64,000 nt of DNA from Rhynchobatus australiae. Lineage: Eukaryota. A program made the translations under genes and the position numbers. The stretch lies in contig JAUZTB010000048.1 of assembly GCA_034780895.1 (NCBI GenBank), forward strand, positions 24,270,500 to 24,334,499. Direction: 5' to 3'. Positions within the stretch are counted from its first letter, which is position 1. Each line of letters starts with the position of its first letter. The notes under the pieces were generated by a model. It did not search any database. It was not told the DNA's origin and worked only from the letters and a program-made list of their open reading frames with translations. Positions 1 through 64,000 of this stretch are shown here, piece after piece.

Positions 1-239
1 TGTTATAAACTAAGCACTTCAACCTTCTGAAGCAAATGTCATCTTTTCTTATTTGGCCTGCAGCATTTCAAGAAAGTTGTGCTGAAAATTTCAAATCTTT
101 GAAGCTAGCTCATTGCTTATTTTTGTTTCTAACCTGGTTATCTTTTTGTTTTAGCATGGATATTTCCTCAATAAAATGTAGCCTTGATATCTGGAGATGT
201 GATTTGCACAGCATTGTTCATTAAGGTTCTAGGATTGAG

Positions 240-780
240 ACCCAGCAGTGATGAAGGGACAGGAGCCATGACTTGGAGAGGCCATGCAGATGTTTCCATT
301 CACCTGCTGCTCTTTTCCTTGGTAGAAGTCACAGATTAGCAAGGTGCTGTAGGACTGGAGCAGGTGAGCTATATGTTTGTATTTTGTGGATGTACACACT
401 AGTTACTGTGTGCTGAGTGACAGTTGAGGTACTAATCAAGACTTGTTGGAGCTGCAGGTAAGTGGGAAGTATTTCATAATGCTCGTGAACATGGTGGAAA
501 GGCTTTGTGGTGTCAGGAGGTTAGTCACTTGCTGCAGCATAGCAAGCTTCAGGACTGTACTCAAAAGCCACTGTATTTATGTGGCTCACCCAGTTGAGTT
601 TCTGGTCAGTGGTGATCTCCAGGATGGTGATAATGGTGCTTAAGACCACAGTAGTGCCATTGAATGTTAAGAATTGCTGTTTAGTATTGTTGGAGATGGT
701 CATAGTCAGGCACTTGTTTGATGAGTAGTTACTTGCAATTTATCAGCCCTTGCCTAAGCAAGGGTATGGACTGGTTCATT
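240..780 (-). mobile_element. Decayed CR1/L2-group LINE, RT C-terminal and 3' part
   Basis: Minus ORF 521-703 reads LTFNGTTVV..IITILEITTDQKLNWVSHINTVA, the LINE motif LGVTID.KL.W..HI. The same family recurs at 5225-6360. Confidence 0.75.
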
Positions 781-1549
781 AGGTAGTTTTTTTTTCTGGA
801 AATGGCAATTTAATTTCTTAAAAATTAATTTCCACTTTTTTAATGCTCCTGAATGTCAGGGACTTCAAAAAAAAGCATTGATTTAAAAAAAACATTGAAT
901 GTCACTTTCATTCCCTGTTGCCCTGCATTTGCCTGCTTGAACTTTCTACCTGAGAGCATCCTGAACCTAATTGGCAAAGCCTTGGCATTATGCAGTAGAG
1001 AATCCAAGTGGTGAATGTGGACAGCAAGCCCTCTTATGTTCATAAGTTATAGTTGCCCTATGTACATTCTTTTTGAAGAACACTGTTTTACTTTGATAAT
1101 TCTGAGCTTGCCCTGTACCTTGAGTATGGCAATAACAAAAACAGTGACTGGTAGTTAAGCTGTATATGTAATCAAAGTTATAAGGGCTAAAATAGTTGAA
1201 CTCCATTGGCCCCATGTGCAAAGACCAGACCCATATTACATAAAATATTTTTTAAAATGCAGATATGGGTAGCTGTAGTAAGTTGTGCACACATTGTCTA
1301 TTCCTAATTGCTCTGAATTTGATAAAACTGGCTCACTGGGCCATTCAGTTGGCAGTTAATAGTTAACCATATTTAGTGCTGGACATATCCAAGGGAAATT
1401 TGAGAACTGAATTTTCTAAAATGTGCTTTCTTGAAGCTGGATTTGAATACTTTAAGTGTAGTCTTGTGATTTGAATTTCCATTTTCTGGATTATTAGTCC
1501 AGTCTTCTGTTGCTTCTGGTACCAATAATAAAATTACTGCACTACTGTG

Positions 1550-1925
1550 TAAAAGGACATAATTTGGTGCATCATTGGCCATACAGTGCCTCAGTTATAC
1601 CCTGCCATTCAATAAGATCATGGCTCTTCTGCTTGTCCTCAACTCCTCCACTTTTCTGCTGGATTCCCTTAATACTTAAATTTTCCTGTAGGCCAAAAAA
1701 TCTGTCTTGATGAAGACCTTTGCAGCTCTATGGGTAGACAATTCCAAAGATTTGCAGCCTTCTGAGTGAAGGAATTCCCCTTTTTGTCTATTTATAATTA
1801 GGTACTCTCTTGTTCTGCCATTCTGGCCCCTAATCCTAAATTTCTCCACTGGCGAAACATCCTCACAGTATCTCCTCTGTCAAACCCACTCAGTCTTGCA
1901 TGCTTCAACAAGCTTGCTTTTCCAC
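1550..1925 (-). mobile_element. CR1 LINE 3' end fragment
   Basis: ccattcaataagatcatggct...gggtagacaattccaaagatt...ctgagtgaaggaattc...ctctgtcaaacccactcag is a typical antisense chondrichthyan CR1 tail. Confidence 0.65.
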
Positions 1926-2966
1926 CTATGACAACACCTTCAGCCATTCTATCAATATTGTGAACATAGATATGAATACTTATAGCCAATCCTGCATTTA
2001 AGTTTTTGTTTGCAAATAGGTAATGCATTTGTTAATGAAATAAATAACTGTTCTCACAATATTGGAACAGGTTTAACAACTCTCTGCTGCCTTTTTGTTC
2101 AAGGGAATGCTGATGTATTCTGGGGAGGGATCCCAAGATTAACTTGCATTGATTTGTAACAGGAAATAGATACTGTAATATTGACGTTGAGTGAATTAAC
2201 CAAAATAATTGAGATTTGTGTATGAATAAGTTGTCATTATAAGTGCTCTGTTCTGAAAAGATACAGAATGAATTTAGAGACACCTTTTTTAATTTGATGA
2301 ATAACTATGGAACTTGATTTTTGCTTGTTTTGCTACATTTAACAATATTGAAGTGTATTTAAGTAGCTCTTTTTAGTGCAGTGCACATATTAGGAATGCA
2401 TATTCATTGTCAGCCACCTTTTGTTTAATGGGGCTGTTGGAGCTGTTGCTTCACTTGGGGCTGGCAGCTGTGCCGTATCAGTAGCCATGACCAGCGCAAT
2501 TTTCTTTACTGATGTTGACAGAAAAAGATAAGCTTTGTTTGCTTATTGTGAAATATGTTCAGATCTGCTGTACAGAGACTTGAAATTTGTCTGCTTTGAA
2601 GGGATTTTCTGTTCCTGGCCTTCTGTGTTTTAATCCCTCATTAGTTGTGGGGGGAACATGGGAAGAGGGAGGTGGAAAGGATGAGTGAAGGTAGAATCTT
2701 GGAGACTAGAGTGATTCTGATATTTCCAACCAGGTATTTGTTTGAGGTGGTGATCTCGCTCGAGACTCTGTCATCTTGCCAATGAAATGCAGCATTGCTG
2801 GTGGGGGATGGATGGGCAAATTTAACTATTTAATGAATGAGAGTTAAAATGAATAAACTTCTGGTGGAGCCCATTGGGGTTCCTTGGCTCACATAGTTAT
2901 TGTTTGAACAGGAAATGACTGATTGTTTGAACGGGAAATGACTGGTGCTGATAGGTATGAAACAAG

Positions 2967-3389
2967 TACTGGTCCTCCCCAAGTTACAAACACTCTACTT
3001 CTGGACATCCTGTACATACAAATGAGCATTTGGGAGACAGGTGGGATGGATGGAGATGGATTTGCCAGCTGCTGGGGGGCTGCAGGCATCTTCTGCTGGG
3101 TAGCAACAGGGCATTTTCCACATATCAGGTTTTCCACATCTTCCCTCCACCGAGCTGCAACAAGGAGGGGCTGGGTCAAGCCCAGCAGAGCTGGGTGTGC
3201 TGAGGAGACTCTGCTCACTTGCTCACCAAGTCGGTGAGGCTGGTTGGTGGCTGCTCTTCCTGCGTCTGCTCGCTCTCCCATCACTGCAGTCTCTGTGACC
3301 CCCAACCCACCACAGTTTGTTTATTTCTGACTAAAGGTTCTATTCCCGAGCATTGTTTGTAACCCTGTCATAATCTGGGGACTGACTAC
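2967..3389. mobile_element. Tigger/TcMar-like MITE (decayed)
   Basis: Left end tactggtcctccccaagttaca and right end taatctggggactgactac are imperfect inverted termini resembling TA-CAGGCAGTCCCC.GGTTAC. Similar termini occur at 58584-58901. Confidence 0.5.
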
Positions 3390-3619
3390 CAATGTTTATG
3401 TTTTCTTTTGCTGTTAAGGCTATTTTGTAAATCACTCTTGTGGATTTGGTGGGTAATTTTCTAAATCTCTGCTGGAAATGGGTACTTTTATCTGCAAGCA
3501 GTGCATGTTGCCCTCTTTTTTTTTTGTCTCGAGATAATTCAGTATGTTGTTGGATAGCTGTCGGTGGTGTTTTGTGAGAAGTGATGAAAATGCTGATGCT
3601 ATATATGTAAAACAGCAAA

Positions 3620-4438
3620 CCTAGGTTGGGTGAAGAACTGGTGGATAGAGTTTAATCCAGACAGGAGGTGTTGCTTTTGAGAGCTCAAATGTAAGAGGAA
3701 AGTATATAGTAAATCGCAGGACCTTTAGGAGCATTCATATACAGAGAGATATTGGGGTGCAAGTTCATGGCTCCGACAAAGTAGCAACACAAGAAGATAG
3801 GGCAGTAAAGAAGGTGTATGACATGTTTGCCTTCACTGGGCTATTGAGTACAGAAATTGGGGAGTCGCATTGCAGCTGTAGAAAACTTTGGTTACAATAC
3901 ATTTGGAGTATTGTGTACATTTCTGGTTACAACATTATAAGAAGGATCTGGAGAGTATGCAGAAGAGGTTCACCAGGATGAAGTTTGGGCTGGGCTGTAT
4001 TTGCCATAAGGAAAGATTGGATTGTTTTCTCCAGAGTGTCAGAGGCTGAAGGGTGACCTGATCGATATATAAAAATAATGAAAGCCACAGACAGGGTAGA
4101 TAGTTAGTCTTTTTCTCCCAGAATGGGAATGTCCAATGTTAGACATCATAGGTTAAGGTGAAAGTGGGAAAGTTTAAAGGAGATTTATATGACAAGCTGC
4201 TTTTTTTTTGAAATACTGTAGTAGGTGCCTAGAATGTGTTACCAAGAAAGGAGATAAAAGCAGATGCAGATGCAACAGCAACATTCAAGAGGCATGTGGA
4301 CAGACACATGAGCAGGCAGGGAGTATCAGGATGTGGACTAAGTGCAGGCAGATGGGATGAGTTTGATTTGGCATCATGGTTAGTGCAGATGTGGGGGGTT
4401 GAAGGTCTCTTTCTGTGCTGTACTGTTCTATGCATCTA
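3620..4438 (+). mobile_element. HER1/CR1 LINE 3' fragment
   Basis: GVQVHGS.KVATQ.DRAVKK.Y.MFAF, gcagaagaggttcaccaggatg, aggctgaagggtgacctgat, and the tail gtgctgtactgttctatg. Many frameshifts and stops. Confidence 0.9.
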
Positions 4439-5224
4439 ACTATTGAAACTGTTTTGGGGTTGAGGTTCCTGTTCTTAATGTGGATAGCAGGTAGCTGGAG
4501 GTTTAACATTCTTCCACATTTATTTTGGTTTGTTTTAAATTGATCTAAAATTTTGTGTTAATTCCATTTATCGTGTTGTACTATGTTGAGTCCACACGTG
4601 GGGTTTGGAAGGGCTAAATGAGCAGACTGAAGTTTTTTATTTTGAAGTCCAATATTGTACTGAAGCATAACTGCAGCAAGCAGTGGATCCTTGTCCCAAA
4701 ATGTATATTTGGCTTGCTGTAGCATTGACTGCTCTCTTGGCAAGCTCTGTCCAATGTGTCTAATCAATATAGGCACCTTGAAAATGGATAATGATGATGC
4801 TGTACATAAGGCAATGGCAAACCTGTTAAATGTATTCTTTGCAATGAAGGAAGATGGCATAATTAAAGGTACAAAGCTGAAGTTGTAAATCTACAGCACA
4901 CAATTAAAATAAAAGTGGACATAGGATTTGTCAATTTGTGATGCTCCTCAGGATTAGATGGTGCTAGTCCAGGATTTTCAAGAAGAGATGTGAGCTTGCA
5001 TATTTATAAATATAACATACTGAAGTTCAGAATTGGGGCGGTGGGTAATTATGCGTGGCTTTTATTTTAAATATTAATATGTGCCATGCAAAGAGGGGCG
5101 GAATCACCTAGTTAGCTTAACATTGGGAGTAGGAATTGAGTGTCTAAAACCTTGAATTTTCAGCTAGTCAGAGGGGGCCAATAAGGATTTGCATAAGAGA
5201 CCATGCTGATATGTTGTTACAGAG

Positions 5225-6360
5225 AAAGTCTTTTTTTTATTTTGAATGTGGGAATTGCTGTAAAGCCAGCATTTATTGCCAAACCATAATTGCCCTTGAT
5301 GAAGTGGTGAGCTGTCATCTTGAACAGCTGCAGTCCTTCTGGCTACAGCACTTTCACATTTTATTGTTGAATTAGCAGTTGGAGGATTTTGACCCAGTGA
5401 CAATAGAGTAAGACAATAGTTTCAATCACTGGTGATGTGCAACTTGTAAATGACATTTCTGACCATCCTTCTAGTCAATAGAGCTCATTGGTGAACGAGG
5501 TTCTTTTAAAGAAGCTTTAAGTTTGTGCCATGCAACTTGATGAATAATATGCACAGCAGAAACAGTACCCCAATGGTGGAGGAGGTGAATGTTTAAGATG
5601 TAGACTGCTGTTTAAACAGGATGCTTTTACAAGCATACCACCTGGCATCTTGAGTGTTGTGGCTGTGTTCATCCAGGCAAGTGGATTATTTTGCTTGAGT
5701 GTTCTTTTATGCTTCTGATTTTGTCTGTGGCAGATGGTGGAAGGCTTTGGTCAGTTGGGAGATGAGTCACATGCCACAAATCCCAGTCTCTGAACTGCTC
5801 TTGTAGTAACATTATTTGTGGCTAGTCCAGTTAAGTTTCTAGTCAGTGCCGATACTTGGGAATTGTGTAGTGGGGCTGTCCTCTTCTATTTTTAAAAGAG
5901 AAAGGAATAGCCCCAATAATTCAAGACCAGTAAGTGGAATCAATTCAAAGGGACGTCATGTACTTAGGGAGTTGCAGATTAATTGCAGATACTCAGTGTG
6001 GATATGTTTGGTAGTTCCTTTATTGATTGGCAGTTAAGATGGACTGAACGATCTCCCAGAGTTGTAAATTTTCTGATTTTCATTGTTACATTATTGAATG
6101 CTGAAAGGAGATTCATTGCCTAGTACTTGTGTGGTGTGATTGCATTTTTTTTGTATGCCAATGTTTTAATGTTGTCTAGGTGCATTATCTGCAGAGATGT
6201 GACTGGAATTGAGTATTTGTGAATCAAGAATGGACATCTCCACTTCTAGCCTTGTGAAGGAGAGTAGATCTTGAAGAAGCAGCAGGCATCATTGGAGTAG
6301 GACAGTGGCCCAAGGAACACCTGAAAAAAGGATGATTCCCCTCCAATAATCAACTTCAGA
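5225..6360 (-). mobile_element. Decayed CR1/L2-group LINE (same family as 240-780), interrupted by a sense CR1 fragment at about 5860-6070
   Basis: Tail gccagcatttattgcc...aattgcccttga; gttcatccaggcaagtgga; gctagtccagttaagtttct; GVPQG-like aggacagtggcccaaggaacacctg near 6300. Confidence 0.7.
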
Positions 6361-6379
6361 ATAAACTAACATAGGACTT

Positions 6380-6900
6380 CCATTTGGTCAAATGGGAGGT
6401 AATTTCTTTTGGACCTAAAACTATAGGAAGATGATACCTTTCCAAAGGGTGAAAATCTTGCTGGAGATGCTTGGATGTACACAAAACATTAAAATACCAA
6501 AACAGGTACAGAAAATAATCAAATGTATAGAATTCTGTACTTGTCAAGAGAACTGGAATGCAAGGGTTTGATGTTAAGCTACTGCAATACCAAATGTTGA
6601 TTAGACTCTGGAATGCAGTCAAGGCCCCATGGGTTAAATTGAAGAGAGGACAAAACAGGTTTGCATTCCCTGGAATTTAGAAGTTTGGGAGAGGTCGGTG
6701 AGGTTGTAGGGAGTGATTTTGATCAAAGCTTTTCAGACAATAGGAGGAGTTTAGCATGGACAGCATGAAATAACTTCGATTGTTGAAATCATTAGGAGCT
6801 CAAAAAAAATAAAGCTCAGACTCTCGGGTGACTACTTGGGGGTGGGGGGTGATTCTTCACGTCTAGGTTTTAGAAGTTTGGTCCTTCTGTAAATGGAAAA
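6380..6900 (+). mobile_element. Highly decayed CR1 LINE fragment
   Basis: gcattccctggaatttagaag...gtgattttgatcaaagctttt corresponds to the SLE.RRLRGDL motif. Very degenerate. Confidence 0.45.
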
Positions 6901-7569
6901 GTAATTAAGATTGGCCAGATGATAGAGAGAACTCCTGCACCTTCATGCCCCCCCCCCCAACCAATTGTTCAAAAATGCTATGAGTTTCTTTAAAAAAAAT
7001 GCTTAAAGTTTAAATATGTTTCTTTCAAACTGTCCGGTTTGGCAAGCAGCAAATAGAAGTAAGAGTAAAGGAGATAATTTGCTTGATATAGCTATTCTGT
7101 CACTTGCTGCTCTAAGTGGAGCTATCTTTTCCATCTATTCTCATGCCCTTTGCTACCCAGTACACCATCAAATTCTTACCCAATTCCTTTACAAATGTGT
7201 GCACTCTGTGCCTCAATTGCCACATTCCAATTCTTTTTCTACAGCTCTGCCCTTCCCTCTTCCCTTAAGTTTGTGATAATTGCTGTATATTGCCTTGCTA
7301 ACACTTCACCAGCCAATGAGTAATCCTTCAACCTTTGAATTAAATTGATCTATTTAACTTCTCCCTATTACAGTGAGTGTTTGTTCCTCAGAACTGCAAC
7401 CCTTCATTATGGCAGTACTTTGCTGAATTGTTCATCTTTTACAGTTTAAGTATACTCATAAGTGCCTGAACTTGCACCTATTTTGTTTTCAGTATATTCA
7501 TTGGAAAACTTAACTTGTATTTATTTCCATATATGTAAAATTGCTGCATCTCATACNNNNNNNNNNGGG

Positions 7570-8000
7570 GAGATGATCACTAAATCTGACTGTTCGGGAG
7601 TCATTGTGTAGTTTGGGGAGCATCAGAGTAACCATGGCCATGCACAGATGTGCATATAATATACCATGTTTCACAAATGCAGATTTGGGGAATTTTAGTG
7701 GACCTTTGCAAAAGGGTACAAGAGGTTTCGGGATCAAGAAAGCCACCAGGGGTCAAATTGAAATGATGGTGGAATAAGATATCCAGTGTGATCAGTCCCA
7801 GAAGTGATGCCCTAAGAAATTGCAATGTTCCAGAAGATTATTGAACCTGCACTAGCAGGTAAAAATCATGCATACTTTTGTAATGCTCTAAGACTCATTA
7901 TTCTGAGGAACCTTGTCCTGAAAGAAAAGTATGCAGCAGAAGGTTGAAGGGGAACCACATTGTCTAAACATAAATGTTTAGAGAAAAGTTTGGTGATAGT
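7570..8000 (-). pseudogene. Possible decayed Harbinger (HARBI1-like) transposase fragment
   Basis: Frameshifted pieces IAIS*GITSGTDHT (cf. IAGFP.V.GAIDCTH), CKG, QICICE, MHICAW (cf. MHVCAR) and GYSDA (cf. GS.HDA) occur in the expected order, divergent from the Myb/SANT remnant. Confidence 0.35.
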
Positions 8001-8599
8001 GAGCCTGCACAGGATTGAAGATCATTGGGATATGGAATGAATATGGTATTCCACAGATCCCACAATCCCCTTGTCCCACAATCTCTTCTGCTTTCCAACA
8101 TCGGGATGGCCCAACCTATCAACTCCTCCCCTCACTTGTGTGCCTGAAATGAAAGAGGCACCTGCTGCCAGGTATTGGCAGTACAGGAGAAGGAAGAAAA
8201 CTCCTATCACCAATTTTCAGCCTTGTCTACGATCTTGGTGTTTCCTCTAGCAGAGGATGGTTTTGGTGATCCACTATGTAAGGGGGAGTATAGCCTGACC
8301 ATGGGAGAGTAGTCCTTTTAGCTCCCTTAAGGGCAAGGTAACACTCATTCTACTCAAGGACTCTGTTTACAAATATGATGGCATAGCCCATGTACAGATG
8401 CTGATGAATATGAATGTGGATATGCTTGAGATGTAGGAAGCCTAGAGCTCATCTTTTCAACCTAAGTGGTTGCCTGTTCAATGTCAACACTTGTGAGTGG
8501 CTTTCATTGCATGAAATTGGTCTGCACTACTTAAAACCAACCTGCACCTCAACGGTATCGTGACTGGAGCAAATCGCGCTGGTAGTTATGGAATTAATC

Positions 8600-9250
8600 T
8601 GGAAAGTGGAACAACTCAGGAAAGAAGTAACTTCAAGGTCCTGTGTACTCTTGACTGGAAGCTTGGTTGGACGTGGTACATAGTAGGTGGAATGAAATTT
8701 ACCTGCAGGGGACAAGAGACTTGAGAAAAATAATGTAAAGGCATTTGAAGAAGATAACTGGACATCTGTGATGGACATCAAGTCCCACCTACTGGATAAA
8801 GGGCCTTAAGAAGATTAGTGACTTTGCATAGGTATGCAAGGTCATTGAATGAATCTTCAAATGTTATAATTTGCACCAACTACACTACCATCCTTGGATA
8901 CTGCTTTGTGCACTGCACCTAGACCCACCTTACAAACCTACCTGGCAATCTTTTATCAACTAAGACTCGTACATAGCAATCGTGTGTGTACAGCCTTGCA
9001 CACAGCATTGCTGCAAGCCTAGAGCTTAATCTCACGTGCACCTCATGTAAAGCCATTGCAATACATTTGTTAATATTTTCCTCCTCTCTTTCAGGCCAAG
9101 GTGATGGATAATTGCAGACAGCAATGGCAGCTAAGCAGCAGGTAGCTGATGCAGCTTCTTCATGCTCATATGGAGGAGGTAGTATTTGACAAAATTGGAG
9201 CAGGCTAAACTGAGACTGGCAGGCAATGGAGATGAAACCACAGCAGAGGA
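8600..9250 (+). pseudogene. Decayed Myb/SANT-like gene of a PIF/Harbinger transposon, with a retained intron at 8841-9094
   Basis: TYWIKGLKKISDFA*VCK|gtcatt resembles TW.QC.KK.NDL. After the acceptor tctctttcAG it continues AKVMDNCRQ...LLHAHMEEVVFDKIG, resembling K..HN.RE..TGGG..L..L.PMEE.VL.IIG. The intron is phase 0 and in-frame stops are present. Confidence 0.5.
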
Positions 9251-10870
9251 CAATAGCCTCCCAGTTAATAATTGTTGTGGTGCACTTTTCCCGTCTTAGT
9301 TTCCCTGTAAATAATATTTGTATTCCATTTCTCCTTCATTGCACAATCTCTCAATTCACTGATATCACACTGCCCATCCCACCATTGCAACTCTACCTTC
9401 GTGCTTTTTTTCCTTTCAATGGCTAATTGGAGGTGACAGTAAATGTGCAAGAGAATAGAAACCCATTGGCCATTAACCTATTAGTAATTAATCCTCTTTT
9501 ACATAGAATTGATGGAGATCTTTTCATGTGCCAAATGCATCTTCAGCTTTGCAAATTTGTGAGGAGTGTTAGCTGAAGTATTGCGTTCCAAAAAGACAGC
9601 ATTGGTATAAAATTGGATTTGTGTGCTAATTTGATGATCTATGTGCTCTGCATTTTATTTTGCAGGTATTTGTTGCACATGGACTTATGCCTTCACCAAT
9701 ATGGCATCCAGTGCAACTTGCAGCAGAAATATGTGCAGGTGGGTGCCACATCAGGACCAATTTGATTGCTGTTAGCAATTGTAAGAATGTGCACTGGAGC
9801 CAAATTTCACATCTGTTATGTCTAAGTCAGTAAGCGTATATTGGAATGTTTCACTCAATGTAACTCGTGTCCAGGATTATGTGAAGAAATGAGTATTGAT
9901 AAATTCAATTTGTTTTCAACAATGGGTCAACTTTGAATTTGTGTAATTATGTAATTGTAAAAATAAAATGTAATTGTCATATAGATTAAAATTCTGTTAC
10001 ACCTGAATGTTGAGCTCCCAATTTCTTGTCAGCTTCATGGGTATATGGTTGGTGAGTACAGCAAATTTTACAATCTTTATAAGTTTATAAAGCTGAATTT
10101 CTTGGCAAGTCGCAAAGCTTTCTGACTCTGAGAAGTGAGACTGCAGCTCCAGTTTTGAGTTGCTGTGTGCGTGAACATTGGAAAGTTTTTTGTCCAAAGT
10201 TCTCCATTATAGTATTAAGTATGATAACCTTACAATTATTCCTATTGTAAAAATGGCCCTTAATGTCTTTGACCCCACAACCACTTCATTCCTGCTGTGA
10301 CTGTTCACTTGATCAGTAATGCACAAACAAGCCCTTAAGCTGGATCATCACTGACATATTTCTCTCCCCCACCTCCCCAATCTGTTTTTCCTGAATACTT
10401 AGTAGCCATGAACATTGTGATTTCCTCCCTTGGTAACAGAGCTTTGAATCGAGCTCTTGGAATCTCTCCCATTATTTTCTTGGTGTTTATAATTTTTCAA
10501 AATTTCTTCGAACTGTTTTGCTGTTTCGTGTGATTCATGCTATTCTGTTTTGCTGTGTTGAGCTCTGCTTTCTAGAGCCTTTTTTAAAAAGCATTTTCTT
10601 TGCTTCTAAAGACATTGGTGGTATTTGTTTCTTTTCAGGAGCTTCCTTCTTTCTTAAACCTCCCCCCACCACCACCACCACCACCAATATCTACCTCTGC
10701 ATTTCTGTGTTGCCTATCTTACCACTCCACCAATCAATCTGCATTCTTCCTTAACTACTACTGTACCTTTCTGAGCATCGATGGACACTAATATCATTCC
10801 TCTTGTGTTAATATCTAAATTAGTTTTTCAACTGGGAAATAGGAAATCAAAGATGGCAAACTCAACTAAG

Positions 10871-10998
10871 ACAATACACAAAAAGTGCTGGAGGAACTCA
10901 GCAGGTCAGGCAGCATCCATGGAGGGAAATAAACAGTCGACGTTTTGGGCTGAGACCCCTCATCAGGACTGGAAAGGAAGAGGGCAGAAGCCAGAATC
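10871..10998 (-). mobile_element. Penelope-like pLTR-derived short repeat carrying a minimal hammerhead motif
   Basis: Reverse complement: ...ccagtcCTGATGAggggtctcagcccaaaacgtcgactgtttatttccctccatggatgctgcctgacctgctgagttcctccagcactttttgtgtattg. Confidence 0.85.
10934..10971 (-). ncRNA. Minimal type-I hammerhead ribozyme motif (core G12 mutated to A, probably inactive)
   Basis: CAGUC-CUGAUGA-g-GGGU cuca GCCC-AAAAC-GUC-GACUG. Helix I CAGUC/GACUG, helix II GGGU/GCCC, palindromic ACGU helix III. Confidence 0.75.
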
Positions 10999-11777
10999 AA
11001 CTGAGATTTTTTTTTGGACTATTAGGTGTTATTTCTGTTGATACCACAACACACTTATAATTCACCTTTTGATGTTAGATGGTATAATTTTTCCAATGAG
11101 TCAGGTTTGTTGAAAGGGAGCGTAGGAACCAGGGCCCCATTAAATTGAAAGAGTGTAACATCACTTGAGCCACATGCTAAACAATCGGAATTAATTGGAT
11201 AGAGGATTTGTTTTTTAACTGTATTGTGGTAGTTCCCTGGAATTAAGAATGAGTTTTATGAACAACTAAATTCCTGATCTGAGTGGAGAGCACATCAATT
11301 TGTGCTGTTTTTGATTGTTGGCAATGTGTTGTAGTTCTGAGCTCACCGTTGACTGCTGGCACATATCAGTTTATGTAAAAATGATATTCCCTTTTAACAG
11401 AAGATTGCTGATTTCGGATGGTCGTGCTGTGTGTCTTTCAGGAGCAGAAAACCCTGCATGAAAATACTAATCCTTTTACATCAGTAATGAGCATCATCTG
11501 TTTCATTTGTGTGAAGCGATTTCCCCCAAGCAACGTTTCAACTTTAGTTGCAGACATTCTTAATGCACCTGTTCCATTCTTAATATCTTCCTGTTTCTGG
11601 AACTTTGGTGCATTTGTATTTTATTCTAGTATGATTATCTTATTAAAGTACATAAACATTTTGGTGAGGAAGAGTACATAAACTTCAGTGAAGTGCAACA
11701 AATTGGCATGTTATGGTTCCAAACACTAATGCACTTGCACTTGTTTCTTCCCATCCAACAAAACCATTAAGAATCTG

Positions 11778-12015
11778 AAGTGTCAGCTGATCAACAGACA
11801 GTACTTGCCTCTTGAGTCAGGATTTTATAAATTCAAGCCACAGTCCAGCACTCTAGCATATTAATTCAGGCTGGCACTTAAGTGTAGTTTGAGAAAGTGC
11901 TGCTTTGTTGGAAGTGTCATCTTTTGGATCTGTTGATGAATCCTGGCTACCTTTCAAAAAGTGTAAAGGACATTGGAACATCTTGAGGTCATGAAAGGTG
12001 GTATATAACTTTGTT
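11778..12015 (+). mobile_element. DeuSINE (SacSINE1-like), internally deleted
   Basis: tRNA-like head cttgcctcttgagtcag...ttcaagccac, aggctggcact...gtgctgc...gtcatcttttggat, and the L2-like tail tgaggtcatgaaaggtggtatataa. Confidence 0.7.
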
Positions 12016-12649
12016 TTTTTTTCCCCCCAGGTTGGTTACTAGCTAATTGTGGTTTCATATGTGCCTTGAGCCTGTGTCTGGCACTGCAGTATATTTGGAG
12101 CCATTAATAGCACCGATTGCTCTAGAAATATCCCAACTGAAAGCATCTATAGTAAGGATATTGAATTTTAATCTTTAAATTTGTCTCTGTTAATAACTTG
12201 TGTTGCTTGATAGTTTTCATCTCCAGTAGCCAGTGGGGGACAGGGGGACAATGATGGTGACTAGCCACAGTCCTGCCATATGGCAACGCAATTTTCACCA
12301 CCGCACTAATAAAATTCCATGCCTATAATTCTTCACACATGCATGGTGATGTGAATCACCTGTTTTTTTTATATATATATATAAGATTTTTCCACTCTCT
12401 TTACAGCCTTTCTGAGTTTGTAATTCTGATAAATTCAGGTCAGTCGCATTTGGGGGTATCTTTGGCCACCTGTTGCAAGTTTTACTTCACCTTCTACAAG
12501 TTGAAATCTTGCAAATTGCCAAGTTATGCTTGCTTGCTTTTTCACTGTCCATGTGTGTCACAGCTAAACCATTTGTATTTCATCGAAAGAATTAATGTGA
12601 GAGTTTTAAAAAGACCAATCAGACTTGTATGGGACAACATATATTTAAT

Positions 12650-13015
12650 CAGTAGCCAAGTTCATTGCTGCGTGCACAAGTAGTGAGGTACAAGTACAGT
12701 GGAAAAACTTGCTTGCAGCAGCATTGCAGGTATGAAGGTTCAGATAACATTCAGCAAGACAAGAGGAAAAAAGATTTTTTGCACTAATCAGACACAAGTC
12801 CATGGTAATGCAAGAGTTGGTCCGTAGTGCTCTATTGCTGAGGTGACGTTAGGGTTGTGCACGACCGTTCAAGATCCTGATGGTTGTAGGAAAGTAACTG
12901 TTCCTGAACCTGGAGCTATGCGACTTCAGGCTTCTGTACCTCCTGCCCAATGGTAGCAGTGAGAAGAGGCTATGATCCAGAATGTGGGGATCCTTGACGA
13001 TAGATGTTGCCTTGA
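12650..13015 (-). mobile_element. Rex1/Babar-like LINE 3' end
   Basis: Reverse strand reads KDP.....LFSLLP.GRRYRSLK.....FRNSYFPTTIRILN, followed by the 3' UTR tttttccactgtac. Confidence 0.8.
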
Positions 13016-13537
13016 GACTTGCGTTTCCTGTAATTGAAATTTTCTGGTAGTATATTGATATTTCATTTTACCTTTTTTGTTAAATTGCATTCTGGACTAA
13101 TTTGAAAATGAGAATATATGAAACTTATTGTCTCTCCTATAACATTAAACTGCTGTGATTTTTAACTTTCACACCGATAAAGCCACTTGCTACTAGACGT
13201 GTTATCTCACTTCTCTGACATCTGCAGTCACAAGTTATGGATGCACTCATGTGGGTTCTAGTTTGAAAGCCAATAGGCAATGAGTCAAATGATAGTAAAT
13301 TTTAGACATGGAAAATTTTAGAATACAGTATTGTAATGTAGGCCATTTATTTTAAATGAACAAACGATATGCATTTTGAATGGAGCTTAATTCCTTGCAA
13401 TGTTTGCCAGCATTGTATTCCATAACATGTCCCTCTATAGGATGTGTTCCTACGATCCTAGTCTGAATATCCTGTGAAGCCAGTGCCTCTGTGCTGCTGA
13501 GGTTCTACTGTGATTTGTAACTGAAGTTAATCATTTG

Positions 13538-13867
13538 AAGAATCGTAGCACAGAAATGGGCCCTTCAACCCACCAATTCTGTGCTGACCATCTAGCACCC
13601 ATTTACACCAATCCCATTTTATTATCCCCACATTCCCATCAACTCCCCTCTGATTCTACCACTCACCTACACACCAAGGACAATTTACAGTTGCCAATTA
13701 ACTTGTCAACCAGCGTATGTTCAGGATGTGGGAGGAAACCATGGTGCCCAGGCAACACCTCCATTATCACATAGGAAATGTACGAACTTCACCAACTGCA
13801 CTAGAGGTCAGAATTGAAAACCGGATCCTTCAAGCCATGAGGCAGCAGCTCTACTAACTGCACTGTA
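13538..13867 (-). mobile_element. HE1-like V-SINE, near full length
   Basis: Antisense tRNA head (gaggcagcagctctacta, ggtcagaattgaa), V domain (ggatgtgggaggaaacc) and CR1-derived tail (agcacagaaatgggcccttcaaccc). Confidence 0.85.
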
Positions 13868-14157
13868 TTTTAATGTCTGTTTTTGGTATGATATAAACAT
13901 ACAGCAATTTTCTAAACACTAATTTTCTTTGTCCTTGTTTCCTTTTTCTGAAGTTTAAAATTTCATCTAATAGCAAAAGAATCTACAAATTTTGAATAAT
14001 GTATTATCTCCCTTATTTTCTAGGTTTGGGTTTGAGAGATTTTTATACGTTTCATTCTTTTATGATTGACACTCCCACCTTTGCATGATTTTGTAAAACT
14101 TCTAACAAAAAGCTAAATGTAAATGCATTTACATTTAAACACCTAAATAAAAAATTC

Positions 14158-14260
14158 CAGTTCTGATAAAGGGTCTTCAACCTGAAACATTAACTGTTTC
14201 TCTTTCTACAGATGCTGCCTGACGTGCTTGGTGTTTTCAGCATTTTCTGTCTTAATTTAA
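14158..14260 (+). mobile_element. Penelope-like pLTR repeat with decayed hammerhead (14158-14196)
   Basis: CAGTT-CTGATAA-agggtcttcaacct-GAAAC-ATT-AACTG followed by tttctctttctacagatgctgcctgac...cagcattttctg. Confidence 0.8.
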
Positions 14261-14549
14261 AGCATCAAAGCTTTTTGTATTGAGTGAAAATGTGGCAGTG
14301 CATTTGTGAGTTTGACCTGCTGCTGGAAATATAACCAAGGTCTTCAAAATATGATATTTGTATTAACTGCTATCTTATTTGATATATTGAGCTTTGTATG
14401 AAACCTATCATGTTGATGAACAATTATTTTGGCCTTTTTCATTAAAAATTAGATAATCTCAGTGGCGACTCGTTGTAAGCTGCTCTCTGCATTATATTTA
14501 CTATAATCATTCTACTCATTTAACTTCTGTGTCACTAAGTATTACTAAT

Positions 14550-14703
14550 AATGTTATTTTATGACCTTGCACCTTATTGTTTTTACCCTGTACAACCTCA
14601 ATGCACTGTGTACCAACTGTACAAATTGATCTGTACGAATGGTATGCAAGACAAGTTTTTCCACTGTACCTGGGTACAAGTGACAATAATAAACCAATAC
14701 CAA
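14550..14703 (+). mobile_element. Rex1-like LINE 3' UTR fragment
   Basis: ccttgcaccttattg...tgcaagacaagtttttccactgtacc...gtgacaataataaaccaatacc is a reverse-complement match to 54245-54430. Confidence 0.75.
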
Positions 14704-15227
14704 AGGATTATTTTGCATATAACAACATTTTCTCTTTTTAATATTGTGTATAACTATAATTTTTTAATAAATGCACTTTCTTTTAAATTGGGAAAGGCAG
14801 CCTTGATGCAGAAGAAAGTGGGAGTTGGGCTTTGGACAGATCAATTTGTGCAGTCGATCCTTACTGGAAATTTAAAGTTGTGCCTACAACATCATAACAG
14901 ATCTACAGCTAGTAATACAGATGTGATTTGCTGCTGCCCTCCAGCTGACTGGCTGAGACCCTCAAACTATCTTGCGTTTTAAATGAATTAAAGAAAAAAA
15001 TCTTGATTAAATATTAACGTTGCAAATTTATTCTTCTCACTTCTTGCTCCCAGTGTCACCCCTTGTTTCTGTAATTGCATGCTCTTGTTTACTAAGGAAA
15101 TGTTAACCACAGTGGCTCCATGTTTGTGCCTCAGACTCTGCTGAACTTAGTTGAGAGGGAGAAAGAGAAAAAGGCTCTAATGGTTGTTACTTTTTGCTGG
15201 TGTGGGTGGATGATGGAGAAAAGAGCC

Positions 15228-15356
15228 CTGATGAAGTCTCTTGACCTGAAATGTCAACTGCTTATTTCCCTCCATAGATCTGCCTGACCCACTGAGTTCC
15301 TCCAGCATTTTGTGTGTATTGCTTCAGATTCCGGCATCTGCAGAATCTCTTGTCTT
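15228..15356 (+). mobile_element. Penelope-like pLTR repeat with hammerhead core (15228-15260)
   Basis: CTGATGA-agtctcttgacct-GAAAT-GTC-aactg...ccatagatctgcctgacccactgagttcctccagcattttgtgtgt...gcatctgcagaatctcttg. Confidence 0.8.
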
Positions 15357-18300
15357 GGTCAGAGATCCCTTTTTCTTGATCTCTACATTCATTGACCCAT
15401 CAGCTATGCCACTCAAGCTTAAAATAGATTATCAGCAAGCACTTGTATAACGAATGATCATTTGAAAGTTAATAGGGTTGTTCACAATCATGGAATTTTT
15501 CGCGAATGTCAGTCAATGATATTTGGCAACTGAGTGCAAGAAACAAAGATAGAAACTATGATGTTTGGGTGGGGAAAGAGGGAATGGTTGGCTTGTGGTG
15601 GAGGAGTAGTGTGCATTGTAGAATAGTTTGAATTGTAGTGATGGTATCTTTACTTCCAATCTTTTGATGCTGTTTTGGGAGGGATACACTTTTTTTTCTA
15701 AATGTAATGTTGAACAAGTAGTTAAAAAAGTGTGCAGGCTTGAAAATATGATCTTATGAAGGTTTGCAATGAGAGATTGGGCCTTTGGTCAGTATGGAAA
15801 TCAACTGGTGACCAGATGGAAGGAAATGGTGTAGCTTGCCTCAAAACTTGCGCTGATCTATGTAAACCAGCGGTAGTAAGTAATATTTTATCTGGTGTGT
15901 TGGTAATTGGTGCAAATTGATGAACAAAACATCTTTGTATAAAGAAACTCAAATGAGTTCTAAATAATGCAGATTATTTAGTGTTACAAGTTGTGTGCCT
16001 GATCTGCAGAATGTGGAAGTTGGTGGAGGGGGGAAACCACTGTGTTAACAACCATTTATAGTAGCTTACGGCATAGAAACAGACACTTCGGCACTTCAAG
16101 TCCATGCCGACCATCTAGCATCCAGTTAAACTTGGGTTTTTGCTGACATAAGTATTAAATCTCATGGGGAACTGGGTCAGGCTATTTGGAGTTGTCACAG
16201 ATTACCCTTGAAATTATTCATTGATACAACATGATTAAAATGCTAATTGGCTTATTTTCATTCCAGTGGAATTTAACATGTGGTATAATTGTGTATTTCA
16301 ATTGATCCTAAAAACTTAACTTGAAAATTTGTAATTGGTTAACTTTATTGCGCAGAAAAATGGATTTTATTTTTTATGGCCTGCCAGCTGATCTACCACC
16401 CACTTCAGTTGGGTAATGGAATACTTGGAGAAGAGACTAATTGTATTTCTGGAAAGGAATAAACAGCCACATTTTTCCCCTTCAAGGTACCGGTAGATGA
16501 TTTTAGTTCCACATCTCCAGTCCATTACTTGCTCTCCAGTAGAATGATGTGAACATCAGTCAAGAACTGACCAGTCTTATTTTAAATAGGTTTAATTACC
16601 AGCATGTTCAATGTTTCTATTTAATGCCTGATTATTTGGGGGGGGGGGGGGAGGGGGGGGNNNNNNAGAGAGAGAGAGAGGAGGAAGGAGAAAACTTGCA
16701 CAAAATAAAGAATCTTGTATCCTTGTGGAGCATGGATATAATTTTCCTTATTCCATTCACTTTCATTTCTCCTATAATCTTGTTGCTCCAAACGTAATAT
16801 CATCCAGGTGTATAGTTCCCGAGACACTGGCAGCTTTCCCAGTGTCTTGCAAAAGTGACTTTTTTATTTAATATTGGACAGTGAGTGCTAGAAGATGTTC
16901 ATTATATGAACCTTTCATAATAGAGCACATTTTGTATTCACCTAGCATTCATAACTTTCCAATGGGAATAAAAATGAAACTATATTCGTAATGCTTCATA
17001 TGTAAAGAATTATTCTGAAATACTACTTGCTCTTGGGCAGATGTGATGCGTATTAGTACGCTGTGTTCTTTTAAATTATTTTATTGTCATAATAGTATTA
17101 ATATTTTGAAAGACTGAACCCTCCTGGCCAGTATGCACTACTATACCATAATTTGTAATTAGGATTTGGAGTAGGCCTTCTGCTAAATACCAGCAACTAA
17201 GCCAAATTCAATAGAGTTATAACTGAGGCAAGTTTAATTTTTCTTCCCCAATACCTTTTGCTGCTAAGACTAGTTGAAGCCTTACCTTAAGTAACTCCTA
17301 AATGATCTTTTAAAAAAAAGTTTTGAGAAGCTCTACGCAATTCTCTATACTGCATTTATTTCATGGGCTGTGTGGAAGATTCCTCAATAGATGTTTTTAT
17401 GCAAGTAAGATCCATCAAATAGTTGGGGATTTATATGGGGTATTTCAGAAATGCATGCTGTTGTTGTTTTAATAAGTGCCCAGGTCTTTTGGCTGCTGCT
17501 GGCTTCCAAAAGAAGAGCCACTCATTATCTAGCTAATCTAACTTTGCATTGTGCACTCCCTTAAATTTTATTTGCTTTGCATCAAAAGTAGAAATCTTGT
17601 GGGCAATCTGAAGAGTTTTTTGAACCAAAAATGGACATTTCAATGGCCTATCTGTAAATGGGTATGGTGATAGCCTTGTCCAAATAACCTGCAGCCATTT
17701 TCTTTTATCAGACTAAGATAGGAAGTTTCTTTGAAGGACTTTTAGTGGTGAAATCTGGTACTTTCATGATTAGCATTCTGGTGCTCACTTTTATTCCAGA
17801 TTTAATTAATTCAACTTAACTTTCCCAGCTGCCTCAGCATTTGACTTCCTGCCTTTAAAATCCTTTGTCCCAGCTTCTGCATATTAGTTAAGACACTTAA
17901 CTCCTGTGCTGCTATCATCTGAAGAATGTGCAAGATCAGCCTGCTGCATAGCTCCACCTGCTGTCACAGCACTCGAGCACTTTGCCCTCCAGGTTACTGG
18001 GATTGCTGAGGCAGTGCCTCCCATGAAGTGGTAATAGACCTGTAGAGTTAGTCCATTCCCTCAAGGAATGCCATACTAATGATCTCACCATTATCGTCCT
18101 GCTTGTGTCCTTTATTTCCTTTTCAGTCAGCTGGTCACCTGTGCTAAGATGCTGCAGTCTGATGGACTTTAAGACCCAGAAAAGCTTGACAGTACCTTGT
18201 GTGGCTGTCTGCAGTTCTTCCACCAATAATCAGCAGTCTTCCACCAGCCACTAGACAGTCAGAGGCCCCTTACAATGAGTGCTAAAGTAATGCACAACAT

Positions 18301-19008
18301 AATTCCTTGATATCTCCATCCAAAATGGCACAGTTGGTTTCTAAGTTTGTTTTGGAATATTTTTGTATTTGTGTATAATTTTGGATTGTGGCCAAGCTGA
18401 TGGCATTATGGTCAGTGACAGAGGGAAGATAAGGAATGGAACTATTAGCAAATTGGGAACAGAAGTTGTTCATTGATACTGTGGTATTTGCTACCAATAT
18501 AGTCTAATGAGTTGCTCATAGATGGCATCTTCCTGCTTCCCAGCTCCTTGTCAATTACTGTGGCAGGAAATGTGCCCTTGTGATGGTGAGGTTATGTACT
18601 ATGTGGCAGGCCACCTCTTGACTGACACCTGTTCAGCCAAATTCTTCAGGGCACCTCCAAAACAGTGTAATCATTGTTTCTGTGTGCTAATGGTAGGCTC
18701 TTCATTGTCTTGCATGGCATCTTTGTAAGCATGCTGTTTGTGTGTGTGTGTATGTGAGTTATACATGGGAGTCATGAGTCAGTGAATACCCCTTGCCTCA
18801 TAGTTTCATTTGTCTTGATGCCTCAAATTGCAGGGCATGCATTGGACTGGAGCAGATTCTTAATTACCATGATACTAGGCATTGACCTATGTTATATGAT
18901 GATATTAGTCACGTGCCAGTGGGATGTTAAGAGAGCGCAATCTATTTTGCTCTCAGACCTGATGTGATGCTTGGAGAGCAACAAGATACAAGTTAATGGT
19001 TTTAGAAC

Positions 19009-19335
19009 AGCACAGAGGCAAGGCTAGTGGAGCTGCTGCCTCTCAGTTCCAGTGATCCAGGTTCATTCCTGACCTTGAATGCCATCTGGGTGGAGTTTAC
19101 ATGTTCTCCCTGTGACTGCATGGGTTTCTCCCAGGTTCTTCAGTTTCCTCCTACATCCCAAAGATATGCAGATTGGTAGGTAAATTGGCCACAATAACTT
19201 CCCCTGAGTATGTAGGAGAGTAGTGGTAGCTGGAGGGAATGTGGAAGGATAAAATACGATTCACGTAAATGTGTGCTTGATGGTTGGTGTGGACTCCTTG
19301 GGCTGAAAATCCTGTTTCTGTACAGTATGACTCAG
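19009..19335 (+). mobile_element. HE1-like V-SINE, near full length
   Basis: Head gctagtggagctgctgcctctcag...ccaggttcattcctgacc, V domain tggagtttacatgttctccctgtgactgcatgggtttctcc...cccaaagatatgcag, and tail gggctgaaaatcctgtttctgtacagtatgactc. Confidence 0.9.
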
Positions 19336-20149
19336 TGGCTCTCTACACAAAGAAGCCCACAATCCTCAAAGACCATTGTTGTCTCCACCTGCTGCTCTCT
19401 AGCAAGAGAGAATGAAATGTAATCTGATCATCCAAGTCATATGTTAGCTATTTCTTCTCATAAATGATAGAATGCTGTGCAATGCTGGAAAATTTTCCAG
19501 CTCTGACCTGGAAGGAATCTGATACAATAAGGTAATGGTCTCTGTTCGATAGGGTAAGGACCATAATGCCAGTAATAGAGATTGTACTTGTGAATGGAAC
19601 AGATTTTGGTGAAGATGCTCCCACTGAACTACTGATGCCTTTTTGGACACTTCTGCACTGAGATTTAGCTAGAATAAATGCTTCTTGAACACCCTGGCAG
19701 GTTAGGTCTCATGGTGAGAGTGCCACTTTAAGCCACTACCCCTCTCCTTCCCCCCCCCCCCACCCCATCCTTGTGAATGGCCCCTGCTCATTCTTCAATC
19801 ATGATGTATATGAAGAACAGTACCTACTGATGCACCCATACCAGGGGAGCATTTCTTTTAAACAGGTACCCTGAAGTAAGGATAGTTCTTCATCACCTGT
19901 CAGACTGCACCCTTTAGACATTTAAAGTAGTACAAAAGGCACCANNNNNNNNNNNNNNNNNNNNNNNNNNNNNNNNNNNNNNNNNNNNNNNNNNNNNNNN
20001 NNNNNNNNNNNNNNNNNNNNNNNNNNNNNNNNNNNNNNNNNNNNTGCGCAATCATAGTGGTTTCCAATGGATATCGATCAGCAATTAACTTGAAAGTAAT
20101 TGATCCCTTTTAATTAGTGCTGGGGTGATCTATAATATAATTTCAAACA

Positions 20150-20805
20150 AAATCCCAATCTTGTTGTCACAATTGACTCCCAGCTAAGTTTCCAATCTTC
20201 TAATGATCACTATTTCAACCTATATGACACTGTGCAACTCTAGCTTCAGTCTTGCCTTTTTATTTATTTATTCCCAAAACTCTTAAGCTGTTACCTTTTA
20301 TAGACTTGTCTTTTTCCCTACACTTGTAATCTTGAGGTTGTCCATCTCCTAACTTGTACCACATCCCATATACTTTTCACCCCATGTGCTTAATGACCTG
20401 TGCTGGCTCTTGGTTAAACACCAAGATTTTAAAATTCTTATTCTTGTTTTGAAATCTCTTCTTGCTCTTGCCCATTGCTTTCTTTTCTCTAGTCCCATAA
20501 CACAGAGATTTGTCTTCTGAAATTGGCCTTTTGAACATCCCTGAATTTAATGGCTGTACCACTGGCAGCCGCAACTTCAGTTAACAAGGCCACAAGCTCC
20601 AGTTTCCCTCTTGAGCCACTCTAACTCTCTCTCCTTTTTCAGGCACCCTTTAAGACCTCTTTCATTGATCATTAAACAAGCCTTGGCCATCTATATTAAC
20701 ATCTAGTGTAACCTGGTATCAATTTTTGTTTTACGATGCCCATTTGAAGTGCTTTGGATTTTGTATTCGCTCTGGTAAAGGTGCTGTATAAACGGAAGTG
20801 TTGAT
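20150..20805 (+). mobile_element. L2 LINE 3' fragment
   Basis: HITP.L..LHWL...DFKILILV.KSL-like stretch (gacctgtgctggctc...gattttaaaattcttattcttg), G.R.FS..GPKL-like stretch, and tail gtgctttgg...taaaggtgctgtataaa. Confidence 0.8.
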
Positions 20806-23800
20806 GGAGACTGGTGTCAAATCAGCATTACACACTAGTGTTGCAATCTACCTATTATGATTAGCTGCAAGCTTGCTAAAGTCTTCACCCACGCTGTATC
20901 TATTGTAAAGCTGCTACAAGTATGTGTGCATGCATTTGATTCTCGGCTAAACAGTTTTTCATTAATTGCAAGTTATGATGAGCACAGACCATGTTTTTTT
21001 TTATGGCATAGGAGGAGCCTCTGCTGACTTGCAGAGCAATCCTATTTCCTCACTAGTTTTCCTTGTGACTTATCCTCCCCACCATTCCTTATTACAATCA
21101 TTGCTTTTCTCATCCCCATTTAAATTGTGGTTACCAATGTACAAGAGAAATATTCAAGCAGCAATGCAGCTTCAGGAGGGGGGAGTAAGCATCTAAGGCC
21201 GATCCCCAGCAAATAAGTTGAGCACTTTCAAAAGACACAGAAACCCAGGCTCTATGGTATTAATAGAATGTCACAGAGAAGTGATCATATGAGATGCAAC
21301 GACAGTAAAGGAAATTCAAAGAAGGCCATGATAATGTGGTTTCTCAAGACTGAGAGCAACATTTGTAGAAAGAACTGAATTTCTTTGATCTTGCTGTTTT
21401 TTGGGGGGCTTGTCCCTAAATGGAGGCTACTTAGTATATTTTGGTAAACTAATAAAACCCATGCCACTTTCTAAACAGAAAGAGACAAGGTTCTTTGGCC
21501 CGATTCAATGTCCACCTCTCACTAATTTGGCATCATTATTTGAATGAACTGATTTGTTTGGTTACCTGAAAATTGTCTACACTTCAGCTGTTTTTGCAGT
21601 TCAAAAGGGATCTTAAACACTTGTTGCATCCTCAAAATGGTTCTATTTAAACTAATCTGGTCTGACTACAAGTATGTGTTTTACCCCACATATGAGTGCC
21701 AGCTGCAGTTGATGTTATTTCAAGATTTCAGCCTTGCCATAAAAAATTATTAAAATGAAAGGGAAGGTACAGTTTTCTACCTTTTCCCATGCATTTCTTT
21801 GTGGCAGATTCCAGATGTGTGTACATCTTTCATGTTATCAAGTTATTTGAAATGGTGTAGTGGCACTGGAAGAACAAGTGGAGAATGTGATGATCCTAGA
21901 AGGTAAAATTCATCTCCATCTGTTGCTGTACCTAATAAATATTTGTGGAGCTTGGCCAAATATAAGGTGTAACGTTTCATTACCAAAACAATTGTTTGGA
22001 TTTTTAAAAAAAAATTGCTGTAAGATCTGGTGACAAGGAGGTATTGAATTCTGCAAAACTTATTTTTTAAGAAACTGCATCACAGGTATTTCCCTTGTTG
22101 TCTGGTTCAGTATAGCAAGTGCTCCACCATCAGGGAGGTTCGAAGAGAAGTGCTGCCTACAAGTTGGCCAAGTATGCAGCAGACAAAAACAATGACCAAA
22201 TAAAATAATGGATGAAAAGAACCAAATTGAGTCACTGAACTAGATTTCAGAGAAGAGAAGAATGTAAATGTTTATAGTGTTGCCAGAAAGCCTGCACAGG
22301 AATATTTGCAGAATTGTAAAGATTTAAATCTATTTTGTATCAACCCTGACAATCACTGTTTAATTATACTGTAACTGGAAAAACAGCTGGGGCACTTAAA
22401 CCGCATAAATATAATTAAATATTAACAAAGTATATTCTATTTACTGATTTGTAGAAATATCTGCAAAATGATGCATATTTGTTATGGTTTATAATTTGCA
22501 TTTTTCCCTACATTATCACGTTTGTGCAAACAATTTTGAAGTATAAATGATGGTAATCTACTTAGAATAGTTATGTATTAGCATTTGCAAAATAGTTTTG
22601 GATGATGAAAGCTTTTTTAGCTGATAAGATCTAATCTTTCTGGTTTACTGACCCTGCTATTTCCTATTAGAGTATATATTTCTGGCCTTGATTAGCCTTT
22701 CTGACAACATTTTCTTAAACAGTCTGTGTAAAAAAAAAAGGATGGATGCTTCCTATTAAGTGTTCAGCATACATTAGGTGTGGCTTAACAGGAACACTCA
22801 ATAACTACTGGGTGATTTTGGAAATCTGTACTTAACTAATTTTGTAAATGTACTCCATTGAGAAAAAGGAGATCCATTTTGGTTACCTCATCCTGACGTT
22901 CCTTGTATGTCCCCCTCCTTGTTAAATATTGAATGAATGGAAGATTTTTCTTTCAAATTGCTAGAAGTGCCCTATTTTCTGTTCTTTCTCTATAATACTT
23001 TCTTTCACACTAAGTCCAGTGGATCTTTGCACTCCCCATGACTAAAATGTTTTTATTTCCCTTGTGTCTTGTTTTGTAACTAAAATTTAACTCTAGATGA
23101 GATCTGCCCTTTTTTTGCTGGATCTTTTTTGACCTGGTCTGGGCTCAGCCAGCAATGTGTTAATTAACTTGGCTATTAAAGATCACCAGTTTGGAGTATT
23201 TTATTGGAGCTTGTTGAGCCCTAATTGGGGGGGGGGAGGGAGAGGAAGGAAGCCAGTCTCATGGTTAAAAATCAGTTCAGTCGTGGTGTTGCTTAACATG
23301 TACAAGCACAGACTTGATCATCTGTTGAAGCACACCCTTTTAGACCTTCTCACCATGCACAGTACTGACACAGAGGTACCTGCTGCACTGTGCGTTGTAT
23401 TTGGGCACATTGCATTTTCCTGATTATGTTCCCTCCCTCAGCTGTATTGTTGTCCAGAGGCAATGGCAATAATGTAATGACTAGGTATTAACAGAAACCC
23501 TTTGTTGTATTAAGGAACTTGTACCCCTGTCATTTAAATTAAGCCACTTCTGAGCTTCGTGCAGTGGAGGACTCTCAAACCTGTTGTGTGGGAGCTCTTC
23601 AAAATTATCAGTGGAAACCATGAGCACGTTTACAAGATGGTCAAAGCATTAGTGTAGGAAAATTCCCATGAAACTTTGGGATTCTCCTTGGAATATACTG
23701 TGATCATTAGCCATCTCCATTAGATTCCATGCAGATAGATATATTGTGCCTTTGCAAGAAGTAACAGGTTTGCAATTTCTCATGTTTTCATATTTTCTTA

Positions 23801-23864
23801 ATCTTTAGGGAGGCTATTTGAATAGTTCCATTTCCCTGTAACCTAGTTTCTTGCATGACTATCA

Positions 23865-23970
23865 TCTCCACCCTAATTCTCCAACGACCCACCTAACTAC
23901 ACCAGAGATAATTGGCAACTGCAAATTAACCAACCAATTAGTACATCTCTGGGGGACGTGAGAGGAGAGA
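23865..23970 (-). mobile_element. HE1-like V-SINE fragment
   Basis: cacctaactacaccagagataatt...aattaaccaacc...acatctctgggggacgtgagagg is homologous to 13660-13735. Confidence 0.55.
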
Positions 23971-26227
23971 ACCTCCTTGACTGTACCCTTCCTATTTCTA
24001 TCCCTCCTTCCTTTCTCTTCCCCCCCCCTCCCCCAACTGCTGTATATATTTATCAAGTAATGGAAACCCTAGTGCTAATTTCTGTTCACTTCACATTTTT
24101 GTGTGGTGGGGGGGGGGTGCAGTGAGAGTATTCAGTTGAAATAATACCATTTGGCCTTGCTTGTAAAGCTTGCTCTGCATGTTTTTATTGCTTTTTGGCT
24201 GAGGCATGCTTTTGCACAGCTGCTTTGGCAACATGAGTTGGAGTTCCTCAAGTACATTATTGGTACTCCAGCAAATACTAACATGGCCCTTGCATCATGT
24301 GGAAGGATTTTATTAATGAAAGTATCCAATTTTCTGGTAGGATCTTGATCAGTTTACAATGCTAAGCATCCTTCACATAAAATAGTCTCTCAACCTTAAC
24401 ATATTACAATACAATCCACAGAGATTAGCTTTTTCAGAATTTTTGAAAGCAGACTTTACTGTTCTCAATAGTCAGTCACTCATGAGCATTTTCATTGAGG
24501 GTTAATCTTTTAAACTAGTTAATTCAAAATTCACCTTGACGTGCAGTTGATTTGATTTGAAGTGTCTTGCAGTACAGAGCTCTGCCCTCTTGGAAATATT
24601 ATCAGAGATATGATTTAAAAAAAATGCATATTTGCAGTGGGTTTTTGTATACAAAGCCATGCATAAATTGAACAGAAATGCACAAGAAAATCCTATGATC
24701 TTTTCACTCTTGTTTTAATTTGTTCCACTGTTATCTTGCCTTCAAGTTGGCAGATAGCACTGTAAATTTAAATATCCTGACCATATCTGGCTCCTGTCCA
24801 TTGTCATGCATGGGCATCACATCTGTTTGTTGCCTTCCTAAGTAGTTTCAGCTCAATGCATTGTACTTGAGTTTCAGGATATTATTGCTCCCATGGTGCA
24901 AAACATCAATCAACCTTCTAAGCCACTAGAATTGTTTTCTTTTGCCCCATATCAGCAGTTTCAGGGAGTGAAATAGTACTGGAGAATGTTTTGTTTTAAA
25001 TCTAGGTGTGTAAAATGTTTTGAACTCAAATCTAATCCTTGTTCTCACTCTCTCTCCAACTGTTTTTTGAATTTTCTGTCTGTGCCTCTTTCTCTCTTCT
25101 CAACCTTGCACATTCTCTTGTTTTGCTGCTTAATGTGCTTGACTATCTGTTTTGTAAATGTATAAATGTGCCAGGTAAAAATGTGTTTGCATGAAAAAAA
25201 ATTTAGAACATTTGCAGTTTGGTATTCCTTTTTTTCGTCTTTCTGTTCAGACACTGATTTTGAGCACTTTGGTATTCTGTGGTTGTTTTATTTTACTTGA
25301 ATACCAATGGTGCTTTTAACTACAGCATATACAGCATGTTTTCTCTTAAATAGAGAAAATACATTTTTGCCGTGTCACAACATTTGAAAAAGCATAAATC
25401 TTCGGTATACAGTAGACAGATTTAAATTTAGACCACAATAGCCTCTTGAAACAATGGATTGCAAATCTCTAAAATGCAATTTTATTGGTGCTAGCACACT
25501 GTGAACTTGTAAATTATGCTGATAATTGTGATCTGTTATTGCTGGCTTTCCACTCGCAGTGGAATGGTGCAATAAGTCACACATTCTGTCATTCAGCATT
25601 TCTTAATGCTGGTTGCTGAATAATAGGATTATCTAAGCATCCAGAAAAGTAGTGAACAGCACTGTAATTTTAGGTGAATAAAGGGACGTCCTATCTAAAT
25701 CAAAACTAATGATTCTTGAATGAAAGTAGGCTTTGGATTTCTGAAGCTGTTGTGCCAAATGCCATCCTTTGAGAAGTGCTTCAAGGTATACATAGTAGCA
25801 TTGGGAAGCCTACTAACAATACTCAATGAACCTAACTGGAAAATTTGCTGGAATCTGTGAAGGGATGAGGTTATAATGTTTGAGAATAATCTGCCAGAGG
25901 GGAAAACTTGGGCCTTGTTACTTTACTGCCAAGATTACTTACTGACTGATAGATTAATTTTGTCCTTGAGGTAACTCCACATTACTGCAAAGTAGTTTTA
26001 AGAATATTAGCTACGGTAAATGTCCACAGGATTTCATGTGGGGAAAAATAGCTCCAACAAATTAAACTTTTTTTTCAAATGGGTTTCAGTAGGTGGATTC
26101 GGTGGAGAACAATCTTTGACCTTCTGTGTCTTGTCGAATGTCAGTTTGATTAAAGTCTGGTATTAAGTTGTATGTCCAGTATGTGTTTTGTTTAATGTAG
26201 TGAAAGAAAAGTACTGTCCTTGCTCAA

Positions 26228-26413
26228 GGACCTCAAGAAAATGCTTTAGAACCAAAGTAGTACTTCTGAATTACATTTACTGCTGCAGTATGGGGGGAGA
26301 AATGGAAGTCAGTTTGTGCATGGCAAGCACCTACAGACAGCAATATTTGAATGACTGAATGCTCTAAGTTTGGTGTTGACTTGAGAGGGAAATATTGAAC
26401 AGGGCACCAAGGG
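26228..26413 (-). mobile_element. DeuSINE 3' part, cut by an assembly gap
   Basis: Antisense Deu-domain features: gtttgtgcatggcaagcacctacagacagcaat...gttgacttgagagggaaatattgaacagggcacc. Confidence 0.7.
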
Positions 26414-28059
26414 NNNNNNNNNNNNNNNNNNNNNNNNNNNNNNNNNNNNNNNNNNNNNNNNNNNNNNNNNNNNNNNNNNNNNNNNNNNNNNNNNNNNNNN
26501 NNNNNNNNNNNNNNNNNNNNNNNNNNNNNNNNNNNNNNNNNNNNNNNNNNNNNNNNNNNNNNNNNNNNNNNNNNNNNNNNNNNNNNNNNNNNNNNNNNNN
26601 NNNNNNNNNNNNNNNNNNNNNNNNNNNNNNNNNNNNNNNNNNNNNNNNNNNNNNNNNNNNNNNNNNNNNNNNNNNNNNNNNNNNNNNNNNNNNNNNNNNN
26701 NNNNNNNNNNNNNNNNNNNNNNNNNNNNNNNNNNNNNNNNNNNNNNNNNNNNNNNNNNNNNNNNNNNNNNNNNNNNNNNNNNNNNNNNNNNNNNNNNNNN
26801 NNNNNNNNNNNNNNNNNNNNNNNNNNNATAGATAATTCTGAATACTTTATTTTTTGTAGAGGAAGGAAACATGGGTACAAATTGTTTATAAAGCAATTTC
26901 ATGTTGCCAGTCCTGTTCTTAAAATTGATTTATTGTTCGGATTGACATCCGAGGCAGGTATTGGAAGCAAAACTCTGGAGTAGTATTGAAATCATTTGGG
27001 TGCTGTAGTTTCTGTGGGAAGATGAGAGAAATGGTTGGTGTAACCTTTTGTTCTGGAGCCACTATGTTTGTCTTTGTCTTTAAACAGGAATGCAGTTTGG
27101 TCATGTTGTTGCTTTCAATAATTTTTGCAGCACAGTTCAAGACCATTCGTGCCTGTCTTTGAAAGAGTTGTCCAATTAATTATGCTCCTCTGTTCTTTCT
27201 GTTTGGTCCTACGACAAATGTAGTTGCCTCTCCCTCCCATTCTGGCAGCTGTTCCATTTTCCATTTCCGTTTAAGTTTTGTGACAAAATTTAAAAATAGT
27301 AAAATGGGTGCTTCCATGCTTATCTAAAATTTGTATTTGTATAGCACTTTTTTTCCTNNNNNNNNNNNNNNNNNNNNNNNNNAAAGTTGTGTGAAAAAGG
27401 TACATCCACACCCAGTGCATCAGACATTGCCAGAACTGGAAACTTTATATGTTTAAGTTTTTGTTTTTTTAAAAAAAAGAGATTTGTCTGAACTTTAAGA
27501 AAAACCACTCTCGTCATAATTTTTTTTTGGAAAAAATTTAATGGAAATAGATGTTGCAAAGTCCCAGCAGTGGTTATACAGGGATTTGTAAAGTCAGTAC
27601 TCTATATTGCACTCAGTGTGGCAATTGAATTTTGAAACTATGAACATTCAATTTTTAAATCAATATTTTAGGGTTTTGAACATGGATAATATTGGGGGTC
27701 AGTGAGGGGGAGCCACTAATGAATCTTGGTTCTTTCGGTGATTGATTAGAAAACAGTCATTCAATATGGCTTGCAAGTAAGCTATTACCTTTAACTTATT
27801 CAGATCTTATGATTGATATTGCAAGTTGCTGTTTGTGGTTGTCTCTGTCAGCAGAGTTTCATGGATGTGATTCCCAGATTGACAGGAATAGTTGTCCAAT
27901 GGTTACAGTAGGGAAATAGAAGAGGCCAGTGACTTGAATGCTAAATTTGCTCTGCTGACGGGGGGTTTTCAAGTCCATTCGTGGGTCCACCCCCCCCCCC
28001 TTCGTCTTTTCTAACCTTAGACTTTCTGCATTTCTGGCTTGATCAATTCCAAGCCAGTG

Positions 28060-28355
28060 ACCTCCCAATTCTGGCTTGATCATCCCCTAATTTAATTACT
28101 CCATTATTAGCGATTTGCTTTCAGCAGCCAAGGCTCTCAGGCTCCGGAATTCACTCCTTAAATCCACCCCAAAACCCCCACTTCTTTTCCTTTAAAGATC
28201 CTTCTTAAAACTTGCCTCTCATTAAGGTCATAGTCATTGCTCTTAATTTCTCCCCTTTGTGGTCAGCTGTTAAATTTTTTTTGATAATGCTCACTCTTCA
28301 GTGTCTTGATACATTTTGTCATATTGAAGCCACTATATAAATACAAGTTGTTCTG
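28060..28355 (+). mobile_element. L2 LINE 3' end
   Basis: gctttcagcagccaaggctctcaggctccggaattcactcc (AFS..GP.LWNSLP-like) and tail ctatataaatacaagttgtt; homologous to 20520-20805. Confidence 0.7.
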
Positions 28356-29139
28356 CTGTTGATAGACAGAGCTAGTATATTTTGAGGATCAAAGCATCAT
28401 GATTGTCTAGTTCAAATGAAACTTCCAGCTGAATTTAATTTTTGTTTATTTTGTGTTTTCTTTGCTCTTGTAATTTTCATATTTTGAAATGGTCCTTTTC
28501 AAGTATAAGCTTAATTCTGTGGCTTGGTTTTCATTTTAACCCAATTGCATATGATTAGCTTTCAAGATTCATTGTGCATTCAAACTTGCTAGTTTAACTT
28601 TTCTAACCTCATGTTATTTTTGGGAGCATTGTAAACTAACTTCTGTACTTCAATTCTGTTGTTTTGACCATTTTGAGAAACATCATGGTGAATGACATGT
28701 GACTTCATTTGAGCCACTGTTTTCACAATAGTGGCATAGTATGAAAGTAATCAGACTTCTCTAAAAACATAAGCAAATCAGATTACAGGAGTCATGCCCT
28801 CCGCTTTTACTGTTGTTTGCTATGAATGTGACTACTTCAAAATTCTCTAGAGCCATTTTCAAGGTTTTTGGGAGAAAGGGTATTTCACGGTATCAAAAAT
28901 GTCAGGTTTCCATCTAAGCACTTGGGTGGTAGCATCAGTCGGAAAGACTAACACATTGCACTTTCTTTTAAAGAAACAACATATAATCATTCACCAGCAG
29001 AAAATAATTTTACAATGTACTTGGTCCCAGATTGACATGTATCTATCTTGGGGGACATTTTCTGAGCATCTAGTTACTGCCCCCTGTCTGAAAGTCTATT
29101 AACATTTGTGTGGCTTTCACATTAATGAATTCCCTTAGG

Positions 29140-31720
29140 CAGCCCTTGGGGGTCAGGTACCTTTTATCCCCATTATATTCCTATGGGTACAGAGGTGACT
29201 GAGTTCCATGCACAGTCTGCAGACATTGCCACAGTTGGGCAGGTGGGTTGGTTGGTTGTACACTCTATCCTCTGCTTGCCCTCCAGCTGCTTCTGTTTGG
29301 AGTGAATGGGAGTGCTTGCTGCCTTCCTGCGTGCTTCTCTGCCAGCACGTGGTCTTGAAACAGCAGGGATTTCAGTAAATTGGTGGGGCTGGTAACTTTC
29401 ATCAAATGATGCTTTGTAAATCTCCTGCTGGAAAACGTTTGGCATGACAGCTCAGTAAAGTAGCTTGTTCTGGAAGTCATGCAGATGGTGTGGCCTGCCA
29501 AAAGAACTGATTCAGCATGATCAGATGCTGGGCTCGGATATTGGTCTGGGAGAAGACACTGACAATGACTTGCCAANNNNNNNNNNNNNNNNNNNNNNNN
29601 NNNNNNNNNNNNNNNNNNNNNNNNNNNNNNNNNNNNNNNNNNNNNNNNNNNNNNNNNNNNNNNNNNNNNNNNNNNNTGGGAGAAGACACTGACAATGACT
29701 TGCCAACCCAACCAATGCGCGTGGAGGATTTTGCAGAGGCAGGTTTGGTGTATTTCACTTGTGCTTTGAGGTGCCTACTGTTAGTCTATAAAGCATACAA
29801 GAGGACCATGATCACTACTGTTCAATGGGCAGCAAGCTTAATACCAGGTTTGAGGTCTTTGAATATTATCTCTTCCTCAGGCAGCTGAAAACTGATGCAT
29901 TAGAGGTTGGGTGACATTGGTCACTGATGTTTGTATGTGCTGAGAGGAGAATCCTATGATATGGGAAGTGTTCCAGGTTGACCTTGTTTTATGAATTTTG
30001 ATTGTCGTGGGGGCAGGTGAAGATCTTATTTGCCTTTTGGATGTTTATTATAAGGCCCAGTCTTGTGTTTTCTTCTGTGAAGGCATAAATAATGGTTGGA
30101 TCTCAGCCACAGTGCGCACATACGCAAGAATTGTCTATACTGTAGCTCAATAAATGAGGTTGGAATGATCTTGGTTCTGGAGATGGCGAAAGTTGAACAA
30201 TTTCCTACTGATCAACAGGTTCCCTGCTAAACTGGAATTAATGAGTAAGAAAGGTTGAGGAGAGCTTTGGTTGACATTGTAGAGCTGACAGAAAATGTTA
30301 ACATATTTGTAAGTTGGCCAAACTTGAGGTGGACTTTTTTAATCCTTGGTTGTCTGAGTTGATTGTTTTTGAGAAGTCGATAAAGGCTATGGCCTGTGGT
30401 TAGTTCTGCTCCAAATTTTTGTTTGGATGTCTTGCATGGTGAATTTAATGTCAGTTGTGTTTGTTGATGGATGGAATCTGAATTGCATCCCTGGAAGGAG
30501 CTTTTCAACCACTGAGAAAGATCTTGTGGTGAATTTCCCTGTGGCAGACTTCATGGATACACCCTAGTAATTACACAAATCAGACATGTCTCTTTTCTTG
30601 AATAGCATCTCCTGAGATTCTCTGGCATGCTTTCTTTCTAAATGAAAGAAAAGAATTGTGATTGTTTGTAAACTGCTAGAGCTTCTGTGCTTTTTCCATG
30701 TCATCTGTTCCTTGGGTTACAGTTTGACCTTGACCTTCAGATGTTACTAGGTCGTTTCTTTNNNNNNNNNNNNNNNNNNNNNNNNNNNNNNNCCCCCCCC
30801 ACCCCCCCAACCCTTGAATGACGGGCATGCTTGAACTTTTCCTGGTGTTTGCTGTTTAGTAGCTCCTTGATTTCCTGGTTGTTCTCATCGAACCAGTACC
30901 GGTATTTTCTGGTAGAGAAACCAAGTATCTCATAACACCAATTATGATGGAGTTCAAGCCAGACCAGGCTCAAAGGATGCTCTGCCTTCAAACAGGAAAG
31001 TCAGAGGGTTAGCCATGAGGCATTGACCAAGTAGAGCTTTTATTGTGCAGTCTTTGAGTCTTATGACATTGTTTCAGTTGTTTTTGCTGTTTTGGGGCCA
31101 GGTTGATGGAATTGACAGGACAGATTAAGCAGTAGTCTGGCCATTAGTGTGGGGGCTTCTCTCATGTTATGGACATCTATGCAATCCCTTGCTCTAAGTC
31201 TAACAAAAGTTGATGACTGTTCAAGGATTGCCATAGGTTAGTTGTAAAAAGACAATTTTCCTAACTAAAGGATTCTGTTTGAGTTAACTTGCCTTGCTGC
31301 TTTCCTGTTAGAAAGGGCATCTAAAAAGGTGCCACTAACTCTGGTATTAAAATCACCAAGGAAAATATGATCCTGTCCCAGTCGAACTCCGATAAGGGAT
31401 TGCATGAGTTTGGAGTAAAATTAATCTTTGGCCCATTTATCATTTCCAGAGTTGGGCATATGCACTAAGGACCGTAGCATGCTTGTGCCATGTTAGTGAG
31501 CCAAAGGATCATGAGATATTTATTTAATTCACAGGGAGTTGTTAGGATGACAGGGTTGTTCATTCTTGATGGCAGGACCAACCCAATGAAAATACTGTTC
31601 TTCCAGTTTGCCCTACTGCTTCTGTTTTTTTGATCTGATCTACCTGATGTATTTCATTAAAGATGTCCAAGTTCCTAGGCTATTACAATATAATTTTGCT
31701 GTTTGAATGGGCCATCAGAT
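29140..31720 (-). mobile_element. Decayed RTE-clade (BovB-like) LINE, endonuclease to C-terminal zinc finger, internally deleted
   Basis: Minus-strand motifs in order: GK.EE....VG.AIKNE, IFLGDFN, RKYRYWFDENNQEIKELL, VSVFSQTNI..NQ..WAGH..CM, and the CP.CG.VC...LSHL.TH zinc finger. Confidence 0.8.
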
Positions 31721-34700
31721 ACTCAACATTACAGGTCTTAAACCTTATTTTGAAAAGCAGAAGGTGTCTGTGTGGGATTTGTTTTAATGTGGGATTGCTG
31801 TTGCTTGCCAGTAGCACAATCTTGGCAGAATGGGGACTTGGTCCAATAGTAATGCTTGGAAATCAGCCTCCTGTTTAGGTTTCACATACGTGGGACGCAT
31901 TGCATTCTTTGTGTGTATACACACACACAGACATGGAGAAGGTCTACTTGCATGGGAATCAGACAGGTATCACTGAGGGAAGCCACTCCTCTCCCCTGGC
32001 TGCAACTATTTACTGTAGAACCATTGCCACTACTGCCATCCATAATTGTCTACAACCAATATGACTCCTGACCTGGCTTCACATTTCTTGATTTCTCTTC
32101 AAACACTTAAGTCATCAGGGAAACTTGCCAAGTCATGAAGTACATTGTTTTCATCAACCATTCTGCGTAATTATGGCAACTTTTTTTTACTTTTACAACT
32201 TAAAGAATGCATGNNNNNNNNNNNNNNNNNNNNNNNNNNNNNNNNNNNNNNNNNNNNNNNNNNNNNNNNNNNNNNNNNNNNNNNNNNNNNNNNNNNNNNN
32301 NNNNNNNNNNNNNNNNNNNNNNNNNNNNNNNNNNNNNNNNNNNNNNNNNNNNNNNNNNNNNNNNNNNNNNNNNNNNNNNNNNNNNNNNNNNNNNNNNNNN
32401 NNNNNNNNNNNNNNNNNNNNNNNNNNNNNNNNNNNNNNNNNNNNNNNNNNNNNNNNNNNNNNNNNNNNNNNNNNTGTAAATATTACATTGTCACATTAAT
32501 GATCAAGATATTAAGCAATAAAGTTTGTATGTCATTTTAAAGTGCAGCACCTTGCCAAGTCTCAAAAGTCCAGTTTGTATTATTAAAGTTTTCAAAAAGC
32601 AGTGGAAGGAAAATGGCTGCACTTTTCTATCATGATATTTTCAGTTTAACAGCCATGCCCCTTGTGCGAAGGTTGTTGGAAGTGTGTGTGCTTGTGAGAG
32701 TACGTGTAGCTAAAGTGCTCCTGTTATCAAAAGGTGATCAGACCAGGACCCACATTTAGCAAAAGCAGCAAGCAATACTTACTGGATTCTTGTTGCAGTC
32801 AAAGCTCTATATAGTTTAATCATGACAGCTGAAGTGCAACATTTCAGCAGGGCATAGAACAGCTGCTGAAGANNNNNNNNNNNNNNNNNNNNNNNNNNNN
32901 NNNNNNNNNNNNNNNNNNNNNNNNCCCCCCCCCCCCCCCCGGGGGAAGGGAGAATTCAATTGGCAGTATTTGGTGGGAACAATTTCTGTTGGTACCAGTT
33001 CAAATGGATGTTAATATGGGTAAAAGGCAGTGCACCAAGCATCCTCTTCCCATGCATGTGTTTTTGCCAAAAGTTATTGTGGCATGACAAAAGACAAGGC
33101 ACATTCAGATTTTCTTATTAACTTGTGCTTTTCCTTCATGTTGCTTTCCTTTTGTCCCTCAACAATTTTCTTTCCCTAATGGAACATTTTGATTGGGGCT
33201 TGGCACTACTTTTTTGTTCTACCATCAAATTGTCAGCAGTAGATGCTGCTGTCACATTGCCACATCTGCAATAATGCACAACTGAGAGTTGATTGGTACT
33301 TCAGTTTGTAGTATAAATATTTTGTTGAAGAAATGCAAGGACATAATCTAGTGAAGTTTTCACTGGTGCTCAGGAGCTTGTTCGTTTCACAACTTTGGAG
33401 GAGGATGTGGTTTGCAAGGAAACAAACCCCTTCAGTCTGTAAATATTAATATAACATGGCAGTAAAATACCCTTTTGCATACAGTATTTGCATTTCATAG
33501 TTTAACTTTAAACTTTGCTGTGTATGCCATTATGGTTTGCAATAAAAAATTCTAATCAAGAAATATACTCTGGATTCTTACTAATCTCTAATGTGTGGTT
33601 TTTAGCTTCTGTCAGAGCAGAATTAAAATATACAGTTTTGTGGGGATTTCCCCATACATTTGGGTTTTGGATGATATTTATAGGCACCAGCCTCTTGAAC
33701 TAAGTTTTTTGTTTTGCAATTTCTATTCTAATGAATATATTTGGTGCTCTGGCCTACTATGCTAGTTATCAGTGTCAAACTGTGGGGTACACGGTGCACA
33801 GTTTTTAATTAACCTCTTCACAGATTTTAGTCCAGTTTTTTTTTAAAGAGTTCAGATGCTTAGCCACCTTTTTGTTACCGCATTCTGCAGAGAATATAAA
33901 AGGTTTCATTGGTGAGGTTTTGGAAGACTTGGGGGTTTGGGAAGGTTATGTTACAAAAGCTAGCTTGTGTACCAGTTTACTAATTTGGGCTATAGATTTT
34001 AGTAGTTTAAAAGATCAGCTAGCAAAGCTAGCTGAATCAAATGAAGGTGTGTGTTTATTTGCTTAACTGTATATGCATGCTTGTATATACAATGTTAGGA
34101 GGAAGAAATGGACTTTGAGGCCTGTTGGCAGAATTGAGAGGTGATGAAAAGTATGGTGGAAAAGGTGATGAAGCATGATTCAAAACCGGAGTTCCAAATA
34201 AAAGGGTTGGTAGATGGGCAGTTCTGTTGGTTGAACAAAAAAAAATCAAAAGTAGTAATGTTTGGGGAAAGGGCATGGGGGTGGTGGGTGAGAAGGGAAA
34301 GTGAACATTATCATTGTGCTTAACTGCACATTTTCCTCTGTTTACCCACGTGGGCTTTTCACCTAGTTGTGTGGAAAAATAATGTACCTTTTCCTTTTTG
34401 CTGTACCTATTCTCAACCAAGTGGGGGGGAAGAGAGAGATTGAGGGAAGGAAGGAGCTAATCAACATTGCTCATACACTACCTTGCAGTTTGCTTTTTAG
34501 GAGTAGGATGAACTACTTGCCTCACTCCCTTTTGAGAGTGGGAGGCAGCCAAATTAGGCAGAAGAATTCAAAACAAAGTGGTGGAATGAGAGTTAAATGT
34601 TTGCCAGTTTTTACTTAAATTTAATACCATTCTTGCATTTCTGGCTTAGTAGTTATGCACTACTAATAAAAATGAGTTTGGGTATGTAATCATCAGCAAC

Positions 34701-35999
34701 CGGGATTAGTGGTCATTAATGTTGATTGAGGCAGAGGAATGCTGGTTCCAGTACAGAAGCACAAGGTGCCAATTTTGTCTTTCTATTGAGAAATGCCTTT
34801 CCAGTTATAAAGCATTCACAAAACCTCTCACTCAGTCTGTTCCTGCCCCCATCCTCTGGCTCTGTCTCTGCTCTTGTGTCAAGGTTGTCATGAATCAGTG
34901 GCCAGATGTAATCTGGAAATGCTGTTTACATAAATGAACAGGACTACAGGAAATCTGAAGCAAAGCTGTGGTTAATACTAACAAATAACCGAATGAAATA
35001 AGTCTGTAAGTTTAACTTTTATCAGCTGTCTATGCAACTTTCCTTTTATTTTGTATAGTTCCTGCTTTATCATGAATCATTGCTCACACACAACCCATAT
35101 AATTGTGTATCTCTGAATAGCTGTTATTTGTGTTTTATAGAAAAATCTAAATTTAGTCTTTGCATAGTATTAATTGGGGCAAAATCAATCTGAATCTATT
35201 GATTTGAAGTTGATCATTCACTTACTGTTGCAAAACATCAAGATAGTAAAGTTTGATAAAAGAATTTAAATAGAGCTCATTGATTTAGAATGCTACATAA
35301 ACAGCATAAAGGGTAAAATCAGTCAAGCTGTGCCAATATTACACTAAACATTTTTATATATAACAGTAAGCTTGATTGTTGACACAAGGATGCTATAAAC
35401 ATACTATATCAATAGTGGTCATTACTGTTCAAACTAAAAACAAATGTTTGAGTTTAATGGCTGGTCAGATATCTGCAAAAGCTTGTGCACTTCATTCTCT
35501 AGAGATTCACACTCATTGGGCTGAATGCTTTGCTCTTGTTCATAGGTACCATGAAAGAACTGATCCTTATTGGACTGAATTTGGGATTTTCCTCCTCCAA
35601 TACCATATGATGTTGAGTTTTGGCACCATTTTTCATTTTCAAGTCTGCAACCTGAAAATGATCATCTGGCATTCAAAGTTTTTCATCTTCCTTCATTCTT
35701 CATATCAATCCTATTTGATTACATTTATCCTATTGGTTAATCCTTCACTAGTTTACCTCATTTAATTTGCAAGCTGGAAAGTAACTGGCAAAAAGAAAAC
35801 CACTCAAAAATAGCTTTTCCAAAGCTAATAATTTAAAATCTAAAGCATTTATCAAGCAAATTAAGCTGTTCAAATTGTTGGCCACACTTCCTTCACTGAC
35901 CATGCATACTGTTACCAAGCAGAAGGAGGGGTGCACAGATGACAAATGAAAATTATTAAAATTGCTCTCCTTGTGAATTAGGGCAAAAGGCTTGGAGAG

Positions 36000-36430
36000 G
36001 ACAGTGGAATAATAAACAAGCTTTGATTTGATGAGTTCATGTATTCAGCTATGCCAGTAGCCTGATGCTTCTGTTTAACTTCACTGAGTTGGCATCTTCT
36101 ACTTGGACAAGCTTCGTGTTGTTCCTCCTATGCTCTTTTATTGAACCAGTTGGTCACTTGCTTTGGGGATAATAGTACAATGATGAATTATGTGGGGCAG
36201 GCAGATATAAATTGTATTGGAATATGATTCCATTGATGCTGATTGCCCACAGAACTTGTGGATGCCCAATTTAGGCCGTTAATTGTTCTGAATTTAGTCT
36301 ACTGAGCAGAGTGATAATGCTTTGCAACCTTATGGGGTTGTATACAGTGTGAACATGGTTATTCATCTCCACAAGCATCATGTGATGGTCATTTCTTACC
36401 AATAGTGCTATAGATTTTTTCCCTGCTACA
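36000..36430 (-). mobile_element. Decayed CR1/L2-group LINE internal fragment
   Basis: ctttattgaaccag...tattggaatatgattccattgatgctgattgcccacag...tggatgcccaattt. A similar block occurs at about 46150-46780. Confidence 0.45.
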
Positions 36431-36510
36431 GGTTGAGCACAAGCTGTGGAGCCCTCTTTTGGCTTTGTGGCCTCTCGGTGGTAGATAAGTCAAGTGTTCT
36501 ATCAGTAACT

Positions 36511-36850
36511 AGAGCATAAAGCATAGAACTGTACAGCACAGGAACAAGCCCTTTGGCCCACGATGTCTGAACTGACCAGGATGCCAATCTAACTAATCCC
36601 ACCTGCCTGCTCACGGTCCATATCCTCCTTCCCTGCCTCTTCATATTTGTCTAAATGCCTGTTAAACATTCCTTTCATATATGCTTCTACCACCTGCCTT
36701 GCACATCTCTGAATTATCTACTGCCTATGCCTTTCACAATTGTATATACTCTTATCAGGTTGCCCCTCAGCCTCTGATGCTCCAGAGAAATCAAACCAAG
36801 TTTGTCCACCATCCTCCTTTTAGCTAATAAACCCGAATACAGCCAACGTC
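36511..36850 (-). mobile_element. HER1/CR1 LINE 3' end
   Basis: Minus ORF DKLGLISLEHQRLRGNLIRVYTIVKGI and antisense tail catagaactgtacagcacaggaacaagccctttggcccac. Confidence 0.85.
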
Positions 36851-38691
36851 CTGGTTCACTTCTGCACTCTGAGTTGCTCTTGTTAACTGGCATGTAACAA
36901 CCATCTATCTGTGCCCTTGGAACTGTTCGGCAAAGAGGGTTTGATTTACAAGCTACTGCTTGGGAATGTAGAAGGCAATTAAAGAACACTAAAGTGTAAG
37001 GATGAGAGAAATTTCATTGCACATCACCTTGTTCTGTCTAAGAGTATGCATGTAAAATAAGATTATAAATGATGCAGTTTTAAAAAAAAAACTGGGGTCT
37101 GTTATTTTTATTTCTGAAAATGTAATGTTTTTGTAAAATAATCTTCTGCTTTATTAATTATCCTACCACCAATATTTTCTGAATTGTGTGCATTTTCATG
37201 TGCTACAGATCTCTTTTATTGCCTTGTTTTTCTCTTCTTGAGCCTTTCCTAAGATCCAAAGTTGATTTTGCTGCAACTGAAGGATGACTTTGACTAATCA
37301 TTCTGAAGGACTAGTCATCATTGTGAATGATATGACAAATCGATTTAACATTGCTTTACTGTCAGTGATGTCAAATGCTGTTTAACTATGTTGAAGTGAA
37401 GACTTGCACTTTTAAGTGAAATTTGCAGTTGTCTAAATTATAGGTTTATAATAATACATTGGAAAATAGACCCAGTTTTCAATGCTTGATGTTCTTTGCA
37501 AATTAAAAAATATGACTTTGATGCAATTTGTTGGTGCTTTCTTGATGGGGGTTGTTGTTCTCTTTAATGTTTGTTTTTACGGGCATCTTTTGTATCCTGT
37601 AACTTTGAGAAGGAATTGTGGATTTTGGGGAATTTTTGGAGGGCTGGTACAATATTTTGTTTTACTCTACATCAAAGACAATTTATTCTTAAAAATTCCC
37701 TTTTCCATTTTGAAATTAAAAACATTTTGAGGTTTACTTTTCTACTTTGTTGTATTTTTAAATGTTTCTGAATGACTGAAATATTTAAAGATCCCTGCTG
37801 CTTTCAGGAGTAATTGGCCACAGTTTACTCACTATGCCATGAGAGACTTTGCCCTGTTCAGGCCGTACTGCTGAAATGCAGCTGTGGGTTAGCTTGGGGT
37901 GAATCTAAGACACCTGATGGGTTTGGTGCAATCTGTCCATCTATATGCCTTTTTAGGATCACTGCTCTCAAGTGCATATTTCCTGGTCTACACACAAACT
38001 CCTGTTATTAAACATTTAGCATCATTTCTCAGCAATAAGTCAGAAACCATATTCTACGAGTAGGTGACCAGGATACTGTCTAGTCTGATCACAAGTTTCT
38101 CTGACCTGTAATTGCTCTTTTAGTTGTCGTATAGAGCCAATAGAATGTTGTAGTTTACCAGTCCCCTAGCTCTTTCAACAAGTTCATTAGCTATTGCAAC
38201 ACCACTTGTGGAATATGAAAAATTATTCCTTTTTTTCCCTCTGTGTAATAGTTTACAATAGTATTAAAATCTTCAGTCTTCTCTCATTCTTGGATTTAAC
38301 AGCCCACTTGATTTGGCACAACTTCAAAGAAATGAAGGTCTTGGGATAGGCAAGACATTCCTTGTTTAAGATGGTGTTTACTTGCTTATTACATAGGAGA
38401 TCCTCAAGTTTACTCTTGATTTTCTTTGACTTCCATTGGTTACATTGTAATGTTTGGATAATGTTGACTGAAGTTGTGGTTTGATTGCACTGTTATTAAA
38501 AAGTGCATCAGGGGAATTTAGTATGGTGGTAAGGGAAGTGGAGTAAGCAGGTGAACTTTCTCAAACCAAAATGACACACAGCCTTGAGTTCCTTGTACTA
38601 TAATTGGAGACTAGGCAGTAAGTGGATGTTATGTAATGGAGAAAATAAATGGAGGTTATTAGTTCTTGGCATGTTCTGCCACTGTAGGTTC

Positions 38692-38785
38692 ATAGAGTCA
38701 TAGAGCAATACAGCACTGATAGAGGTCCTTCAGCCCAACCAGTCCATGCTGACCATGGTGCCCACCCAGTTAGTCCCAATTTCTT
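38692..38785 (-). mobile_element. CR1/HE1 3' tail fragment
   Basis: catagagtcatagagcaatacagcac...ccttcagcccaaccagtccatgctgacc. A similar tail occurs at about 16065-16125. Confidence 0.65.
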
Positions 38786-39199
38786 CATTCGTTCATGCTA
38801 GAAAAGTGCAGCCCTTTGGCATTTGGTGGGATCCGGCCAGATCTGACAATGGATGGTTAAGTCAGATGTATGCCAGATATACTCAAGTCTATGCCTCTTC
38901 ACACAGTTGAATTACTGTACCAGAAGAAAGCATTGAGGCAGAGATAAGGACAGCATTTAAAGTCTATGTATTTAAAAATTAAGTGTAATAATAACCCAAT
39001 GGTTATGATACTAAACTAGTAAATCAGTGGTGAATAGTTCAAATCCCATCAATGTAACTTGTGAAGTAGAATTTGTGAGCACATATCAGAAATGACTGGG
39101 AGCTGGATTTGAAACCTGGTGGACCTGGCTATAAATCTGTCCTCCTGATAACCTTTTGGCCCACATGTCACTCCATGGTTGACTCTTCTGCAAATGAAT

Positions 39200-40300
39200 T
39201 TCAGCAGTACCTTGTGGTTAAGACCAACTGCTTTCACTCCAATTCTATCAGTTGTGAGGTGACGGAGTCTTTTGTGGGGCATGCAGACCCAGCCATGGGT
39301 GCTTCATGGAGCAGGTTGAGAGTGAGTTGAATGGGGAGGGGAAGCACTGCTTTACTGTGCTTCCTTCTATGTGCTCCCAATGAAGAGAATCCTCAGGTCA
39401 CAGTGCCTTCCTGGATCATCCTCTTCCATTTTGAGTGGCCATAGGGCAGGAATTCACACAAATGGGATGCTACACTTTGTTTTGAAAGAAATCTGAGGAC
39501 ATCCTTGAATTGTTTCTGCTGTCTTCCTCATAATCTATTGCTGTGACCGAGCTTGGATTAGACTACCTCTTTCAGGAATCTGGTGTCAAGTATACACACT
39601 GTAAAGCATTAGCAAGATGTTATTAATGTTGTCTCCATAAAATCCTCCAATCCACTAGCAGGATAAGTGAAACCATGTGGTTTGCCCATCAAAGCAGAGG
39701 AGTGTAATCAAAGCCTTGACACTAGGGTCTTGGCTTGGCACAGAATGTTGACATTGCTTCTCTTATCCTGCCACTGGATTGGGAGGATTTTGTGGAGACA
39801 ACATTGGTGGCACCCCTCCATTGATTTGCAGTGCCAGCTGTACATAAAGCATGCTTCTGATCACTGCAGCCCTGTTGACCATGTACAGCTTTGAGTTCTT
39901 GATCTTTCATCTCTCTTCCTTAGATGACCAACAGCTATGCTGGTTTACTAGAGCCAGTGATAAATTTCATCAGTGTGTGTCGTCAATGAGTGACACCTGA
40001 GATGTAGAAAATCATCCACGTTTCTTAGGGCTCATTGTGGACCCATATTGTCAAAGGATGGTTTTGTGTAGCAGGGGTAGGTTAGTGGAGGACCTTTTTC
40101 GTTTTCAGGTACTGAGTGCAAGGGCTACCCTTGTATGTTCCATGAATAAATTAGTGTTGACTTGGAGGTTGGCCTTGAAGTGCACATAAGTGTTGTGTGC
40201 ACTGCAGCTCAATGATTGGGTTTGAGTGGCTGTGGAATGGAGGTGATGTTGATGGAGTAGTTTCCCATTTTAATGACCTCACAGCATCCAGAATTGGAAA
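39200..40300 (-). mobile_element. Decayed RTE-clade LINE, RT C-terminus to 3' end
   Basis: Minus strand HQCCLHKILPIQWQDK (cf. HQRCLR.IL.I.WQDK), DTRFLK.V.., and QQKQFKDVL...KCSIP. Confidence 0.75.
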
Positions 40301-42002
40301 ATAGTTGCCTTTGTTGGTTTAGGCCACTTCTTCCTAAGAACAAATTAATATAAGGTAATACACTAGTTTCAACTAAAGAGCAAATACCAACCCAGGCATT
40401 GGGGCCAAAATGACATCCTATGTTATAATTTACATAGTTTCCTGGCAGAAAAGCAAACTAGATTTTAGAAATCTGGAATTGGCCCTTACTAAATTTTATA
40501 AGTACTGGTTCATTCCTCAGTCATTTGCACCCACTTTGTAAACCAGAGAGATTAGAATATTAATACTTGAGGATCAAACATTTGTGCTTTGACTCATCCC
40601 GTTTTATTCTCCAATATCACTCAGAATCTTGGAAATAAATTATTCTTAAACACACAGGTCTTTTTTTACAGTTGTTGTTTATTGAAGACTTTGGTAAAAC
40701 TTTAATCAGCACTTGATCTAAAGTTTAAAACTACCCTGAGTTTACCTTTTTAAAAAGTTATCTATACAAGTGTCAAATGTACTTATCTGCCTTCATACAG
40801 AATGGCCAGATAGCACTGGAGCATTGAATAGAGGTCACTAAGGTAAATGCTCAGATGTTGTAATGTCTGTATCTGTTGCAAAATCTATAGTAACAGCAAA
40901 ATGGAAAATCCTATCTTCAAAACTATTTGGGTATTTGCTGTTTTAAATTGTATAGGTTATAATTTACTCGTTACCAAGTAACATGCCCACTAAAATTTTG
41001 CACAGCAGAACACAGTGTAGAAAAGAACATAAGTGTGGTGTGCTTAATAGATGACAAGGAGTTGTTTGTCTTCCCTCCTCTCCCAAGCAATAGGATTCTG
41101 ACAGCGTCTCTCAATAAAGTAACCTTAGTAAAGTAATTAAGTTCTTTTAAATGAACTTAAAAACATGTTTCATATTTTTAATAAAAGGAAGGCTTTTTTC
41201 TCTGTAATTTTTGAAAGAGAAGATGCTGTAGCAAGTTGAGGAATCCACATTGGCTCTTTCAAGATGATGTTTCCCACCTTCAGCATTGAGTTAGATCTTA
41301 AGCTGCAGGGTTTGGAGTAGGTAAAAGGTGCATTGGAGCTTGAGATTTGATGAGGCAAATGGAAGAGTCCATTTGCTCTTGCCATTGAGTCTGTAGGCAT
41401 CATGTTGACAAACCAATGGGACAAATAATCAGGGAAAGAAAACTGCCCCAAATTATTTGTATTGAATGTGGAAAAACTTTTCTTAAATAAAATCTATTAT
41501 CATAGAATACTTGATGTAATTATATTAGCAAATGGAAGAAAACTGAACCCATGCTGAAAAGGAGGTTGTCTATTGGGCTCAGTTGTGTCCAATCAACACT
41601 GCCACCCCTGCCATTGGCACTTTTCCCATGACCAGACTTGCCTTTACTGGTTCTGCACTGTGTATAACCTTACCACACCCATCCCACAAATTGATGAGCT
41701 GCAGGCTGTGACTAGGTCTCGGGCAGTGATCCTGAGGGCCTGCTCCTGAAATCCTTGAATGTTTTTGACAGCCCTTCCCTGATTTCCACATTTCAAAGCA
41801 CAGTTGTGCAAGTTGGAGATGAACTTAGTGATGAAGAGGGCCATGCTATACCTTCTCATGTCCAGCTAGAGGTAAGTTGGACTAACCTAATTGTTTATGG
41901 CTATGTAAAGCTTGCTCAATGAAATGGAATAAGAAATGAAACAAAATGGCTATTCCTTAGTGGCAGTTAAGCAGAGATTTGTATTTCATTGTGTAGCACA
42001 AT

Positions 42003-42111
42003 TCTGCCAATGCTAGAAATCTGAAACTGCTAGAAATACTCAGTAAACCAAACAGCATCTGTAGAGAGAATTGGAATTAATGTTGCAGTTGCTGATCTTT
42101 TCATTATAACT
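42003..42111 (-). mobile_element. Degenerate Penelope-like pLTR repeat
   Basis: atgctagaaatctgaaactgctagaaatactcag...cagcatctgtagagaga...ttaatgttgcag...cttttcatta; hammerhead core decayed. Confidence 0.6.
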
Positions 42112-44279
42112 CATAACATTGAACACAAAGTTAATCCCAAATGTTTTAATCAGTGCAGGGACTAATTGTCATTAGTAAGTTGCTTATTAAATCAAAATGT
42201 GACGCATGAAGCAAATGCTAAATGTGATTTTAAAACACTCTGGAGCCTAGAAATTGCTTTACTATCCTTTAACAATAATGTAATATTGTTGTGGATCACC
42301 TTGATGCTGATAGTGAAAGTCACTTCAAGATTGAGATCTTCAGCTGCAAAGTTCAGAGCAGTGTTTTGGTTTTTCCTTGTGTTACACCACATTATGTCAG
42401 TTTGAGGTTGATGTTTGCTGTTAATCTTTTGCAAGTTCTTACAATAGGTCAGCATGTAGCCATGCAGGTCCAATCTCTGTACCCAGCTCGCAAAGGGATA
42501 AGCAGCATTTGCAAGCCATACTCTTTCAGTTACAGTAGTGAATTGCAGCTCAAAGAATGAATGTTGAGATGCAGAGAATGGGGTGGGATAGTGCTCCTTG
42601 GAGTTCAAAAGGTCATGAACAATAACCACAGAAAGTATGTTCTTTGTGAAAGGGGGCTATGGAGATCCTTCAAGGGGGGCACTCCTGGCAGAAGGTGGCC
42701 AGGGAGTCTGAGAGCTAATACCATGAGTGCAGTTTATGAAATCCTGTATTTTGTGAAAGCGCAGAATTCAGTTAGATCCCTTTTTCAGTTCTGCCTATTC
42801 CTGTGGGTGAAGAAAAAGTAGATATGGTCTTCTCTCTGTGAGTATGGAATTTGGATAACCTAACTAATGTAGCAGATAACAGCCATAGCAACTGCATGAA
42901 ATGAACCTGAGGCTAGGAATGTGCAAGTTATTATGACCTTAAGCAATTCAGACATCTATAAGAAGGTTGTTGATCTCAAGGGCGACAAAGAATGCTGCTT
43001 GAGCATTGGCCCTTTAAATAGCAAAGTTTCATGGGAAGCAGGATTATTAAAACCTGTTTTATTTAGATGAAGGGAGGTGGAAATTCACACAATGTGAAAG
43101 CTACTTGCTGCACAATGGTTGAAGTCATTTGAAGCTTTAAATCTTGGGATGGGAAAGGTGCCGGGACAAAGAAAAATCCTGCTGAAAGACGGGAAAAATT
43201 CTGCTGACAGGAAAAAGACAAGAAGAATCCTGCTGAAATCTCCTCACTAGTGTTGCATCATCCAGAGATAGGCTCAATATTACTCTTGACAAAACTGAAT
43301 TGTTTGCCACCTGCTGCCCCCTATCCGCAGCACAATTGCACATTAAACATTTATTTTGGATGTTGTGTGAAGGAACTTCTATGCCTGGGTTTCCAAAATG
43401 CATTCCTTAGGGGTGCTTAAAACAAGTTTTGAAGTCTAATGTTTATTTTAAAACACGTCTTCCTGTATCTTCAGGAAATGGCAAAATGCTTCACAATTAG
43501 TGAAGTACAAATACTGTTTTTGACCTTGGTGAGCAATTAAAAGGTTCAACTCAATAATTCCTTTACATCAACATAACTGGGTTGAGCTTTGGTGTGAATT
43601 GCAATGGAGTAGTTGTTATGTTCATAGATTTTGTAAATTCCCCTTCGTAAAACAAAAAGAGATGATTTGATATTGGCAATGGCTCCATTCTTTGGCCATA
43701 TGTGGTTGCCTTGAAAATGGTGTTTATCTTGTGATTGTCAGTTCGTGAAATTTAGGCCAATAAGATAATGTATGATTCTGCATGATGTTCTCTTACCATT
43801 GTTCCTCCTGTTCTTCACACTGGTAAAAGTGGTAGAACTAGAAGGTATTTCAAATAAATTAACTTGAGTTTTTATTAGCACAATCTGTACTTCAGATACC
43901 ATGCACTGATTTTGATCAGATGAACCTAGATGTAGAATGTCTTGCAACTATTGTGTACACTGAAGTGTTGTAGAGGCTTTAAAGGCTCCTAAGAGTGCTC
44001 AGGCACTGCTCTGATCCACATCAACAAGTGCTGACAAAAGCAGTGTTTTTTTTTGATATGGATGCTGCAAAGCTCCAGGAATTGTGTGTTGAAGGTTATT
44101 GGGTGATGTCTTGAATATCTCTTGATGGTAAGTACTTGGTATTTTATGCCTCTTGTCAGTCTTGGTTTGGATATGCTTCAACACAATAAATAGAGAATTT
44201 TTCAGGCTGAAGGATATCTTCCACNNNNNNNNNNNNNNNNNNNNNNNNNNNNNNNNNNNNNNNNNNNNNNNNNNNNAAA

Positions 44280-46120
44280 TGAACTTGATGGGGCAGGAGG
44301 GTGAGTGGGCTTCTACATGTCCCTGATGATGGGGCTCCAGGTTATCATTGCTAACCTGTATTTTGAAAAGTCATAGGCCAAATATTCCTGAGTTGGTAGG
44401 AATGTTGCATTTTTTTTTCCAAGGAAACTTTTGAAACATCCTTCAATCTTTTTCTGTCCTTCTAAATTTCTTGCTGTGATGGAATGAAGAATGCCTCCAG
44501 TGTGCCAGCCGCATTTGAAGTTCAAGAGCTGAAATCTCACAAAGCCTGTAGTGTACTGATCAGCACTGATTTTCCTCTTCCTTCACCACCCACACCCCTC
44601 CCAACCTCATAGGCTTGACACATGGGCCACCAAGGTCACGTCTGGAAAATCCTCCAAATTCATAGGCAGGAAATGCAGTTCTCTCTCCCAGTCTAACATC
44701 CCCAGCCTTGAGACTCTTGTTACCTTAGCCAGCTCTAAAGGATGGGCCTTGTTGTTCCCATACCTCAGATCACAAGAGCCACTTTCAGTCATGGGCCTGT
44801 GCTGGAAAGCTAAAGGCAGTGAAATATTTTGCTTGCAGCAGTGAGTACCAAGGCATCTTAAATAACAATTCCCCTTCCCTATCTATTTTGGTAAAGTTAC
44901 GGCATTGGAATGTACCAGAAAGGGTGCAAGGACACACAATATTTGCAAGATAAATATAATGTCAGCCAGTTACTGCCTGATCTACTCCCAAGAAAATATT
45001 GGTGCTTTGTCATTAATGTCTTCTCTAAGAGGAGGCTCCTTGGATGTGGAAAACTACCTTAATTTCTTTTAATATCCTTAAAGGTCTTTTTGACCTTGAT
45101 TGTTGGCAGGGTTGGGGGAGTCAGAGGGTGGCTGGAGGGAGTGGGAGGTTAGTGTTGTATAGCAGGCTGATGGACTTTGCTTGGGTTTTGCAGATGCTTA
45201 GCATCAAGATCTATTCTTTAATATCTTCAGTGAACCAGTCAATGATAACTTGGAACTCCTGCCTCTGAATGTGTGCACGTGCAATCATTGTTTGTGTACT
45301 GTGGGTCGATGACTGACTGAGATTGGAGTGACCTTGGCTCAGGAGTTGAGGCAACATGCTTGAACACTTTACCATTTGTTCTGTACATTTCAGCGGGAAG
45401 CTTGTTGGAGGAATAAAGATTGAAGAGTGTTGGTCAATGCTGCAACCTTGTTTAACAACAGTCAACAATGTGACGAGTCTGTGGTGGACTCTGTTTAAAA
45501 TCATGACTTGAATACTGTTGTACAGCAGAAATAGAATGGAGGTGAATTTCTGAGGTACCCAAATTTGAGAACCGCATGCCATAGTCCCCCTCCCTTCACA
45601 GTTTAAAAACCTGATTTTTGTGAGCTCAGTATAAAGCCACGTGCTGTGGTTGATGCACCCCCCTTGATTATTGTGCATTGAAAATAATATCTTCTGTGCC
45701 TCCTCGTGGATCAAATCTGCAATGTGATTTTTGAGGAGCTCTTCACAGGAAGAGTCAGTTGACGAGGGCTTTGGTAATGGCTTTTCCTTTTGTGGACAGT
45801 GAGAGACTCCTCAGTGGTTACTGTATTCGGATTTTTCTCATTTCATGAAGGTGATCAGTGACAGCATTGGATGGATGCATATTTAACAGGAGGAGCTCAC
45901 TCCAGTTCACTTTGTAACTGGTCTTGAAACTTCCCCTTCTATCCTGGATCCTTCAGTTGTGTTCAAAGTTTTGTGTGTCGCTCTTCGGGTCTTCAATGAG
46001 GATTCTGGCATCCTAGGTTCTGAAGTTAAGCTTTTTCAGTGGTGGAGATCCTCCTGTCTTCAGTTCCACGATCAGGAGAGGTGGGACAGGCTGTGTTTGG
46101 AGGTGACTCTTCTAGCCCCA
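44280..46120 (-). mobile_element. Decayed RTE-clade LINE (RT domain and 3' part, interrupted)
   Basis: Minus-strand remnants of KGDKS.C.NYRGISL, KFG.PQKF, TVVKQGC and GQKK..KDV. Confidence 0.7.
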
Positions 46121-47889
46121 CTGCATTTGGGGTAATCAGACGGTCTCCCAAGGGGGACCGCTTAGTTGTGGATGCAGCAGCCAAAAGATACCCCTGCCCC
46201 AATATATTGGATCATTCTTTTCCTGGAACTCTCCTGCAGTGTTGCTGCTCAAGCTGGCCCTGCACTGGAATTGCATGGGATCCTCCACACCACAGTGAGG
46301 AGATGATCCCTGGAGTGTCAGATGGAATTGGGCAGCTTCTGCCATTTTTACTGTCATTGAACCATTACCAAAACAAAATCATTGGTATCGTATTCTCCCA
46401 AATGCTGCCTTCATATTCCAAGCAGTTGTTTGCACCTTCTCCAGACAGCTTGGATTAACAGTTATATGGATTCTGGGGCCAAATGGTTCTTGTAAAAACC
46501 CAAACTGAGCATTGGTGAGCAGATTTTGTGAGCAGGTCATGGGGGCACTGATTTATTCATTCAATTTCCTGGTTGAGTGGAAGTTAGGTCTGTAACTGGC
46601 TGTGGCTAGACTTGATTTGTGAATACTAAATGTTCTTCTACAACTTCGGGTAGATTCCATTTGTAGCAGCTGGCTTGGGAATAATGAATGTTAGTTCAGA
46701 TGCATTAGCTTTCACTGCTGCAGGCAAAATACCATCAGAGCCTCTAGCTTGCCGTGCCAATATAGGCCCACTATTGAAGCAATAATCCTATTGATCCTAT
46801 AGCAAATACTTCAAGGCAAACAACAATTTCTGGACCAGATTACTCTTGTCACACTTGCATCAGGTATCATTAAAGACTTTGATTTGAGCCATAATGGTGC
46901 TGTAGCAGAAGTAGAAACATGATCTCATTGCCCTATTCTGTCTTCATAGCTTTGAACTTTTGTCTAAATATTTAGATAACCATTTCTGTTGCTTTTAAAA
47001 AAAATTGTCTCAATCGCTCTGTAGCAACCCATGCAATTCCTAGCAGCACAAGGATCATTTGACCCTTACTGCTGAGTACCCCTTGTTCCCCCACTTATCC
47101 ATAATCAGGAGGTGGTGATGGTAGTAGTGTAACTATTTGCACAAACTTTCCCAAATGTGAGATGCTGTGTTACATTAACTGTGTGTAAATAATTTCTGGC
47201 ACTGCATTAGAAGGCTGATGCATTGGGCAGACGCTCTTAAAGCTGATAGATGTGCTAAAACTAACCTAAGGAAAAGCTGAACCTCGCAACAATGTATCTA
47301 AACTTAAGATGAGATGTAGANNNNNNNNNNNNNNNNNNNNNNNATTGGAGGCTTGGAACTATACACTTCTCATGAGAAAAGATAACTTTAAACTTTTTAC
47401 ATTCTGCATTTGAGAGGTCACATTTGTTTGGCCTGAGGTTTCGCCTAAGTGCAGTTGGAATGTGTACATTTGCATCAATAAATCCTTGTCTGTTATGTTA
47501 CAATTCATGTTATGCACTGGTCTCCTTTAGCAGTTCAGTACATTGTGTATTACATGTCAACATGTTTCTGTTACTACAAAACTGTTATCTTTGACATGGG
47601 AACAAAACCTTGGGAGTCTTGTGTTTAAATATGTTCCATTAGATAGTGCTTGCCTTCACTGAAAACTTAAGTCACTTGATTTAAAAATTGCATTTTTAAA
47701 AATGATCTGTGCTTGCACATCCACAAATATATTTTGTCAATTCCAGTTCCCAACAGAATTTGCATTGATAATTATTAAAAAGATCCTTGGGTGCAAAAAT
47801 TAAAGACTTGCTGGAGTTTGTGTAGTAACTTTAAAATTCATGCAGTTGACTTCCTTGGATGACTTCTTGACATGCTTGGATTTAAAAAA

Positions 47890-48385
47890 AACTCAACACT
47901 GGTGAACTGGGCAGACAAGTTTAATGCAAAGCAATGGGAAGTACTTCATTGTGAGGAAGAATGCAATAAAGCAACATAAATGGAATCTTAAAGACATTTA
48001 TTGAAATGATACAATACATGAAGGATTTGTTACATGAAAGGATTATAGAAGCAAGAATTGCTGTCCTTAGTGGAGAAAATTAAGGGGAAGTATTTTTTAA
48101 CAAAAATAGAGGTAAGTAACAAGAAGCTGCTTCTATTTAGGAAACACAGCAGACTTTCCAAGTATTGGTCTTGAGAAGCAATGTCTTCATGCAAGAAGTG
48201 CCTGTAGTCAGAAATAAACATCTGCAGAAGGTGGTAGAAATGGATTTGGTAGTAATATTTTAAAAAAAGAATTGGATGTACATTTAAAAAGGAAACATTT
48301 TACGAGAGTGAGACCAGTTGGATTACTCGGCACTGACGGACATGGTGGACTGAATGACTTCCTTTTGTGCAATGTGATTCTGTTA
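47890..48385 (+). mobile_element. Highly decayed CR1 LINE 3' fragment
   Basis: gggcagacaagtttaatgca...gaagtacttcatt (W...FN..KC.V.H-like), gaattggatgtacattt, and tail ggactgaatgacttccttttgtgc. Confidence 0.6.
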
Positions 48386-49631
48386 CAGTTCATTAGTCTT
48401 GAATTAAAATTAGTTATATGCACCTGGAGCCAGAAATAAAACCACACCTTTTTGCCCTGCTATAACCATCTCCCATTGGATCAAACTATAGAACATTTAT
48501 AAGTTTGCACTTTGGATCATAATTGCTGCCTGTCATTGTATTGCTGGCCGCATTATTGAAACAGTGTAATTCCAGCACTTAAGGGGTTAATAACAAATGA
48601 AGTTCTTTTGAAGTGCCAAACTGCAGGACGGGTNNNNNNNNNNTCAATTCTGAAATAACATTTTTGCAGCTGATGTGTTATAAAGCAAGAGAAAAGTTGT
48701 TGAAAGTGAGTGAGCTGCAGCAGTTTTGTCCCTGCCAACTGTTTGCTTTTCTCTTAAAACCATACTTTGCAGGCCAACCAATAGAAACAGTTGCATACAA
48801 CCAGCTTGTTCTCTAAGGCAGTGATTGTCAGTACTGTGACCTTGTTTGTTTTAAATTGCAGCCAGTCAACATTTGCTGGGGAGGAGCTAATGTGGGAGGC
48901 TGCTAACAGTGCTCTGCGCCTGGTGGAGAGACCTTTCGAAGAGATTGCAACTTTACTTTTAATGTTCTTATCATATTTTTAATGTTTCTGAGTTGGAGCT
49001 TGGACAAAATAAATTCTTTCCATGCTCAAGTTCCAAGACTTTATGAACTTCCCTTTGGCCTGTAGATCAACTGACTGACCAAGAAAATTTGTTTTTTTGG
49101 CATTTTGAAATGCTGTGCTCAGCATCCTGCCAAGTCTTTCGGCTACTTGGCTCCGTTTTACAGTCAGAACCAGTTTGCTCTGGTTATACTGCATGGCGCA
49201 TATGGGGGATATCCTGTGGATTTTTAAATTTTTGTCATCTGGTTTGTTTTCTATGCATTACTTCTGGCTGCAAGGGTACCTGATTTTATATCTTTTTTAC
49301 AATGCACTCTGATTTATCTTTTGTAGATTAATTGTATACATCCTTTAACATTGGGAGGATTAACAGTCAAGTATAGCTTTCAGATGAACCAGGGTAAGAG
49401 GGAAGGCAATAAAGGGCCAATGCATGTAGACATATTTATTTACCACCTTTTTTAAGCTCTGCATGATCCTTTTTTTCATTACTTGCAATTGTTAAATGTA
49501 ATACTTTGACCTCTTGCTCAAAGCTGTTGGTCACTAATATCATTTTTGGCTCTGTATCAATTTTTATCTGATCAAGCTCATTATCTGCCATTTAAGATGT
49601 TATGCTACTTGAAAGGCACTCTGTTTATTGA

Positions 49632-50010
49632 TAGCTGTGGCTCAGTTTGTAGCACTTGAACTCAAATCTATGTTAATGTTCCAGGGAAGAACTGAGAGCG
49701 CTGTACAGTAGGGGGTGTTGTCTTTTGGATCTGATAGTAAACAGAGACCTGATCTGCTGGCTTGGGTGGTTGTAAAAGATGCCGTGATGCTATTTTGATG
49801 AAGACTGTGGGACGTCCCTGTGTTCCAGCCAGTACACATCCTTCAATCAATGTTACTCAGCAACACGATAATGATCAAACAATCTATTTGTGGAGCTTGT
49901 GTGCAAATCTGTGGTTGCCTTTCCTACTTTATAACATTGATTCCATGTAAAAAGCACTCAATTCATTGTATGATGTTCTAAAGTGGTTAAAGGTCTGTTT
50001 AAATGCAATT
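49632..50010 (+). mobile_element. DeuSINE (SacSINE1-like), near full length, directly after an L2 tail (~49500-49620)
   Basis: Head gctgtggctcagtttgtagcact; Deu domain gtcttttggat...aaacagagacc...gtaaaagatgccgtgatgctattttgatgaaga...tttgtggagcttgtgtgcaaat...tttcctac; tail aaaggtctgtttaaatgcaa. Confidence 0.8.
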
Positions 50011-50044
50011 CCTCCATTTTGTAAATATACTTACCAAGTCAGAG

Positions 50045-50345
50045 TCTCAGACCATTGAGTTCATGTTGGTTCCAGCTGAGCAATCCCATTGCTGCTCTTC
50101 ATATCCCTTTTAATAATACAATTTATTCTCTTTTGTATGTTCATCAACACCTCTTGGTTCTTTTGCCACTTACCTTCACTAAGGGGTGATTTGCAGGAGC
50201 CAGTTAACCTACTTGTCCGTCCTTAGGATTTGGGAGGGAGCAGAAGCACCTGGTGGAAACCCTCACATTTACAGAAAGAATGTGCAAACTCCACAAGGAC
50301 AGCTCCCAAGATCAGGATTGAATACGTTCGGTTGCTGCATCACTC
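50045..50345 (-). mobile_element. HE1-like V-SINE
   Basis: Antisense V domain gggagggagcagaagcacctggtggaaaccc...agaatgtgcaaactccaca and antisense B-box tcaggattgaa. Confidence 0.8.
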
Positions 50346-51874
50346 AGCAAACCATTGCTGTAAAGTTTACTTCCACTTCAGACACAGTAGCTGGGAGAAA
50401 AGGGGAGTTCTGAAAATCAAGCTGCAAGGGTGTCTCAGTTCTGTATGACATGTTTACATATTTTCCATTACCAGTGTGGAAGGGGAGATTATATTGGGGG
50501 GGGGGGGGGTGGGTGTGGGTGGGATGGGGAGACAGGAAATGTGTGCAGATGCAAGATTTAAACAAAATGTTACTGCACTTTTGTATTTTATTCCTTAATG
50601 TCTAGCAAACACAATTGTTCTAGCATAACTTCTGTTGCAACAGAGGGTAGTCGAGTAGAGAATAATTTAACTAAACTCGCCACTGATTTTTCCAGAACTT
50701 TGAGCCCACTTCTAACTTTTGATAGACCCACATGCAGTAATGTTTAGTCTTATTCTTAATAGCCCAACATTCCACANNNNNNNNNNNNNNNNNNNNNNNN
50801 NNNNNNNNNNNNNNNNNNNNNNNNNNNNNNNNNNNNNNNNNNNNNNNNNNNNNNNNNNNNNNNNNNNNNNNNNNNNGATATTTGGTATGGATGAGCCTTT
50901 GAGTGTAAAAGGTCCAAAAATTAAAAAATCTTTAAGTGCTGTTTGTGTGTATGTTCATGTACACTATTGTCTAGAAATTGTTTGTCTTGCTGTTGATACA
51001 AATTTCATTTCTTATCCATTTTTAGATTAAAATTTTTAAAGTGAAATTTAGCTTTTGAGCCCTAATAAATTAATAGATTATAGAAGAGCAATGACCTAAA
51101 GAGCTTAAGCTTTAACAGTAAACAAAGTAAACTGAAATCTGTATTACTGTCACTACAAGATTTTAAAATCTTGGTGAGAGATCTCTGGAATACCTAGTGT
51201 CAGAGACTCCTTTCTAAAGCTGAAGGTTCAAACAGGAGGACTTCATGAAAAAGAGTTATCAGGGTATTGAAGGCTGATTCCTTGGGCTTAGTCAGGGATC
51301 TTGGTATTTCTTCCTTGTTCTGCCCCATTAAAGCATTCCAGTGCTCTGACATGGTTTCATTTGAATGGGTAGGGAGCTGCCTTAAGTGCAGATAGCTGCT
51401 GGCATCTTTTGGAAGTTGTTGTGCTGGGAGAAATGACTAGATTTAGAAACCAGTCAAAAAGTACTGAATCATGACAAGTGTAAAACATCCTAGCACTATA
51501 ATGTTGTATATCAGAATTTTCACAGAAATTGCATGTAATGTACATGTTTCTTGGGCATTTTTCTTCATTTTATTAAAGCATTTATCCTCTGAAATTAATC
51601 CTGTGTGACACTGACTTTCACACAGCCTCAAATTTGTCTTTCAACACATTAGTACTGCCACAATTATTAAAGAAAATGTAAGTGCTTTTCAAAAGAAACC
51701 TCTGAACTAAGTATTGAGACAGGGTTGCTGCTGTTTCTTGGTGTGCTAAACCATTGCTTAAGACGGGCATAAATTTGGGTTCCTCCTCCGAGAATGTTAT
51801 AAAATTTGTGATCAAGAACAAGTGTACTGCATCAGAAGAGCAAGTTAAAGTACAGTTTGCACAGCTTGCAACAG

Positions 51875-52207
51875 GATGACACAGCAAAGAAAGCCACTGC
51901 TTCACACAGTACCACAGTTCAAGTCCTGACTTTGTGGAGTTTGTATATTCTCCCTGTCACCTTGTGGGTTTACTCTGGATGCTCCGGTTTCCTCCCACGT
52001 CCCAAAGGTGTGCAGAATGATAGGTTAATTAGCCACTAAGTTGCCCCCAGTGTGTAGGTGTGTAGTAGAATCTGGGGAAGGGGGCCAGGGAGAGGAGTTG
52101 AAGAGGCTGCGAGGCAAATAGAAAATGCACTCAGTGTAGGGTTAGTGTCAAAAGGGGTAGTTGGTGTGTAGTGCTTGGGTGGGGGGCTGTCTCTGTGCTG
52201 TATCTCC
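51875..52207 (+). mobile_element. HE1-like V-SINE
   Basis: gttcaagtcctgact, tgtggagtttgtatattctccctgt...gctccggtttcctcccacgtcccaaag, and tail ctgtctctgtgctgtatctc. Confidence 0.85.
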
Positions 52208-52803
52208 TGGATTGCTGCAAAGCTTTAGAACTGATCCAAATTAAGCCAAGTCATAGAAACAGATGAGAGTCAGCCCTTTAGGCACATTATCCACAGCAGC
52301 CAGAAAGCAACAGAACCCTGTGCCCTAGACATCCATTGAAGTGAGAGAGACAGCGGGGAAAATGAAGAGAGCTCCAGGATTTGAAGAAAAGATAATTTAA
52401 AGCGCTCATCCACGAGGAGACCATGATCTCCGCTCTGCACACTATTTTGCAAGAAATCGGCAACAAATCTGTCACAGTGCCAGTGGTTCAAATAACAGCT
52501 GTTTTGGAGGTACTGAGGGAGGTCACTGAATGTCATTTTGCATCTATTTGGCCTCGCCCTGATCCAGACAGGGATTGGTCTCTGCCACAGGAGAGTAGCT
52601 TGAAACTCTAAAGGAACATCTTATGCTGGCCGGGGAACAGCTTGATGCCGTGATTGAACAGAGAGATTCCACCTGTGAGTAGATTGCTGCTCTCAGTAGA
52701 GCTGAGGAGACCATCCATGAGTTCTCCAAGAGCAGCTAGCTGTTCTGTACAAACAGCTGCTATGCATCAGAGAGCAGAGATGTCATGAATGATTAGATCA
52801 CTC

Positions 52804-53404
52804 TCCTAGATGAGCAGAAATGCAACATATGTGAATTTGTTTATTTTTGTAGGATTAGAGACCTAACTCTTCCCCCCCCTCATCCCCCACCAGCACTCAT
52901 CCCTTCATTGTGAGTATGGTCCTGCTCAGGTTGCACAGAGATATGATTCCAAGGAGAAAAGTGAACACAGCACAGGGCCCATTCACCTGTGATTTGGGGT
53001 TAGTCAGCCTCTGAACTGGAGGTTGAAAGAATGCAGATGCTGGAAAAACTCAGCAGGTCAGACAGCATCTCTGGAGGAAATAGTCAGTATTTTGGATTGA
53101 AACCCCTCATCTGGACTGTAAGAGAAGAGGGGAGATTGCTGTCTCCAGCAAATGAAGCAGTCCACACCTATGCATTTGCTCCTCAACCACATTCTGACTT
53201 GGACTGAAAAGTAGCAGGTAATGTTTGAGTCACAGAAGTGCCAGTGGTCGAAGAAGGTGCTCAGTACCATTACAGGCATTTGTCAGTCTTTCACCACCCT
53301 CCCACCACCTACCAATACCACTTAAACAATTGTTGTCCTAGATGAGCAGAGATGCGACATACATGAATTTATCCTTTTTTTATATAGGATCAGAGACCTA
53401 GCTC
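52804..53404 (+). repeat. Imperfect ~66-69 bp direct repeat (52804-52869 and 53336-53404)
   Basis: tcctagatgagcagaaatgcaacatatgtgaattt...taggattagagacctaactc versus tcctagatgagcagagatgcgacatacatgaattt...taggatcagagacctagctc. Confidence 0.85.
53025..53130 (-). mobile_element. Penelope-like pLTR repeat with decayed hammerhead (53081-53118)
   Basis: gcagatgctggaaaaactcagcaggtcagacagcatc...tagtcagtattttggattgaaacccctcatctggactg. Confidence 0.75.
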
Positions 53405-53439
53405 GGTCTGTCTTGGACTCCACCCTTTGATTTCTTCAC

Positions 53440-53595
53440 TCCATCCCCTACTCTGCAACTTAGCATGCTTGATTTCCAACTCTTCTCCATCCCAATGAAA
53501 GATCACCAACGTAAAACATTAACTTTGTTTCTCTCTCCACAGATGCTGCCTGATCTGAGTATTTACAGTGTTCTGTTTCCTTTACAAATTTCCAT
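53440..53595 (+). mobile_element. Penelope-like pLTR repeat (decayed), inverted relative to 53025-53130
   Basis: ccaatgaaagatcaccaacgtaaaacattaact...tctctctccacagatgctgcctgatctgagtattt. Confidence 0.7.
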
Positions 53596-54244
53596 CAGGC
53601 CAGTTCTTTTTTTTCCTTTATGGAAGGTGGACCTTGTTCCATCAGGAGCCATCTCAAGGCAGTACTGGAAAATGTCAGGCAGTGGCTACTCCCTAAGGGC
53701 AAAGGAGTAACAGAATCTATAAGGAAACATGACATGACATTAACCGTTATAACATTTTTCTCATGATCTGTGACAACCTGCCCATCTACTCAGCCAAAAT
53801 CCTTTGGGTAAATGAGCAGGTGTGGGTTATTCAAAAGAGCTTTTTGGGAAGATGAGTGTAACCAATGGCTGCCTACGGTCTTGAGAAGCCAGGAATGCTA
53901 GCGAATACTGGTTCCCTCTTCACTTCAGTCAAATCAAATTGAGTTGTCTTCTATGGGTAAAGAACCTGAGTGATCCCTCTGATGCTGTGGTGAGCAGAAA
54001 ACATCAAAATATGATGGATTAGCAGTGGCAGCTACAATGATCCAGAAGGCCAAGCTGAGAGTTACTTTGCCCAATGTTGTTGAAGCTCATCCTGCAGAAT
54101 GTTGTTACAGCCTTTGGGGAAACCTGAGCCTGCAGCTACTTTATCAGAGAGATTTGGGTATTGTTAAAGAGTGTACATATTGGTCTTTACAGCATTGCTG
54201 TGCCTCTTGCTCCGCTTCCAACCTTTCCCAAGTTATCTACAATT

Positions 54245-54530
54245 TGATAAATTGGTTCATTATTGTCACATGTGCCAAGGTACAGTGAAAAACTTTGTTT
54301 TGCATGCCATCCATGCAGATCATTTCATCACATCAGTACATTGAGGTAATAAAAAGGAAAACAATGACAGAATGTTGAATAAAGTGTTACAGTCACAGAA
54401 GTAGTGCAGGCAGACAATAAGGTGCAAGGCCATGATGAGTTAGATTGTGAGGTCAAGAGGTCTGTTCAACAGTCTTATAACAGCGGATAGAAGCTGTCCT
54501 TGAGCCTGGTGATCTATGCTTTCAGGTATG
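54245..54530 (-). mobile_element. Rex1-like LINE 3' end
   Basis: ttattgtcacatgtgccaaggtacagtgaaaaactt...gacaataaggtgcaaggcc...gttcaacagtcttataacagcgg (minus strand AVIRLLN). Confidence 0.8.
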
Positions 54531-55426
54531 CATGTCTCAGTGCCTCCTGCGGAGTTACCATTGAGGCACCAAGCGAATGAGTAGCTTGGCAGCCAGGTGC
54601 TACTGAGTAGTACCTGCTGTTTAAACACTACCTGAGGATTTTAGGAGGTGTTTGAGCAGTCCACAGTCAGTTCTGAGAGCGTTTTGTGAGGTGCCAGTGT
54701 GTCCTTTTTTTTGAAATGGCAAATAAGAAAAGAACTTGCTCTGCTGTGCTCCCAGTTCTCCTGTAATTGTTCCACAACAGTTGACATCTGGAGCTTTGAG
54801 CTCCAATTTACATCAGAAGGGATTAAAATGTGTCGTTGCCCAACAGTTAATAGCAATGCATGAAAAACATTGGGCACAGTAAAGAGGATCGCGACCAGAA
54901 GCAATAGTCCATTTTTGTGATTGCCATAATTTCATTCAGAAATGATTGCCAACATGATTTACTTTGAGTAAAATCAATTTTGGATCATGTGGCTCAAAGT
55001 ATTTTTTTTGCCATTTGTACTTTTCAGCGTGTGTCAATTAACATGCCCTTCTGTTGTGGGCCACTCTGCATCTTGGACAAGTAGCTTTCTTGTTCTATTC
55101 TTCGGGCTTGCTAAATAGGAATCCATTTTGATCTTGCAGTCCTCCGGTTTGTTGCTACAGAATTTCCAGTGAACTTCCGTAACCATTTGTTACCCCAGTC
55201 TCATCACTTCTTCCTCGGACTGCAACTCTAACCTTGGTTCATTGTTTATATTTTTATTTTTGGGGGTGGAGAGTAAGCAATGTCAGATGAAAATATTTTA
55301 AATCACTTTCTATTTTGGTGCTAATGGGATTTTTCTTCATTTTGACCGGGGTGCTGCTGTGTTGAAAAGTTGTTTATTGTGAGTTCAGATTGTTTGTAAA
55401 AGTCAAACAAAAACTTTGTAGGAAAT

Positions 55427-55610
55427 TTTGCAGATGTAGAAAATCTGAAAATTTAAAAAAAAAACCAAAATTCTGGGAAAACTCAGCAGGTCAGGCAGTA
55501 TCTGTGGAAAGAGAAACAGTTGATGTTTTAAATCAGAGGCCTTTCATCAGATGCTGCATAAACTACTGAGTTTTTCCAGCACTTTCTGTTTTGACTTCGG
55601 ATTCAGTTTC
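55427..55610. mobile_element. Fold-back Penelope-like pLTR repeat: minus copy with hammerhead core (55517-55550) fused to an inverted tail
   Basis: ctgggaaaactcagcaggtcaggcagtatctg...cagttgatgttttaaatcagaggcctttcatcag|atgctgcataaactactgagtttttccag. Confidence 0.8.
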
Positions 55611-55934
55611 TGTGGTTTAACCAGTGTTGTTGCTTTAGAATGTGAGTACAGCTTTGGTATGCAAGTACATACAGTAAGGTGAACCTTCCATATATGCTGT
55701 AGTGGCAATACCTTGTCCAGTGCCAAAACTTAGAAAATTGTGTTTTTTACTTGTGGCTTTCTGATGCGTGCATATGGTGGACACTGTTTCCCCTCTTCCA
55801 ACATATGCCTTAGAAAATTGATCCCGATAGCTGCACTTGAGCTTTTCGCTTCACTGTTATAATTGTAGTTCTTGTTTCAATGGGTCTTGCATTGGAATCT
55901 GATCCCAGTTTTGATGAATGATATCCTCTTGTAT

Positions 55935-56265
55935 AAACACAGAAAATGCTGAAAACTATCACTAGGTCAGAAGCCTTTGTGGAAAGGGAAACAGTTACTT
56001 TTTCAGGTCAAAGACGCTCGTCAGAAGTTTGCAAAGAAAAAGCAATGACTTGATCTAGAGAGCGTAAGGAGGGATCCAGGTCTGGGGTGAAGATTCCTGG
56101 CCAAAGAAATAAGCATTAACGTATAGATGACAGAAAAAGAATTCAACATCATGTTGGAATCCATTTTGATGGGGATGGAGGGGGACAAAGCTAATGCCTC
56201 TGCTGAGGACTAATTGTTTAAGATCAGAGTGGGGAAAATTTCTACTGGGGTGAGGAATTGGCTGG
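55935..56265 (-). mobile_element. Internally deleted Penelope-like element: ORF fragment (56058-56265) followed by a hammerhead-bearing pLTR (55935-56028)
   Basis: Minus ORF SDLKQLVLSRGISFVPLHPHQNGFQHDVEFFFCHLYVNAYFFGQ matches the PLE pre-RT motif LS..E..VLSKGL.F.P....D...FFRRL.L..YF. It is followed by CTGACGA-gcgtctttgacct-GAAA...aactg and the common tail. Confidence 0.8.
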
Positions 56266-56819
56266 AGAATTGTAGCTGAAGGAAGGTGGGGTTGGGAGGT
56301 GAAAGGATCCAGAGCAATATTGGAATTTGAGAGCTGTTGAAATTTGATATCACAAAAGAGGTGGGGGAGGGGGATGCAGGTCCTCATTTCAAATTTTTAT
56401 CTAAATGTTTTTTTTGTACAAATTTGACCCCATTTCAGTTTGTGTAGAATATAGAGGACTAGCCTTATCCATAACTATCTGAAAAGTTGCAGACTGAGGA
56501 TCACTGCTCCCAAGTTTGTTACCGTCCATGTCCACTTTCATATTTTATATTCCATATTTCAAATAATTTTGATAGATGTGTATTAGAAAATAGTTGTTGT
56601 CTACCACTTAATGCCTTGGGCCTATTCTGTTAGCACAATCAGATGTTTGCTTGTCTCTAGACATTGATCATGTCACTCTTCAATTATCTTAACTCTGGGG
56701 AATGTCTGCCAAATTCATGCAACCTGTGCCCTTAATTTAACCCCTGAAGGCACATGTGTAAATGCAAGTTTTTATCGGGGTGTAGAAGCTTAATAAATTC
56801 TATGGATTTGTTTACCTTG

Positions 56820-57250
56820 CTCAATTTACAACCTAATCTCAGTACTGAAGCACTTAATAGAAAGATGTATTTGGGAGGAAGGTTTACTAGGATGTTACCT
56901 AAACTAAGGAGTTTCTGAATGTTATTTTCCCAGGAAATTAGGTGATTTAATTGAAATTTTCAAGAATTAACAACCAGCTTATAAGGTAGATGGAATAAAC
57001 TATTTCTGCTTCCTGGGTGTTTAGCACCAGGATACAAAATTTAAATCTGTCAGGAATGAATTGAACAAATGATTTTGCATAAGTTGGTAGATGTTTATAA
57101 CTTTTTCATAAATTCCATTTGTTAATTTTAATTGAGATATTTTATGATTATCAAAGTTTACCAACCATATTAAGGAGGGGGGGGAGAAAATATACAGTTG
57201 GATGATGTGTTGTGGGTCACAAATCTGCCTTGATCTTGATGAAAGCTCAA
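56820..57250 (+). mobile_element. Highly decayed CR1 LINE 3' fragment
   Basis: gaaggtttactaggatgttacct...aggtgatttaattgaaattttcaag (RFTRM.P and GDLIE.FK motifs). Confidence 0.6.
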
Positions 57251-58334
57251 CCAAAGTTGGTGTTTCAAGGTAGCAGGTAACACCTGGAAAGTTGGTGAGT
57301 GTCTCAGCCTAGTCCCCTGTACACAATGGAGTAGGTTATTCCCCAGTAATTTGTCCCATAATCTCAGTGTTGGAAAAATGGGAATTCTATCTTCTAACAG
57401 AGGTAGAGGACAAATTGAGCAGGTCCAGTGGTCAGAGCAGACAGATGGGGGTGAAGGAGGCTGGTAGGCTCAACTGCATTTACTTTAATTCGAGTTGTCT
57501 CGCAAGTAAATCATATAAACTTAGAGCAACAGATGGAACTACAGTGTTATAGCAGTCAGAGAAATGTGGTTGGATGAAGGGCAGGACTGATGATTTAATG
57601 CTCTGGGGTACAGAATTTTCAGACGTGACAGGAGGGTGCAAAAGAGGAGGGGAAATTACACTTTTGATTAGAGAGAACATCACAACACTAATAGAATATC
57701 CTGGAGGGATCCTTGAACGAGGCCATATGGATGGAACTTGAGAGTAAGAGAGGACTGATCACTTTGCTGGAGCTATAGCATAGGCCTCTAATAGTCAGCA
57801 GGAACAGATGTGTAAGAAAATTGCAGAAAGGTGTAAAAGCAGTAGGGTTTATAATAGTGGGGGATGTTAACTTTCCCAGTATTGACTGGAATTGCCTTAG
57901 TGCAAGGGGTGTAGATGGGGCAGAATTTAAGTACATCCAAGATGGTTCTTTTCTGAGACAATGTGTAGATAATCCTACTAGAGGAGGCTGTATTTGATCT
58001 TGGGAAATGAAATTGGGCGGGTGGTGAAAGGGTCAGTTGGGAAATACTTTTGGAACAGTGACCATAATTCTGTGAGTTTCAAGGCAGTTATTGAAAGGGA
58101 TAAGGTTGGTCCTCAAGTTAACATTTTAAATTGGGGGAAGACTAATTTCAATACTGCAAGAGAAGACTTGGCAGAGTCGATTAGGGACAGATGCTTGCAT
58201 GTTTTAAAAAAAAATCTGAAGAGCAGAAGTCTTTTAAAAGAGTTAGCTGAGTGCTGGGCCAGCATATTCTGGTAAGAGTCAAAGGGAAAGATGGCAACAC
58301 TAGGGAACCTTGGGTGGCCCAGGTTACTGAAGAT

Positions 58335-58500
58335 GCAGGAGACTACAAATACTGGAATCTGGAGCAAAGAAATAAGCTGCTGGAAGAACTCGATGGGCTG
58401 AGCAACATTGTGGATGAAAAGGGAAGGTCAACATACTGGGTCAAAAACCTGCCATCAGATCCTGATGGAGGGTCCAGACCTGAAGAGTTGATCAAACTTT
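58335..58500. mobile_element. Penelope-like pLTR-derived insertion within the CR1, with two back-to-back decayed hammerhead motifs
   Basis: tactggaatctggagcaa...gctggaagaactc...ggtcaacatactgggtcaaaaacctgCCATCAG atc CTGATGGagggtccagacctgaagagttgatc. Confidence 0.7.
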
Positions 58501-58583
58501 AAATAACCTTTTTGAGGTAGAGGGAGAAAATAAGCACACAGTGGATATGGGAAATTACAATCAAGTGAGTCCCTTGAGGAATA

Positions 58584-58901
58584 CAGGGGTTACAGCTTAT
58601 CTGATTTATGGAAATTTGACTTTATGCAAATTTTCCCATACCTATTTAAAGCATTTTTCAAGCTAGTGATAATAATGAAATGTTTCATGGTATTCATTAA
58701 TAACTGGATACATTATTCCATTAGTTTAATTTGGGTAGTGTTAGGGTGATCATTCAATGAAATGAAAGAATAATAATAACTGTATGTAAAGCAATATGAC
58801 ATGGGTAGCTGTAGAAAACTGATGTTCCTGACTTGTGGAGAACTCTGCCGATGGACCCTTTTGAGGAACAGAACCCTCATGTTACCTAAGGACTGCCTGC
58901 A
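58584..58901. mobile_element. Tigger/TcMar-like MITE inserted at TA within the CR1
   Basis: cccttgaggaa TA caggggttac...gttacctaaggactgcctgca TA gagggtgcag. The CR1 sequence reads through once the insert is removed. Confidence 0.7.
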
Positions 58902-61900
58902 TAGAGGGTGCAGTAAAGTACTTCAAGAAATGAGGATGGTGAAAAGAGGCTATGAAATCTTCGGCAGATAAAGTTAAGGATAATCCTAAGTCATTCTATA
59001 AGTGTATTAATAGCAAGAGGGTAGCCAGGGAAAGATTGGGTCCCCTTAGAAACCAAAGGGGTAATCTGTGTGTGGAGCCAGGGGATGTGGGTGACTTCTC
59101 GTCTGTAGTCACCAAAGACAACGACATGGAAGATGGTGAGTTTGGGGAGGGGTGTGCTGGTACTCTGGACCATGCAAGTATTATGAAGGTGGAGGCATTA
59201 GGTGACTTGGAATGTATGACGATCAAAAAATTCCCAGGACCAGTATGCTATGGAAAACGAGGGAGGATATTTCTGGAACCCCGACAAAGATTGTTCCATC
59301 TTCCTTAGCAACAGGTGAGGTACCAGAAGACTGTAGAATAGCAAATGTTGTTCTTTTATTTAAGAGGAGCAGGGATAAGCCAATTAACTACAGGCCGGTG
59401 AGCTGTGCATCGTTAGTTGGAAAATTATTGGCAAATTATAGGGGACAGGACCTTAATACTTTTATAAAGTATTTGACAAGGTCAGTATGATAGGCTGATC
59501 CAGAAGGTTAAGTTGTGTGAGCTCCAAGGCCGTCAGGCTGATTGGATTCAAAATTGGCTTGATGACAGAGTAGTGATTTGGATGTCTGTGACTAGTGGTG
59601 CACCATGTTGGACCTATATGTAGTGGGAAAGGTTGTCTATGGCTACAGCAGGATGGATCAGATGGAAATTTAATCTGGACGTGCAAGGTAATGCCTTTTG
59701 GGAAGTAGGACATGTATATTAGGGCAGTAAGGAATGTTGATGAACAGGAAGACCTAGGGTTCAAAGTTCATGGTTGCCTGAAAGTGGTAACACAGGTCGA
59801 TAGGGCAGTGAAGAAGGCATATGACGTGCTTGCCATAATAGTTCAGGGCAGAGAATATAGGACATAGGACTTTATGTTACAACTTTACAAAACACTGGTT
59901 AGGCTGCAGCTGGAATATTGTGGTTCTGGCCATAGGATGTGATTGTGTTAGTGAGAGTGCAGAAGGGATTCACCAGGATGGTGCCTGGATTGGAGGATGT
60001 GAGTTATGGGGAGTCATTGGATAGGCTGGGTCTGAGCAAAGGAGGCTGAGGAGTAACCTGATGGAAGTTTAGAAGATTGAGAGGCATAGATGGGGTAAAT
60101 AGTCAAAATCTTTTTCCCCACGGTAGGGGTATCAGAAACCAGAGGTCATGGGTTTAAGGTGAGAGAAAGGAGTTTTAAAGGGGATCCAAGGGGAAAGTTT
60201 TTTTGCACAGTGCTTGATATCTGGAATGTGCTGTCAGAGGAGGTGTTGGAATCGGGTCCGATTACTGTGTTTAAAAGGCATTTGGGCAGACACTTAAACA
60301 GGCAAGGCATAGAAACATGTGGCCCTAATGAAGGTGTATGGGATTAGTGTAGATGGTCAAAAAGGTTGTCATGGATGTGGTGGGTCAAGGGGCCTGTTTC
60401 TGTGCTGTACAACACTCTGACATTATGATAACTCAAGGGATTCACTGCTATTATTGGGGTACAGCAGTTTCTAAAACTTTGCCAAGTCATAGTGGATTTA
60501 TCTCTATCCAAAAAAAAGTCATCATTATTACCATATAATTTTTCTTCCTTCTCCAGTAGTGAGGCTCATGTTGGTTTTCACCAGCCTGTGGATTCTGTAC
60601 AAACAAGCTTGGATGACATTAGCACCACAGCATCCTCCAACTTAGAATCTTTTGTTTACACCAATCCTTGGTGTAGAATATTTTCACAGAAGAGTTGATA
60701 TTAAAGGGACTCTGTGGTGCTAATTTCATCAAGGCTATTTATACAGATTTCAAGGTGTAGGGTGAGTTGACTGTGTCATTGAACTGGTAAATTACTCAAC
60801 CCTGACAGTCTAGATCTTTTCAGAATAATATAATTTACTAGTGATGGGTTTTTTAAGCAAACATACATCACATATTCAAATCCCTGTTAATATTAACTGG
60901 GAACTTGGTAGCTGAAGTCAACTTTACTGTCAATATTCCCCCTGTTCCTGAGCAATCTACTGGTTTTAGGAATGTACCTTTTGACTTGCACCATTAGTGC
61001 ACGCGTAGACCAGTTGTGTGGTGTGCGTTGATGAAGCCAGCACCTTGCTGCGACTGCCACTCGAATTAACGGCCAAGCTCCATAGAGAGCTTGACAAGGA
61101 GTAAGAGAATGGCATGCAGTGTGGCTGCAAAATACCTAGTGACCAGCATTTTCAGGAATCTGGCTAATTGGTACTAAACAGACTCATGGGACTAAACTGT
61201 CAGCTCCTGTTCCTGTTTCTCCTTTATTCTTAATTTGCATCACATACAGTTTGTGTGACATAGTTTCACACTTGTCAACGTTGCCAAATGTATCCGGAAT
61301 AAATGTAACCCAAGAGCTTGGTAAAACATCGTGCTATGCATCCAGCATGCTGTTCAGAAATATACAATTACATTTGTAAAGGGTAGCATTAAACTTCAAC
61401 TGAAACTTGTATCCAAGGAAAATATGTGCTGTATGATCCATGTGGATTATATCTGTGATAACCTTGACTTTATTTTGGAGCTCTAAGTGACTCATGATTG
61501 AGCTTCTGAAGTTTTTTTGCTTCATGTGCAAATAAAAACATTCCTTCAAATACAGAAGATAAATGTTAGCCCTCTGATTCATTGCAGGTTCTGAGTATCC
61601 ACTTGCCATAAATTGCTCTTAAGTCATCAATCCACACAACATGATCTCAGTTGTAAGAAATTACTACTTGAATGTGAATAACTTTATTAGGGTTACAGTT
61701 CTATTACCACAAAATAAACATTTAAAATGCTGCTTTCTTGACACTTTTATTGTAGTGTTAAACCATATTTTTGTTTGTCATTTGTTCAAATTTTCTTTCC
61801 ATGCTGTTCACTCTTTATTTTAATTTGTGCTTTTAGATCCTTTCCAACCAATGTATCATGTTCTGACCAATTTTCATTCCTTTAAAGTACTTTTCAATAA

Positions 61901-62931
61901 AAATCATCCCGACTTTTCCTTTCCCAGGTATATTTTTGCTTCCATCCAGGACCTCAAATCAATGTTTGCTAATGCTTACATTGAAAATTGGCACCCAAGG
62001 ATTCTTTTCTGGTCAAGCAGCAACTCCAAATCTGAAGATACTAGTTCTCTTCTTGTGCAAGATCAGATAAATCTTTCCCCACTTATGGCAGGTTTTGCTG
62101 GCCTTGTGCATATGAAACCTAGCTTAATGGCCCTAATAATACAGTCTTGCGAAAATGAGAGTTCATCCACTTTATAAATGAGGATTAGTTTTGATGGCTG
62201 TGAGCCCTCACTGTGGGTGCAGTTGAAGTTTCTATCTCCAAGAGGGTAGCATATTGTCCATGTAATCCAGTTCACAGTTATTCCTGTTCCTGTAAAGCAA
62301 AGTGTACTGGAGCAAATGTACAAAAGTTAGCTTCATTGAGAACTAAAACAATTAATCCAAGGATGGAGGGCTGTTTAAAAAAAAATTTCAGTGGGAACAA
62401 CTGGAATTTATAATTTATCTTGTGATTTATTTGCATTAGTGCTGAGGGTTTTTTATACATTTGTTGGTGCAGATATTATTGCTGAGGCTAGAGAACAGTA
62501 TGAATTATTTGAAGGCAAATTCACACAGGTTGCACAATAAGTTGATCGTCTATCTTGGAAGTTCTGTGCATTAGAAGCTAAGCACTAATGGCTGTTTCAA
62601 ATTGTGTGCAGTTTGAAGAAGCACAAGTGTTCAGTCTGTATATTCCATAGTATGAACATGCATCCATACCTTGCATGTTTTTGTTTAAAGTTCTGGCACA
62701 AATGCTTCACGTATTAAGTAATTATGTATTAGGAAGCCTGCATTCATTATCATGGAATATAGAAAAATCTGATTCAGTTTAACAGCTATCTGTAACTTTT
62801 TTTGTGTGGAAGAATGTTGGGCAGAGGTACATTAAGATGCAACTCTACCCATTTTTTTATAATGTAAAAGTCCAAAAAATATTTTTAGTTCCCAGAGTTT
62901 TTAATTCATGGTATAATTTGTGTTCTTTCAG

Positions 62932-63041
62932 GAAGCCTTCTGAAGAAGCTGACATGGATGAAGTTATGGCAGCTACAGTTTTGACCAGTCTCTCCACCAG
63001 TCCACTGGTCCGCAGTCCATCCTCAGGAACACACATATTGG
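62932..63041 (+). CDS. Internal coding exon of a ZNF704 / SLC2A4RG / ZNF395-family (C-clamp zinc finger) gene, encoding conserved region 1; paralogue not resolved (ZNF704-like or SLC2A4 regulator)
   Basis: Acceptor tgttctttcAG (62930-62931) and donor G|GTAGGT (63042). Translation (R)[36 protein letters not shown] matches, from memory, ZNF704 [26 protein letters not shown]395 MDEMMAAMVLTSLSCSP and SLC2A4[18 protein letters not shown]. The exon starts in phase 2 and ends in phase 1. Confidence 0.9.
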
Positions 63042-63679
63042 GTAGGTTTTTAAACCTGAATGGTCTTTATGCTCCATCAGTATTAATTATGTAGGGATGA
63101 TAAAATTGTTTCTGAAATAAAATGACTGCTTTTCATAGTTTGAGATTGACTATCGAGCGCTATCATGATGGTTAGTTCCATTGTGGTGAAGATGGAATTG
63201 TCCTCCATGTCTGCATTGGATAGGATGAGCTCCAAACTCTGCACAAAGTTCTATGCCAAATTCGTGCCAGGTTCTTCCATGATTCTTGACTGTGAACATG
63301 GGCTTCCTAATGCATATAACATTTTGCTATGTGAAGCTGAGTAGGGGTGAGTGTTCATAATCACTGTTTTCCTGCAGTTGATAACCTGTCCAAATCAGAG
63401 TTCTTTGGAATCTAAAATAACAAAGTTAAAAGGAAAGGTTGCGATGGAAAGAATAAAACTGCACCATCTGCAGCTTCTAATTCAGAAGTGCAAGAGCTGA
63501 ATGTTAGTGGGATGTGAGAATGGAAAATAGTTTGAGGATGCTATATCTTTGATTAATTCAGACCAATATAGTGATAAAAACCAGTGCTGTCCCCTTCAGA
63601 GATTAAGATAATTCAGGCATGCTGTCTCTGGGTGTTGCCACTTCATTCTGCAAGAAACATAAATCATCCAACTTCATGA

Positions 63680-64000
63680 AACATTTGTCAGAGTTGGAGT
63701 ACCTCATGCAGTTCTAGTCACCTCAGTCTAGAAAAGATGTGCTGGAGAGCTTGCAGAAGAGATTCACCAGGATGTTGCCTAAGATAGGGCATTTCAGTTA
63801 TGAGGAGAGGCTAGTCTTGTTTTTCCTGGAGCAGTGGAGATACGAGTATATAAAATTGTGAGGGCATAAGTAGGTTAGATCACAGGAAACTATTTTCCCC
63901 ATATCAGGGGTAGATAAAATTAAAGGATACAAATTTAGAGTAAAGGGTCAGAGATTTAGAGAGGATCTAAGGTGGACCTTTTTCACCCAGAGTGGTGAGT
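63680..64000 (+). mobile_element. HER1/CR1 LINE 3' fragment running off the window
   Basis: ttggagtac...gcagttct, gcagaagagattcaccaggatgttgcct, gttatgaggagaggct, tttttcacccagag. Confidence 0.85.

Follow-up and report, generated by a model that had tools for sequence, protein, structure and literature searches.

The 64-kb window of Rhynchobatus australiae DNA analysed here (the whole stretch, 64,000 nucleotides) contains a real family of short dispersed repeats. Very probably these repeats are the 3′-terminal segments (pLTR ribozyme plus tail) of EN-bearing Penelope-like elements (PLEs) that probably belonged to the Neptune clade, and survive as numerous short, old insertions. The present copies are fossils, and their ribozymes are now almost certainly inert. 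A preliminary description of this DNA had named nine loci, including two inverted pairs, and all of them were located by nhmmer at those places and on those strands (11 segments). In a leave-one-out profile search, 9/9 loci were recovered, scoring 15-65 bits with E values from 2.8e-19 to 8.1e-4; the best control hits scored 7.3 bits (20 local shuffles) and 3.3 bits (reversed window). No tenth locus above the shuffle range was found in the 64-kb window, where 21355-21376 and 40281-40333 reached only ~7 bits. The segments measured ~100-135 nt. Pairwise identity among copies averaged 64% (range 49-79%), repeat density was one per 7 kb, and CpG was depleted (observed/expected 0.15). An exact search for the tail motif in GTDB gave 0 matches, and comparison of the antisense translation of the best copy with proteins gave no candidate.

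The best preserved copy (10872..10988, minus strand) consists of a ribozyme with 13 nt between the boxes flanking helix II (13-nt layout) and a short tail. It keeps helix I (5/5), helix II (4/4) and the ACGU palindrome, has G12 changed to A, and places C3 at 10966 and the cleavage position H17 at 10939. Upstream, it has a pyrimidine-rich stretch of ~23 nt in common with the copy at 53025 (53021..53135, minus; ribozyme with three core changes and tail, 13-nt layout). The copy at 14155..14256 (plus; 14-nt layout, short tail) has G8 changed to A, has lost the palindrome (CA) and has its 5′ end at helix I, as does that at 15224..15350 (plus; 13-nt layout, long tail), which retains 12/12 core nucleotides with both helices I and II broken. 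At 42000..42115 (minus), a heavily decayed ribozyme (three core changes) is followed by a long tail with an internal deletion. At 53484..53594 (plus) lie a ribozyme of 14-nt layout with three core changes and its tail, an upstream extension of this copy toward 53440 being weakly supported. The 53021..53135 copy points away from the 53440 copy at a C3-to-C3 distance of 379 nt; the possibility that these were the two ends of one element was considered and rejected, since their layouts differ and no coding remnant lies between them. At 55425..55553 (minus), the 5′ end of a ribozyme with G12>A, 14-nt layout and long tail is fused head-to-head to an inverted tail-only segment (55546..55604, plus; E 2.4e-8), with ~4 nt of overlap. 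The copy at 55930..56029 (minus; U16.1>G, helix II broken, with tail) lies directly behind an ORF fragment. The most decayed ribozyme (58328..58463, minus; four core changes, long tail, leave-one-out E 8e-4) forms a palindromic head-to-head junction with an inverted ribozyme half without tail (58455..58492, plus; E 0.05-0.4 on its own), A9>G being common to both arms.

The repeat had been described as carrying a type-I minimal hammerhead with a palindromic remnant of helix III, of the kind present in PLE pLTRs, and this assignment was borne out by its match to the consensus of PMC4209133 (Fig. S3) and to the ribozyme of the full-length relatives presented below. In the family's ancestor the CUGANGA, GAAA and UH boxes are correctly spaced, and 86/100 core cells match at the ten non-CpG positions. 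The consensus proposed earlier was reached after CpG correction and is not the majority reading: the MAFFT majority has A at position 12 and CA at 15.2/16.2. Position 12 is G in 5/10 halves, and positions 15.2/16.2 read CA in four of the ten, TG in two, and CG, TA, AA and AG in one each. In a star-tree likelihood run under three assumed parameter sets, an ancestral CpG was favoured 10^1.1- to 10^2.4-fold at each of the two sites; for the palindrome at 15.2/16.2, ancestral CG was favoured by 10^1.1-10^2.2 under the same assumed parameters, and ACGU is kept in 1/10 copies. Carrying a ribozyme is true of the ancestor and not of the present copies, since 0/10 halves keep core and helices; the full 12-nt core survives in one half only (15228+), with 2/4 helix II and 2/5 helix I pairs. 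A descriptor scan turned up 7 core-like strings in the window, with helix I or II in 0/7, and an Rfam scan (4227 families) gave no hammerhead match at E<=1. Both scans miss the family because CpG decay strikes G12 and the palindrome first.

Both layouts of helix II, with 13 and with 14 nt between the boxes, fold near their MFE and leave one unpaired base after A9. In the best copy, helices I and II are both present in the MFE structure (z -1.9). At the G10.1-C11.1 pair, G10.1 occurs in 5/10 and C11.1, which lies in a decayed CpG, in 3/10 halves, the 14-nt layout having mostly A-U. Helix covariation was 0.240 and that of shuffled alignments 0.222 (169/500), in a 9-row alignment in which the two layouts are out of register. 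Conservation of the core did not exceed that of the tail (86/100 vs 312/372, p=0.76), and one core-complete copy was seen versus 1.1 expected under neutral decay. These results indicated that the copies decayed neutrally after insertion, CpG sites first, including G12 and the palindrome. In a full-length hammerhead, G12A makes cleavage ~10^6-fold slower (PMC2553840).

Analysis of the tails revealed an optional 3′ extension of ~30 nt, present in 4/10 tails at p<=0.015 relative to random windows, marginal in one (0.026) and lacking in five; in this test, three of the four positive tails served as donors for each other. RNAalifold predicted one 5-bp helix in the tail, with 0 compensatory pairs, and single copies folded no better than shuffles, so a conserved tail hairpin is without support. 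The copies read through the cleavage site, with the ribozyme first and uncut, in one register and not permuted. Inverted head-to-head junctions, which have been described for PLEs (PMC3846280, PMC8557442), occur at 55546 and 58460 (2/9 loci). About half of the 5′ ends (about 5/10 halves, called by eye) fall no more than ~8 nt from helix I; of the others, one belongs to the tail-only segment, two to three are slightly longer and one is fused to the ORF piece. The 5′ ends are more clustered at helix I than random truncation would lead one to expect, which speaks against an origin as PLE ends.

The ORF fragment (56070..56303, minus) is decayed and comes from the N-terminal part of a PLE ORF, before the DKG motif; it was identified by phmmer (E 1.5e-6) and tblastn (E 5.9e-13) and scored 37 bits against a control maximum of 3.7. 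It runs from 56303 to 56070, ends 41 nt before C3 of the same-strand copy (1/9 loci; rough chance 0.004) and has a weak extension to about 56380; no other PLE coding remnant was detected in the 64-kb window. Between 56070 and the ribozyme the ORF seemed to continue, but without significance (p about 0.3), and Pfam gave nothing above cut-off on 12 window ORFs. To account for this sole ORF link, which involves an N-terminal piece, one must assume either an internal deletion of ~2 kb or a chance fusion, a further point against the PLE-end reading. A search for GIY-YIG remnants within 900 nt upstream of the copies was negative (0/10 halves); this too was weighed against that reading, although it is what short copies would show.

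Exhaustive phmmer with the fragment gave three matches (a word-indexed search scored 0/19 candidates). From the best match, P0001, 46 longer proteins were reached; RVT_1 was present in most of them, and GIY-YIG in 3/4 rescanned longer relatives. In the ESM Atlas the fragment itself reached at best 0.79, which is uninformative, and P0001 led to DUF8422 and GIY-YIG-bearing clusters. The CX2-5CxxC linker, which between RT and EN is tied to Neptune/Nematis (PMC8557442), was found in 31/31 relatives with the YIG-ET motif, a region absent from the window's own element. Among the 11 fetched loci of relatives with a C-terminally complete ORF, nine bear a minimal hammerhead 105-1044 nt behind the ORF on the same strand, and three of these nine are one family with the 13-nt layout and GAAA-CG-U-C. 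The closest full-length relatives of the fragment are probably Neptune-type PLEs (L001, L002 and L004, with P0004-P0049; L001 tblastn E 1e-8), which have the ribozyme 105 nt behind the ORF, in the 13-nt layout seen in the window; in 2/3 loci the element ends ~125 nt beyond the cleavage site. They differ in carrying a U4>C variant and in a tail sequence unlike that of the window (no similarity to the L002 tail, 653/1000 shuffles scoring as well). Since their identity to the fragment is ~32%, they stand for a related family rather than the parent; a full-length element of the window's family was not seen.

The copies resemble the minimal hammerheads of PMC4209133 in type-I topology, in the single unpaired base after A9, in a helix II of 4-5 bp, in GAAA-CG-U-H without helix III and, in some copies, in a pyrimidine-rich 5′ flank, and also in being mostly dispersed singletons with opposite-strand pairs. 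In that study most such ribozymes occurred singly and dispersed, with truncated PLEs as their probable source, and some formed opposite-strand pairs 100-700 bp apart; no chondrichthyan appears among the 56 motifs of its Fig. S3, and six shark and ray names looked for in the supplement PDF are absent from it. Motif counts of 4,000-9,000 were given there for coelacanth and Xenopus, with which the density in the window is not comparable, since the present copies are too decayed for such a descriptor. A second parallel is the Poseidon element PAc of Anolis carolinensis (Frangieh 2024, PMC11167929). It likewise has the ribozyme followed by a tail, ends marking two internal RT start sites and uncleaved RNA as template; both DNA strands are extended and the ORF starts inside the ribozyme. 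Judged by the linker motif of the window's relatives, PAc belongs to another clade.

On this basis, the RT/GIY-YIG protein of the source element would nick DNA and begin reverse transcription inside the RNA, at one of two sites downstream of the ribozyme; such sites were shown for an anole PLE (PMC11167929), and the two 3′ end classes suggest them for the window's family. The template was uncleaved RNA, because the copies span the cleavage site. Synthesis would usually halt early, so that the shortest products hold ribozyme and tail only; some insertions join two products head-to-head, as seen in 2/9 loci. Helices I and II would form within the ribozyme of the source element, and its ACGU would pair with a second copy to complete helix III; the literature points to weak cleavage, as a dimer (Lunse et al., RNA Biol, as summarised in PMC6765202) or with protein help. 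The role of the ribozyme in PLEs is given as unclear or dispensable in vitro in PMC8557442 and PMC11167929. The annotation of PLEs as abundant in whale shark introns was also counted in favour of the PLE-end reading.

SINE- or retrozyme-like behaviour had been suggested from the density and the lack of ORFs. The copies are indeed dispersed and mostly ORF-less (8/9 loci without coding remnant), and the dispersed single copies of PMC4209133 make this the expected state. No tandem repeats were found at the loci in the 64-kb window, and 150-450 bp units with a hammerhead were absent. ARAGORN found 0 tRNA genes; the B box was present in 0/9 loci, and stray A-box-like matches in 4/9, none in head position. 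The longest shared flank word was 7 nt, in 4/9 loci, not above chance (random controls reached >=7 in 148/470), although age could hide TSDs. With neither tandem units nor Pol III boxes nor TSDs in the window, and with PLE-specific marks present, the SINE or retrozyme label fails. Most likely, what holds is the last alternative entertained in the preliminary description, that the copies are ordinary truncated Penelope ends.

Two related proposals treat the short copies as something more definite than truncated ends. They could be a defined product, in which RT starts in the upstream pLTR tail and ends at helix I (RNA 5′ end or strong stop), or a mini-element of about 110-140 nt with masters; we consider this fairly unlikely. 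A dedicated short non-autonomous PLE derivative with its own masters, made up of ribozyme and tail or of ORF start, ribozyme and tail, moved in trans by the protein of the PLE and SINE-like without being a Pol III SINE, is unlikely. It would account for the 5′ ends at helix I, the lack of coding remnants, the density and the 55935 locus, which looks internally deleted, and in rotifer the pLTR alone suffices for trans mobilisation (PMC3846280). However, the two layouts and the 49-79% identity point to several old source families and not to one master, sequence upstream of helix I is present in two copies and common to them, one product is tail-only, and no internal promoter was found.

Animal non-LTR retrozymes (PMC7229834 and the preprint 10.64898/2026.07.22.740005) are also short, non-coding and PLE-related, with type-I hammerheads, and the copies might be dispersed monomers of such elements, excised by the ribozyme, circularised and re-inserted. 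The preprint reports hammerhead repeats in tandem, with units averaging 363 bp, in the one chondrichthyan it covers, dispersed monomers in Xenopus and a derivation of retrozymes from pLTRs. Retrozymes are, however, defined by tandem 150-450 bp units and circular RNA, whereas the window has no tandem unit, unrelated spacers separate its closest same-strand neighbours, at distances of 474 and 1065 nt, and the copies (100-135 nt) are in a single, unpermuted register with the ribozyme uncut; this origin is very unlikely. An accidental resemblance to a hammerhead in some other anonymous element would fit the missing Rfam match, the plain majority consensus without G12 and palindrome, and the lack of a covariation signal. 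It is highly improbable given the correctly spaced match at the non-CpG core positions, the helices of the best copy, missing positions that fit CpG decay, and the same layout in PLE relatives. That some copies are working ribozymes retained by the host, intronic or intergenic, has a negligible probability: 15228+ keeps all core nucleotides and its 15.1-16.1 stretch could self-pair through G-U wobbles, but core and helices coexist in no half, the core shows no excess conservation, and the halves are spread over both strands (6 minus, 4 plus).

This kind of ribozyme is known, and no description of the family was found, although the chondrichthyan consensus units of the 2026 preprint could include it. 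On the most likely reading, the finding extends minimal PLE hammerheads to such a family, and for annotation it means that these anonymous 100-135 nt repeats should carry a PLE-end label. The 5′ ends at helix I could come from a short non-autonomous master, or else could mark a strong-stop product; should this clustering hold genome-wide, it would provide a sequence-only test of where PLE RT stops and of the purpose of the ribozyme. If the copies were a defined product, they would form a very abundant ribozyme-bounded non-autonomous family, of the order of 10^5 per Gb if the window is typical, and their ends would document PLE RT starts and stops, and whether the ribozyme is cut as the element transposes, across the genome.

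The short repeat is a real family: it stands out when the window is compared with itself, and a profile built by iterative nhmmer searching detected 11 segments at nine loci (named here by approximate start and strand). In order to guard against self-matching, the profile was rebuilt without each locus in turn. All nine loci were recovered (E from 2.8e-19 to 8.1e-4; the best score among 20 local shuffles, used as a control, was 7.3 bits), confirming them on the strands assigned in the preliminary description. Pairwise identity among copies was 49-79% (mean 64%), indicating that they are old, and CpG o/e was 0.15.

Ten ribozyme-bearing segments (halves) were hand-anchored on both conserved boxes, CUGANGA and GAAA, and fell into two layouts. 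In the first, the 13 nt that separate the boxes comprise an unpaired base, 4 bp, and a loop of 4 nt; in the second, the separation is 14 nt, with an unpaired base, 5 bp, and a loop of 3 nt. Both are the minimal hammerhead described for the pLTRs, the terminal repeats of Penelope-like elements (PLEs), in PMC4209133. None of the ten halves is intact, the core mismatches per half being 0, 1, 1, 1, 1, 2, 3, 3, 3, and 4. The sole half with zero, 15228+, keeps half of helix II and less than half of helix I; 10871- has perfect helices and the ACGU palindrome, yet carries G12A, a change that slows a full-length hammerhead about 10^6-fold (PMC2553840). A descriptor scan of the window returned seven core-like strings, none of them with a helix, and no hammerhead was found by an Rfam scan of the window. 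In the plain majority consensus G12 is tied, and the palindrome reads CA. The dinucleotides present at these sites are TG, CA, and TA, the products expected of CpG decay, and a simple likelihood (star tree, assumed rates) favoured an ancestral CG by 10^1.1 to 10^2.4. The minimal hammerhead layout of the PLE-pLTR kind, as first proposed, is correct for the ancestor of the copies; judged from their sequences, the copies in the window are themselves almost certainly inert. Non-CpG core cells matched in 86 of 100 cases versus 312 of 372 in the tail (p=0.76), one core-complete copy was seen versus 1.1 expected under neutral decay, and helix covariation was not above shuffles in an alignment of nine rows in which the two layouts are misaligned.

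Several features of the copies are those of PLEs. Head-to-head fusions occur at two loci: at 55546-55553 an inverted tail is joined to helix I via about four shared bases, and at 58452-58468 two ribozyme halves form a palindrome. PLEs typically show junctions of this kind, as well as solo pLTRs, internally deleted copies, and an optional tail of 30-40 bp (PMC3846280, PMC8557442). An extra tail stretch of about 30 nt was present in four of the ten tails (p<=0.015) and marginal in one, the other five being without it, and 3' ends, judged by eye, lie about 60-70 or 95-100 nt past the cleavage position. Both arms of the 58452-58468 junction carry the same core change, A9>G, which suggests that a single RNA served as template or that one arm was later converted by the other. 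In the tails of 15228, 55427, and 58335, the tail start has two complementary sequences, a site near +55 nt and its repeat in the optional extension; these could be two alternative hairpins marking two reverse transcription (RT) start sites. RNAalifold on the tails gave just a 5-bp helix, without compensatory changes. The upstream stretch common to 10966-10990 (-) and 53113-53135 (-) forms a pyrimidine tract that runs up to a CAG at helix I (5' strand), and it resembles a putative splice acceptor; in Drosophila virilis Penelope an intron ends at helix I (PMC4209133).

A link to PLE coding sequence was found at one copy. An open stretch immediately upstream of the 55935 copy, in its orientation, matched three proteins by exhaustive search (best E 1.5e-6). 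In the best of them, P0001, the PLE-protein motif DKG is present; a search with P0001 returned 46 longer proteins, RVT_1 being annotated in most; when four longer relatives were rescanned, GIY-YIG was found in three and RVT_1 in three. Searching the 49 related proteins and their profile against the window gave one clear PLE coding remnant, at 56303-56070, which ends 41 nt before C3 of the 55935 copy (rough chance of this position, 0.004). The linker CX2-5CxxC occurs in all 31 relatives having the endonuclease motif and points to a probable Neptune affiliation (PMC8557442). Just downstream of the 55935 tail, 55577-55925 (-) has a weak similarity to the PLE protein profile, in its N-terminal part; for this region, chosen post hoc, the local score was 10.3 bits (0 of 300 shuffles) and the E over the whole window was 0.024. 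This region has two in-frame stops and did not match the closer protein P0002; if real, the match would give the canonical order of pLTR followed by ORF start.

Based on these results, the copies are most probably truncated or solo ends of Neptune-type PLEs. The preliminary description had instead likened the family to SINEs and retrozymes, a label we rejected since no tandem unit, tRNA gene, or B box was found in the window and words common to the flanks were no more than chance. Tandem units and circular RNA are what define retrozymes (PMC7229834), and in the window copies neighbouring on one strand are separated by 474 nt or more. These minimal-hammerhead motifs are reported to be usually dispersed without an ORF (PMC4209133), so this state is not special here. 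In the anole PLE, reverse transcription begins within the RNA, about 85-92 nt beyond the cut site, and two RT start sites bound the tail; uncleaved RNA is the template, and both DNA strands are extended (PMC11167929). By analogy, an internal RT start, an uncleaved RNA template, and extension of both DNA strands in the window family would account for the common 3' end, the copies spanning the cleavage site, and the inverted pairs.

Three observations count against an origin as PLE ends. GIY-YIG sequence was found upstream of none of the ten halves. The single ORF link is an N-terminal piece, which requires that a large internal part was deleted; no assignment was obtained for the 40 nt that separate this piece from the 55935 ribozyme. 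In addition, helix I marks the 5' end of about five copies; with nine loci, this clustering would also allow a run-off product or a non-autonomous short master. Part of the clustering may be a detection limit, because the upstream region is of low complexity and possibly differs between subfamilies; significant upstream sequence is common to one pair only, 10871/53025 (score 23, null maximum 16 in 138). A defined 5' boundary at helix I seems unlikely, and PLE ends remain the preferred reading.

The surroundings contain other decayed elements. LINE coding pieces, presumably CR1-type, lie at 57982-58326, 58493-59490, 59673-60013, 63738-63807, and 3718-4013 (+); those scanned gave no Pfam match. 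The 58335/58460 insertion lies inside such a piece and is therefore younger than it. Further dispersed repeats of similar age (13548-13856, 16071-16131, 19025-19284, 36521-36799, 38713-38773, 51986-52077, 60338-60411, 14624-14698, and 54251-54325) are probably SINEs and LINE ends. A 69-bp direct duplicate (52804-52869 and 53336-53404, 81% identical), which occurs just twice in the window, brackets the 53025 copy plus about 200 bp more. A clean exon with AG/GT ends at 62933-63041 (+), without a Pfam match, encodes a stretch we take to be typical of the ZNF395/ZNF704/SLC2A4RG family, and a long intron of such a gene, or the region upstream of it, may make up much of the window. Thirteen N runs (1184 bases in total) interrupt the window; a 30-bp exact duplicate flanking both sides of a 100-N gap (29547-29706) is probably an assembly overlap.

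Scanning GTDB with an alignment of 16 PLE-relative proteins yielded 23 loci. These are near-complete, hammerhead-bearing PLEs of animal type in bacterial genome assemblies, one record contributing nine of them, and are most likely eukaryotic host DNA contaminating microbial assemblies. A minimal hammerhead lies 105-1044 nt behind the ORF in nine of the 11 loci whose match reaches the C-terminus (three of these nine are one family and two share a contig); the two loci without it have just 239 and 430 nt of flank. The loci closest to the ORF fragment of the window, L001, L002, and L004, share the 13-nt layout; their tail is unrelated to that of the window family. In their ribozyme, about 105 nt after the ORF, position 4 is C rather than U in each of the three copies; the strict descriptor overlooked this core variant.

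Minimal hammerheads are known in PLEs of fish, lamprey, coelacanth, frog, and reptiles (PMC4209133), as is their cleavage as dimers (Lunse et al., as summarised in PMC6765202). PLEs have been annotated in whale shark (PMC8455134; 10.1101/443036), and tandem hammerhead repeats are reported in one chondrichthyan in a 2026 preprint (10.64898/2026.07.22.740005), whose supplements may include the window family. No description of the family turned up in the literature searched on Penelope ribozymes in sharks and Callorhinchus, a search that reached a minority of subscription papers; in the review PMC6155905, "shark" describes the fold. The family may already be in print or in Repbase or Dfam, and it most likely represents a further case of the known minimal hammerheads of PLEs.
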